NCBI GenBank assembly: GCA_003971905.1 | Contig: RSEE01000047.1 | Location: 1 to 64,000, forward strand | Direction: 5' to 3' | DNA: 64,000 nt | Origin: Moniliella sp. 'wahieum' | Taxonomy: Eukaryota | Shown here: in pieces, positions 1 to 64,000 of the stretch | Numbering within the stretch: the stretch's first letter is position 1 | Layout: each line of letters starts with the position of its first letter | The notes under the pieces: generated by a model | What the model was told of the DNA's origin: nothing | Database searches by the model: none | The model's input: the letters and a program-made list of their open reading frames with translations, nothing else | Translations under genes and position numbers: made by a program

Positions 1-68
1 CGTTTTTGCTCTTTATATACCCGGAAAATATCCCTGGAAAATATTGATTTGAAGCTCCAAGGGACGAA

Positions 69-121
69 TGATTAATGATGCATGATGCATGATGTGTGAC
101 GCGCTGACGCGTGACGCGTGA
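69..121 (+). repeat. 7-bp-period TGA-[palindromic tetramer] array with core switching
   Basis: TGA TTAA TGA TGCA TGA TGCA TGA TGTG TGA CGCGC TGA CGCG TGA CGCG TGA. Confidence 0.85.
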
Positions 122-1295
122 CGAGCGGGCGCCACAATGTTTGAGATCCGCCCGATGGCAAATATCTACCTTCTATCTCGGGCCAACATCCAAAATACAT
201 GTGCATAGGAAGGTACATACTGCTAGGCACAGGTGTGTGAAAGAATTGGCTGTTGTGCTTAGGGTTTAGGGTTAGGTACGTTAGACGCACACGTTTAGAC
301 GTTGATGCAGTGGAGCGTGGAGCGCTGAGCTCATGCTGAGCAGCGCTCAGGCTGAGCGCTGACACGCATTGAACGCTTTTCTGCATGATGCATGATACGT
401 CGATGCATAGTCGCTGCGGTCGATGGCGTCGATGCTCGATGCTCGATGAATTTTTGACGGATATTGTTTCTCGCCGCAAAACAGGTGTTGGGGTTATCGA
501 GTTTATCCATTAACACATCCATCCATTACCGATTAACGGATTGTCGAGAGAATCCGGCGGTTAGAGTATCCTGACCTAACATGTTTGGAAGACATCAAAA
601 CGCTTCAGCGCGCCGTTATACGCGTGCGGGGTATTGGTATAGGCCACCCAACGGCACCTCTGCACAGGGATGTTAAAAGAAGCCAACCCCTATTTCGGGC
701 CAGAGGCTGCGAAACAAGGAACACACAGAAAAACGAGGAAACATCGGACCACACACCTATTGACCTGTGGAGCTTGAGGAGGGCCCTAAAGAACCTTGAC
801 CAGAAGTCCGTGCCATCCCGTACGTCAAAAGCTCTGGTCAATTTCTTTCACATCCAATGATTAATGAGATGAAGGGAGCCTAATCAATAGCTAATCGAAA
901 TTTCTTGCGCACAATCTTGTGGGCCTTGCCCACCTTGAATTTTGTACGTAGTACTCACATATCTATCCCGAACCTTGTAACCAGCATTTTCGATTAGCTA
1001 TGATTGATGTTTGGCCATTGGAAAGAACAAAAGCCGGTGAGGAGACAGAGATCAAATGCTGAGCATTTGAGCTATAAGGACATAATGACTTTCCAGATGG
1101 TTGGTGGGTTGGCCAAGCTGGCTATATATATCATATATCATGTACGGGCTGCCTTCACATACACAAGAGGGAGAGACAACCAAATATTTGAAGAGCATCT
1201 GATGGTCCGTGGTGATGATAAAGAATAATAATCTATGCCAGTGCCTTTCCCTCCATGAAGAAAATGAAGCAATCCTGAACAGAGAATAAGGGGAC

Positions 1296-2566
1296 TCAGA
1301 ATCCCACCCTCGCCTCTTCATCTGCTGTTTTGCTCTGATGCAGTGAACGAGAGGGGAGCGGGGTTAGGGTCACGGATGAAGGATCGTGCATCTGCATCAC
1401 CTGTGTCTCGACCGTGAAGGGGACGTTGCCCACACGGTTGGGAGGGGAGGGGAGGGTCGAAAAATGGGTTATGGAGCTGCGCTCACACTCTTTGATTGCA
1501 GATGTGTTCTCCATCTCGACTTGATCAACCACGGCTTGGGTGATAGTAGATATTTGGATCGTTGCTGTGCCTTCTTGTTTCCCACTACCGCTTGAGAGGG
1601 AGGGGTATCCCGCAATACCTTTCAAGTCCAGGCCACCACCCAGCTTCAGCAGCACGAGACGATATGCACAAATGGCAGTAAAAGCATTGGCGATGGACCC
1701 ATTAATGTTGGAAAAAGTCCAGCGCTTGCTGAAAAAGAGCGCGTTGAGCAAGTTGATGGAGAGGGCACAGAAAAAGTAGATCAAACCGTCAGACATAAGA
1801 CGTTGCTGCACGACCTTGGTCAACACAGTTTGCCTGGTAATATTAACCCGCCGCCCGTGTGCGTCAAACAAGAAAGAGGCAAAGGCAAGCGAAGTGATGA
1901 GTGTGTCGAAGACAATGTTGCAGATAAAGTATGCCCACGGAATTTCGTGTCCTGGCATCGCGTAGACACACACACCCAGGTTAAGCGCATACGGGCGAAA
2001 CCAGTTGTTGAGGATAATATTGATCATAAATTGGGCCAACCAAAGGAGCGCAACGACTATCATGATATAGCGATTGCAGTGCCACATGGCCCAAGTTCGT
2101 ACGGAAAAAATGAAGGAGGCGGAGGAGGTAATAATGCTGCCAAGAAAGACGGACGCACGCCCCACGTGGTAACACTCTTGGGTTGTCCAAGAAGGTTTCC
2201 GAAGGGCATGAATGTAGAGTCCGATACAAATTGGGCTTGTGTAGCGCGCGATAAGAAAAGCTGGAGTGACAAGCCATTTGAAACCCCGCTTCCTGTGCAT
2301 GCGGATCTCAGCTGGAAATGTGATAAGTATGCTTCCAGAGGAGGTTATGTGTCAGCAGAGGTGCAGGCGTAAAAATGAAGGAGGATAGGATGAGAAATGG
2401 AGAAGGGGTAATGGCGTACTCCCACAGCAGAAAAGCAAGCAGCACCTAGGTACATACCCCGCACCAAGTCCTGTTCCAATAGCGAAGTTGGAACAGATGG
2501 GGGCAAATGCACCCTCACTCCGGGCGCAGCATGCTGCATCATATGGGTAGGTGGGTTGTCAGCCAT
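1296..2566 (-). CDS. Fungal multi-pass membrane protein (DUF6533-like N-terminus), one intron, one frameshift
   Basis: ATG at 2566 (MADNPPTHMM). Splicing GTACGC (~2419) to AAG (~2333) rebuilds 'WDILITFPAEIRMHRK', resembling the wDyllT..xE motif of DUF6533 proteins. It is followed by about 6 hydrophobic helices with 'SVRTWAMW' and 'LMSDGLIYF' and a polar tail (ORF 1296..2300). Confidence 0.75.
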
Positions 2567-4147
2567 ATGCGCAAAGGTGATGGCGATAGTGTTGGTCGTG
2601 ATGTGGGGGGAGAGGTAGAGAAAATGAGAAAATGCCAGCATGAACGCGCGAACGTTACCTCGACCTTTATATACACTTGAGCGCTTAATGAAGCTTAAAC
2701 GTTAAACCCCCAAACCATGCCAAACCCTGAAAGTGACGAAAGTACATATCGTGAGTACCGGAGAGCATTTGTGTACCGAGTTATTCCTGAGGCCCTTAGG
2801 CCTAAGGCCGGAGGGGGCTGGAGGCACAATCTTCACAAAAGTGGCCGACACCCAATCTGAGGACCTGAGGCCTGTGAGGCTCGCGCTCAGAGATCATCGA
2901 TCATCGAGATCATCGATAATCGATAATCGATAAGTGACCGGTGACCGATGACCCCAGGCGCCACAAGTGGCGCTTACGCAGGGGCACTGTGCTTGCCACA
3001 GTCCGAGTACTGAGTACTCTGTCTGAGTCGAAGAGTCCACGTATGTATACTGTGTGCTGCACTTATTTTTGAGGATTCGAAATTTTAATGAGAAAGCGAG
3101 AGAGAATGATTCACAATATCCACAACCATCACGCATCACTGCCTCTGAAATCTCAGTGAGATCTGATGCACTCAGACTCAGCAGTTGAGTACTCAAGGTG
3201 GCGCCGAATTAGATCTTCAAAAGCTTTTTAAGCTCTTTAACGTCTTCAACGTTCAATAAAAGCTTCAAGCTTCAAGCTTCAAGCTGGAATGAACGTACCA
3301 CTCCACAGGCTGTGGCCTGCTGTGGCTCTTGTGGCACACGGCAATATTCATCCTGTATCTAAGAGGTGGACGAGACGGAGTCGATCGATGATCGATGGTG
3401 TAGACGCGCGGCACGGTTCAAAAGAAACCCTAATGTTGCGTTTCGCATTCATTTAAATATTTACAGAAGTACGCGAGGATACTACGGCACCAAGACGGCG
3501 GGCAAGTTGTTTGCGCATTGGAAGGAGTTGGCTACTAAGTCTCAGTGGAAATGGTTCCTCGCTCGGATGTCAACCACGTTCCTCCGTGTCCACACGCGCT
3601 TCCTAGGGTACGGGACCGGATGGCGAGAGCCGGAGGGTCCTGATATCCTGGCGATCCCCCTGGTTCCTTGACCTTAGTGGCGCTTCCAAGTAACCCCCGC
3701 AAGATGAACGGTTCGGTTTAGACGTAGCGTTCCCCCTGTCCCAGCCTTAAGCTCTGTCAATGATATGAATTCAAGAAGTACGGCTGGGACAAAAAGAAAC
3801 GCTCTGGGCGCCTTTGGTGCTGCGCGTATAACCAGCTAATACACCCGCCGCGTCCTGCTTGCCCGTGTTATGCATGTCATGCATGTTAACTCAATTGGGA
3901 GAAGTGGAGCTAGTGGAGGGTAGCGCGGAGAAATGAAAAAGTGGTATCTCCACGTGACAACATATGAGAGCAATGAATAACGAGGAAGTGCTATTCGATG
4001 ATATTCGTATTTCTATATCGGAGGGTGCAAAAGAAAATGCCAACCCTTTTGCCCGCCGACCTGCACGTGATGGGTGGGTGGGGCTGGCTACGCCAACGAT
4101 CGGGCATATGACAGAGTCGCGTCGACGCGTCCCTCCACTACCTTAAA

Positions 4148-4400
4148 ATGCCCCCTATCCGTGCTCACTGGCGGTGCCCCCACATTGTCGCATCAACGAC
4201 CACACTCGCGCACAGTGCCCCTCCAATCCACACCGAGAGTTATACCGTCATGCCCTCGCCCTGGTCACAAAAGGCTGCCGACTGCCCACAATGCGTATTT
4301 TGCAAGACGGATGACCACCCGACGCGTCTCTGCCCTGCCCCTAGCTCTCGGTTCGGATCATCCTCCAATGATCTACAGCGTTTAAGCTCGATAGGGTGGA
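4148..4400 (+). mobile_element. Retrotransposon gag-like relic with CCHC zinc knuckle
   Basis: CVFCKTDDHPTRLC (4292-4333) fits CX2CX4HX4C exactly. No pol-like ORF is seen nearby. Confidence 0.5.
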
Positions 4401-5271
4401 TGGGTGTGTTATTTCATGCCTGCCATCCTATGGGGACTTCACTACTGGCTCAAAGGGGAGCAGTGATGCAAAGAGTACCCGCGATAGCACAACAGGCGGA
4501 GTGGTGGAACAAGGCGGAGATGTGGAGAGCAATTGGGCCTGTGGAACAAAAAGAGGGGGGAGGGGGTGGAAAAGGTGATCGGTGGAACAAGGGAAGGGTT
4601 GGAGCAAGGATAATCGGTGGACCAGAGGTGGTGGGCTCGACCCATGTAACGTGATACGACGACCCTGGGCCCTGCCAGGGGGCTCTCACCCAGGTTGATG
4701 GGGTACAATCCCTTAGGTGAAGGACGATTCACGGTAGTTTCGGGTTTGGGCGAGAAGGGAGATGGAGCGAGCAGGGCGTGTGCGGCCTGCGAGCGGAACT
4801 CTTTCGACCGGCTAAGCGAGAGCGTCACCGATCCACTGAGGGTGGGTGCAGGGGAAGCCTAGCACTACCCCCCCAACAGAAGCAAGCGAAGGCTGCCAAG
4901 GCACTAAGAATATCATCCGATAGCACTTCCTCGTAAATTATTACACTGGCACTGAGTAGTACAGATTGAGTACGGGGGCCTCTTGGGAAGACCTACCTTA
5001 TCAATTGTAACGCTTATCCCTATCCCCGTGTGCACATCATTGTCAACACGCAAAGTGGGGGCAAACTGTGTCGTATATAGTAACTGCATCAAGTGCGCGC
5101 TTCTACCGAATTTGAGAACCCAACAGGCGAAGCCTTGGGCCTGGCCACCCATGTTGATTTTCTTCTTGTAAAACCACATCTTGTAATGATCAACGATTAT
5201 CGATTAGGGATCATCGGCCGCACAGCACAATATTCCATTCACGTATACACGCCCCGGTCATACTTGACACG

Positions 5272-6351
5272 CTAGGGCGCGTTGATCACGATTTTTCCCA
5301 AGGCACGGTTGGTCAGGAGACGCTGGTATGCGTCCTTGGCCTCGTCAAACGCAAACTCCGAATCAATTACGGGCTTGATCGACGTAGCGGCGTCAGCAGT
5401 GATGTACTTGGCGCCCAGGACCGGCATCTGGAGTTTGTCAATCATCTCTTCCTTGTATGTCCTTGGCACACCCGACAAAAATCGAGGCAGTAGCACCAGG
5501 CGCGCCCGACTCCACAAGAACTTTAACACTGCTCCGAGACTCTGGCCTGGCAGCAGGTCCGTTGCCCCGATGTTACAATAGACCCCGTCCTTTTTGAGGA
5601 ACTTGTCCGACGCGTATAAAATGCTTAAGTCTCCAACGCAATCAAGCACAACGTCGAAAGCTTCGGTGCTGTTGGTGGCATGGGACTGGGCCAGCTCAGT
5701 GGGGAGCGAAACCGCACGATAATCCAGCACTTCGTCTGCGCCCAGCGACTTGACCACCTTAATTTTTTCCCCCGAAGCGCTGGCAGTGATAGACTTGGCC
5801 CCAAGGAAGCGGAGGATCTGAATGAGGATGAGGCCGACACTGGTGCTACCGCCCAGGACCAGGACGCGGTCGCCGGCCTTGACGTAAGACGAGAGCTTGA
5901 GGGCAGTAAGCGAGGTAAGAGGGAGCGCGGCACCCTGGGAAAAGGATAGGCGCTCCGGTAGGGGCGCAACGCAGGTTGCATTGGAGCATGTATAGGTCGC
6001 AATCGTGCCTGGCAGCTTCGTAAATGCCACGTCACCCGCATCATTGAGCCCGCACACGCGAGCGCCAATAGGCAAGGTCTTCTTCTGCTCTTCACTCAGG
6101 CCGGGGCCGTGATCGGCAACAATGCCAGCAAAGTCGCTACCCAGCGTACGGGGCCAGGTTTGCAAGAAAGCTGGCGCGACAGCAGTAAGCTTCCAGTCGA
6201 CTGGGTTGATCGAGCTGGCGCGGACCTCGACTAGGATCTGGCCCTTGCCCGGCTTGGGGAGCGGCACCTCTTCTTTTTGCATCGTCACAGGCGGCAAGCC
6301 CGCCTTATGCACACGCCACGCAGTAGCGGTGGAGGGAAGAGTAGTGGACAT
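5272..6351 (-). CDS. MDR-family NAD(P)H-dependent oxidoreductase (Yim1/RTN4IP1/enoyl-reductase-like)
   Basis: Intact ORF from MSTTLP with 'ILVEVRASSINPVDWK', 'GSDFAGIV', 'VLVLGGSTSVG', 'LGADEVLDY' and the C-terminal 'RALGKIVI'. Confidence 0.92.
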   Translation of the reverse strand: MSTTLPSTATAWRVHKAGLPPVTMQKEEVPLPKPGKGQILVEVRASSINPVDWKLTAVAPAFLQTWPRTLGSDFAGIVADHGPGLSEEQKKTLPIGARVCGLNDAGDVAFTKLPGTIATYTCSNATCVAPLPERLSFSQGAALPLTSLTALKLSSYVKAGDRVLVLGGSTSVGLILIQILRFLGAKSITASASGEKIKVVKSLGADEVLDYRAVSLPTELAQSHATNSTEAFDVVLDCVGDLSILYASDKFLKKDGVYCNIGATDLLPGQSLGAVLKFLWSRARLVLLPRFLSGVPRTYKEEMIDKLQMPVLGAKYITADAATSIKPVIDSEFAFDEAKDAYQRLLTNRALGKIVINAP

Positions 6352-7247
6352 GATGGCGCAAAGGAAAAAGGCAGCGGGTTGCTTGGCCCGAATCCTTTCG
6401 CCCAACTCGTGTGTTAATATGCTATCGGGGGGCGGACGTAAGGCAATCTGCGCTCTTCGATCACTGGGTCGCAAAGGCCGAGATGAACTGCAGCTTCAAG
6501 TTTTCTCTAACTTTCCAATGTCAGTGTAGTCAATCACCACTTCTCAGATCTCACCACTCCTCACCACATTACTGGCACTACAGCACTGCGGACAAAAGGG
6601 ACACTGGCCGCCGAACCCCCACAGAGGGCCAGTGCCGATGCAGCCCCGCCGAGGCTGGCCGACTGGCTAAACCCCCATGCCGAGGTCGCCCGAGCCTCCG
6701 CCGCCGCCCTTATTTCCGGGCCACAAGAACCCCTTACAGGCGTGGCGGACTTGGAGCTTGGAGGCGGAACACTGGCGCAGGAATTGAAATGTACAGCGGG
6801 AGGCGGTGGCAGGCGGAGGCCACGTGTCCAACTGAAATGAACGCTGGAGGCGTGCCCTTCGTCCCAAACGGGTTACGTTGGTGCGGGACGCCCGCTCAGT
6901 GAGTGGCAATCGTGTTGCGTGTTGGGTGTCGCGTCACGCGTCAGACCCGCTGAGCATCCGACACACCAATCAGTGCAACCCTATTCTCCCTCCACGTAGC
7001 CCGTGCATGACGTAGACACGGACAAGGGCAGTGTGGGGGTCACCCGTCCCGTTGCTTCGTCGCTCACCAGCGTGAAGGCGCGGGGCCAGTGTCGGCACTG
7101 GGGCTGCTCTGGGGCCATTGCGAGCATCATGCATCGCTCCATGTCACCCCCCGCCCCCACGGCCCGCAGCATCCATCTGAACCTCCACCTCCCCTCCACC
7201 TCCACCTCCACCTCTGCCTTCTGCCCCGAGGTTGGGCTGAAGATACC

Positions 7248-10200
7248 ATGTCGCACCCTCCGCGCCATCGCCAGTACCCGCCGCTCTCGAACGCAGCGCC
7301 CCCGCCCGTGCGGACCGGTGCTCCGCCCTCGGCTCCTCCACAGGGCCCGCCGCGCGCCAGTGCTCCGCCCTCGGCGCCTCCGCAGGGCCCGCCACGCGCC
7401 GGTGCCCCGTCGCACCCCCCCGCTGGCCGTCCCCGCCACGGTGCCCCATCCGCTGTCCCCTCTTCTGTCACTGCCACCACCACGGCCACTTCGCCTCCAC
7501 GCAGTGCTCCCGCCCTGCGTCCTGCTGCTGCTCCCATATCGGTTCCCACACCCGCTTCGCTCAAGGTGTCCGACTCCGCTCCGGCCCCGCCGTCGACCAC
7601 CGCCTCGCGCAAGGCCGCCGCTTCAAAGTCTAAGGCAGCCGCTCGAAAGCCCAGAGCACGCTATGAGCCTCTTCCTCACCGCCGGGCTGGGAGGAATTTG
7701 CTACGCCACCTGTTGCGCCTAGGTATTCTTTATACTCTGTATTTATCCCTCTGGTCTTGTCCCAGCACGCCCTTTTCATTCACGTACAACGCTGCCGACT
7801 CACGTGGCCTCTGCCGCACTCTGGCATCCACTGGTGAGGTACTTGGCCCACATTTAGGTCCCTATGCCCAAGCGCTCGATGATCGGACAGCCCCGTATGT
7901 GGCGGCAGTGGCGCCTATTGCCCAGGCTGGGTTCCGTGCCACCGCCCCGGTGGTCAAGGGGATCCATCATGCGGGTCATCAGTTGTACCACAATCACGTG
8001 GCACCCGTTCAAGCTCGCTGTACGACTGCCGCCTCATCTTGGGCCGCACCCCATCTCGCCAATGTTCATGCTGTGATCGATCCACACCTTCAAACCCTCA
8101 AGACCCAGTTGGGACACTATAACGACATCTATTGGCGTGATGTGCATCAGTACGTGGCTGCAGCGCATTCTCATGTTGATGCGGGTGCCCGTGCTGGGTG
8201 GAAGGTGTATTTGAACCATGCACACCCGCGGCTGGTGCGGGTGTTTCAAGCCATCTACTCGTTCTTGGCCGACCGTCTGTTCCCTTTGATTGCTCGCACT
8301 TACGCCACGCACTTGCTGCCCCATCTTCGCTCGCTTGGGACTAAAGTGTGGGAAGGCAAGCTGGCGCTACGCACCCGTGAAGCCATCGCTTCGACCCACG
8401 TCCGCTCTCTTGGTCTCACTATTTCTGGTTGGTACACCCACGTGTCGGACAAGGCCGCTGCGTGGACCCAGCCTCGAAGCCAAGAGCCCGACCCTGCGTT
8501 CCTGGAATCATTGACGGCTGAAATCCGTGCACAGATCCTAGGGGAACAAGCAGAGGAGGAGGCGCGCAGGGATCAGCTTCGCAAGGAGGAGGAAGCCACC
8601 ACGTTTGACCGTCTCAACCTATGGGAAGTAGGCCTGACAGAGCACATTCGCAAGTCGTACAAGACTTGGACGGACCGAATCGTGAACCTCCGGGACAGCA
8701 CCATTGCTGACTTGCCTGTTCGCTTTGCTACCCTTACCGATGAGTTTGTGGACAGCGAAGCTGGTGTGGCTATTGCCCGGTTGGAGCGGCGGTTTGAGGC
8801 TTTGTCTTCGGCCAAGGACCCGCGTCCGGTCGAGGAGAGAGTGGAAATTGCCAAGCGTGGACTCAAGCGTGAGCAGAACAAGCTCTTGGCTGAGGGTGCA
8901 CAGCTGCGTAAGGAACTGCAGTCCGTGCTTACTGAGCTGGATGAAGCTGAGAAGGCATCGACGATCAAATCGGCCGACGACGTGGCGCAATTTGCCGACA
9001 CTGCCATCTCATTCCAGCAACGACTGATGTCGCAGGCGCAATACAGCGAGACAGTCTCCCGGTTTGGTCGGTGGGATCTGAGCATGCAAATGCGCGCCAA
9101 GCTCTATCGCTCCGAAATTGAGGACGTCCTCTACCGTGGTAAGCCTGTCAAGGCCGACCTGGACGTGGTGGACCCTAACAAGGCCGCTCCAGATGTGGCG
9201 ATGCACGTAGCCGACCTGCAGCAACGAACTGCGCTCCTTTACTCCGCTGCAGCTGACGCCATTCGTCGGTACGGTGTCGAGGGCATTGAGGAGCTGCGTC
9301 GCAGCCCGAAAGAGGTAATTTCTGCTGAAGAGGGGGGCAAGCGACACCAACTTGCCCTCGACGCCCTTAAGCGGGTCGCTGAGGCGGCCAAGGAGATTCA
9401 AACCCAGATTCCTCGTGCTCTTCTCGATGCGGCGTCTAAAGCCCGCGAGAGTCTTGGATGGGAGGAAATTGTCCCCGAAAACCCAGATGAGGATCTCTGG
9501 GTTGGCCCCCCTCCCGAGATTGACACTACTACTCGCATCGACGCGGCGGTGGAGGTGGAAAACAAGGTGAGAGAGCATGAAGCAGAGCAGATTGACCTTT
9601 CCCCCCTTGAGGAGGTCTCGACAGCCACGGAGGAGCTCGACACTACGACTATTCCCGTTGAAGGTCATTCGGAGGAAGAGATCGTCTTCCATGGTGCTAC
9701 AACTAGCGTATCCCCCTATGGCTACACCTACGTCAACGGACGTGCCGTCCTCGGTGGAACCACAACTCCAGGTGGGCACGACTGGTGTAGTCCAACCTGT
9801 TGGAACGGAAGACGCTGCGTTGAGTGCGTCATTTGCTTCAGAGGCTGCTACTGCGTCCGCGGCCTCCGCCTCCGCCTCTGCCTCCGCCTCCGCGACCGCG
9901 ACCGAGAAGACCACTCTGGTTGCCCCCGTAACTACTTCTGCGCCGGAAGTAATCGACACGGTAGAATCGGAGGAGGTACCTGTTGCGGAGGAGGCACCTG
10001 TTGCGGAGGAGGCACCTGTTGCGGAGGAGGCACCTGTTGCGGAGGAGGTACCTGTTGCGGATGAGGTATCTGTTGCGGAGCCTACACCAACCGAGTCCAC
10101 CGGGGCTGCTCCTCCCGGTGCCACTGCTACGAAGGTCGCTTCGAGGCGCTTAAAGTGGAGGAAATACTGACGGAACCACCACTGGAGGTTTCGGCATCCT

Positions 10201-10277
10201 CTTCCCTTCCGGTGACGGCTTCGGCCAGCTCTGAGTCGGTCGATGAGCCCACGTCAGTTGAGCACGAAGACCTATAA
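7248..10277 (+). CDS. Large single-pass, coiled-coil-rich protein, She10-like, ending in HEDL (frameshifted in the 3' part)
   Basis: Pro-rich N-terminus, then TM 'LGILYTLYLSLWSCP...CRTL...PYAQALDDRTAPYV', which resembles fungal She10-like proteins, then a long helical region. The Ala/Glu/Pro-rich tail runs through ORF 9577..10170 and, after a shift near 10142, ends ...PTSVEHEDL-TAA (10275-10277). Confidence 0.7.
9969..10080 (+). repeat. Coding 18-bp minisatellite (GAGGCACCTGTTGCGGAG, about 6 copies; EAPVAE)
   Basis: Direct reading of tandem units at 9969-10080, preceded by a GCCTCC (Ala-Ser) run at ~9855-9895. Confidence 0.9.
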
Positions 10278-10708
10278 CCTTTTTGGCCTCAACCTCGCAT
10301 GTACGGTGGAGGAGGTACGTGGCCCTCTCGCTTTGATATGGGGTGTGGATATCTGGCGTGATCGTTTCTCTGGCCATTGTAGGCTCATTAAAGAATTTTC
10401 CTATAGGGGACTTCCATCAAGCTTGGGTCTTGACGGCCTGAGGTCTGAGAGAAGATAACTCTACTGTTGGTAGCTTCTATATATGTGGAACTCGCCATGG
10501 AAAACATTTTCTTGGAAGTCAGAGGGGAACGCAGGAGAGCCTCTGTAATAACGCGAACTGGGAACTTCCAAAATTGTACCTTCCCCTATACGATGATGTC
10601 GATGATGATCGATGATTAATGGATTAATGATTACAAAAGCAACCCATTTCGGCTTCGGCCATAGTCGGGGATGAACCGGTCTAGCTTGCCACCACCACCG
10701 CCGTCGAG

Positions 10709-11198
10709 ATGTCTCTGCGCCTTTCTGTACCGCTCGCTAGGGCTGCGCGGAGCGTATTTCTCCCCCGTTTGGCACTGTCTCCAGGCAGCAGGGTGTACCC
10801 CATGCCTATGGCGCAGAGGGCGTTCAGCGTCTCCTCCACCTGCCGCGCCGAGCCTATCGGAGTGGACGTTGAAGCTTCCCCTGCGGCTCCGGTCGAGCAG
10901 GAACAGACCGAAGGCGAAAAGCAAATCCTCTCCGTCTTGGAGGCCAAGTTTTCGCCTTCGATGCTGAGCGTTACCGATGTGTCGGGAGGCTGTGGGGCGT
11001 TCTACACGATCATGATTGCCTCCAAGCAATTTAATGGCCTGTCCACTCTCAAGCAACATCGCCTGGTCCAGACGGAACTCAAAAACATCATCAAAGACAT
11101 CCATGGTCTTCAGGTGTGTCCCTCTTCTTTCGGGGAAGCCGGGGCGCTGACCTTTCTCTTGCCAGTTGCACACAGTTCCAGAGCCCGATGAGGCATAA
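10709..11198 (+). CDS. Mitochondrial BolA-family protein (Bol3/Aim1-like)
   Basis: Arg/Ser-rich presequence, then 'DVSGGCGAFY', 'F.GLSTLKQHRLV...IHGLQ'. Intron 11114-11165 (GTGTGT..CTGAC..CCAG); exon 2 reads LHTVPEPDEA-TAA. Confidence 0.92.
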
Positions 11199-13350
11199 GT
11201 ATGTGCACGTTGTGCTAATCAATCTCCAGTCAAAGTCTGTCTGATGGTCGAATGAGAGGAGACGAATGGGTTAAGGGGGGTCGTTTTGTGTATAGGACGG
11301 AAGTAAAAAAGCATGTCATACTGGGAGGCGAGGTCAAAAGTCAGGCGGGGTTGTTGCTGGGATTAAGGGGGAGGCATCTCGTCCTGGCTGGTCCAAGGCG
11401 ATTAAGGTTAACTTCCCTGCTCCAGGCTTGGGCTGATGCTGCACATCATCTACCCTATCCAGATTGCTATCGAGTAGTCGGAGGATGTAGTCTTTAGGAG
11501 GGAGTTTCCCACCTAAGGCCCAAATCGAGAACATGAAAGCGAAACGCACGTCATGCCTCCAGCTCTTAATGCCTCACTGGCCTCACCAAGGTCCGGGGCA
11601 ATACGTTCAGAAGGATGCCAGTTTGTGGGTTCTGCGCCCGGAGAAGCGGAGTCTCTTCCTCCGCAGGCTCCCTAAACTTGGGGTCACGCCGTTTTCAGAG
11701 CCCTGCCTGCATATGATTGGTTCAGCGTCTCGGGTATACTCTTAAGGAACGAGGCCTCTCTTATTCATAGCAGTGTAAAAGAACAATGCAGCTTGCGAGA
11801 GACCGTTGCAGAAGAGGTTGTGGCTTGGGCAGCACTGCTTTTCGAAACAGCAGCTGCATTTGATGGAGATGGTGCAAAGATTTGGCCCGCAGTCAGTCGG
11901 GGCTACATGGCAGTAGAACTGTCATATATCAATGCTGCCAGATGCACTGAGACGTGGGGGGGGGGGGCAGACTAGGAGCTTTGCCAGAATATATCTCTTT
12001 CTTTCCCAGGAACTCGTACCGCGTGCTCTTGAGCGTCACGTTACAGGCACCACAAGAGTAATATGTGGGTGGCGAGGCCCAGTGAGGCAACAGGAGGATG
12101 GACCAAATGGTAGAACCGAATGTGACTACAGCTTAGCCTCCAACTAGCCATTCAATCATCTCTCCTCACCTTGCTAAATGCCATCTGTGGGCTGAGGCGC
12201 TGTTGAGGCCTGACTGGGGCTCGCATCAGACATCCATTTCGGCCCCTCATATAGTATGCGACCGTCCCACTTTTTCTCCTTTTTCCTTTGTTTGCTCCAA
12301 TAAGGTCATTGTCTCTGGCTTTCCACCCAACGAAAACGCGTTTTTGCCATTCTTCTTTTCAGCCCTACCGCGAGCCACGGTGGTAGTATCCGAACTAAGC
12401 CATAGATCACTTCCCCAGCCCATCATCATAAAATTAAACCACTACATCTAGAGGAGTGCGGTGGTACTAGTTCGGACGATGAACAGTGGTGGACCGAGTG
12501 GGCCAGGGACACCGAATGTGTTGTAAAGGGGGGGAGGCAGACACCTTTTGCCTAGCAGGCTGCGGTGCCGCGTGGGACAGAAGGATACAGGGTGTGTTTG
12601 TGCACGCAGCGCGCGCCCCTCTGCTCCTCTCCTCAGGCCTCAGCCTCATCTGATCTGCGATCGTGTCATGCATCATGTCTCGGTACCACCGCTCCGTTCT
12701 TTGCTCCACTCGAAACAGCATTTCGCTCATCATGCATCAACGCCCAACCTGCTTTTTTCATTGCGACCAACATAGCACCACAGACGACGGAGGTCGCCGG
12801 CCAACGTTCGACTCTCTCTACTGGATTAGTGAGTACTGAATACAAAAGTACTTCCGAGAGTGCCTTGTTCTACGATGAAGTAAGTGTGGACCGAGTAGCC
12901 GAGAGTGAAATGGACCGAATGGACAAAGAAGAACTAGGCGGAGGACACCTTTCCACCCCAGGCGCCGTGGGCTCCACAAGGCCCAATAGAGCCGGCCTGA
13001 CATCGGTACCTTTCTTGGGTTGGGCCAGTGTTGTGCCTGGATCAATGCACCATCGACGCCCTTGCTGGAGTAAGAATATGGTGGCACTACTCACGCCTTA
13101 CTCTCATCCTGTGACCGACGTCGGGTGGTGATCATGTGGTGGGGTTTGGAACGCCCGCAGGGACGGTGCAACGGCGAGCAGCGCTGCTGAGGCTCAGCTG
13201 CCAGCTGGCGCTGATCGCTGATGGATGAAGAAAAGCCACCGCGGATGGCAGGGCAGGTGGGATTGTGACACGTGAGAATAGGCGAGCGTGCCTCCCCAGT
13301 CTCTCCCGTGTCTCTCCCCACCGCGTCGACTTGACGGGGCCCCTGCTGGA

Positions 13351-13410
13351 GGCCAGTGCCAGCCAGTGCCAGCCAGTGCCAGCCAGTGCCAGCCAGTGCG
13401 TGCCAGTGCC
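13351..13410 (+). repeat. 10-bp tandem repeat (AGCCAGTGCC, about 6 copies) upstream of galactokinase
   Basis: Direct reading. Confidence 0.9.
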
Positions 13411-13690
13411 TGTCTCGGCCTTTGCAGCCTGCGCCTCTCGCGGGGCACCGTGGGGCGGCGAGCGGGGTGTCTGAGAACTGGCGCACCCGCCGCATGTTGC
13501 ACCGGCCCTCCAGCACACTGCCTCCATGTGCCCGTCACCCTGGCCGGTGCGCACGGATCAGAGTGCGCACGCCGCTATATTTGGGCGTGCCCAAGCCACC
13601 GGCCTCCCATCTTCCATCACCATCACCGCCACTACCACCACCACCATTCCCATTACCACTTCTACCTCCACCACCTCCCACCCCCCTGCC

Positions 13691-15396
13691 ATGTCCTCGC
13701 ACCCCCCCGAAGACGTCATCCCCGTGCACGACTCCCTCGGTGAGATCTACTCTGCGGAGCGCCTGCCCCGCGAGCAGGCTCGCTGGCACGCCCTCCACAA
13801 TGCCTTCCAAGCCCAGTTTGGAACCCGCCTCGACTTTGTCGCCCGTGCCCCTGGCCGTGTCAATATGATCGGCGAGCACGTCGACCACCAGGGCTTCTCC
13901 GTCTTGCCGGCCTCGATTGAGATGGATATTCTCATGGCCACCCACGTCGAGTGGAGCAAGAATGTCACCCCGCCCAACCAGACGACTGAGTTTGTCCTCC
14001 ACAATGTCACCCCGCGTTTTGAGGGTACCTCCTTTACCACTACTTGGAAAGAAGGCCTGCCGGACGTGCAGCTCCACAACTCTGGTCCCGACCGCTGGGC
14101 CAACTACTTTAAAGTCGCCCTCCACGGCCTTCTGCCTCACCTTCCCGCCGCGACGACCGCAGCAACGACACCCAAGCCTGTGCGGGTCAGCATCTTGGTC
14201 GATGGCACGGTCCCCCCCGAGTCGAGCTTGTCCAGTTCGGCAGCCATGACCACAGTAAGCAGCATCTTGATTCTCGAGGCGCTGGGCGTGCGCCAGTTTA
14301 TCGATCGCAAAGAGATGGCCAATGTGGCCATCGAGTCGGAACGTCTGGTGGGCGTAAGCTCGGGTGGCATGGACCAGTCGGCCTCCATTTTTGGCCGGCC
14401 CGGGTACTTGCTGCACATTGGATTTGTACCCCACCTCTGGATCCACCCGATTCTTGCCCCGCATGGTCCGCCCAAGACGGAGTCGTACAAGTGGTTGATC
14501 GCCAACACACTTGTCGTTTCCGACAAGAAGTTTCGGGCCCAATCCACTACAACCTTCGTACCGCTGAGCTTCGCATGTCAACGCGGGCGCTGGGCAAAGC
14601 GCTCGGCATTGCACCCACCCCTACTAACTATACTCTCAACGGTATGTTGGTGACTACTTCAAGCTCCATCCAGTTGATAAGCTATGGTACGTTACTTCGG
14701 ACGAGCGGGCCGAGTGGCTCAAGGAAGCCGGTGAGGAAGGTGTGCGCATCAAGTTTTTCGAATCGCTCGCGCTCTCCCACTTGCCTAAGGAGCCTGTGAC
14801 TCGGCCGAGGCCGAGACTTTGACCGGGTATGAAGGTGAGGCATTCACCAAGGAGTTCCTCACTACCTTCCCTGTCAAGGCAGAAAAGTTTGACCTTTTCA
14901 AGCGCACCAAGCACGTATTTGACGAGGCGTATCGCACTCTCCGCTTTGTTACGCTCCTCCAAGTGGCAGCGTCGCGGGCTGAGAACGATGAGATCCCGAG
15001 GCTGATGCCGCGGTGCTTTACAAGCAACTGGGTGAGCTAATCAACCAATCCCACTACTCGATGCGTGACTTCTATGAGGCTTCCTGCCCTGAACTTGAGG
15101 ATGTCACAACGATTGCGCGCAAAGCAGGTGCCCTTGGTGCCCGTTTGACAGGTACGCCCCTTCTCCCTGCCATGTTGAAGAAGAGACGATGCTGACTGAT
15201 TTCTGGAATAGGTGCGGGCTGGGGAGGATCAACCGTCATCCTGGTACCTGGGAGCAAGGTGCCTGCTGTAATCAAGGCGCTGACCGAGCAGTACTTTGCT
15301 GTGCGCCACCCGGAGCTGGATCAAAACGGTTTGAACGATGCTTTGCTTCTCACGGAGCCGGCGGGCGGAGCATGCGTATACAAGCAGACGATCTAA
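13691..15396 (+). CDS. GAL1: Galactokinase (GHMP kinase), frameshifted in the assembly
   Basis: '[13 protein letters not shown]', 'SSLSSSAA', 'SGGMDQ', 'YNLR', 'SCPELE'. Intron 15152-15211 rebuilds 'GARLTGAGWGG'. Stop TAA at 15394-15396. Frame changes near 14530 and 15000. Confidence 0.95.
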
Positions 15397-15739
15397 CACG
15401 ATCTGATCTCTGATTGCTCCCGGACATGGGTTTTGCTTAGTTGCTGTCGCCCCACCCGCACTCGGGGCTATGTCCTATTGGAGCGGCAGTCAGTTGTGCT
15501 ACATCCTCGCCAAGTGCACTTAATGAACGAACAGCGTGAGCGTTCAGAGTGAATCTAAACGCGGAAGATATTACTGATGCCAATATTATGATGTAAAAGA
15601 TGCGCATGATTAGTGATGCATGATGAGTGATGGTCGATGGACGTAGATGCCGATGGCGGCGCTGTGAGTCCGGAATACGTCGGAGTTGAAACGACGTGAG
15701 TCTATTTTTGGCCATCTGCCACCATCTCCCGTAGGCACG

Positions 15740-17483
15740 ATGCAAGAGGGACAGCGGTTGCTTACCAGAGTCGAAGCTGGCATTGAGGAGGAAGGCGAAG
15801 TGCATCCTCCCATCCCCGCCTCAAGCCAGAGAGTGAGCCAACGCTCCCGCCCATGCGGAAACTGGCACCCATTCTGGTGGCGCTATGGGTGCCGGCCCTG
15901 GCGAGCGGGGTGGAGGGCACAGTGGTCACAACGCTTTTGGAGAGTGTGGGGAGTACCTTCCGCTCGGCAGAGAATGCGTCATGGCTCGGAACTGCCTTTC
16001 TTTGACGCTGTGCTGCGGCACACCCCTCTCGTCTCGAGTATGCGAGAGCCTGGGGCGTAGGTCCACGCTCCTTTTCTCCGAGGGACTGTTTACCTTTGCT
16101 ACATTTCTGTGTGGGATCTCCCCAGTATGGGAGCCTTGGTTGCGGCCCGTGCTCTCGCTGGGTTGGGTGCCGCAGGATTGGTGACAACGGTGAGTATTGT
16201 CATGTCCGATTTGGTACCGATGCGGCAACGAGCCTGGTACCAAGGGTTGACCAACCTTTGGTTCTCGGCCGGGCTGGGGCTGGGGGGGCCCTTAGGTGGA
16301 TGGGCCGCTGACACGGTCGGATGACAAGCTGGTTTTTCTTTGCAAGTTCCCTTGCTGTTGTTGGCCGTAGGCCTGACCTGGGTCTATGTACCCGAGGGCT
16401 CAGCTGCTCGGACCAAATGGGAGTGGAGCCGGGTCGACTTGATGGGTACGGTGCTCTTGTTCTGTGGGATCGCCATTCCCCTCACGTCCCTCAGTATTAT
16501 GGGTACGCAGGATATGGGGGTTTCGAATGTACGCGCCTGGGGTGGTCTCCTCTGGGTGGGGGTGCATCTTGGCTTTCTACCTGAATGAGAAACGACCCGT
16601 TTCCCATTCTTCCCCTCTCTTTACTCCATCGCCTCGAGCCTCAACGGAATGGCGCATGCCATCTCTAGTTTGTCCCTGTGTACTGCCGTCTTTGCGTTCT
16701 TGTATTCGGTGCCGGATTTGTACCAAGCTGTACTGGGCACCAGTGCATCGCGTGCGGGCATGCTGATGCTTCCCTACTCGATCTGCATCTCTCCTCGGTT
16801 CCATCATCGCCGGTGCTCACATCAGAACCCACGGCACGTTTAGGCGCTTCACTCTGTACTCAAGCTATGGCATGTGGCTTCCTCTGCCCTTTTCCTCGGC
16901 ACCACTGTCTATCTTCCTCTCATCCTCCGGTACCCGGAACGGAATATGTGCTCTGTTTGGGCGCGATGCCAATGAGTTTTGGATTCGCAGCGACGGTGAC
17001 AACCAACCTGATTGCCTTGTTGCACGGGGTTCCTCGTACCTCCATTCCCCTCGCCACCGGAATGTCTTATCTCTTTCGCCAGGCGGGCCAAGTGTTTGGG
17101 GTAGCTTGGGCCGGGGCTATGGTTCAATCACTGCTGCGGTTTCTCTTGCCAGGCGCACTTTCCTCCCCGATCGACAGGGCAATGTGCTTTCCCCCGACGA
17201 ACGGACACGATGGGCGCAACGGTTACGACACGAACCAACCCGGCTGCCTTCGCTTCCTTCTCACCTAGTGGGCCCGGCAAGAGCCGCGTACGCCCGAGCT
17301 CAAGTGTCGGTTTACCTGTTGGTTTTCCTTGGTGTGGCTGTAGCTACACTTGCCAACAGCCAACTGGACGAGACGGGTTTTGCTCAACCCACAGTCTCAA
17401 ACGCCAGAGGTTGGGAACGAGACGCCGAACCCGCAGTCACGTTATGGTGCAACGGAGCAAGAACCTTGAGTAAGCACACATGA
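15740..17483 (+). CDS. MFS DHA2/Vba-like 14-TM transporter (several frameshifts and one in-frame TGA; possibly a pseudogene)
   Basis: 'LVAARALAGLGAAG..SIVMSDLVPMRQRAWYQG', 'GGPLGG', 'RVDLMG', 'ATGMSYLFRQAGQVFGVA' are spread over several frames. Confidence 0.8.
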
Positions 17484-17692
17484 TCTTTTACCGTCGTCGA
17501 ATGAAGACGAAGACTTCGATCGTCTTTGCTTGTAAAAGGCGTAGCGATGAGGCTCGTCTTGTGATGCTGGGAATGCGGCACACGATAGTGGAATGTGGTG
17601 AGGCCTGGAGAGGCTTTGGCTGGCTGAACCGGATGGCTTAAGAAGGCAGATGGGTGGGCAGAGCGACATATTGTTGGAGAATGAAAAAAAAA

Positions 17693-17799
17693 CGACACCT
17701 GTGAGATTCGAACTCACGCCCTCAGAGAGGATTCGCTGGCCCTTGAAGCAAGGTGCTACATATAGCAGGCGAACGGGGTAACCACTGCCCTAAAGTGTC
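17693..17799 (-). tRNA. tRNA-Ser(GCT) with ~25-nt intron and long variable arm
   Basis: Minus strand reads GACACTT..AGGTGTC acceptor, TTCGC-CT-GCT-A/intron/A-GCGAA anticodon arm, CCTC-TCT-GAGG variable arm and GTGAG-TTCGAAT-CTCAC T arm, followed by an oligo-T terminator. Confidence 0.93.
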
Positions 17800-19526
17800 G
17801 ATTGGTTCAATTGCGTTTTGTCCTCAAACTTAACCGTAAAACCACTCACACCAACTCTCCAGATAACACGAATTGCCTTCTGTGTCCTCGATCGTATTTC
17901 AGAGCAGGCTAAGATCTTATGGAGATCGAGGGAGATGCTGTACCTATTCCACATAGCCTGCCAAAGCTCGATTCTATATACATCAGGATCTACACGCGCT
18001 ATAGGCCCGCACCAAAAGCTATTTTTGGTACAGATCGAGTTGTTTCGGTTGGAAAAGAGCGACAGCCTGAGTACATGCCCGTCAATGGGTACTTTCGCGC
18101 TGCGCCGCAGTTCGTCTAGACCAAGGCCGAAGAGTTCCGGCACGGCACGCATATGGCTGGGGTTATTGTCCGTTTTCTGGACAGACTAATCGCGCAGACT
18201 TGCCTTGTTCAAATCGGGGTCATGCGCTGTGTTTTGATCTCCCGCATCTGATCCTTTTGTGCAGCTGGGCCCGCAGCGTTGCATAGCACCCGGCGGGCCC
18301 AATCATTTTCGGCAATGATGAACCCCTTCCAGTGAATGGGGTCAAGCCCAACCTTCTTGGTGATGAGGGGGGAAAGGAGGTTTCTACTCAGGTAGCCTTT
18401 TTTGAGTGAGGGGACTGAACTTGTCTATGTTGCCAGAAGCACCATGATTGCATGCGGACAAAAGATGGTGGACAGAGCCGCGGTTCTATGATAATCGGGT
18501 TCATCGTTGCTGCCAACACCTCGGCACGGAACATCTCTTCGGGCATGTTAAGGCAGACTTGCATCTCGCCCTTGCTGCGACCTTCTTGCCTATCTCATTC
18601 TCGGCTCAGCCCGGGCAGATGAACTGGCTGTCATGGGGTCGGGAAACGGACCGAGGGCAAGAGGTTATACGCAAAACCGGCGGCCGCCTCCTTGAAAGAA
18701 GCCCTGACTGCTTTGTGGCGCATGCCGCATCGACCAAGCAGGGTCTGGCAGGGCTAGAATTAGTGCAAACATGCTACCGAACAACCAGCGCTGGTGTGTT
18801 GTTACCACTTCACAGGTCCCAAGAAATGGGCAGAAGGATGCATAGCGTTTTTGATTCCAGTCAACAGAAGAAGGGTACATGCACAGCCCGTTACGCGGGT
18901 GTTGCGCATTGGCATGAGGCCATCTGCTTCTCGCAACAGGGACTGCAAACGCACACTTGCTAAAAGCACAGATGTTAGTTTTGAGCAGTGCTGCTGCCTC
19001 CGGGAACGACGATGGAGTCCTGGCTGCTGGCTGGGAGGACAGGAGACCACACGCACGCGTGGAGGCCTTAGGATGCGGGAGAGGCGAAGCAAAGCAACAG
19101 CGCAACGTTAAACAAGTCCTACAATCGCAGGGGGGAGGCAAGCCCCTGCGATCCATAGTCTACTCAGTACTCAGGTTCAATCCTTCTCATGACGAAAGAG
19201 ACTACAGGTCAACAAGTCCAGTAGCGGTCATAACCCAATACTTGATTGAGAAAATGGCTTGAGAGGGACAGCAGACGCTAGAGTCCCACTCAGGATACAT
19301 GAATGGAAGAGGGGAGGTGGGAAAAGAACAGAAAGCAGCCCACTGTGTGATATATGGGGGAGAACCAGACTCAATGTCTGGCAGGGAATCGCGGCAAAGA
19401 GGGGGGATCATAGAGCCAAGCGGATGTGGGCAGCAGGAGAACGGCAAGCACAAAGCCTAACGGGCCGACAGCGGAAGAGGAAGGGTTGCCATTGTCACAT
19501 GGGCTTACCAAGGCATGGCATGGCGT

Positions 19527-19824
19527 TTAGCCGGCGCGAGCGCGGTTCTGGGCCTCAGCCTGCTTCACACGGGCCTCGAGGGTAGAGGTCTTGGCGAGCT
19601 GGGCGGCAGTGGGCTGGCCGTCGTGAAGGGCCGGGTTTGGCCGGTCGGAGTAACGGGTGGCATCGGCGTTGCTGCCCTGGTAGGACGAGGTGGTACGGGT
19701 CAGGCCTTCCTGAGCGGCAGGCTTGGAGGTCTTTTCGGGCGAGGAGAAGCAAGAACCCTGGGGAGGCAAGGGAGGGTTAATAGGGGACAGAGGGCGGGCA
19801 CGCAGCACAAGGGACACGCACCAT
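19527..19824 (-). CDS. Small (~77 aa) protein with MGSCFSS N-terminus, ATG-only first coding exon
   Basis: ATG (19824-19822), then intron 19821-19758 (GTGCGT...CCCCAG), then GGT TCT TGC TTC TCC..., open to the stop at 19527. Confidence 0.7.
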
Positions 19825-21459
19825 GATGAGGGAATAGGAGCTGGGTGGGGGGTGAGAGCAGTAGAGGTGGTGGTGGGGAATAAAACGCGGGCGACGGGGC
19901 CAGGGGCGCAGAAACTTTATAGCGACGGCGGAGGGGCGGGGAACGGGCGACTGTGGGCTACTGGGAGAGAGGGGCGTGCGGGGCGCAGGGGCAGTGTGAA
20001 GAAGGTGCGCGGCAATGCGCGGTGGTCGTGCGCGTGCAGCAGAGAGGACGCAGTGTGCCGTGCCGCGCAGTGCCCCCCGACCGACGCGGAGAGGATGATC
20101 GATGATCCTGAGACTTGCCCGACTTGCGTGGGGCAGTATTCTTGACGCATGATGGATGGTGCAGAGAGCGGGCTGGGTGATTCCGAAGCCAAGGGAGCAG
20201 GGCAGCCAGCAGGACCCAGCTCGGAAGTCAAGGCGGTGTGACATTGGCATGGGACATGGCCCTGGCGGTGGACATGGATGGACATGGCTGGACTGGACAT
20301 GGGCATGGTGCATGGACGTCGACATGGGACAGGCGACAGGTGACATGGTGACAGGCGACACTGAACGGGTGCTGCATCTGGCTTGTGCGCACTGGCGTTC
20401 AGTCGAAGAACGCTGAGGCGCTGAGTCCTGGAGAGCTGAGGCACGGAGGCGCTGAGCAGCAGGCAGCAGGGGTGAGCGCTGAGCGAGTGAGCGCTGTGCC
20501 GCTGAGCTCTGACCAATGATTGGATGACCTGTGACCGGTGACCGGTGACCGCACAGATTGATGATCCGGGGGCACCGAGTGGGGGCAGTGTGGGCAGGGC
20601 TGGGCGCATCCATTAGCGCTGGGCAGTAGGCCAGCTGTGCGGCGAGAACCGGGCTGGGCTGCTGGGGCGCCCGTCTGAGCGTCTGAGATCTGGGCCGAGG
20701 CAGTGCACTGTTAATGCGGTTACTAGGTTGCTCTCCCACAGCAAGGGCGGCCACAGGGATCGATCGATACTCTACACCCGAGCAGCCACCACGTCTGCAG
20801 CTTCTTGCCGCGGTGCGTCAGCAGCAGCGACAATTGCCATTGCCAACGGGCGCTGCTGGCCGTTGCGCGGCACCCGCACCCGCCCTGGTGGCAATCGACA
20901 ATCCACAAAAGTCAGGCCGTGGCACAGGAGGGCACAGCGTCGGCCTGGCTAGCCTGCTCGCGCTTTGGAGAGACTGATGCCAGTGAGCCAGTGTGACCCT
21001 GAGGCTTAGGCCAGCCTGAGGCCCTGAGGCTCAGGCCGATGGGAGAACGAGATGGTCAGGAGACTACACACTGCGATCGAGCTGGAATAGGCTGGAATCC
21101 ATCACGCATCAGCCATGGCATGCATGAGCATGAACGCTCCGCGCCAGGGGGCAAGGGCGCAGCGAGCGCATGCCAAGGGCTGCGCGTAGACACACATACG
21201 TACCTCCTTCTCAGATCGCAGATCTCAATCTCACATCCCAGATCCCAGGTCGATCTCAACCACTAATCATCGATCTCAATTATCTCAGACTCACTGGCCA
21301 TTGTTTCAACGTTCAACCTCCATTCTCAACACGCAGATCCTCTGGCACGCTTCCGCAGCGTCCGCTCCACCAACACCAGGGGCATCACATTGTCACGGTA
21401 CTCAGGACATCCAACTAGACGTTCAGTCTAACGCGTGTCACATATTCACATTCAATAAG

Positions 21460-21548
21460 TGGCTAGTGACTAGTGACTAGTGGCTAGTGAAGCTTGAAGC
21501 TTGAAGCTTGAAGCTAATGATTAATGACATGTGACATGTGACATGTGA
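21460..21548 (+). repeat. Longest 7-bp-period TGA-[palindromic tetramer] array (12 units, 4 cores)
   Basis: TGG CTAG TGA CTAG TGA CTAG TGG CTAG TGA AGCT TGA AGCT TGA AGCT TGA AGCT AA TGA TTAA TGA CATG TGA CATG TGA CATG TGA. Confidence 0.92.
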
Positions 21549-22386
21549 CACAGCGACATGTGTGTGCACATGTCACGCGCCACGTGTGTGATGGAATGGA
21601 TTCGTTCAGGTGATCTGTCAACCATTCCTGTCACATGTCATTTTCATCGTACCCGGTCTTCTCTTTCCTCTACCAACGATTGCCTTGCCTCCTTTGGAGC
21701 ACTGGGAGTACTTGGTTCGCTCTATTTGCCGCTTCCCCGACATCTCCCCACGGCCCAGTTGGGGGTACTCGATACTCCCTGATGCTCCTGCTTCTTGGGT
21801 GGCGCTGAGGGCATCGGAATGAGAAGCGGCACTAGTGACGTGCCACTCTTTCAGTGCCTGTCGAGTTGGAGCGGCCACCTCCACCACAGACCACACCACG
21901 TTGAAGGTAGTAGCCCAAAAGTTAACCAACAAACTGCGTCCCACATTCGGGAGGGGCCCAAGCCAGGCTTTTCTCCTTGTGGAGCCGGGCTTGTTAGAGT
22001 ATGCCAGCATGATCGTGCACTCACATGCCATTTACTTTTGCGGCCAAGCCACTGGTATGCGGAAGTCTTCTCTTTGTTCTGCCTCTCGAGCGCATCGCAC
22101 AGGGTATCCCTTGCGGGCCTCCTTCCCCGTCCTTTCTTCTCTCCCTGTTGTACACAAGGTCGGACTAACATCAGCGCGTCATGAGCTTACGAGAAACTAT
22201 TTCGGATTGTTTCCTCCCTTCCCTTGCACAATGCAATCGTCCTTGGCTTGGTAGCGTAGCTACTTCTCAGTGAATGGACAGCCGCCGTTCTGGGCTCACA
22301 TTGAGGTGACCGATCCATCGCGCTCACCCATTGATCACCCAGTATAGCGCTTCGCCCTAGCCCCCATTCCATTCTTTCGTGGTAGC

Positions 22387-23227
22387 TGTCATGGCGAGGG
22401 GGTCCCGAGGTGGGACCCCCTCTGTAGTTTAGGGGGTATAAACCCTTGGACAGGCCAATCGGTGTCTCGTACGTTAGGTCCTGCTCCAGATCCTGTGGTT
22501 GAACCGAGCGGATGTAGAGGCGAGGAAGAGACCCTTTAGTTCGGGTTACTGCCTGCGTGCAAAGGCCGCAGCTCAGACCCTCCTAAGGTAGGAGCCGCGT
22601 ACGTAGGTCGTTATACAAGTTAAAGGGGTCCAGGAGCTCCGAAGTTACTCTGTTCCTCGTAGCGTTACCAGACTCGGTACGCTGTAGTATGCGGAAGCGC
22701 TACTAATGAGAGTAACCGCATCAGCTTGCAGTGTACTCGACGTAAGTCGTAAATTCGTAAGCGTAAAAATGGTAGAAGGTAGAAGGGCGAGAGAGGAAAT
22801 AGTAGTCGGGGGGAACAAAGACAGGATGGCCGACAAGGACCACATCCAGCAAGCCTTAGACATGGCTGCTTATATACAACAGAAGGAATCAGGCCTCAAG
22901 TGCCCCCATGATAATAGGTATAGACAGAATGCGGGGCACTTTCCAGAGAGGTAAAGACTAATGCACAGCCCATGCTCTCAAGGGCGCTGACGCTGCGTAG
23001 TCGGGCGCAGCAGGAAGGATTATTTCTGCAAGACTGAGTGCAATGGGCACAAAGCATCGTATCGATGAGCGCATGCGACCATGGCGGGCCGCGGATGATA
23101 TCCGCAGCATGGATAAGGTGTTGTCTGGCTCTCTCTCGCTAGTCTAACAGGACTGACGCGTGTTGGGCTGAGATGTCTACGACATGCGGGACTCAGCGTC
23201 CGCAGATAACCGGAGCGCCCCGTAACT
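22387..23227 (-). mobile_element. Probable solo LTR (~840 bp)
   Basis: Ends are TGTCATGG and CCGTAAC(T), imperfect inverted termini of LTR type. There is a TATA-like TATATAA on the minus strand (~22869-22875), an 11-bp hairpin at 22396-22422 and no long ORF. No target-site duplication was found. Confidence 0.55.
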
Positions 23228-23524
23228 TCCTACTACTACTCTTCCGCCCTCCCTAGTCCTAACCCGAAGAGAGCGACTTCTCCATCGTTCTCTCTACCCT
23301 CAACGAGGGCCCACCCCTAAATCCTATTACGTCATCACTTTTCCCTCCGCCCCAAACCCACTCCACGCCACTCTCACCCCAACCTCTCCACCCCCAACCT
23401 CCACTGCCACGACTACTAATACTACTTGACAACTCCCTTCCTCCCAACCCCATTTTCCCCACCGTTGCTACCAACCTTCCCCCGCTTTCACCACTACCAC
23501 TACTCTGTACCACTCCTACCCAGC

Positions 23525-24249
23525 ATGAACAGCGACAGTGAAGCGGGCAATCAGTTGACTCCGCCGACCCAGGCTGCTCCTGCGATGGTCTGGCCGCAGT
23601 GTTCCTGCGCAACGGCCCTCATGATGATAGTTACCATCGCGTTCTTACGGCACTCCCACACATTTTCAATGGCGACGCGGTTGTTGAAGAAATTGCGCGC
23701 TGGGACAAAAATGGCAAGCCGAAAGCAGGGTCGCCTGTACCTGACGACGGCCCTGAGTACGAAGTGGCTGAACTGGTTTCCTACTGCATTAACACTCTGG
23801 GCAAGAAATTCATCAAGGCAAAGGATCTGTTGTTTGTTAAAGTCATCGTCACAACCCGCCCCAAGGACACCGTGGCAAGTCTCCAAGCCCAGCTCCTCCA
23901 GCTAGTAACTGATCTTTGCAGTCACAATGTGGATCTGGCATGGCGTTCCTACTACCGTCTCGCCAACTTTCTGTTTAGTGACGATGACTTTATCCCCATC
24001 GTTACTTCCGTCGATCCTGTCTTCGCATTTGACAAGCTCGGTGTTGCAAAGGACTCGCCTCTGTACAAAGCACAACGCGACGGCCTAAGCTGGGCAGATT
24101 TTGACGCGGCCAATGCTGCAGCATTTCATACTTCGTGGTCTCCGACGCGGCGTTCCCTTGCTCTTCGCGAGAATCTTGAAGAGTGGACCAAATTTCTGCA
24201 CTTTCCATTAATGCTGTTCTTCTTCCTGGCGATCACCTATATCCTGTAG
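23525..24249 (+). CDS. Hypothetical protein (possibly transposon-derived or degenerate)
   Basis: 216-codon open frame 23599..24249 with globular composition. A likely upstream ATG at 23525 is in another frame. No recognised family. Confidence 0.35.
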
Positions 24250-24998
24250 TGCACAAGGTCGAACTAGCGTCAGGAGCTTACAAGAAGCTATTTGTGACTG
24301 TTTCCTATCTTCCGTTGCACAGGGCAATCATCCTTAGCTTGGCAGCGTAGCTACTTTTCAGTGTAGCTACTTCTCGGGTAACGGGCAACCCAGTGTAGTG
24401 TGCTTCGCCCTAGCCCCCGTTCTTTCAGAGCTGAGCAGAGCCTGTCAAAACTATATTCCCCCCCGCTGCTCGCTGGATGCTTGGCAGGGGATGGCGGAAG
24501 GGTGGTGGGATGTTCCCCCTTTGGACTGTAAACCAACCTACCCGGTCTCTGTGTGTCATTTTAAGGACTTCAGTTGCAGGAGGTGTTTCAATGGAACCAC
24601 GTGGCTTGGTGACTGATGTACGTCACTTTTGGCGTTACGCCTTAACACTTTTCTTTGACTGAGGCTGTTGGACTTTTTGAGAATGGATGCAATGCTTCCA
24701 TGTGGGCGACGTGATGTTTATACTGGTATAGATATGACTTACCCATGCCAGCAGGTTCTCTCCACCAATCCATTCCTCTATTGTCGTGTTCGTCCACTTT
24801 GGCAACGGCCTACCGCCCGCACTCGAATCACATACGCAATCACACAATGCCAGTGTTACAATGCCAGTCTTTGTATGGCCCGTCCCTGCTGGCGAGAGTA
24901 TCGTGATGCGTGGTTGGGATGAAGAAAGGAAACAGAGAGGCAGGAGCAAGGCAGAGTACAACAGGACCTGTTCCATCTGGGTGTACGGTAGGCATCGT

Positions 24999-25082
24999 GG
25001 GTTCGTGGTGTAGTGGTATCATGCCTCTTTAGGGTTTTCAAACTCGTAGAGGTGGTCCTCGGTTCGATCCCGGGCGGACCCC
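24999..25082 (+). tRNA. tRNA-Pro(AGG) with ~12-nt intron
   Basis: GGGTTCG/CGGACCC acceptor, CCTCT-TT-AGG-G/intron/T-AGAGG anticodon arm, GGTTCGATCC T loop, followed by T6. Confidence 0.93.
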
Positions 25083-25822
25083 TTTTTTGCCGGCGATTAA
25101 CCAATGCCGGATCCTCACTGGTCCTGAAGGCGCTTTCCGGTACCGCGCTGGCACCACCCATGCACGACATGGCGGGGGTGCAGGACCACTGGCCACTCTG
25201 GATTAGCGAAGTGGCCGCTAGGATTTACCAATTGTACCAACCTTGGACTTGCACTAACCTAGTGCTGGGTCAGTGTCTCCTGTGCAAGGACGCTGTAATA
25301 GTACTCAATGGCTGTGGCATCTCCGTAGTTAAGTGGGAGGGAAGAGATGGCTTGAACATCCGCTCTCTCTGCTCTTCCCTCAGACGCCAGCGCGTCAGCT
25401 CAGCTGTCGCCTCGAATATAATAGCCCCTTGATTACAGTACATATATTATCCTCGCCTGACTTAGTCAGCTACTCCTTCTAAGCACTTCCACCGCTTGCT
25501 GCTTTATTGGCTCCTGTGTTTCTCTTTATCGATAATCGGACGAGCGACTAGTGACTAGTGAGACGTGGACGATCGGCCCTTGATTAATGATTGCCTGTGG
25601 TTGATATAGGATAGACTTTCTCCCTGTCCCTTTAAACACGACCATACCTACATTACCCGCCCAAACCATGCTCCTACTAATGCTGTTTTTTCTTCATCTT
25701 ACTTTCTGTATCTCGGGGGGGCAACGTAATATGGACCAACAGTCATGAAATCGGTGCGGTGGGGGTGCAGGTGCAGGTGCAGGTGCAGGAAAACAGATGC
25801 GATACGGAGGCCAAAAGCAACT

Positions 25823-27895
25823 TTACTCGTCCACTTCCTCCGGCAGCGGTCCATGCCTGCGGCCCGAGAACGAGCGGGTGATGCCAACATCATCAGGGGG
25901 CGACGCTGGCATAGGCTGACCGTCGGCCATGGCCTCCTTGATCATCGAAATCGTCGACTCGATCGACCGCCGACGCATGGAGGGGGAAGACATGGTGGTG
26001 CCCAACGATGAGGAACGGGAATGATGATGGCCCCGACGAGCGGACTTTTGGCCACTCAGGTTGGCCTGTCCCTTGGCATTGATGAAAGAGCCAAACGGGT
26101 TTGCCGGATCGCTCGACGTGTCCAGGGGGGGCAGGGTGGTATGCTTACGGGAGCCGGGTAGAGTGGGTTCTTCGGGCAATTCGGGCAAGGCAGTCTCCTT
26201 TGGTGACTCGGGCAGAGGTACCGGCTCGCCCATGGGTGAATCCGTTAGTCCCCCTCGGTGAGCGGGTCGGACGCATCCATCAACTCAGGAGGGAGACGTT
26301 CGTTCTCAATGTCCACCTTGCGCGCATCGTCAAATCCGCGAATGTTGTCCTTGACTTCCTCAGAGCCAAGGATCAGGGAATCGTACGGCAAACTCGTCTC
26401 GGTGACAGGAGAACGCAGTTCCGAGGAGCGCTCCGTCTCTTCACGCAAAAGGGAAAAGACGCGTGACATGCGGCCAACAGAGATGATCTTGTCCTGGATT
26501 CCCTCATCGTCGGTTTGCATCGCCTCGGGCCCTGGCTCTGGTTCTGGCTTCGCTTCCTCAAGGAGCAGATCATCTTCGTCCTCTTCCTCCAGTTCCTCTT
26601 TGGAGCAAATGTTGAGCAGCGAAACCAGCATGTCGGTGATTTTCTCCCCCACAAAAGGAAGAGACCACGTAAACACGTCCATAAAGTTGGGCAGCCAATA
26701 CGGGTGAGGGGTGGCGTTGAACTGTCGAATGTTCATGACGTTGTTGTCGTACTTGAGTACGGCAGCCTTGTTGTTGTACACGTCAAGGTAGTTGGGGGCA
26801 GAAAAGATGGTCATGACAGAGGGAAAGCCTGTGGTCTTGGTTTTGCGGTACATGCGGTACCCAGCATCTTGAGCCTCATGTGCACGAATAATGGACAGGA
26901 GGTTGTTCCGTTCAAGGAACTGACAGGTGGCAGCGTAGGTGAAAAAGTAACTGCACCCTCGGACATGATTGTGGAGGAAGAGTTCGCCGTTTCTCTCTGA
27001 ACCAAATTCCTCGCACGGGTCGGCCCAGAGGATATCGCACAGGACCGTGCGTGGGCGGCTCACGGAACCGATTCAGGTCACGAAGATCGTCCAGCGTCGT
27101 AAATTCCGGTGAGAGACCGCCGTGAATGCAAAGGAATTGTTTGTTCATCAGCGCGCCGAGAGGTAGTGTGCAGAACGATTCCATGCACTCGTCATAGATG
27201 GCTTCGGAGTATTTGTGTTTGCCTATTTGGAAATGTCACATGTCGTCCAGGTACGGTAGTCAGCAGCCACCCTCGAAGGGGTGGAAAGGAACGTACATTC
27301 GAGTTTAAAGGTAAAATAGTCAGTCAGGTGCCGGCACTCGTGGTTTCCACGCAGAAGAAAAATAGAGGGGGTAGCAGATCTTGAGAGCCCAGAGGTAGAG
27401 AACACATTCAATGGAGAAGTGGCCGCGGTCAACATAGTCCCCAAGAAAGAGGTAGCGCGTCTCGGCCGGGTTGCCGCCGACTTCAAAGAGCTTCATCAGG
27501 TCGTATATTGGCCATGCACATCGCCACAGACAGTGATGGGTGCTTCGACTTCGAGGAGATTAGGCTCGGCACGGAGGAGGGCGGTGGCGGTGCGGATGAG
27601 ATAAAGGGCCTGGTCATTGGTGAGGCGGCCCTCGTGGTAGAGATGGTCTTTGAGGAAGGCTAGATTGGGCGTGCTGTGCTGGGCATCGGCGTAAAAGTCG
27701 GTGTCAGAGGGAGAGCAACGGCGGGCGCGGCTACATCGGTGATGACACGCTGGCGGGTGGAGACGGTGGTGCCGTCGTCGAGGACGTGGACGCTAAAGTC
27801 AATGTCGGGGACGAGGCGGCCGACTTGCGCTGGATCTCGCCGAGGGCAGCATGGAGGTGTTCGCGGTGGGCCTCGGCAGCTGGGGGCAGGGCCAT
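25823..27895 (-). CDS. CNA1: Calcineurin A (PP2B catalytic subunit)
   Basis: '[21 protein letters not shown]', '[19 protein letters not shown]', 'LCDILWADP', '[15 protein letters not shown]', '[20 protein letters not shown]' and autoinhibitory '[16 protein letters not shown]'. Intron 27223-27296. Several indels. Confidence 0.97.
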
Positions 27896-28573
27896 GGTTG
27901 GGGGGGGATGGTGGCTGTTGCGCTGCTGCGCTGCTGCGGATGGGGATGGGATGCTGATGCGGATGCGGGCGGGGCGGAGCTGGGGTGGCGCAGAGGCGCT
28001 GGGGCTGCCTCAGGCAGGCGCCCTGAGGCGTGACGTGAGGCGTGATGCATGGATGCGAATTGGCCCAGAGGCGCGGGGGATGCGGTGTGGTGCGCGTGCC
28101 GCTGTCTGCTGCCTGCCGCTGCCCAGGAGCACAAGCGAGCTGCGTCGGACGGGGAGCGACGCCTGGGGTAACATTTCACAGCTGCACGGGGTAAATAGGG
28201 GCGCTGCGCACATGACATGTGATGTCGCATGTCAGTCACATGGCACATGCCATGCATGCCACGGGTCGTTCGCGTCAATCGCCCTCTGCAGCAAGCGCTT
28301 CGTGCTGCGAAGAGAGAGCACAGCAGGGCCACCAGTGTCCCTGCTCTCGGCTGTATATATCTCGCGCAGCACACGGTATATACGCACGCGCTCTCCGTAC
28401 CAAACAAAGCTCGACGATCCGGCGATCCCATCCACACTCAGTTCAGAGAGCACACCAGCCGCCCGCCGGCGATCGCTCAAGACGCCTCAGCATGAGAGGG
28501 TGAGATGATGCAGACAATCACTGGGATGGTGACGGCGCCCCCCCTCTCTCATCCTTTGCTTCCGCATCCTGCC

Positions 28574-30014
28574 ATGCCCGCTCCTCCTCGTCCCGCCGCC
28601 CTCTATGCCCGGGGCCATCCGCCCCTGCGCGTGCTGGCTCTCCACGGCAAGGGCGCCTCCGGCTCCATCATGCGTGCCCACTCACCGCGCTCGCCCGGTA
28701 CACGTCGCTCGAACCCCACCTGGTCTACGTCGATGCGCCCATGCTCGCCCCCCGTACCACGGCGTTGAGACCTTCTTCCCCCCGGCGCACCACCCTACCA
28801 CGCCTGGTACCATGCCCTGCCCTCGCACCATTCGGCAAGCCCATGCCCATCTTCAAGCACTCCTCACCCCGCCTGCGCTCCCCCAGTGCGCATGTCCACT
28901 TCTCCGCCCCTTCCTCCCCGCTCCTGCACCCGTTCCCGGCCGACCCCCTCACCATCGCCAGCTCTCACGAAGAGGAAACGTACCCCCCCGACCTCTTTAT
29001 CCCCCCCGCTCAACATCCATGACGGCGCTGGATGAGCAGAGAGGAGACTATGCGTTTTCGGGTCCCCTATTTGAGCGGCACCACTTCACCGCTTCCAATG
29101 ACCTAAGTCATTATGTGGCGTCACCTTCTCCTACCATTGCAGCGCACAGTATCGTATGGAGCCAATCGAGCCACGACAGCCCTCCATGCAGCAACAGGAC
29201 GGGGAGCTATTCAACCAGTCCCTCGGACACTCCGCCGCAGTCCAAGTCCCCTCCACGCGAGAGCAGCCCGATTATTGAGCGCCCGTCGCTGAGCAAACTC
29301 CGAACCAAGAAACGTGTCTCCTTTGGCCCCGAGCCTGACGAGAACGATGACGAGCCACTGTTGCACTCACCGGCATCCACCCAAACGCGGGTGCGCACTG
29401 CTTCCCAACTCCGTCCGGCTTTGGTCCAAACCTTTCCCCGCAGTGGCATGCCAACAGCCCATTTTCCTTCCAAACAGAAGGCGATTGCTACGACGGTGCC
29501 ATCTGTTTTGCCCAAGGATGTGCTGTCATGGCAGGCTACCTGCTCCAGCGTGCGGCAGCCGAGGCGCTAGGGTGCATTCATCTCATGCGGCCTTTGCCCA
29601 AGTTTGTCATCTTCATTTGTACGTCCCCCCCAGTTCGTGCCCAGCAGAGCTCTTAAACTGACCACATATAATATGCTCTCTGTTTCAGGCGGCAGTCGCC
29701 CCACTCGGCACGGGGCGGGGCACAGTACGAAAAGTGGACGCAGATCAAGTTCCCTTTACGGTCCCCGGACGTCTGATACTGTACCGACACTTCATCTCAT
29801 TGGGCGTCTGGACGGGGCGAGGAACGAGGGCCACGGGCTTGCACGTATGTGTGACCCACGCACTTCGGAAGTGGTTCAATTTGAAGGAGGACATGCACCA
29901 CCGCGAAAGCAAGTAGATTTACGGCTGATTGGTCCGGCGGTGGAGCGCCTACTGAAGCGCGCGGGACTGGACTGTTGGCAGGAAAGTGAAGAAGAAGGTC
30001 GGACGAACTTTTAG
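28574..30014 (+). CDS. FSH1/DUF341 serine-hydrolase-fold protein with long low-complexity insert
   Basis: 'LRVLALHGKGASG', nucleophile-elbow-like 'YDGAICFAQG', 'PKFVIFICG' (across intron 29619-29688), 'PTLHLIGRLD', 'FEGGHAPP'. Confidence 0.8.
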
Positions 30015-31039
30015 TTCAATGTATACTGCGTCCACTATAGATATTGCGGGATTTGGCCTTTCCCGCGTTGACTGTTGCTTTTCTTCATGTGAGGAAGAAG
30101 GCCTCTTACTTTCCACCTCCGCTCCGCTCCCCCTTTTCTCTTTCCTTTCCCATCTCCATTGATGCACAGGCCCCCTCATTGTCCTCTCCTTCCTCTCGCT
30201 CCTTGCATGAATCCCTGTTGGCATACTTCCCAGCCCTACCCCAAATCCATATTCTCATCACCTTTCCTGTATTGTCTTTCTCCTCTCTTCGTTTCCTGTA
30301 CTCTCCATCTGCTCACTCCGACTGACAACAGCATCCACGATCTGTTTACCGCTTCCAAAATGTATCCCACAAGCAACATCATATGCCGCGGCCCTGGTGG
30401 CGTCCTCCCATCAGGCCTCAGGTTTGTCACAGCGTTCTAGCTGCTTTTCTCATTCCCTCATTCTCCTTTCTACCACTCACTCTCTTTTGATTCCGCCGAC
30501 GTGTTAATGTGGTGCACACAGCACCCTCCTCAATCAAAGCCATTATATGTATACTTGAACCACAGTCTGAGACTTCCATCCTTGCCCCGAGGCTTTTCGG
30601 CTCCTGTCATGCGCCACAGTTGATGTCAACTGCCCACGTTCAACCTCGTTCACCATTCACCTGATCTCGTCGACAGGCAGAAGGTCGACCTTGCAGTTCT
30701 GGATGGAATACAGACCACAGCTGCCAGGCCGCCTCTGTGGCATTAGTGGATGGCAGCGCATGGGGGGAAGTGCAGTCTCTACTACTAGCATCAACCTGTC
30801 GCGAAGGCGTAGGAGTCACACGAGGTCCTCCCACATCACGGTCCATGATCTGAGACGTGGCACTTACGGTCTATCTTCTACCTCGTGAAAGGGAGGGCAG
30901 GAGGGACGGGTAGCATGAGGACAAGCATTGTTCTTCCAGCATCAGGGCATGGGGGAGAGGGTAGATTAGTGCGCGAACGCTACCGAACACGACGGCAGTA
31001 GTGATCTAGTGAACATCAATCAGGGCAACAAGACGGCCA

Positions 31040-32669
31040 TCACGGAATCATGGGCGTAGCGCTGCTTTTCGGGTGGAGACGAAGGTCATGCATGGTAGCC
31101 AACTTTGCCCTTCGGTCGTGCCCGTAGCCCAGGCACCGTGGACCGAGGCAAACCAGTCGCGGTGGGTGGCTTCACCCGCAAAGCGAAGCGTATGAGACCA
31201 GATTGGGTGGCCGAGCTCCAGCAGGTCCCAGCTCGATGCCGAAGCTTGCGTCGCGTCGCGCGGGGGATGTAGGTGTACGACCCGAGCGCGTGCGGGTCGG
31301 TGCGCCAACGGGTGAGAACGGCGTGTTGGAAGGCCGGTGCCTTCTGTCCGGGGGGCAAGAGGGCGGACTGGAGACGGGCATGCAGCGATCAAACAGTTCG
31401 GCTCCTTTTCCTTGGGGATGGTCTCCATCACTTCGGCCAGCGTCGGCGGCGGAATAAAGGCCATGAGCACAGGGTGACCATGGATGCTGGTGTAGTCTTG
31501 GATGTGGAAGTGCCCGACACCACCTCGTCAATCGCTGTCGTCTTCTTCTCCTGCACGGCACCAGGGAAGGTAGGATTGGCGTCATCCACAATTTCAATCC
31601 AGCGGTCCAGATTACTCTCTCCCTCCTTGGCCCACCAAGACGAAGGGTAGTGGAGGATGATCTTGTCGAGCAAGCCGAATCCGAGACGCTGGATGGAAGC
31701 AAGTTTGCGCTGGGGCAGCGGCGGGGTAAAGGTAGGGCAAGCATTCTTCAAAACACCAAGAGGCAGTGTGCAGACAATGTAATCGGCATAGAAGGTCTCT
31801 TCCCCTTGGGGGGTGGAGGCAGTAACCGAATGTTTTCCTCCATCTACGCCCTGGGTGACGGCGGTGACACGGTGCTGGAGCTTAACCTCCAGCATGGGCA
31901 AAGAACTGGAGAGCCATGTAGTTGATCACCTGTCCAAACCCTTGCGGTACCACCGCATCATCTCCCACTGTCTCCTCGTCCGTGCCCCACCAGCGAAGAG
32001 CGACCTTGTCAATAGGAGCTCCGGTCCACCCTGCCCACATCTCGGGTTGGGCCAGGATGCGTTCCTGGCGGTGGCAGGGATGCCGTCCCAGAGCTGGTCC
32101 AGCTTGGCTTTAGTCTTCTCCGGGTGCGGGTCCGAGGGCGAGACGTTTCCTAGCAGCGCATCCACAAATCAGGTCCGTCGGCTCCCAGTCGTCCGTGCTC
32201 TGGCTCAGTCCGAGAGACGAGCAAAGGTGACCTCGTACGAGTGCTCAAACTCTTGGATGCCTCGTCCATCGGGAGAAGAATTTGGCCATGGGAGGTGGAG
32301 CGGAGAGTCTGGAGCAGGGTGGGCTCGGTGGGCCGGGCGAGGGAAAAGCCGGGGACGACACCAATGTAGGCGTTGAGGGGTTGTTGTCAGCGCCATGGAC
32401 AAAGGAGGCACCCAAGTCGGCGGGGACACGGGCGGGGTTGAGTTGATAGGGCACGGCCGGGTCCTCCTTTTGGCCCGTCATGTCAATCGTGTGGATCCGC
32501 CCGCCGAGCCGATCCCGGCTTTCCAGCACACCGACTCGCATCCCGGTCCGGGCCATTTCGCCAGCAGCTGCCAGGCCCGAGATGCCGCCGCCAATGACGA
32601 GGGCATCGTACTCGTTGTGCGAGGGGGCGGAGGCGCTGGTGGTGAGGGCTTTGGGCGCGGGGGTGACAT
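31040..32669 (-). CDS. Flavin-containing amine/polyamine oxidase (Amino_oxidase family), frameshifted
   Basis: 'LVIGGGISGLAAA', 'LESRDRLGGRIHT', 'DLGASFVHG', 'ADYIVCTLPLGVLK', 'TRWRTDPHALGSY', 'FAGEAT...SVHGA'. Confidence 0.9.
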
Positions 32670-34019
32670 GTAGGCGATTGGTTCGTGTCGAGGGAGCGAG
32701 CAGGGGAGAGGCGAGGGACGAAGATGGCCGATGTGACTGACAGCGTCCTCGCAGCGCACACTTTATGGGCCGCCCCAAGCCCCAGGCACCAATCATCAAT
32801 CACGCGTCACGCGTCACGCCGCTCGGCTGGCCAGCGCACCACGCCAGACGGGGCAGCACACTGCCGCCATGCGGGGGGGGGGGGGGGACGAGGCCTCGCG
32901 GGGGGCATCCAATCGGGCTTTTCCGCGTTACGCTTCAAACTGCAAGCACAGATGGCGAACTTGAACCTTGAAGCTTGAAGCTTGAACGTAGCTTGAACGT
33001 TCAGCCGGAAATGAGCGCGTCCCACCGGCACCGGCGGACCGGCGGACCCCGCGGCTGACCCGCCTCGCAACACAGGGGCGCCTCTGCGCGTCCAGCGCTT
33101 AGATCGGCAAGTTCAGTAGCAACCCTACCTACCGCCTTGGACGGCATTGCCCCCGCCTCCCCGCCGCTCCTTCGCCCGTCGCCCCCATCCTCACACCTCC
33201 TCACCCGCACCGCCTGTTCACAAATTTCACAGGAGCCACTATCGACTATCTGTATCAGCACTACGCGCTACGCGCTCCGAGCTCAACGTGCCTCGGGCGC
33301 CAGAGATAAGAACCCAACCCCGGCCCTGAGCCTGACGCCTGACGCGTGGGTTCTGAGTATTGAGTCACTGAGTACATGCCTCGCCACTAGTGCTGTCAGC
33401 AAAGTGACCGATGACCAGTCTGACCAGTGACCAGTGACTAGTGCAAGTGACAACTACTCGTGCAGTGCCAGTGAGATCTGAGACGGCTCGATGTGCCTGC
33501 CGATATACTTGCCGACGAGGCAGAAGCGCAGAGGGAGTTAGCAGTTAGCGCTTAGCTATGATATCCGAGCCAAAGGACGATAATGCTGCAGGGACATGGC
33601 TTGGTGCCTATTACTACCAGTGGTCCGCCCATCTCGGCGTTTCGTATCAGTACCAGTACTCAGGGTTGAGGCACACATTGTCTTCCGACACAGGCCGTGT
33701 AAAGAGCCGGGGCCGGCGCATTCCCTGCCATACTTTCCACCACCTTCTGACTTGCGAACCCATCTCCTTTGCCTATCGTCAGCACAGCCCACCAGACCGG
33801 TCCGTGGTGTAGAAGACCAGAGAGCAGACAGTTGATGTGGAGCATTGCATTGCACATGATGAGCTACAACAGAGGCCAGAGAATCTTCCCGCCCTCCAGG
33901 ACGGAATATTGCAAGGAGTGTGGAACGTAGTGAACCTGAAGCTCTGAAGGTTCCGAGCTGGGGCTACCGGCGCCACTACACCAGTGTGGCTTCCCACGTG
34001 GCGACAGGGTCCTTTATAT

Positions 34020-34372
34020 TCATTGGCTTCTGGCGTGTCTTACTCGGAAAACACGTATAGCCCCCGGGCGCTGCTGGACGGCGAATCTGAGGTGGGAGAG
34101 CACTTTGCCAGGCGCGCGGGCAGTTGCGGTTCGGCGGTGATCTCGTCTCCGGCCGGGGTTGACCTGCCCCACACCTTTGGGTGTGCCCGTGAGGAGCAAG
34201 TCGCCCACCTCGAGTGTCATTGCATGTCATGATGCATCCTGGTCCTATGCAGGCTGCGCGCCGTCACATGTCGATGGCCAATGTGTGCCCATCAATGTAC
34301 CCCTTCGTCTTGGCTGCTGCAACGTCCTGTCCCGCCTTGCCCATCCCAACACCCAGCTCGACTGGGAATGGG
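34020..34372 (-). pseudogene. Fumarylacetoacetate-hydrolase-domain (FAHD1-like) pseudogene fragment
   Basis: 'VELGVGMGKAGQDV...GYIDGHTLAIDM' lies only ~50 nt from 'MTLEVGDLLLTGTPKGVG'. The intervening segment and N-terminus expected in FAHD1 are missing. Confidence 0.75.
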
Positions 34373-35623
34373 AACACGTCAGGAATTCATTGGCTGGTTC
34401 CATCTCATCGATTTGGGGGTGGTGCACCGCACTACCAGCACCCCCGTCGTCCGCGTCATTCCACCTGCATAGAAGGGGGACGATCTATGTCCCATTGCTA
34501 GTGTCTGGACTGTGTGGTTTGGGTAGGCGTGGGCGACTGAGAAGGATCGATAGGTTACGAAAACCCCCTCCGTAAAATATACATAAGAGATATCCGCCTG
34601 CTATCACTATTAGCATGATATCGATTCAGCTTCCAATCCACTGCGGCACTTGGCAAGCTGCAGAAGTAGAGCCAGGTGTACTCTGATACCATTTCAGTCC
34701 CCATCTTTAGGCCACATCGAACGATCGAGCCTGTCGTCTCTCGCCATGGCGAAGTTCTCAGTCCAAGATGGTGGGCGCGTGAGAACTGAGCCTCAATGCT
34801 GAGCTGAGCAGAAGCATCCAACACGTGACATCACGGCGCACGTCTAATACTACCCAGGTTGGCCAGACAACGTCCGTGCTTGCTTCCGTAGGATTTCATC
34901 GATGATTGGTCAGATGGCGGCATTGGAATACAGACTGCGTTGATGTTCGGCCCAAGTCGTGTCAAAACTTGGTCTCTGCTGAAACAGCTGAAGGCTGAAG
35001 GCTGAAGCTTGGTGCCAGAGAAAGGGATGTGAACACAAGTAAACGTTGGCCGGGGTGCTGGGAGGCAGAGGCGGGGCGAATCGGCATATGCTATGCCTGC
35101 TGCATCGCACAAGCTACAGCAAGTTCTATGCCTGGGAGTTCCTGCAGTGGACCTTGTGAACCTTGTCTCATTATGCCGTTCATATTTAACTTTGAAGAAT
35201 CCCGCTTGACCAATCATCTCCTCTCTCACTGTCGACGGTACACCATACCTCTCATGCACGTATGTCTCCCGGACACGGCCTCGTCGCGGCCGATCCGTGC
35301 TGGGAAACGGTATTTCGCAATGGGAGCGCTCCCACGCACGAAGAAGCACCAGCATCGATCCGATCCGAGAATCGCATCCCTGCTGCGCGCCATGCGGGGC
35401 GAACGTCCGCGGCAAACGTCCACGGTGTGTAGGCTACCATACCCGTGCCCCGATTACGCTGACATGACCAATGGGATCGAATCGACCCAGTCGGGTCGAC
35501 AGCGCCGAAAGCAACCCGTCTGGCTGCCTCCAACCCATCAAGCACTAGGAGTGGGGGCGTGGGGGTAGAAACCCATGCGTGGCTCGCAATGGGGGCAAGC
35601 GACGTGGGCGGTGGAGGCGATTG

Positions 35624-36523
35624 TTAGCCGGAAGGGACTGGGGAAGGGGACAAGGCGACGACGGGCGAAGCCGGTGGCGCATCGTCCCACTTGCCTCGGA
35701 GCGGGGGCAAGGCCAAGGCAAAGGCGTCGGAGGAAGTGGCTTGTTCCTCGGGGGGGCTCCATCCTGCTCGGGGAGGCAAGCTTCGTTCAAACGCCATGAG
35801 CGCATGCACGAATCCTAGGTTGGGACACGCCTGTCGTCGTTGGCCTACGACAAAGTCGTACGCGCGTACCCAGGACCAGTGGCGGGCGTGCATCAGGTAC
35901 GCGACGACGGCCACCACAGACCGGCTTTGGCCAGCAAGACAGTGGACGTACACTGGGCTCTGGGCTTGGTGAGCGGCGTCTGGATCAGGTGCCAGGGGGT
36001 ATAGGCTAGGGGTGAGTGGGGCGCCAAGCGCAGTGCGCTCTCGCGTCTGGGGCGGAGCAGGCAGGGCAGGAGACATACCAAGGAAAACACACGCTTGTCG
36101 CATCCCGTCCTCAACCTCGGGCGCATCAACAAAGTCCCGCAGAGGGATGCGGTGGACGAGGTCAAAGGTGGAAGGCAGATGCAGGTTGGGCCATCCGCCG
36201 GGGGGGATTCCTCGGCCATATTGAGGATGCGGCGCACGCCGAGCTGGTGCAGACTGCGGACCTGGGCGGGGGGTGGTGATGTCTGGTCCGAGGTAGAGAA
36301 AGTTGGGGATGATGCAGCTCACCTCCTCCTCCTGCTTGGGTGCAGGGGTGTGGAGGAGAGGCGCGGTGTTGAGTCGGGTGAGCTGTGGGCGGCGGTTTTG
36401 AGGGGGGGGGCGAGGGAAGGAGCGCGGGGGGGGCGGGGGAGGGGGACAAGGGAGGGGGAGCCGAGCGGCTGATGGGCTGGCTGGAAGGCGGGGGGGGGAG
36501 ATCGGCCCAAGGACGGCGCTCAT
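35624..36523 (-). CDS. Dual-specificity protein phosphatase (DSPc)
   Basis: 'VSCIIPNFLYLG', 'RRILNMA', catalytic 'VYVHCLAGQSRSV', 'CPNLGF'. In-frame intron 35980-36078. Confidence 0.9.
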   Translation of the reverse strand: MSAVLGPISPPRLPASPSAARLPLPCPPPPPPPRSFPRPPPQNRRPQLTRLNTAPLLHTPAPKQEEEVSCIIPNFLYLGPDITTPRPGPQSAPARRAPHPQYGRGIPPGGWPNLHLPSTFDLVHRIPLRDFVDAPEVEDGMRQACVFLGMSPALPAPPQTRERTALGAPLTPSLYPLAPDPDAAHQAQSPVYVHCLAGQSRSVVAVVAYLMHARHWSWVRAYDFVVGQRRQACPNLGFVHALMAFERSLPPRAGWSPPEEQATSSDAFALALPPLRGKWDDAPPASPVVALSPSPVPSG

Positions 36524-38998
36524 GGCGTCGGGGGGGGGACGGGATGCCTGGGCGGGAGTACGGGGAGGCAGGGCGAGGGGGAGGCGAGGGGGACGTTCAT
36601 GTGCGGGGGCGAATGGAGGAGGAGGGGGGGGGGCAGGGGGCGGGAGAGGTGGGGGTGGGGCAGGGGCGGGAGAGGTGGTGTGGACCCAAGCTGGGCTAGA
36701 AGGCCAAGGCCCAATCATATCCAGCCCAGCAGCTGGAGCAGGGCATGCGTCCTGGGCCAGCGGGCAGGCACTATGCGTAGGCACTATGCCACCAGGCACT
36801 AGGCACGAGGCAGCGCACGCCAGGCACCGCAGTGGCACTGCCAGGGCCAGTGTCACGCGTCACGCGTCACATGTCACACATCCGCCTCAGCAGCGCCCTG
36901 CCTGCGCTGCGCTGCGCTGCCCTGCGCTGCACTGCCCTCGGCTGCCGCGGCGCCTGCAGCGGCACGCAGCGGCGCCCAGCTTGCTCCAGCACTCCAGCAC
37001 TCCAGTGCCCCGCGCCCCGGCGCTCCAGCCTGCCCGCCCGCTCCAGCCCCGTCGTCGGAGCTGCGGAGAACGGCGGACCGATCGGTGGCGGCGGCGGCGG
37101 GGTAAACAACGCTACCAGCGCCAACGCTACATGGCCAACCGTAGCGTTAACCCCGGCAGAATAACCGGTGACTGAAACTCAAGTCACTAGTCACTAGTCA
37201 CTAGCGAACTAGCAACTCCGGAACGGTACCAGAATCCCAGCCTCCGCGCACCGCCCATGCCTCCCTTGCCCTCCGTCGTGCCCCCTCTCTCTGCTGAGTT
37301 CGCCCCCCCCCCATTTGTTCCAGCCGCAGCGTTCCACACGTTCCACGTCACACACTACACATGCCACACGCTCCACCGCATCCGCGGTAGGATAGGTCGA
37401 TGATGGATATTGCATCGATGATACCAGCTGTCCCCGCGCTCCGCTGGCACCCGGCCACCCTGCCTTTGGTCCTCGGTTGCGTTCGCCTCAGTGGCCGGCC
37501 TCAGTAAAGCTAGTAAGACGTTACCGGTGACCGGTGCCGGTGAAGGGTGAAGCTTGAAGCTCGGTCGTGTGATCAATACCAATGCCTCTCAACCAGCCCG
37601 GAGCTCTTTCCGTTGGCCCGCCTAACGTCCAACTCTACCACACTACCCAGAGACTCCTCCAGACGCAGTGCTCGGCCAGCTGGCCAGGCCTGCCTCAGGA
37701 CCATCTCGTCTTGAAATACGAGTGATGCGTTCGGGGGTCGTTGCTGGTTATGACCGGATACCCCTTTGGCATAGGTTTGCTGGACCAGGGTGGGTGTTGG
37801 GGCGTTGAGTGTTGGGCATGGACTACAGCGTAAATTACACCGTACCGTAGAGTCTGCGGTAATTGAAAATGGAAATGGCAGGAGAACTGGACATGTGACA
37901 TGCATGTGACCCAGGCACGGCAGATGAAAATACGGGGGTGACGGCGTCGAGCGCGCCAAACCTCGAGAGCTCCGCTACGTTGCGGCAGGGGGGCAGCCAC
38001 CGTCGCCTGCGGGGGTAGGGGGCACTAGAGGGCAGCTCCTGGCTGACCAGTGGTTCTGGATTACCGCTGAGCGGTGACCATGTGAGTTTTCCGGTTTTAA
38101 AATTTAATTCAGGGCCATTTATTGGATCGGGGCGCCAAACGCCATGCCAACGCCAACGCTTTTGCCCAGCCCCGGTCCCCTCGGGCATTGGCTGCGTTTG
38201 CCGAGGTCAACCGAGGGGACGTGTACTTGCCACGGGCGTGGGGGAGGGATCGCTTCCGCCAGGTTGAACGTGACATGCGTCTGGGCCTGAGGATCTGAGA
38301 CCCCAGCGCTCAGTGCCCCGCCTGAATAAGGAAGGCACCGAGTCGAAGCAGCCCTGGGATCTGAGAGCCAGGCTGCGCCGTGGGCTACCAGACGCGTGGA
38401 TCGCTCCGTTGATCGACAACATGAGTCGATCATGCCCATGAGAGATTGTCGGTTGCAAGAAGTCCCCTGCAGCGTGAGGGGATCAGACATGTGACCGACG
38501 ATCGTCCATCCCGGTCGCACCACAGCCGCATCTGTCGCCCCCCACAGTCCGAGCTGAGAAGCTCCCGCCAGCGCCGCACCTCCCCTGGCAAGCCCATCAG
38601 ATTCATCCAACCCTTCCTCTGAATTACCTGATGCCTCAGGGCCTCAGGCCTGACACGTCTCATCGAGCATTAGTCAGGCATCCCTCCCCCCCCCCTTCTC
38701 TCTCCAGGGTAGCTCAGGGGAGTAGGAGTACTGAGGATCTGAGTTTTCCTTCGTCTGCCTAATTAAAAGCCGGGCATGCCTGGCCGAAGCCCAGACAGTA
38801 TAGCCGCTTCTGCTCGATCCACACGCCGAGAACCCGCCAGCCCGCTTGCCTCTTCTGCAGACGACGAATAAACAATTATACCCAGCACAGATCCACATCC
38901 AACATTCCAGCCCCCCATGTGGCCACCCCAACCAAGCCCCATCCGGCACCATGCACCATGCACCAGCCCCCTGCTCCACGGACCGGCTGTGCCAGCGG

Positions 38999-41058
38999 TC
39001 AAGCCGGAGCGGGTGCCTCGCCCGAGGCGGATTGGTCCACATGCTGCCCAAGGCGCCTACCACCGCATCCACCTCTTCCACCGGCACCCCGCACGAAATG
39101 AGGATGAGGCGGCGGTACGCGGCCATGGCGGGGCCGGTGCCTTGGGCGGCGAGCGCCGCGTCGCAGTACGCCGTCTCGGCGGCCGAACAGCTTTTGGGCG
39201 CGTAGGACCGCGTCGCGCGCCTGGGCCAGGTCGCGTCCAAGTCGGTCGCAGGTTCAGGAAGGCTTCTACCGTTCCTGGAGCCGCGTGCGGAGAGGGAAGT
39301 GGCGACCAAGGTGGTCCACGCCGGGCGTGCGGAGACGTTTGGCGCGAGCGCGCATCGACGCATAGGACCGCGCTAAATCTTCCGCCCGCCGTTTGGCCAC
39401 GGCGGCTTCGAGACGCGGTCGCGCTTCGCCTCGTGCCTCGAGGCGCGCCTTGGCCTGCCTTGGGCGCTGGGCCAGCGTTTCCAGCGCCCGTTCGCTCTCG
39501 GCCGACTCGGTGGCAATTTGCGTCTGCAACGCTTGGGCTTGCGATAACATGCGGTCCGACTCGATCAGCTCCGCATCGTACGCGTCGGCGAGCGCAGTCA
39601 GGTGGGAGACCATGGGGCCTACCTGGCTCGCTGCTCGCTGCGCCGCGCTCGCCACACTGCGCTCGCGGAGGAGGCAAACTCATCTCGCCTGGCGCGGCAG
39701 GCCCAGTGCGCGGCGGCGAGGCACGGAACCGTTCGTCCACAATGTAGTCCTCGGCCCGACTTGCTTCGTGGTTGCGTTTCTTGGCGTCCGCCCCGTGTTC
39801 AAGCAGAGACGGACGAGGCGCTTGGAACGTGCCCGCCGCGCGGCCATCGTCAGTGCCGTCTCGCCCTCGTCGTCAGGAAAGTTGAGCATGTCGGCCAACT
39901 GGGTCCCGTACTCGCGTAGCCGCGTGAGCATCGTCTCGAGGTAGTACCGCGTTGCATGGGGCTTGCCTCGGCTCAGGGCAATCAATGGTATGATGGAACA
40001 CGGTGCGGTCCGAACGATCAATGTGAATGCTGCGGTGTGCAAGAGATCAAACAGTTCGGGGAACTTGCGTAGATCGTAATTGTTGCTAAACATCACTGCG
40101 CGCATCAATGCCGTCTGGCCCGACGTGTTCACCCGAAACATGTCCGCCCCCGCCGACAAGAGCAGCTTGACAATCCGTACCTGCCCATCGCACCACGCCC
40201 AATGCAGGGGTATGCTCGTCATCGTCAATCGACATGTTGGGATCAAAGTCAGCGGGGGGCGAGAGCAGCAGGTGGGGCACGGTGGTGCTTTCCGAGATAA
40301 AGTAGTCGAGAATAATCTCAGCATAGCGCGCCGCATTGTCACCTCGTCTCCTGGGTACCGTCCATACTGGTCCGGCTCGAGCGCCGAGCCACCCCGCACA
40401 AACGGTTCTGCGTCCATGGGCGAAGGGTGCGCGACGAACTCGAGCTCTCGCTCGGTGGCGGGCTGAGACTGCCATCGCTCGCGGCTTGCACGGACGCCTG
40501 CCGCCTCGCGCGGCCTCCCCGCGCAGGCGGGTCGAGGTCCATGCTGTCCGAGTCGGCCGTGGGCTCGCGCTTGGCCTTGGCTACGGCCGGGGTGGCCTTC
40601 TTGGCCTTGGTGGTGCTGGCGGTAATGTGTTTGGGTGGGGCGGCGAGGTGGCACTGGGCACGTAGCTCGTGATGGGTCGAGAAGGTGAGCAATGTTGTAC
40701 ACATGCGCCAGCTTGATCGCACTCTCGAGCGGGATCCAAGTACCTGGCAGGCAGAGGGTCAGCTTGCGCGCGCTGACGGGCCACGCGCCACGCGCCGGGA
40801 CAGGACAACCAACGTACCTTGGTACTTGCCGTACCCGCCCTGGACCTTTTCGTGCGTCTCACGCTGCACGTCGCGCTCAAGCACGCGGGTGCGCTGCGGC
40901 TTGTCCAGGCCGACGACCTTGAGGATCTGGGTAGCGTTGAGCCAGTTGTCGGCGCGGCGGCGCATGACGGCGACGCTGTTGACCACGCATTCGTACACGG
41001 GCACGCCGCTGTAGGTGGCCTTGTAGATCTTGCCTTCGACGGCGTTCTTGGGCGCCAT
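38999..41058 (-). CDS. APSES/KilA-N + ankyrin transcription factor (Mbp1/Res1/Res2 family)
   Basis: '[13 protein letters not shown]', '[10 protein letters not shown]', '[15 protein letters not shown]' (across intron 40744-40817), ankyrin 'GQTALMRAV', '[10 protein letters not shown]', C-terminal '[17 protein letters not shown]'. The 3' end is approximate because of indels. Confidence 0.93.
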
Positions 41059-41917
41059 GGCGATGGGGGGGGGGGGGGGGCAGAGAGGGGCGCGGGAGCA
41101 AGAGACGCGCAGGACGGCGGGGGGAGGGAGGGGGCGGCAGCCGCAATGGACGCGCCGCGTGTCTGCGCACCCGCACGCCCAGGCGGGCCAGCAGCAGCCA
41201 GCAGCAGCCAGCTGCCCCCCAGCACGCCGCAGCGGCCAGAGCGCGACGCTTACCTCATGCGGCACCGCACCAGTGTGCAGCCGTGCGCACCCACCCGCTG
41301 CGGCCCCCGCACGCCGCTGCACATTTCAAGTTTCCATCCCCCAGTGCGCATTTCAAATTGCAATCCCCACCGGATGCGCACCCCGCCACGCTGGCAGCTG
41401 CCCACGCGCACCCCAGCCGTGTTGCACCGATCCACGCAGTGCCATGGTCTCCGTCCGCCCGTCCGTGCAGAACTCGCCTCGGGCTACTCTTGCGCCCACC
41501 CCCCTTGGGCTGCGCCCACCCCCCTTGGGCTGGCGACACGTTACATGGGACTACTATACCAGCCCAGCAGCAGCCGGGCGCACCACCATGCACGTTCCCC
41601 CTTCCCTTTGGGCGCAGCGAGCAGGCAAATGAGAGTCCAGATGGGAGAGAATACGAGCAGGTTACAGTACGGAGGATGGGGACAAGGAGAAAGTGCGGAA
41701 GGACAGGAACCGAAAAAGGCATCAGTGAGAACAAAAAAAAAAGAGCAAACGCGTCGCAAGAAACGCTGGTACAGATGTAGGTACGAGCAGGGCGAATGGG
41801 GGTTGCTCCCATTCCCTGGCACCCAGCTTGGCTGCGACATGGGGCGAGGAGAGGGGGAGCGCAGCACCCTTATCAAGCGCTGCACTCCACGCCTGCAGCC
41901 TACCAGAACGCAAGCGA

Positions 41918-43388
41918 TTACAAGGCCAGTGCAGCCGCGCCCCCATTGCAGCGAGGGCCGCAGAGCCCAAGCTGGCAAACTGGGTGAGCGCCACGTCGCC
42001 AGACTTGGAGCCGTGCTGTGCATCATCGCTGCTTCCCTTGCTGGATCCAGAAGAGGGCTGCGCTGGGCTTGAGAGTGGCCTGGGAGCTGGAGGAGACAAT
42101 GCCCACTTCAATCGAGCCGACGGAGGAGGCGGTGATGTCACTAGCAGAGGGCAGGCCGGAAGGCATGATGTTGCCACCGGTGTACTGCTCAAAGTTGGGG
42201 TAGACAAACGATGCTTCACGGTACGGTTGGGTCTTGTTCTGGCACACGTGCACAGGGGTGATGTACTTGTAGGCACCGGCAATCGAAGGGTACTCTACAG
42301 GAGCAGGCAGCACAAGTTAGTAACACAATCCATCGACCAGCGGAACACGTGCCGGGGGGGGGGGGGGGACGTACCAGTGATCATCATTTGCATCGTGTCC
42401 GCGTTGATTTCATGGGTCAGAACCACGACGCCGCCAGTCTGGCCCGCGGGACCCTTGGCCTTGCTCACGATCGAGCGTAGTTGGCTTCAATCTGGGAGGT
42501 AGGGGCCGAGCCTTGGGGCTGGACGTTCCAGTCGTCCGTGTCGTCGGTCCAGATGATCGTCTCGAGGCCCAAGCCATACGCAATGGCACGGACGCGGTCA
42601 TCCACACATCACCAAACGGCGGGCGCCAAGAAGTAACGGTGACGCCCGTCACCCACTTGATCGCTTTGACCGTGTAGAACAGTTCAGCAAACACTTGGCT
42701 GCTGGTGAGCGCCGTCATGTAGTGGTGGGACCACGTGTGGGCACCAATTTGATGACCGTCCGTCAGACCACGCTGGGCTTGCAGCGGCCAGTTGAGAACG
42801 TTGGATCCAATGTAAAAGAGCGTGGCCTTCTGCTTCTTGGACTTGAGGAAGTCATAGAAGGCATTGTGGGTGCAGTTGGGCCCATCGTCAAAGGTGAGGC
42901 CCCAGGTACCAGGCTCGTCGCAAGTATACGTATCGGGCGGGATACCAGGTGCCTTGGGATGGACACACTTGGACGAAGTCCACCAGCAGTCCGGATCTTG
43001 GCCTGCATTGTACTGAGTACCCTGCTGCGAACCCGACGGCTGGCCTTTGGGGGCGTGTTGGGGATCTTGACTTGCTTCTGGATGTCAGACCAGACCGATT
43101 GGGCCTCCTGGTCGCCGTTCATAATGTCGGCGATCTGCCAGTTGGTCGGGAACGCCTTGGTAAGGACGAAGCGGGGGCGTAGTTGTAATACTTGCACTCG
43201 GTCGCCGTGTCGGTGATGGTCTGCCACGACTGGTCATTGTAGCTGGCTTGGCGGCGCTGCATCCCACGCTTTGCCACATCGGCCTGCAATGCAGGGGCAA
43301 GACGACCGGGGAAGCCGGCGCCGACGTGGGCGCAGGCCTGGCCCGCCATCAAGGTTGCCGTACTGATCAGGAACGCGAGGTTGAGCAT
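41918..43388 (-). CDS. Secreted, probably GPI-anchored chitin deacetylase (CE4)
   Basis: Signal peptide MLNLAFLIST, 'WGLTFDDGP', 'GAHTWSH', 'WRPPFGDV', Ser-rich region and hydrophobic C-terminus. Intron 42295-42374. Confidence 0.92.
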
Positions 43389-45317
43389 CTCGTAAGGGAC
43401 TAAGAACGAGTGGTGCCGTCGAGGCGCGAAGAGAAGGTGGAAGGAGAAGGGGAGAAAATCTGGGAGGGGTGGTGGTGATGGAGAGACGAAAGAGTTGGAT
43501 CCAAGGGGGAGGAAGAGACGGAGGAAGTGTGGCAATGATGCTCTTTTGGGGGGCGCGAGACCTGAGGCACAGTGGCGAATATAGAGAGCGAGTGTGCTTT
43601 CGCGCAGAGCGAGAATAGTATAACAGCCCTTGTCCGCACTGCTTGCACCCCCCGTCTGCCAAGCCGCCCAGGCTGCTCGCTCACACCCTCTAGCTGGCTT
43701 GGCGCTGCGGCTCAGCGTTGAGGCTCAACGCGCAACGCCCAACTCAGGCGCAAGAGTGAGACTCACTGGTCGCCACGGCAGGCCAGCGGCCAGTCAGCGC
43801 CGTGTGTATACGGGGCAGGGGAGGGAGCGTAGGCTGGTCGATCCAGTCAACGATGACTTTCATCGATACCAAGTGAGGCCTGAGGGTCGTTCCAACGGCG
43901 TGTCTTGGGCTGAAGCTTGGAGAGCGAGCGAAGCGATCCCAGCACTCGCCCCGTGGTGGGTGTGGAGCAGGCAGGCGAGGTGCGGGGGGGGGCGTGCAGA
44001 GCCAAGCCTTTACCCCTCGCACTAGCCCTCTGCCCCTGTGGCTCTCGCCCTTGCCTGCCCACCGACAGGCCACTCCGGGGCAGAACGGGAGACGGAGCAA
44101 GTCGGTTGACAATGGCTGGGCGCTGGAGGGGCGGGGCTCTGGCGGCGGATGATGTCAATGATGTGCCCGGTGACGTCGATGCTGCGATGATCGATGACGC
44201 TGACGGGGGTCTGGTGGGGGCAGCGGCGTGGCTGCGCAAGGGCGGGGAGGCGCACGCAAATCTCAACCAGCGGCATCATCCCTCACGCGTGGCACCTCCA
44301 GCAGAACGCCCCCGCGCCGAATCACCCACCACGCATCCGTGCAGCAGCCATTCAAACTTGCAATGCAGGCGCCCACTTCCGGAGGGCGAGCAGCTAGATT
44401 AACAAACGAATCGCCAATCGGAGCGAGAGCAGCGCGTGGGCAGCCTGCCGTCTTGGCGCGCAATCGCTTCCTTCGGAGCGTCGTCCTACACACGTGTCCG
44501 CCCTGTCCTCCCGCTCCTGACAATCCGTCGTCGCTTTCGGGCGCGGGCAGCAGGTATGGCCTAGACCTATACGCACAACGCCCAAGGCCCATGGCACATC
44601 AAGTCATGCCAATCAAGTCGGCCCCAGCATCCATTCAATTTGTTCCGTCTCCAGCTGCAAGGCGTCCCCCAGGCCTCTTCAAGTCTCAAGCTCCAAGCTT
44701 CAAGCTTCAAGCTTCAAGGTTGAACGCACCATTGAAGCTAGTTGAAGGCTTGACGTCTCAAGATCTTCGACAATCTCGCTCGCAAGAGGAGAGCGCGGTA
44801 CGACTCGCCTGGCTGTGGCAGTCACTTGTCAGGGGCTATCGGCCCAGCGGATTAGGTCATCCTCCTCAGCAGTCCGAAAAGACATGGTTGGAGTTGAGGG
44901 CCTGTTGGGCGGGAGTAACGGGACCATGCAACGGCGCCTGGGCTGTGCTCGGTGCCCGCCCGGAGCAGGTAGGCGGGGTGGCGGTTGGTGGGGGCGCTGG
45001 GCGAGCGCTAGCGTTGGTTGAGCGTCGAGTGCTCGGTGCCCGACGCAGGGGCGCAATCACCGCCCGAATGCACGGACCCCGGCGCAGCTGGCTGTGGGCC
45101 CAGCGCCAGCACCGCAGTGGAGCTGTCTGGGGCAGCAGCTGCCTCCACGTCACCGGTCACCCACCGCCCTCCCACACGCCCACGCTTCGGGCAGCTGGAG
45201 CACTGGTCAGGGTTACGTGGTAGGGTTGGGCTTTGCATGGCGTGCCTAGCAGCTGGTGCATGCAATCAAGCAATGCTGCCACACCCCCACAGACCAACAC
45301 CTCCTCTGCCCCACACC

Positions 45318-47778
45318 ATGTCCGACATTGACTTTGACTCGGACTACGACGACCATGGCGCGCGCGTGGCCGACTTTCTTCTCCTTTATGATCCAGTCGC
45401 AGGGCATGGGCCCGCCCTCGGCTCCGCGCATCCCCATGCCCCCGCCTGGCTTCTTCCCTCCCCCTGGCGTGCCCTTTGTCATGGGTGGCGGCGTCCTGCG
45501 TCGTAGCGCGCGGAGGAAGCCGAGGACGACCCCCCGGGTTCGACTTCTTGGATGACGAAGACGAAGGCGCAGAACGCCCCTATTATCCCATCTTTGATGA
45601 CGTTGAGTATGAACAGAGTGAACCGGAAGATGACGACGACTTTCACCGCCGGTATGCCACGTTCGGACCGCACTTTATGGGTGCAGGCTGGACTTTGTTC
45701 CCGACGAGCCAGTGCGCCCGATGCCCCCCCGGGTCACCCGGCCCCTTCCGGCCGGCGTGCATGCGCGCTTCAGTGGCGACTTTGGCAAGGTAACTATCCA
45801 TTTTTCTCTTGCTCGTCTGCACTTACATGGTATTGATAAGACGCGTCTTGCGCCCAGACTCCCCATCGCCCCCCGTGGACCAGCAGCTTTTACCTAGACC
45901 TAGTGCAGGCGAATCCTGCTATCGCGCACACCTTCCCGCGTCTGTTCCCATTGATGGGCAAGACAGCATCAGGGGACCTAGATGTCGCCTCGTGGCTAAA
46001 AAAGACACAGCCCCCCGCCAGCTCCGCCTCCTAACTCCTCGTCTCTTTCACCGACGGCGGATTCGGGCAGATGGGATGTTGCCGATGCGATGCGTTCCTC
46101 CTTCGGTGGGCTGGGCAACCCAGCAGAGCGAGTGTATCAAGCCCGTGCTTCTTGTCCTGGAGTGGGGCAAGGCTGCGGCCGGCCTGACATGTCGACGTAT
46201 GTTCCCAATGCGTTTGGGGCCGACGTGGCCATGTACCTCGGCTCGCCCTACGTGTCCCAATATTCGGCCGATGGCTCGCTGTTGGTAACGTGCACACGGG
46301 ACTTTGCTGCGCACCTCTACGCGACCCAGCCGGGGTGCAGTCCACCTTTGCACGCGTGGAATGGCAGTCGCAAAATTGAACTGTCCGAGTGGATGGACAC
46401 TCGGGCCCCCCGGCTGGAACGCGGCTCTCAGTTAACGTCGATGGATTTGCGCAAGACATTTGCCACATCCGAACATTACTCTTGGACCTTGACCGACGCC
46501 GATCTGTCGGTCAAGAACGATTGGTTGATCTACAGCTCCCTGACGCCGTATGTGCATTTGGCGCCTGTTGCCCAGTATGTGCACCCCCAGGCCCGCCCGC
46601 CGACGCGTTTTCCCCCTTTGACGACGCGGATCCGCCCGAGTACTCGGCCAAAAAGTGGTCCTTGTACTCCTCGGCGGATCAGGGATCCAAACAGGCGGGC
46701 ACGGAGGAGAACGACGGTGTGAACGAAGAGGTGGTGCTCAACCTCGGATCCTCTACCGACGACCCGTACACTTCGGACGGGGCGCTGTTCAGCGTCCGCT
46801 TTTCCACGCGACGGACGAGACATTGTGGCCGGGGCACGAGCGGGCCGAATCCATGTGTACGACATTGAGGCACGAAAGAAGTCCTTCACCATCAAAGGGC
46901 ACGGCGCGGACGTGAATACTGTCGCGTTTGCCGACCCGGCCGGCTCGCACGTTATTCTCAGTGGAGGGGACGACCACGTGGTCAAGATCTGGGACCGACG
47001 TTCCATCCAAAACAACAAGTCGATGGGCGTACTGTATGGGCACACTGGTGGGATTACTCACGTGTCACCCAAGGGGGATGGACGATACGCTGTTTCGAAC
47101 GGCAAGGACCACAATGCCAAACTGTGGGATCTGCGGATGCTCAGCAACGACTCTGCCTCTGTTTCAACGGCGGGGCCTGAGAGCGGGGGCAGGAGTCGGT
47201 CAGGCGGACTCCCGAGTGGAAAGAAGGATGGATCGGTGGTGACATACACTGGACACACAGTTTCCCAGACCCTGATTCGTTGCAATTTCTCGCCCATCGC
47301 GACAACAGCAGCGGTACATTTATTCGGGTTCGTCGGATGGCTTCATTTATGTACGTTTTTTTTTTTTTTTCAGGCGCCTTAATGGGTTGCGGTGTGTCGT
47401 GGCGTGGTCATTGGCTGACAGGAGCATGCGGGGGAACAGATCTGGGCGTTGGATGGGCGCTTGGTCGAGACGATTGACCGATCACAGGCGGCGACGATGC
47501 TTCCCGAAAAGGCCTTTTGACCGCTGCTCCCCGTGCGATCGATCCGTCGGGGCGGAACGAGTGCCGCATGGCAACCTGCGTTGCTCGGCCAATTGCGAAC
47601 ATCACCGGGCGGGTGGGTGGTGCGGGATGTGTCGTGGCACCCGTATGAGCCGGCCCTGATGTCGGCGACGATCTCGCATGGCCAGCACCTGGCCAAGCAC
47701 GAGTGGAAGGGCTTTGGGAAGTCGAGGCTGACGAGCCTGGAAGACTTTGCGGAGAAGACGCGGCGGGAGACGATGTAA
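45318..47778 (+). CDS. WD40 protein, DCAF11/LEC14B-like
   Basis: 'YVSQYSADGS', 'WTLTDADLS...LIYSS', 'GHGADVNTVAFAD', 'VKIWDRRS', 'SNGKDHNAKLWDLR', 'TYTGHTVSQTLIRCNFSP', 'VRDVSWHP'. Intron 47351-47439. Confidence 0.9.
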
Positions 47779-48231
47779 CACGTTGGCTGGCTGCAGCTCG
47801 CGCACGGTGTGTGTTGGTGTGGGCCGCCATGTAGTACAAAGATGTGTTTCGGATGCCGGATGCTTATTGTTTCGTTCGAGGTGAGGGACAAGACAGAAGG
47901 GCCGGCCGCTCTGAGTGGGAGAGAATGCGGTGTGTGGTGCCCTGGGGCAGCGTCGACCGCCGGGAGAGGAAAGGGCGAGATAACCCCGCGCTGCCAGGGC
48001 ACAGCACCGGTGACATGTGACAGCTCTCGGGATGACGTCAGGCGGCGGGGCACCCGCCCATGTCGGCCACGGCCGGCCGGCGTGCCAGGAGGCGCAGTTG
48101 ACATGGTCGAGCGTCCCACTGCGCACTGACTGAGCGCTGCTGAGCTCAGCCGCAGCGCCCAGGCTCCCAGCCCAGCCTCAGCCTCAGCTGAGATCACCAG
48201 TGCCCCCCCACCACCATCTCCCTCTCGCCCG

Positions 48232-50709
48232 ATGAGCAGCACCAACCCTTCATGCCCGCCTCGCGCCGCCGGCGAGCAACCCCTTTGGTGCCCCCGCACC
48301 GACGCCCCTGTCGCCAATCCCAATCCATTCGCAGCACCCCTTCCGCCGTCTGCGCCCGCCGCCCAAGGCTCCTGGGTCCTGGCAGCAACCCATTCGCCGC
48401 GCGCCCCCCCCTCCGCCTCCCTCTCCTCTCCACCGGCTGGGCTTAGCTTCGGTGCGGAGCCCCAGATGGACGTCTTCACTCCCACACCTGCGCCTGCTAG
48501 CCCAACCGTCTTCCCCGCTGTCTGCCCCGCCTGGTGATGCGTTTGGCTTTGCCTCGGCTGCCGCTGCCCAGGGACAACAGGCCTTCTCGCCTCCGTCCGC
48601 TGCAGGTACCAACCCCTTTGCCCAGGCTTCTCAGCCTGAAGCGGCAGTTCCATGTTTGCAGCGTCACCCTTTGATCTGCAGCAGTCCCAGCCCCAGCCCC
48701 AGTTGACCGTGCATACCTCGCCATTTGGAGAGGCGCCTCAGCTGGATACCGTTGCCATTTGGTGCCTCCCCCGTGGCAGCTCCATCTCCGTTTGCCATTT
48801 CGAATCATCCGACCCCGGGGCTGGGTGCGCCCCTTCCCATCGCCGGCGTGCCCACCGCTGCACCCGAGAAGGACGAGCCGCCACCGAACGATCATGGGGT
48901 TCAGTGGGACGTGAAGAGGGTTTTGTTCCCAGCCTGACGGAAGTGTAACGACCGGCAAGTGGTCCAGCAGAACGGGCTGGGCGCTACGCCGCTCATTGCG
49001 CTGGTGAATGTCCTCCTCTTGCGCGGGGAGGTGAGCCTTACGCCTCCCAACCGACCCGCTGTGGACCATGATTACCTCTCGTCCTTGGTGGGCGAGTACT
49101 TGCTGGGCCGCGAAGATCCCACTCCCGACGCCCCCGGTTCTCTCGAGGACGCACTCAGTGTACTTCCGTACCTTTCGCGCCGTGTTACCCTCAACGCCAG
49201 CCTGACCGATGCCCGTGCTTTCCCTCCCCCTCCACCCAGCCAAACTGGCTCCGAGACCAGGTCGCCCGCATTCACCGTGGCGTTGTCGCTCTTTTCCGCC
49301 TGGCCGGGGTGGGCTTGGTACATGGTGGCCTGCTCGATGCGACAAATCAAGCGGCCACGCTCTCCGCCTTACCGCTACGGCGGATGTGGATCGCTTGAGC
49401 AGGTTTGTTGCGCAGGCCGATGCGACGGCGCGGCAAGTTTCCGGTCAGGGCTTGGCGCAGCTGGCTTCCGCCTTTGCTTCTTCCGCGGGCAAGGCACCCT
49501 CTGTGGTCAAGCTCAACGAGGCTGACGAACGAGCTGCTCGGGCGGCGATCGCGATGCAAACGTTTTTGAAGACACTCGATCTTGCGCCTGCCTACTTACC
49601 CGCTGCTTCTTCTACGACCGCAACTGGTTCTGCTTCGGATTCTGTGGGTGACCATGGTCTGTCCTGGGCCGCTCTGTTTGCACTGGGAGATATTGTGCGG
49701 GGCTCCTTATCAAGCCAAGCAAGTGGCCTGGCGGCGCTGTACCGCGCGGACGGATGGACGTGATCTACGTGCCGACACAGGAGCAACTGTCAAACACGAC
49801 GCAGCTGCTGGGCACTGAGTCCGAAGGACTTCCTGGCCTCCTCGTCCTTGCCAACCAACAGCTTTGGCGGCCGGATGACGATCCGGTTTGGCTGGGAGTA
49901 AGTGAGCCGTCGGACCCGTTGGGATCGGGTCCAGCAGGTGGTGGACAAGGCACTGCGCTGCCCGTACCGGCGCCTGTGGCCTTTGATGGCCGTCTCCATC
50001 CGCTCCCGACAATGGAGCGACGCGCTTGGCTGCTCCGACTCAAACGCGTGGGCGTTGCTGCGCCGACGCGGGGGGCGGAAAGCACAGTGCCGGCAGCATC
50101 GGATCAGCAATCGGGCGGCGCAAATGTATCGACGGACCAAACGGACAGCGAGTGGGTCCTCTTCCCCTCGTTGCAAATCTGGTCGTGTTGGGTGTACTAA
50201 CTTGTCCTGCTTCTTAGCTTTGCCCTTGCCCTGCATCTCCAGCAACAGGAGAACCGCCGTGCGGCACAAGGCGCTATCACCAACGGCATCAAGCGCCGCG
50301 CGTCGCTCCTACCCCCGAGCCGATGGGGGTTGGGCACGAATGGTACGACCCATATGGCAATGCGGGATCGGGCGTGGACGGGGATAAGCGTGGATGAAGG
50401 ACCTGCTCCGTTTCCCCGGCTTGGGCAAGAAAAAGCGCACCGATGCGGAGAAGTATGCGCCGGGCGCGCCACGCTTGTCTGTTCCCGAGCCGCGCGAACT
50501 GTGGATGCCGGGTGGGATTCGGACAACGAATACGCCATGGCCATGGCTCGCGTGCGCGCACACGAATGAGATGGCACGGGAAGACTACAGTCCCCCGCCC
50601 GGCCAGGACTTTGCAGCTGGTCCGACGGATGAGGAGCGGTTGAGATGCGGGATGGGAAAAGGGAGGCAAGATGGGGCGGTGGATCGCCAAGGCCAAGCAT
50701 GCGGTGTAG
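48232..50709 (+). CDS. MINDY-1/2-fold protein with NPF repeats and MIU-like motif
   Basis: 'VVQQNGLGATPLIALVNVLLLRGEVSLTPPNRPAVDHDYLSSLVGEYLL', 'LVHGGLLD', 'LAALYR'. Intron 50152-50217 rebuilds 'DFALALHLQQQE'. The 3' end is approximate. Confidence 0.75.
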
Positions 50710-51077
50710 CGGCCCTCGCTTCTCTTTCTGCCAACGCAAATGCGTACCCGCTCTGCCCTGTCTATCATTCTCTTCCCTGTGCCCTGTCTATCGTTCCCTT
50801 CCCTTTGATATCCTCGTTGCGAAGCCCCCCCTGCTTTCATCCTGGTGGTCTCGGGTCGGGGTTCTCTTGCCCCCCTAGCAGGCCACATTCTTCTGTTCCT
50901 TGTGTTGGCTGCCCACCCCCCGCTGATTGCCTTTACCTGTGGTTGTCGTGTCTTGTCACATGCTGTCTGTGCAACATGGCACCACAACGGGGTGGACAGA
51001 CTCGTTCCCGATTCGGCAGCGTCTTATGATACTCCCTTTCCCCCCCCGCTTCTACCCTCGTAGCCTTCCTTGATCTC

Positions 51078-54032
51078 TCATGTCCCTTGGGCCCGGCGCT
51101 CCCGGTTGACAGGACGATGGGCGACGCGGTTTCCGTAGGCTAGACTGTATCCTCGGTCTGCATGGCTTCCAGCATAGAGCGAGTGAGAAAGGCTAAGCTT
51201 TAGCGCAGGGGCACAGCGTTTCGCACCCGAAGCTCGGCCGCTCGTGCCGAGCTCGCCGAGCTCGGATCGTTGCGAGAGGCTGGCTGCGGCTGGCTGCGGC
51301 CTCTTCGGGGCCTCTTCGCTTGCGCCTGAGTTTGAACTTGAGCTTGATCTTACCCTTGCGCTCAACATCAGCTCTCATTTTCTACCCGTGCGCCCTGGCC
51401 TTGGTGCGGAGCAGCCCGCCCCTGGGCATCTCCCTTATCTTAGCTGCAGGCCCGAGTGAATCGCGTTTGCCCCCCCCTCCCTGAGGCGCTGACCACCACG
51501 ACCATAACAAGAGTGCTGTCTGTGTCCGTTGTGGGTATAGCCGAACGTAGTCGTGCGCCGAGCCACCGAGCCAGCTTGCAGTGGCTTCGACCTGTATCCC
51601 CCCACCCCCAACCTGCGGCTCCCTCAGGGCCTTCCCCCATGCCTGCCCCAGCGTCCAGATGCTGCTCTCCGCGCCCCAGCCTGCCACCACAACTGCAGTC
51701 GACAGCGCCATGGCACCAGAGGCGCAGACAGCCGTCCACGCAGAAGCCGTGCAGTCCAGTCTCGCCGTTCGCACCGCGGGCGAGTGCGACCGCAACCACA
51801 AGCTCATGTGTGGTGCTGAGCGCTGTGTCAACCAGCGTGGTTGTCCCCACTGGAGTGAACACAGTAGTAGTGGTGTCCCGTGTGGTTATCGTGCGCCACC
51901 CCTCCCTTCTATCCCTTTCGATCCCCTTCTCACCCTGCGGTAACTGACCCGACCAAAAGCGTCTCCTCGTGACCCAGTTGGGTGCCCACGCAAGCGTCTG
52001 CAGGGAAACAACAACGAACCGGGACCCAACGCTTGTCGCAAGCGCACCGCTAAACAGGCCCCAATCTCGCTTCCCCACCTCAGCCCCCCATCTCTTCTCG
52101 ACTGTCACCTCCAATGCTGTCTCTGCACCAGCTTTGTCTGCCCTTTTGCCTGCAGACGCGTTTTCCAAAGACGCATTCTGGCCCTCCAAGGGGACAAGAG
52201 CTTTAATGCTTTCCTCGGCACGGACAACTCCGTCGGCGGGGCAGTTTTCCTGGGCCCCATGTCTCCCAGGGCCTCTCTGGTCCCCGCTTCCACAGATATG
52301 GGCGGGCTCCCGCCTGGCCCGGGTCTTGAATCAGAAGTACAGGCCCACCTCTGCCTCAGCGTCTCTCAACAGCTCGGGTCTTGCAGCGTTCGTACGTTCA
52401 GCGGATGCTCAGCAGGTCGTGTGCTCCAACCTTGGGCAGTTGAGCCAAGATTGTGCTGCCCCCGAAACCAATCCGTTCCCTTTGGCACATGATTGTACCC
52501 AGCGGCCCATTCGACCGTCTCAACGGCTCCTACTCTTCCTGCCCGCTTAGTACTCCCGTTAAACCTACTGCTTGGATCCGTTCCCACCTCCCAATACTTT
52601 GAGCCCGTTGCCCCCTCTCCCATTGCGTCGTCTGGTGACGTCAACAACTGGATGGACCACTGGGACCCAGAACGATTGGTTGCTGGGCGCACACTTGTGG
52701 ACTCGAAGTTGGCCGATGCAATCCCGTCGGCTGACTTTGGCGAGCGCGATTTGGGTACCGTTTCTTCTTCTTCCTCCAAGAAGCTGGCCCACCAGGTGTG
52801 CACAAACGCTCCTATCGTTACACCGGCACCAAGTACGACAGCGGCCACCAAAATGGCCCAGTCGATTGCCGTGCCTCTCTCCCCACTTAAGGCGATTCTG
52901 TCGGGAAATGACAGGGAGAACGGTAATGACAAGACGGTCGATGACCTGTCCTATAGCTCAAGCTCATCCGCGCCATACCTCCCTGGACATCATGTGCTAG
53001 TGCCTCCCTCGCCGCGCATTATCCAACGGCATGCTGCCCAATGGGAATGATGCGCCCCCAAAGCGAGGGTTCTTGCAAAGCACCCAATCGGATTGGGTCC
53101 TGTCGTTCTGGGTGTACCACTTCTAGGGATCAAGCGGCTGGGACGGGAGCGCAAGCAGAGCTAGCAGTTGCTCTCCCCCTGCTTCGCTGTGTACATGCTG
53201 GATCAAACACGATGCATCGATGCCTGGTCCTGGGGATTCATCAGGCACGTTGCAAACGTGCACTCTGTTCCAGTCTGTCCCCTATCACCCGCATCATCCC
53301 CCCCCATCCTACGCGGACCACAGCCACGCTGGCGCGCAGGATCCCAGCCACACCCGCTCTGTTTCTTCTGAGAACAGCCACGGACACAACCTATCGTGGG
53401 GGTCGAATCCCCCCGTATTATGCGGGTGCACGTGTCTGTGCGCTGCGGGGGCAGCGCTGATGCGGATGGAGCGCCAAAAAGCGGTCATAATGGCCAGCAA
53501 GCCGCCTCTTTGTCTCCCTGACAGCCTAGCCCGTTGGATCCCATTCGCCCTCCACATCTCCCAGGCCGTAAGCGAACGCTGTGTCTGTTCCTTTGCTTGC
53601 ACGACCTGCCGCACCAACCCCACGACACAGATGCGCGCAACGTTGTTGATCGGCAACGCTTTGCAGATCTCCGCCAAGGCGGTGCAAACGCTGCAACCGT
53701 TGCGGACGGGGAAGGGAAGTGGGCTGGGCTTAGGTCTGGAAAGACCCCCAGGACAAGTGGATTTGGATGTGCAGATTGGTGAGTGGCGTGCGTCCAAAGG
53801 GAACGCACGTGAGATCGCCCTGTTTGCCATGAAGCGGGAGCTGCGTGACCTGCAAGGGGCATTGAGCCGGATGGTACAGGTGGGCAGTACGGTCAGCCCT
53901 GCCAGCGTCGCCGACGTGGGGACGGACAGCGTTTTGCCACCTGTTTCCAAAGTGAAAACGGAGGAGGCGCAAACAGGACAACCAAGTCCTCATGCCGTTG
54001 ACCGGCTCGTCCTTCGCAAGCTCCATCTTCAA
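51078..54032 (-). CDS. Hypothetical single-pass membrane protein with low-complexity tail (fragmented)
   Basis: Chain of minus-strand ORFs (53309..53950, 52366..52932, 51440..52189, 51078..51368) with one clear TM segment 'WAILVAAVVLGAGVTIGAFV'. No family recognised and boundaries are uncertain. Confidence 0.35.
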
Positions 54033-54391
54033 TTGGGAGATTCTGGTTGCGGTGGAGAACTTGGAAAAGGACTAAAAGGTGGGTAGGCGTTTGCTGAAAC
54101 ACGCAGGACGTGCCGCCTGTTTGGCTCCAACACTCGCTCGCCACAGTGATTTTTCCCCTGCATCGATATGTCATCCGTAGCATCTGCCCCGTTTTTTGGT
54201 CCTGGCCATCAATACTGTATTGCATCCTTCTCTCGGCTCCTCATGGATAGTAGTACGATTGTTGCAGTAGCAGTACTAAAGTAAACGCATCCTCCAGGGC
54301 CGGACAGTCTACCTCCCCTCCGCCGCCCCATTCTGTGCTTCCCGCTCGCATGATTGGCATTGGATTATGGTCCGCATCCTGGGCGAGGGAT

Positions 54392-56845
54392 TTACTTGAA
54401 GATCATGGGCTGCAGCCACTGGTCTGCCAGTTCAAACTGTTGCACATAGTCCTTATCCAACTGGCCCTCCTTGTCCAGCAAGCGGACCGCGACCATGAGG
54501 GCCCGCCAGAAGCGGAAGCCCCTGGCCAGCTCGAGGCGCACGTCGCGAATTTCTTGGAAATTGCCCTGGAGCATCCCGACCAGGATCGATTTGGCCTCTT
54601 CCAGCTCCTCGGCATCCGCCTCGTGCGCCGGCTTGCCCAGGAAGGTGAGCAAGCCTTCGGTGTAACACTTGACGATCACGCCGAGCCCCGTGTTGGGCTC
54701 CGACTGGAACGGCAGGCTGAGCGCAATGCCCAACAACAGTTCGTTGTCCCTGCACTTGGCCGCACCCGAGAAGCATGTGGCTGGCGATCGTCTCCGCCAG
54801 CGACCGAAGGGAGCGCGTCATCGCACGTGCAAACGCATGGAACGCCAACAGCTCCCGTGACAGCGGCGCATCCCAACTCTGCGGCAAAAGCGTCATGGGT
54901 ACCAGAGAGAGCGTTCGCATGACCAAAAGCAGATGCCGATTTTCCTCCAGTGCCGTCTCACCCACTCCGTCAATCGCCTCGAGTGCAGGACCACCAGAGA
55001 AGACAGTCTTGCCGTGGTTAAGTACCGCGCGTGAAGCGCATACGCTCGCACCAACTCGAGCGCCACATAGAGCGGCTCTTGCAGTGGGTCGTTGATGTGC
55101 AGCTCCTTGATCGCAAAGAACAAGGCACGACCAAGCTCGGTGTGGAGGTGCTCATGGTTAACAAACCCTCTCAATTCAAGCAGACGGAAACGCGTGTTGA
55201 CCACCACCTCGTCCTTGCGTTCCAGCGGGGGCTGGTTCGGCCCGCGAGGAGTGATGGTCGCTTGAGCCCCGTGGTGTTGGCCGTCGCACCGAGGCAGAGA
55301 AGGAGGTCAATCCGGCCATACGGCTGCTCCGTCAAAGCCTGTGCGATGGTGCTACCCGGCACGTTCCAGCGTGAGACCCTGGTGAGAAGGGCCTGGGTCT
55401 CGTTGGACGTCCATGGAAGCTCATACGCATGGTGCGGCTCGAACCAATACAAGGCGGTGACGCGTCGTGTCTTCCAAAACTCGGACAGCTGGTTTGCTGC
55501 CAACGCAAGGCTGACACACCGCGGGCTCTGAGGCGTCTCCAATAACGTCTTACGCAGGAAGTGGTGGTACTCGGGCAACGCACCTCCTTCCAGTGGCTCC
55601 AGTTCAACACACTGACCACTCAAGAGGGAGTGATAAGCTTGTGTACCAATCAAACCGCGGGCCATGTGGGTGTAAATCTCATCCGGCAAGCGATTGAAGA
55701 AAATCTCATGCAAATCCGAAGGAACCTCGGGAAGAGGCGCCCCCTTGGGCGCGAGCACTCCATTTCCCAATCGGATCACGGGTGGGTTGCCCGGAGCTGT
55801 GGTTTGCGCGTTCTCGGCCCCCGGCCCAGCACGACGACCATCGCTCCTCTTCCCTTGGGCCCGAACAATGGCCACGGGGATGGGGAGGACTTTTCCGTCC
55901 TCGGAAAGGATAAGGGAAAATTTGATCATCGACCGAGCACGACAGAAGGAGTCGAGGTAAACATTCGTCCGGCTCGGGGGTCCGCCCAGGGCCATCACCC
56001 GCTGCCTGCCCACCTCGGTATTGCTTTACCAGAGCGACCACCGCGGGGGGGTCACCTTAGGCGGAGATCCTTGAGGGAGGGACCCATCCAGCAGGGGGGG
56101 GAAGGTGGGGCAGTGCTCAAAGCCAGAGAGGATGCAGGCATCCAAGAATTCGTCGGAACTGCACTTGAGCTCCGACAGGACGGCTGCTTTGGACACGAAG
56201 CTAAACGTCTTCTTTTCCAGGTCAATGGACGTGATGACCCGTTCCACTCCGTCAAACATGAGCAGCATCTCGTTTCCATACATCGAGTGGATAAAGCCTG
56301 CATGGTGCCGCTCGAGGTATGCCAGCTGCGACAAAGGTCAGAAGGGCAGGCAGGCGAGGGGGACATGGGGAAGGGCGTACCTGGGCCGAGGCGAGGAAGG
56401 GGGCGGTGAGGAAAGGGACGCCGCGCACCCGTAGGGTTTTGAGCGTGGTGCGGACAAGGTCCTGGGGGAGAGAGAGTTGGACTCTGCAAAGACGGCCGTT
56501 GCGGCCTCGAGGTCGTGGGCCTCGTACAGCTCCCAAGCGCGGGCGCGGTCAGCAGGGTGGTCGATCTGGCTGAAGGGGGGGTAGGAGCGGACAGGGGCCA
56601 TGCCCTGGATGACCGCAACGGGGATGATGAGGCGCGCTGGAGGATGTCGATGTGCTGGGAGATGCGTTCGGCGAGGGCGAGAGGCAGGCCCCGACGGCGG
56701 CGGTGAGTGGCTCGGGCTGCTCGGCGAGCACAGCGCGGACCCAGACGCTGAGGTCAATGCCGATGCGGGTGTTCTTGAGGGCATCGAGGGGCACTGTCTT
56801 GACCAGCCCGTGCTCGTGGAGGTACTCGGAGAGGCCGGTGATCAT
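54392..56845 (-). CDS. MKT1: Mkt1 (XPG/PIN-like post-transcriptional regulator)
   Basis: 'MITGLSEYL...LKNTRIGIDL', 'AQLAYLE' (intron 56326-56380), 'FLDACILSG', 'PSDLHEIFFNRLPDEIY', 'LPFQSEPNTGLGVIVK', C-terminal 'FELADQWL'. Confidence 0.9.
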
Positions 56846-57721
56846 GGCGGAGGAGGGGGGGGAGGAGGAGGTGGTGGTGGAGGCGAGGGCCGCAGCGGGC
56901 CGTCAGGCAGTGCCGCTGTGCCGGGCGTGGCCCCGTGGCTGCTGGGTGCGGCTGTGCGCTGCTGTGCCCCTTGCAGCTGGCCGCTGCCCCCCGCCCCGCT
57001 GCTGCCCCTTGCGGCCCTCGGCCGTGTACATTTCAAAAGCACATGCTGCTCACGTGGAGCGCCGAGCCGCGCTGGGCCCATGCAATGCATCATGCATCGT
57101 GCATCATGCATCATGCATGGTTGCTGCTGTCTGCGTTGCCGCCAGGTGGCTCATCGATCATCATGCACCATGCATCACCGTCATGCATCCCAAGCTTTGT
57201 CCAGACCCAGGCCAGTTCTCTCCACGCACCCTCGATGCAGTCGATCGGCCGGCCTGCGCCTCTCTTTTCTCGGCGACGGCGTGGGCCGTGCGTTTTGGCT
57301 TCCATGCATCCACACCCGACGTCTATCCACGCTTATGTCTTCCTTGTTCCCCCCTTGTGCACACACACCCGAGCGGATGACGACCATCATGCACACCATG
57401 GTTTGGTCCAGCCCTCTATCACCCCAATTCCCAGACGACAGCACGGCCCACCATCGTATAGCGCCGCGGAAATATGCGTTTTCCGACTCTTCTTGCCGGA
57501 GAGGTTGCGACGCGGCCCCTTTTCCTAGGATTCGTTTTCGTCCAGTTTCCCGTATGGGCAGCCGACATGTTCTAGAGCATGACGGCGACCTCGTGAATCG
57601 TCTCTCTGTTCTCTTATACCGACAGGGACAGGGCCTCACTAGTCTCAACCTCTTAGGGACGTATACTGCAACATGCTACACCACCTGGTGGTCTGGCTTC
57701 GAGACGGCCGACCCGCCACAT

Positions 57722-57822
57722 GTTCTATTAGCTCAGTTGGCTAGAGCGTCCGACTGTTAAAGACGGCCCAGACTTGTCTATTCGACATCGGGAGGTCGTT
57801 GGTTCGAGCCCAACATGGAACG
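57722..57822 (+). tRNA. tRNA-Asn(GTT) with ~27-nt intron
   Basis: GTTCTAT/ATGGAAC acceptor, GCTC/GAGC D stem, TCCGA-CT-GTT-A/intron/A-TCGGG anticodon arm, GTTGG-TTCGAGC-CCAAC T arm, followed by T5. Confidence 0.93.
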
Positions 57823-58897
57823 CTTTTTGCCTTCCTCATATCATGTTACACCGTCCCTGCCCTGCCGTGGTACTGAATTTGCCCCGTTGATTCAACCCAG
57901 CCGATGCAGTTCAAGCCGAGGGGAACCAGAAAACGGTAGGGTTTCCTCGCAGAAGTTTGGGGGTGGGCGGATTACCTCAATAGCATGTGTGGTCCCTGTC
58001 TTTCGCTCCGTATACACCGCAGGTGAAGGTGAAGACTTGGCCGTTTTCGTGGGCGTTTGTGCCATCAGACTCTATGGCCCACATGATTGCCTGTTTCCGA
58101 TGCCACAAGCATCCGGCCCCTGCGTCTTCTCATGTCTCTCTCAAGAGCCGGACAAGAACGGGTTTACTCTTTCCTTTGTCCCTCCGTCTTGCTCCAATGT
58201 TGGCGGACCATGTGTTAGACGACAAAAAGCTGAGGCCCCCAATGCTGGCCATGTCTGCAGGATCGAGCAGGGCGGGGTGCCTCTACGGGAGTCGTGTTGG
58301 TTGGGGAGAGCACGGAAGAAATTCGTTCGCTGCACGGCATATAGTAAACAGTGGCCGATCACCTTGGTCAGCTCTGCACCCGTAAGTGCTTGTCCATCCT
58401 CCGGGCGAAGAGAGAAGGACACATGTACTGAGTAAAAGTGAGGTCCAAATTGTCCGCATTCCGACTTGCATGCTTCCACATGGAAACGAAGGGGCCTGCA
58501 GTTGGGGCAAACGAATCCCCTTAATCGGGGTGGAGAGGCTCATACTCCGCATGGGCTGGTGGAGGCGATTGATGCGCTTTCATGCGCACCTTCAATACGG
58601 CACAAGAGTCGATACATTGCTTTGACCCGATTATACGGCACCCTGACGGGTGGAGGGGACTGAGTTGGAGGTGGTGGTGCCAACAAAGTATAGGCCAACT
58701 AGTTCCCGCCCCACCCAACTGATGAATGATTTAATGATCGATGATTCATGTGATGAAGGGTGAGCGCGATGAGCATACCAAATTCCGCTCCTCACGGCGC
58801 AGTTGTCATTCCGCTGCTGGCTGCTTTGTAATGGCCCGTCGCAGCGTACCCGGCCCCACCCGGCGGCCTGGCGCCTCCCCCACCACCCTGACGGACG

Positions 58898-59478
58898 ATG
58901 CGTGCGACGGGGGCTACGTTTTTGCGTGCCTCGCTCGCGCCTGCTCTGCGCGTCTCACGCCCTGCTCAGCTCCGTGCATCCGTACGGTCCCTCGATGGCC
59001 ACCGCAACCGAGACCCGTTCATCCAAGCAGAATGGGCCTTGCGCAAGTCGCCTAATATCGAGCGGTATGCCGTCATGCGCAACCACACGGACCGCAACTT
59101 TGAGTTCACCCCGACTGCGACGGCAGTGGTGATCATTGGGTGCATCATCGTGCCTTCTTTCATTGCGTGGGTGGTGTGGGACGACGCGGTACGTTGGTGT
59201 CGCTTGCATTACCTTGCCTTGCCTTGCCTGCTTTTGCCGCCATCCCGCGCTTGGCGGAGCAGATCCGGTCCAGGTGGGCAGACACTTGCCAGGATCGCTA
59301 CTAACCCACTTGCCAACAGCTCTACACAGCCCCCTTCCGCACCAACTTGCAGTTCGACCCCAACGTTCGCTGGCCGCATCGCAATGACCCGGAGCGGGCC
59401 GAGTACTTGAAGCACTATATCATTGGTGACTTTGATGAGTGGCTCGCGGCCAAGAAGGCAAGCGAGACGGAAGCCTAG
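58898..59478 (+). CDS. Complex I accessory subunit NDUFB4 (B15)-like
   Basis: Presequence-like N-terminus, 'SPNIERYAVMRNHTDRNFEFTPTA' plus one TM. Intron 59189-59319 (GTACGT..TACTAAC..AACAG); exon 2 is open to TAG at 59478. Confidence 0.75.
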
Positions 59479-60058
59479 CGGGCGTCCCCGTGACAATCTG
59501 TCTCCCTCCCCTACTGCCTTTCTCAGGCCCAATGCACCTCATACAGAATCCTGAACTTGGTGGGACATGGGATGGTGCATCTGTGCGGGTTGCGACGGCG
59601 GCGGCTGATGCACGCACGGGAATGGAGCTATTGCTAGGCAGCTCGGAGTAGACTACGTATGAGGTGGTGCCGCTTGGGGTTGGCTCTAAAGATGGCAATC
59701 CAGCACGCCCAACCCAACCAACCCCCAGGAACAGTTTCGGCTTTGCGACACGCTTTCCTGAACCTCGGGGAGGCCACAAACTGAACGGATAATCGATCAT
59801 CCTCTAGATAATACAAGCTCTAAGATCTAGCGTTTGGATAGTCTCAGCGCCATCTCTGCACCACAGGAAGAGTCAATGACCAAAGTCGAATGGAACATGG
59901 CAATATGCAGGCCAGGGACGAGGAGGAGTGGCGGGGTGTGGGGGGTGGGGAGCAAAGGCGGAGGCCCAATCCGCTTCTGCACGAGTGAAGGATCGACGAA
60001 AGCACAACCGAGACACCGGGTGAGAATGATGCCAAATCAATGTTCTCCATGCAGGAGG

Positions 60059-61181
60059 TTACTGCCGCTTCTTCTGTTTGCGAGGCGGGGTGATGGGACG
60101 ACCGGCATGCGCCCCCCCATAGGCAAACTTTTGCTTCTTCTCCGCCGGCTTGAGAATCTGGAAAGAGCAAAGCAACGTCTCGTCCACACTCATCATCGCG
60201 CCTGCATTGTCAAACTCGCCGCAATAGTTGGGGGCCGAGAAGAGGGTGACAAGTTGCCTCTTGGCAAAGAACTCGTACCCGTCTTCCACTACTTGGTGGG
60301 CACGGCAGATCAGGTCCATATCGTGCTTCTGCAAGAAACGGGAGACAACATCCGGGCCAAACGTAAAGCTTACCCCACGATCGTTCTCCGACCAACCAGC
60401 CACATCTTTGTCCGGGTCAGACCAGAGAAGGTCACAGAGCAGCCCCGTATCCGGCACGTCCGTTGGACGCATGACACGACGAATTTGTTCCATGCTTTGC
60501 AGGTCAGGGGACAGACCGCCATGCATGGTGAAGATCTTCTCGTCAATGACGGCTGCAATAGGGAGACAGTTGAAGCAGTCGGTAAAGGTCTTCCAAAGCT
60601 TGATGTTGAACCTGCGCTTGCCTAGGTACGGGTTCAACAATACGGGCCAGTCAGCATTCTTTCCAAAACACGCGCCAGCGATAAGGACATACACTCATCG
60701 TAGAAGCCGTAGATACGGTTGATGGACGCGCACTCGTGGTTTCCGCGAAGGATAAAGAAGTTCTCAGGATATTTGATCTTGTAGGCCAGCAAGAGGCAGA
60801 TCGTCTCGAGGGATTGCTTTCCCCGGTCTACATAGTCGCCGAGGAAGAGGTAGTTGGCCTCGGGAGGGAAGCCGCCGTACTCAAACAGGCGGAGAAGGTC
60901 GTAGTACTGACCATGAATGTCGCCGCAGATCTTGATCGGCGCCTCGAGCTCAAGCAGAATGGGCTGGTTGATGAAGATGTCCCGCGCTTTGAGGCACAGA
61001 TGCTGGATCTCGTACTCCTCGAGGTGCACCGGTTTGCCCGGACGCGAGCCTCGCACTGGCCAGGCGCAAGCGAGAGTCAGGAACAGCGGTAGGCCGAACG
61101 CGCGTGGATGCAAACGTACCTTCCAACAGGCGGTCAATGATGTTCAAGGTCGACCTCAGGGGCCTTAGAAGCATCGGCCAT
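60059..61181 (-). CDS. GLC7: Protein phosphatase 1 catalytic subunit
   Basis: '[10 protein letters not shown]', 'GDYVDRG', 'RGNHE', '[11 protein letters not shown]', 'ITPPRK'. Introns 61056-61119 and 60622-60692. Confidence 0.98.
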
Positions 61182-61773
61182 GCTGGGAAGTTGGTGGGAG
61201 ATGGCCAACGTTGGCCGGGGGAAGCGACTGCCGACCCGCTGCGGAATGTCGAAAGCAAAAAAGTGGGCAGCAGAACCGCTGGGCCGCCGCACGGCGCCAC
61301 CCTCTCGACCTGTCGGGGGCACGTCCCCGCCCTTACTGCCCGCGTGCAGCGCACGCGAGCACTCGTCTGGTGCGGCAGGGCGGCGGGCGCCTCCGGCCCT
61401 CAGCGTCAGCGCTCAGCGCCCGCTGCTGGGTTCCTCCGGTTTTTTCCTTCGCCTTTGAAATTTCACATTGGACAGTTCGCGTCGCCCGCGTCACGTGCTG
61501 CTGCGTTGCCGCCTGGCCGTCTCCGCAGACACGAGGGCGCGCATCGCGCTGCTGCACCGGAGCTGCTGTCAGCGGCACTGCCCTAGTTAGAGGTTTGGTA
61601 TAGACGTGCACGGCCTGTGCCGCCTCCACTTGGTTCCAATTGTAAGCCGAGCGCGTAGTAGACCCCGCTGGCGCATTCCTCTGTTCTTCCTTGCCACCCC
61701 CCCCTCACCTTTTCGCTCAACTTGTTACCTCTCGTTCTCACTCAGCTGCTTCTGGTAGCTCACACCGCGCCGT

Positions 61774-63152
61774 CTACCTGCCGTAGTACGTCGCTACAGA
61801 GCTCAGAGACACCCATTGGATGTGACACCCGGCCACAGTCATAGCCCAACACAGTACCACAGCTGGTACACATGTCCCCACATTATGTGCGGGAGCTATC
61901 GAAGACCTAATAACGCAATCGACCGTGGGGTCGTTCGCATTGGCCATCTGGGAGTACAGTGACATACTTGTGGAGGCAGAGGAACCGTACAGCGGCGAAC
62001 AAAATCATAACTTCAGCATAAGAGGGCGGTCCGTCGGGCGGGCGGGCGGTCGTGGAGACAGGTAGAGAAAACAAAACGTATCGGAAAACGGAGTAAAGAG
62101 TATAGCAGCGTACGGTCGTAGGATCAGCAGGTCAGGACGGATGCAGATGTCGTGAATCGTTAGGGGCGCATAGGACGGTCAAAGGGCCATTCACCTAGAA
62201 TGTCCGGCGTGTCAGGCGCAGGAAAGCCAGGGCAACGAAAATGTGCCAAGTTGGTATAGGATCGCATCGAAGTGAGTCTCGGGGCCAAACAGCGGCACCC
62301 GGATTGGATACAAATGGTTGCATGCTAGTCTATATTGACATGTTAGACGTAAGACCGGACCAAACGTGTAGAAAGTGACATACTCGTTCAAAATCGGGCA
62401 ATTTACTGACCACCACGTACTTTTCCCCCTGTTGGGTTTCAACGGAGAAGTGGTGAAGACCCATTTTCTGGGCAATAACGTGGACCACTCGGCGTTCGGC
62501 GGATGTCAGGGAAGATGAAAACGACAACTCGTCTCTCATGCGATCATCATGAAAGAGAAGAATGCGAGAATAGACGTCCAGTGTGGTGGGGTCATTCATA
62601 TTGAGTTCAGGTGTTGCTGTCAGATGCGTCGTAGGCCCGAGAGGACTCGGGGGACGGGTGCACCATCAGGTTCGGGAGAGGAGCACACGACGAAAGAGGC
62701 GGCTGGAAATGATAGTTCCAGTTCTTGCCCTTTTCAATCTGGAGAGAATGCATCCTCTTGATCGCCTTGTCTTTCTCTAGTCGGTCTTTTTCCCCTGGTT
62801 TGAGCACACGCTTGTGCTCAGCCCGCAATTTACGACCCGACACATCAAAACCGTTCAAGGCAGCCACCGCATTTTCGGCGTCGGCTGCATGGTGGTAGTT
62901 GGCAAACGCTAGGCCACGAAAGATGCCTTGGTCAAAGTGGTAGTTGAACGCGTACGGCATGGGGAGCGATAAATCCGTCATCAGCGCAGCCAAACTTTCC
63001 TGAGGAAGAGTGAAAGGAATGTTTTTGATAACAATGGCGGTGGGGATAATGTCCGCTTTGGTGTGAGGCCACATAATCGGTGCAGCGGGCGCAGGGCTGC
63101 GCTTAACAGGACCAACCAAGGGGTACGGATCCACAGTGCGACCACTGCTCAT
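61774..63152 (-). CDS. Pin4/Cip1-like RRM + R3H RNA-binding protein (3' exons uncertain)
   Basis: 'IPTAIVIKNIPF', 'YAFNYHFDQGIFRGLAFANY', 'NDPTTLDVYSRILLF', R3H 'ERRVVHVIAQKMGLHH'. Splice-like signals downstream of 62385. Confidence 0.85.
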
Positions 63153-64000
63153 GATGAGAAAGTGGGAGGGTGTGCGGAGGGAAAGACGAGTGTAGGTCGT
63201 ATGTAATGAGGAGCAATGGGGTGGGCTAGGAGGACCTGCCCAACGAGCCCAGGAAGGTGGTGGAAGCAACGAGACGGAAGGCTGCGATGCGAAAACAGAA
63301 TGGTATCTGTCCAACAATGGCTGGCACAGCCCCATAACATGCACCAGGGCTTGACAACGTCTGCGGGGGGGGGGGCTCACCAATCACCGATGTGTGCGGG
63401 GACTGCGACCGGTGAGGTTGGTGAGCTGCTAGCCATGTCATAGATTAGTCAGCCGGTCAGACTCATGCGCCCCAACGTCCTGGCAGCTTGGACCCTGGCA
63501 GATGGACTTGGCCTTCCTCGGTCTCATATCCCCCGCCCTCCCGCCGCAGCCACGACGACACGTGTCAGACAGGCATGGCGCCACTGCTCCAGATGATACG
63601 TCTTTCACGGTAATTAGGGTAACCGGTAACTGGCCCCAGAAGTGAGCTCGATGTGACTCGTGAATGCGTGAACGGGTGAACGTGGAGACGTAGGACATTG
63701 GCCTTCCTCCATGGTCACTCGAATTCTTGAGGCCCAGGCTTGCCAGCTGCACGCCTCAAATTTCAAAAGTCTTCCATGGAACGCCTCGTCGGTCCATTTC
63801 CTTTTCCGCCGTAAAACAATGGGAAAGTGAGCTGCTCAGGCAATTCACATGCTATGGCGCAAGCGCCCAATGAAGCCAGTGACTAGTAACTAGTGACTTA
63901 TTAGCGCTGTTAGCGCTTAGTATGTTAGCTGTGATATTATTTTGAAATTTTGACTGGGAACCGAGAATCCGGAATTCAGGGAATAGGCCTTCCTGACATT

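Follow-up and report, generated by a model that had tools for sequence, protein, structure and literature searches.

Introduction

Several cut-and-paste transposases leave the DNA beside an excised element in a characteristic state. For the hAT, Transib, RAG1 and MULE enzymes, the relevant part of one account describes hairpins on the flanking DNA, opening of these by host nucleases and end joining that produces footprints (PMC5499845). In the sections of a study that deal with excision of Ds in Candida and yeast, P-nucleotide palindromes are reported at the excision sites, hAT footprints are attributed to hairpins on the flanks that the host opens before the ends are joined, and 128 Ds excisions in Candida yielded 28 types of footprint (PMC5873905). 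Transposons that duplicate 7 bp are present in basidiomycetes; the portion of a survey that covers them lists hAT7 in the rusts (Pucciniales) and Kyakuja (KDZ) in Laccaria and other Agaricomycotina (PMC12730594). Finally, small intergenic repeats of a related smut fungus were interpreted as transposon footprints in a 2012 study, according to a brief citation of it (PMC4081816).

Here we describe short arrays with a period of 7 bp in DNA of Moniliella sp. 'wahieum', a smut-related fungus and the host of the arrays. The analysed DNA, referred to as the window, is a 64-kb stretch of contig RSEE01000047.1 (positions 1-64,000).

Results

The array pattern is genuine and far above chance. At period 7 the window has 51 exact tandem runs with two or more units, compared to 9 at period 8 and 3 at period 9. 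Runs of period-7 self-identity with at least seven matched positions number 55, against about 3.4 in 30 dinucleotide shuffles, and self-identity runs at the other periods are not enriched over dinucleotide shuffles of the window. An earlier note, made from the sequence, had described arrays of phased TGA or TCA units with mostly palindromic 4-bp cores in 18 intervals; 7-bp-phased TNA units are indeed present in all 18, and at least one exact TNA, 4-bp palindrome, TNA is found in 17. The exception is 33405-33444, whose cores are largely the non-palindromic CCAG.

In 28 of the 51 period-7 runs the unit is a 6-bp palindrome plus one base; the palindrome has the form A-NNNN-T in all 28, with G or C as the spacer base in 27 and A in the remaining one. 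The excess of palindromic cores that the note had predicted is clear: TGA or TCA on either side of a 4-bp palindrome occurs 67 times in the window against 1.7 in shuffled DNA. Taken separately, the 10-mers with TGA on both sides number 37 (mean 0.88, maximum 4 in 100 shuffles), those with TCA 30 (mean 0.82, maximum 4), those with TAA 5 (0.14) and those with TTA 3 (0.20), and for every triplet other than TGA and TCA the count in the window is at most 7. The same geometry is also seen, at a lower rate than for TNA, at non-TNA triplets such as TGG/CCA, for example (CCA-TGCA) x2.9 at 38946..38965. Fifteen of the 16 palindromic tetramers are in use as cores. The single cores GGCC (12633), GTAC (3004), GCGC (20473) and GATC (33472) were located where the note had placed them; of the three that it had not seen, TATA and AATT are present (two each) and ATAT is the sole absentee. 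Its contrast with ordinary microsatellites therefore holds, since with 15 cores and with templating by the flanks the common feature is a rule and not a unit.

That rule is broader than the note saw: the core is a copy of the flanking bases. The 12-mer ab-TNA-b'a'-ab-TNA, in which b'a' is the inverted copy of the flank bases ab, occurs 86 times (TCA 40, TGA 38, TAA 5, TTA 3), against 0.22 in 50 shuffles or 0.45 in 20 shuffles. In 30 of the 86 there is periodic extension on neither side, which shows that the minimal event consists of five direct plus two inverted bases and is not a duplicated 7-mer. Of the 75 pairs of TNA around a 4-bp palindrome, 66 have at least one flank as their template. 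With the flank supplying the core, every unit amounts to a templated insertion of 7 bp, and the arrays are stacks of such insertions; reduced under this rule they yield 65 exact events at 39 loci, in scans that are blind to scars carrying deletions. When combinations of direct and inverted length at TNA were compared with 20 shuffles, enrichment was confined to 5+2 and its array equivalents (5+2, 86 versus 0.45; 5+1, 9 versus 0.85; 5+0, 5 versus 5.65). The two mirror-image products are nearly equal, at 41 and 45, and together make up 86 products with an even apex (0.15 each and 0.3 summed in shuffles); products with an odd apex, the hAT type, number 2 where about 1.5 are expected.

The self-complementary triplets ANT, GNC and CNG show no enrichment of the 12-mer in the window. 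The 45 inferred ancestral sites share T-N-A alone, with N being C in 20, G in 20, A in 3 and T in 2, and the bases around it are uninformative. Small and symmetric, this target is of the type used by dimeric transposases. The window has 2482 TNA sites, and 14 of the 39 loci carry 2 to 8 events; this is more than independent hits on those sites would give, so that one has to suppose either a hotspot effect or slippage at a later stage.

The composite arrays parse under the rule. At 69..121, TGA units have the cores TTAA, TGCA (twice), TGTG, CGCG with an added C, and CGCG (twice). Removal of five events leaves two original, adjacent TGA sites parted by TGTG, so that the sole non-palindromic core is the original spacer, and each palindromic core combines one half of the original flank with the mirror image of that half. 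All four product classes at 32962..33003 can be derived from one CT-TGA-AC site, namely a plain duplicate (ACCT), L-type AGCT (twice), a +11 product (ACGT+AGCT) and R-type ACGT. The richest locus, 21460..21550, has neighbouring arrays with the cores CTAG, AGCT, TTAA and CATG and contains eight exact events. Different units also stand side by side at 3246..3285 (TCA-ACGT-TCA, then (AAGCTT-C) x3.7), 20473..20551 (TGA-GCGC units, then (ACCGGT-G) x3), 37521..37561 (CCGG units, a plain duplicate with AGGG and an AGCT unit) and 63880..63919 (CTAG units on TGA and TAA, and TTA-GCGC-TTA). More uniform arrays are (ACTAGT-C) x3.3 at 37182..37204, an (AAGCTT-C) array with degenerate outer units at 44679..44723, (ACTAGT-G) x2.3 with an isolated TGA-TTAA-TGA at 25545..25590, and (ATGCAT-C) x4.9 with an isolated TCA-TCGA-TCA at 57085..57160. 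The event in its simplest form is seen at 856..867, where a single +7 product, AA-TGA-TT-AA-TGA, stands isolated between flanks that are not periodic, and at 353..395, where an isolated GC-TGA-GC-GC-TGA accompanies an ATGCAT-G pair; at 15607..15632 a TGA-TGCA-TGA product lies within a degenerate TGA-phased run.

Minor products are few, and each class exceeds its shuffled level. Plain tandem duplicates of ab-TNA-cd number 4 against 0.18; at 34987..35007 the 7-bp duplication about TGA has the non-palindromic core AGGC, and the TGA-phased run at 33405..33481, with mainly CCAG cores, is of the same type and is followed by an isolated TGA-GATC-TGA at 33472. The +9 products, in which cdd'c' and ab are both retained, number 2 against 0.05: one at 2901, in an array whose TCGA cores sit on TCA and TAA and are followed by CCGG on TGA (2894..2951), and one at 10594, beside TGA units with TCGA and TTAA cores (10594..10633). 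The single +11 product retains both overhangs (1 versus 0.00). Products of +8 that fit the model proposed below number 6 against 0.13, and the extra base is a flank base in 6 of the 9 when all +8 products are counted. Examples are TGA-CATG-G-TGA at 20341..20356, where it is flank base b, TGA-GGCC-C-TGA at 21017..21032, and TTAA plus A at 58720..58744, with a neighbouring TGA-TCGA-TGA. Plain duplicates and the +8, +9 and +11 products need both ab and cd to be doubled, and therefore point to a 7-bp duplication.

None of the 75 hits is inside a Pfam-supported ORF (16 ORFs, 18.9% of the window), and 16 of 49 clusters are in stop-to-stop ORFs of at least 150 codons, which make up 65.7% of the window. 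The claim that exons are free of units is thus borne out for the Pfam-supported ORFs; as these stand in for exons, the support is indirect. An insertion of 7 bp shifts the reading frame, and coding DNA is expected to lack any insertion of that kind. Some units lie directly upstream of genes (32800, 36853): (ACGCGT-C) x2.9 at 32793..32819 directly upstream of an amine-oxidase ORF (32248-32799, minus strand), and (ACGCGT-C) x2.7 followed by a CATG unit at 36852..36879, on the upstream edge of a phosphatase ORF (35627-36859, minus strand).

A search of the window for elements with inverted ends and a TNA duplication of 7 bp or 5 bp gave 1 candidate versus 0.3 and 5 versus 2.9, all weak, and a resident element with defined ends and a matching target duplication was not found within these 64 kb. 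No transposase Pfam domain was detected in the 119 of the window's 166 ORFs of at least 130 aa that were scanned, and neither a RAG1-like gene nor a hAT7 or Kyakuja element was seen in the window.

The same grammar is present in metagenome DNA and so extends beyond a single assembly. A set of 121 metagenome loci that were ascertained through one AGCT array has, in 543 kb, 25 clusters of the 12-mer beyond the ascertaining array, compared to 1 in a shuffle. One contig, L062, has GATC, CCGG and AGCT arrays and is Lactarius-like, judging by a helicase fragment at 84% identity.

Discussion

The sequence rule, the flank templating, the strict +7 size, the TNA preference and the minor product classes are properties of the DNA itself. 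To account for them we infer a transposon, hairpins, a nick position and an order of ligation, and consider it somewhat probable that each unit is the scar of a putative cut-and-paste transposon, with a 7-bp TNA-centred duplication and flank hairpins, rather than a functional element. Such a transposon, absent from the window, would enter T-N-A sites in which N is mainly G or C, and its insertion would double the 7 bp centred on N, ab-TNA-cd. Excision would leave both flanks as covalently closed hairpins with the tip exactly at the end of the duplication, and a host nuclease would nick each hairpin 2 nt, or 3 nt, 3' of the tip; the two nicks would give an identical product because T pairs with A. 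The resulting 4-nt 3' overhangs would be self-complementary, c-d-d'-c' on one flank and b'-a'-a-b on the other. Ligation of each 3' end to the recessed 5' end of the opposite flank would enlarge the site by exactly 7 bp with a 4-nt mismatch, and replication or repair of this mismatch would give ab-TNA-b'a'ab-TNA-cd or ab-TNA-cdd'c'-TNA-cd. Every new TNA would again be a target, one of them in a perfectly symmetric 7-mer with cohesive overhangs, and therefore repeated visits could stack units into short arrays.

Both marks of an excision footprint are seen. A direct target duplication lies on both sides, as a 5-nt repeat in the 86 12-mers and with all 7 bp doubled in the +9 and +11 products as well as in plain duplicates, and the two inverted bases templated by the flank correspond to P nucleotides. 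Counting against excision scars is the dominance of one geometry, which would need an unusually fixed nick position.

It is possible, though unlikely, that there is no resident transposon and that TNA in open promoter DNA is instead broken, with a stagger of 7 nt, by a host nuclease, perhaps domesticated, which forms hairpins, or through abortive 'hit-and-run' transposition; the +7 scar would then be written by repair. At least 39 loci are scarred, yet no element or transposase was found in 64 kb among the ORFs scanned; events are bunched in a handful of short stretches, 21460-21550 for example; and the stereotypy exceeds that of the excision footprints described in the sections cited (PMC5873905). 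Nevertheless, a 7-bp duplication with hairpins at both copies is most simply obtained by insertion followed by excision, many scars beside few copies are also what a single low-copy element of long-lasting activity would leave, and absence of the element from one window says little. Furthermore, we know of no precedent for a host nuclease that breaks TNA and forms hairpins in this way.

A Transib- or RAG-like element is a rather doubtful source. It would duplicate 5 bp (NN-TNA), with one hairpin opened at the tip and the other 2 nt off, so that two P nucleotides are added on one side only. Transib does duplicate 5 bp of target; the commonest product is literally five direct plus two inverted bases, and its palindromes are even, as at RAG and Transib coding ends. 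For this, however, the target would have to be asymmetric although its TNA is symmetric, and the two hairpins would have to be opened differently. The plain ab-TNA-cd duplicates (4 versus 0.18) and the +9 and +11 products that double both sides of TNA would be impossible, the flank match of the extra base in +8 products (6 of 9) would go unexplained, and no such element was found in the window.

An error of replication is improbable. Here the nascent strand would fold back or switch template at T-N-A, copy two bases of its own complement, realign and recopy five bases, and slippage would later grow the arrays. The earlier note's idea of a fold-back or template-switch footprint came close, in that the two inverted bases are readily understood as P nucleotides of an off-centre hairpin opening; a short inverted copy beside a direct copy is also what template-switch mutations look like, and slippage could expand arrays of identical units. 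Polymerase switching is nonetheless not the best fit: steric constraints make it unlikely that free DNA folds back with a loop of a single base (T-N-A), realignment would proceed without guiding homology, and neither a strict +7 at a 3-bp motif, nor equal mirror products, nor products with both overhangs are predicted, while other periods and the triplets ANT, GNC and CNG lack enrichment. Hairpin-capped breaks at a duplicated target are the better fit.

The promoter or protein-binding code that the note had also proposed, in which transcription factors bind phased TGA half-sites or palindromic hexamers and selection keeps these, is very improbable. Units do lie outside supported coding ORFs, some directly upstream of genes, and there are hexamers, ACGCGT among them, that look like known factor sites. 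Against this, 15 of 16 cores are used, too great a variety for any one protein to read; it is the flank that determines the core (66 of 75 pairs); 30 of the 86 12-mers are isolated; and the same geometry is found at non-TNA triplets. Together these indicate a mutational process and not a selected site, and the core diversity and flank templating differ from a homotypic cluster of factor sites, with its one or few related cores. Some scars may have been co-opted secondarily for regulation. An artefact of assembly or sequencing has a negligible chance: the arrays are known here from assembled sequence alone, but their length is about 90 bp at most and reading through them is easy, their rule is templated by unique flanks, and the same grammar is in independent metagenome assemblies.

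Comparison with known systems

Micro- and minisatellites likewise form short head-to-tail arrays in non-coding DNA, and slippage may add or remove units here later; they differ in that the window has 15 cores, singletons, flank templating and one favoured period. A slippage microsatellite was rejected on the 15 cores, the 30 isolated events and the 66 of 75 pairs whose core mirrors the dinucleotide of the flank. The intergenic repeats of the related smut may be the same thing or unrelated, the brief citation (PMC4081816) giving no motif to set beside the 10 bp of TNA, 4-bp palindrome, TNA.

Footprints of Ac/Ds and other hAT elements in plants, S. cerevisiae and Candida albicans, as far as the cited sections describe them (PMC5873905), share with the scars a target duplication and inverted bases templated by the flank. 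hAT palindromes, however, have as their centre the base complementary to the one that borders the element, from a nick offset by 1 nt, whereas those in the window are even (86 versus 0.3, compared to 2 versus about 1.5 with an odd apex) and one geometry dominates. The well-studied 7-bp candidate, hAT7, therefore fits poorly. Target duplications of hAT elements span 8 bp, or 7 bp in hAT7; the net +7 bp would suit hAT7 alone among them, and an 8-bp duplication minus one base fits 4 of 14 six-match cases. In the part of the survey that covers them (PMC12730594), hAT7 and Kyakuja have a 7-bp duplication and belong to the same phylum, the length of the duplication being the link. The host group of Kyakuja, Agaricomycotina, is the group in which the Lactarius-like contig shows the grammar.

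The likeness to V(D)J coding joints and to Transib/RAG excision lies in the palindromes, which are even and start precisely where the retained flank ends. In those systems P nucleotides are typically 2 nt per end and arise from an off-centre nick in a covalently closed hairpin. Considered alone, the main product is also compatible with 5 + 2. The target here is T-N-A and the net gain is 7 bp, as the products that double both sides need, rather than a 5-bp duplication; and whereas coding joints are variable, the outcome in the window is nearly invariant.

Period-7 units and their palindromic cores

Exact tandem runs of at least two units in the window have a period of 7 bp in 51 cases, of 8 bp in nine and of 9 bp in three, and stretches of period-7 self-identity with at least seven matched positions number 55, compared to about 3.4 in dinucleotide shuffles. 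Of the 51 period-7 runs, 28 have a unit composed of a 6-bp palindrome and a single further base; these palindromes are all of the form A-NNNN-T, with G or C as the spacer in 27. The excess of palindromic cores that the earlier note had proposed from inspection was reproduced against 100 shuffles, both for TGA-pal4-TGA, where pal4 is a palindromic tetramer (37 against 0.88), and for TCA-pal4-TCA (30 against 0.82). Enrichment extends to the corresponding 10-mers with TAA (5 against 0.14) and TTA (3 against 0.20), and no triplet besides the enriched TNA triplets gave a 10-mer count above 7. All but one of the 16 palindromic tetramers are in use as cores. The intervals which that note had singled out as phased palindromic arrays largely hold, since 17 of the 18 contain one or more exact instances of a 4-bp palindrome between two T-N-A; however, at 33405-33444 the TGA phasing is present but the cores are mostly non-palindromic.

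The middle base of paired TNAs is identical in 75 pairs (1.6 expected) and complementary in nine (2.5 expected). Identical middle bases thus dominate, and the paired TNA copies are therefore direct repeats. A perfect 10-bp palindrome, TNA-pal4-TN'A, was rejected as the unit, as it occurs just nine times against 2.5 expected and would require the TNA copies to be inverted.

The elementary event is a flank-templated 7-bp insertion

The core is a mirror image of the two bases flanking T-N-A, adjoined before or after by those two bases themselves. If ab and cd are the two bases before and after the original TNA, and primes denote complements, there are two products, ab-TNA-b'a'ab-TNA and TNA-cdd'c'-TNA-cd. 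As a 12-mer this pattern was counted 86 times over both strands, where shuffles gave fewer than 0.5, and 66 of the 75 TNA-pal4-TNA pairs are flank-templated on at least one side. Since the periodicity does not continue to either side of 30 of the 86 12-mers, the elementary event is a 7-bp insertion next to any T-N-A, made up of five bases of direct copy and two of reverse-complement copy. Other lengths of direct and inverted copy at TNA were at or near chance (5+0, 5 against 5.65; 5+1, 9 against 0.85).

Stepwise removal of exact events took out 65 events, or 455 bp, at 39 loci, compared to between zero and two events in ten shuffles. A single event was removed at 25 loci, two at ten and three to eight at the remaining four. 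Composite arrays parse cleanly; that at 69-121 is reduced by five events to two adjacent TGA sites, and its sole non-palindromic core, TGTG, is the original spacer separating these two sites.

Minor products and the length of the duplication

Two models are compatible with the main product taken by itself, one with 5 bp duplicated and two inverted bases added on one side, the other with 7 bp duplicated around a central TNA. The latter was chosen because the minor products require it. Four plain tandem duplicates of ab-TNA-cd whose core is not palindromic were counted against 0.18 expected; two products with a net gain of 9 bp retain cdd'c' as well as ab, and one of 11 bp retains both palindromes. 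Products with a gain of 8 bp that are in line with the model number six against 0.13, and the extra base is a flank base in six of all nine such products. Furthermore, the single site CT-TGA-AC at 32962-33003 carries the plain duplicate and both mirror products, that is the two alternative 7-bp outcomes, with the 11-bp product adjacent. The mirror products are equally common (41 and 45).

Two other duplication lengths were considered and rejected. With a 3-bp, PIF/Harbinger-like duplication, hairpins at the TNA end would centre the palindromes on that end and give a net gain of 3 bp, and TNA-TNA is not enriched (45 against 35.7). An 8-bp hAT duplication minus one base fits four of 14 cases, and hAT-type products are at chance level.

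Target sites and genomic location

The window is nuclear DNA of an Ustilaginomycotina fungus, with a G+C content of about 58%. The nearest named protein to its galactokinase fragment is from Tilletiaria anomala (59%), followed by Exobasidium, Thecaphora, Ceraceosorus and the smuts, and an 84% match is present in one further assembly. Its genes with Pfam support are ordinary housekeeping genes. A 1017-codon ORF on the plus strand (7011-10061) has no Pfam match and contains in-frame repeats (18 bp, 6.3 copies, at 9968-10080; 42 bp, 2.2 copies, at 7318-7409; and hexamer runs), so that it probably encodes a repeat-rich protein of low complexity. Uninterrupted runs of 15-16 G occur at three places (32873-32887, 41065-41080 and 42354-42368), in G+C-rich intergenic or ORF-edge DNA. 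Near the window start, a telomere-like run of the TTAGGG type (about 2.5 units, 259-276) lies beside heptamer scars and may be an interstitial telomeric remnant or a marker of subtelomeric position.

The 45 inferred ancestral sites have only T-N-A in common, N being C in 20, G in 20, A in three and T in two. N is mildly richer in G/C than across the window's 2482 TNA sites, and the flanks are uninformative. The same 5+2 geometry recurs, less often, at other triplets, of which many differ from TNA by a single change; with phase artefacts of the TNA arrays excluded by eye, there are roughly 30 such hits against about nine expected. TGG/CCA is foremost (11 hits), with an array, (CCA-TGCA)x2.9, at 38946-38965 and further cases at 6750-6763, 20304 and 44115, and has the look of a second, lesser target of one and the same process. 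That the geometry recurs at triplets other than TNA suggests that the palindrome comes from the geometry of repair and the TNA from the preference of the cutter. A further period-7 run, (TGC-TCGA)x2.9 at 429-448, obeys the palindrome rule with TGC, a single base from TGA, as its triplet.

None of 75 TNA-pal4-TNA hits lies inside the 16 Pfam-supported ORFs (18.9% of the window). Of 49 clusters, just 16 fall within any ORF of at least 150 codons, although such ORFs make up 65.7% of this G+C-rich window. Since a 7-bp insertion is a frameshift, depletion from exons is to be expected and is uninformative on function. Two arrays, at 32800 and 36853, adjoin the upstream ends of supported genes.

Search for a resident element

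The 64-kb window was searched, both generically and with TNA-specific criteria, for inverted ends accompanied by TNA duplications of 7, 5 or 3 bp, and yielded only candidates at the level of chance; a Pfam scan of 119 of the 166 ORFs of at least 130 aa found no transposase domain. The best inverted repeat of the search, 3967-4009 with 4905-4947 (43 nt, 81% complementary), encloses about 900 bp of non-coding DNA and has no clear boundary or target duplication; the pair could be a decayed small element.

Occurrence beyond this genome

Public metagenome contigs were scanned for three AGCT units, which recovered 121 loci. Taken jointly, the 77 loci of at least 1.5 kb have no excess of 10-mers with other cores (31 against 30.1), which makes it probable that the majority of (TGAAGCT)n arrays elsewhere are ordinary. 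When the more stringent 12-mer was used and the array that had served for ascertainment was masked, 25 further clusters remained in 543 kb compared to one in a shuffle, concentrated in a minority of the contigs. One of the contigs recovered, L062 (12 kb), bears GATC, CCGG and several separate AGCT arrays as well as singletons, and a helicase fragment encoded on it shares 84% identity with a protein of Lactarius deliciosus. Because this Lactarius-like contig carries the grammar of the scars, the grammar is present in Agaricomycotina and is not an artefact of a single assembly. If the excision reading holds, this suggests a process widespread in Basidiomycota and largely overlooked.

A first Pfam scan of the ORFs of L062 and of a second contig recovered in the same way, L034, gave no match. 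On its minus strand, L062 has two tandem paralogous genes for MOV10/SDE3-type RNA helicases (2117-4587 and 7899-10036). Helicases of this type are linked to transposon silencing by RNA.

Discussion

The likeliest explanation, which we hold with moderate confidence, is that the insertions are transposon excision scars of a new and very stereotyped variety. In the scheme that we infer, at every step, an element would insert with a 7-bp target duplication, and its excision would leave a hairpin on each flank with the tips at the duplication boundary. A nick 2 nt 3' of each tip (or 3 nt, with an identical product) would then give 4-nt self-complementary 3' overhangs, and the 3' end of each flank would be ligated to the recessed 5' end of the opposite flank. 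The gain would be a constant 7 bp, the 4-nt mismatch being resolved to one mirror product or the other. After a first event the seven bases would be symmetric and the overhangs fully cohesive, which may favour growth of an array.

As the searches of the window were negative, the hAT signature is absent and 7-bp families are known in basidiomycetes, the agent is best stated as a putative element with a TNA-centred 7-bp duplication and RAG/Transib-like flank hairpins of the even kind, in which the palindrome tip lies between two bases. If this is true, a single mobile element or nuclease has scarred the window recognisably at a density of about one event per kb, which would be a clear genome-wide archive of transposon excision. 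It would also constitute a de novo route from any T-N-A to short tandem repeats and palindromic hexamers, certain of which are similar to factor-binding sites, without slippage or a prior repeat, and the near-invariant geometry would imply that this fungus opens hairpins and joins ends with unusual precision. The rule permits scars to be stripped computationally, so that the ancestral promoter sequence could be recovered and the activity dated.

Alternatively, though we consider it unlikely, the scars could arise with no mobile element in residence: T-N-A in open promoter DNA would be broken repeatedly, either by a hairpin-forming nuclease, host-encoded or domesticated, or by abortive transposition of a hit-and-run kind, and repair would add a flank-templated 7 bp each time. 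We regard this as the most interesting of the alternatives left, as it would amount to an endogenous DNA-writing process building palindromic-hexamer arrays beside genes, from smut relatives to Lactarius. The footprint of fold-back or template-switch synthesis, suggested by the earlier note, came close, the two inverted bases being such as an off-centre opening of a DNA hairpin would leave, but excision hairpins are preferred over template switching. A promoter code, that note's other suggestion, is not supported, the core being set by the flank in 66 of 75 pairs and drawn from 15 of 16 tetramers.

The excision reading can be set beside known transposons. We found no description in the literature of a TNA-centred 7-bp palindromic scar. 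One possible precedent is a set of 10-bp repeats between the genes of the related smut U. maydis, interpreted as transposon footprints (Laurie et al. 2012, cited in PMC4081816); TNA-pal4-TNA has the same length, and the repeats may be this pattern or an unrelated one. Flank hairpins are left by hAT, Transib, RAG1 and MULE enzymes and are opened by host nucleases (PMC5499845). Cryptococcus KDZ elements, described in a preprint, make 8-bp duplications. Among basidiomycete elements, 7-bp duplications are described for hAT7, from rusts, and for Kyakuja, from Laccaria and other Agaricomycotina (PMC12730594); their likeness to the scars of the window lies in the length of the duplication alone. Excision of Ds in Candida and yeast produces P-nucleotide palindromes whose centre is the complement of the base next to the element (PMC5873905). 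This hAT/Ds signature is absent from the window (2 against about 1.5 expected), whereas even products number 86, and whereas the Ds footprints are of many kinds (28 types in 128), the scars described here follow one near-invariant geometry.
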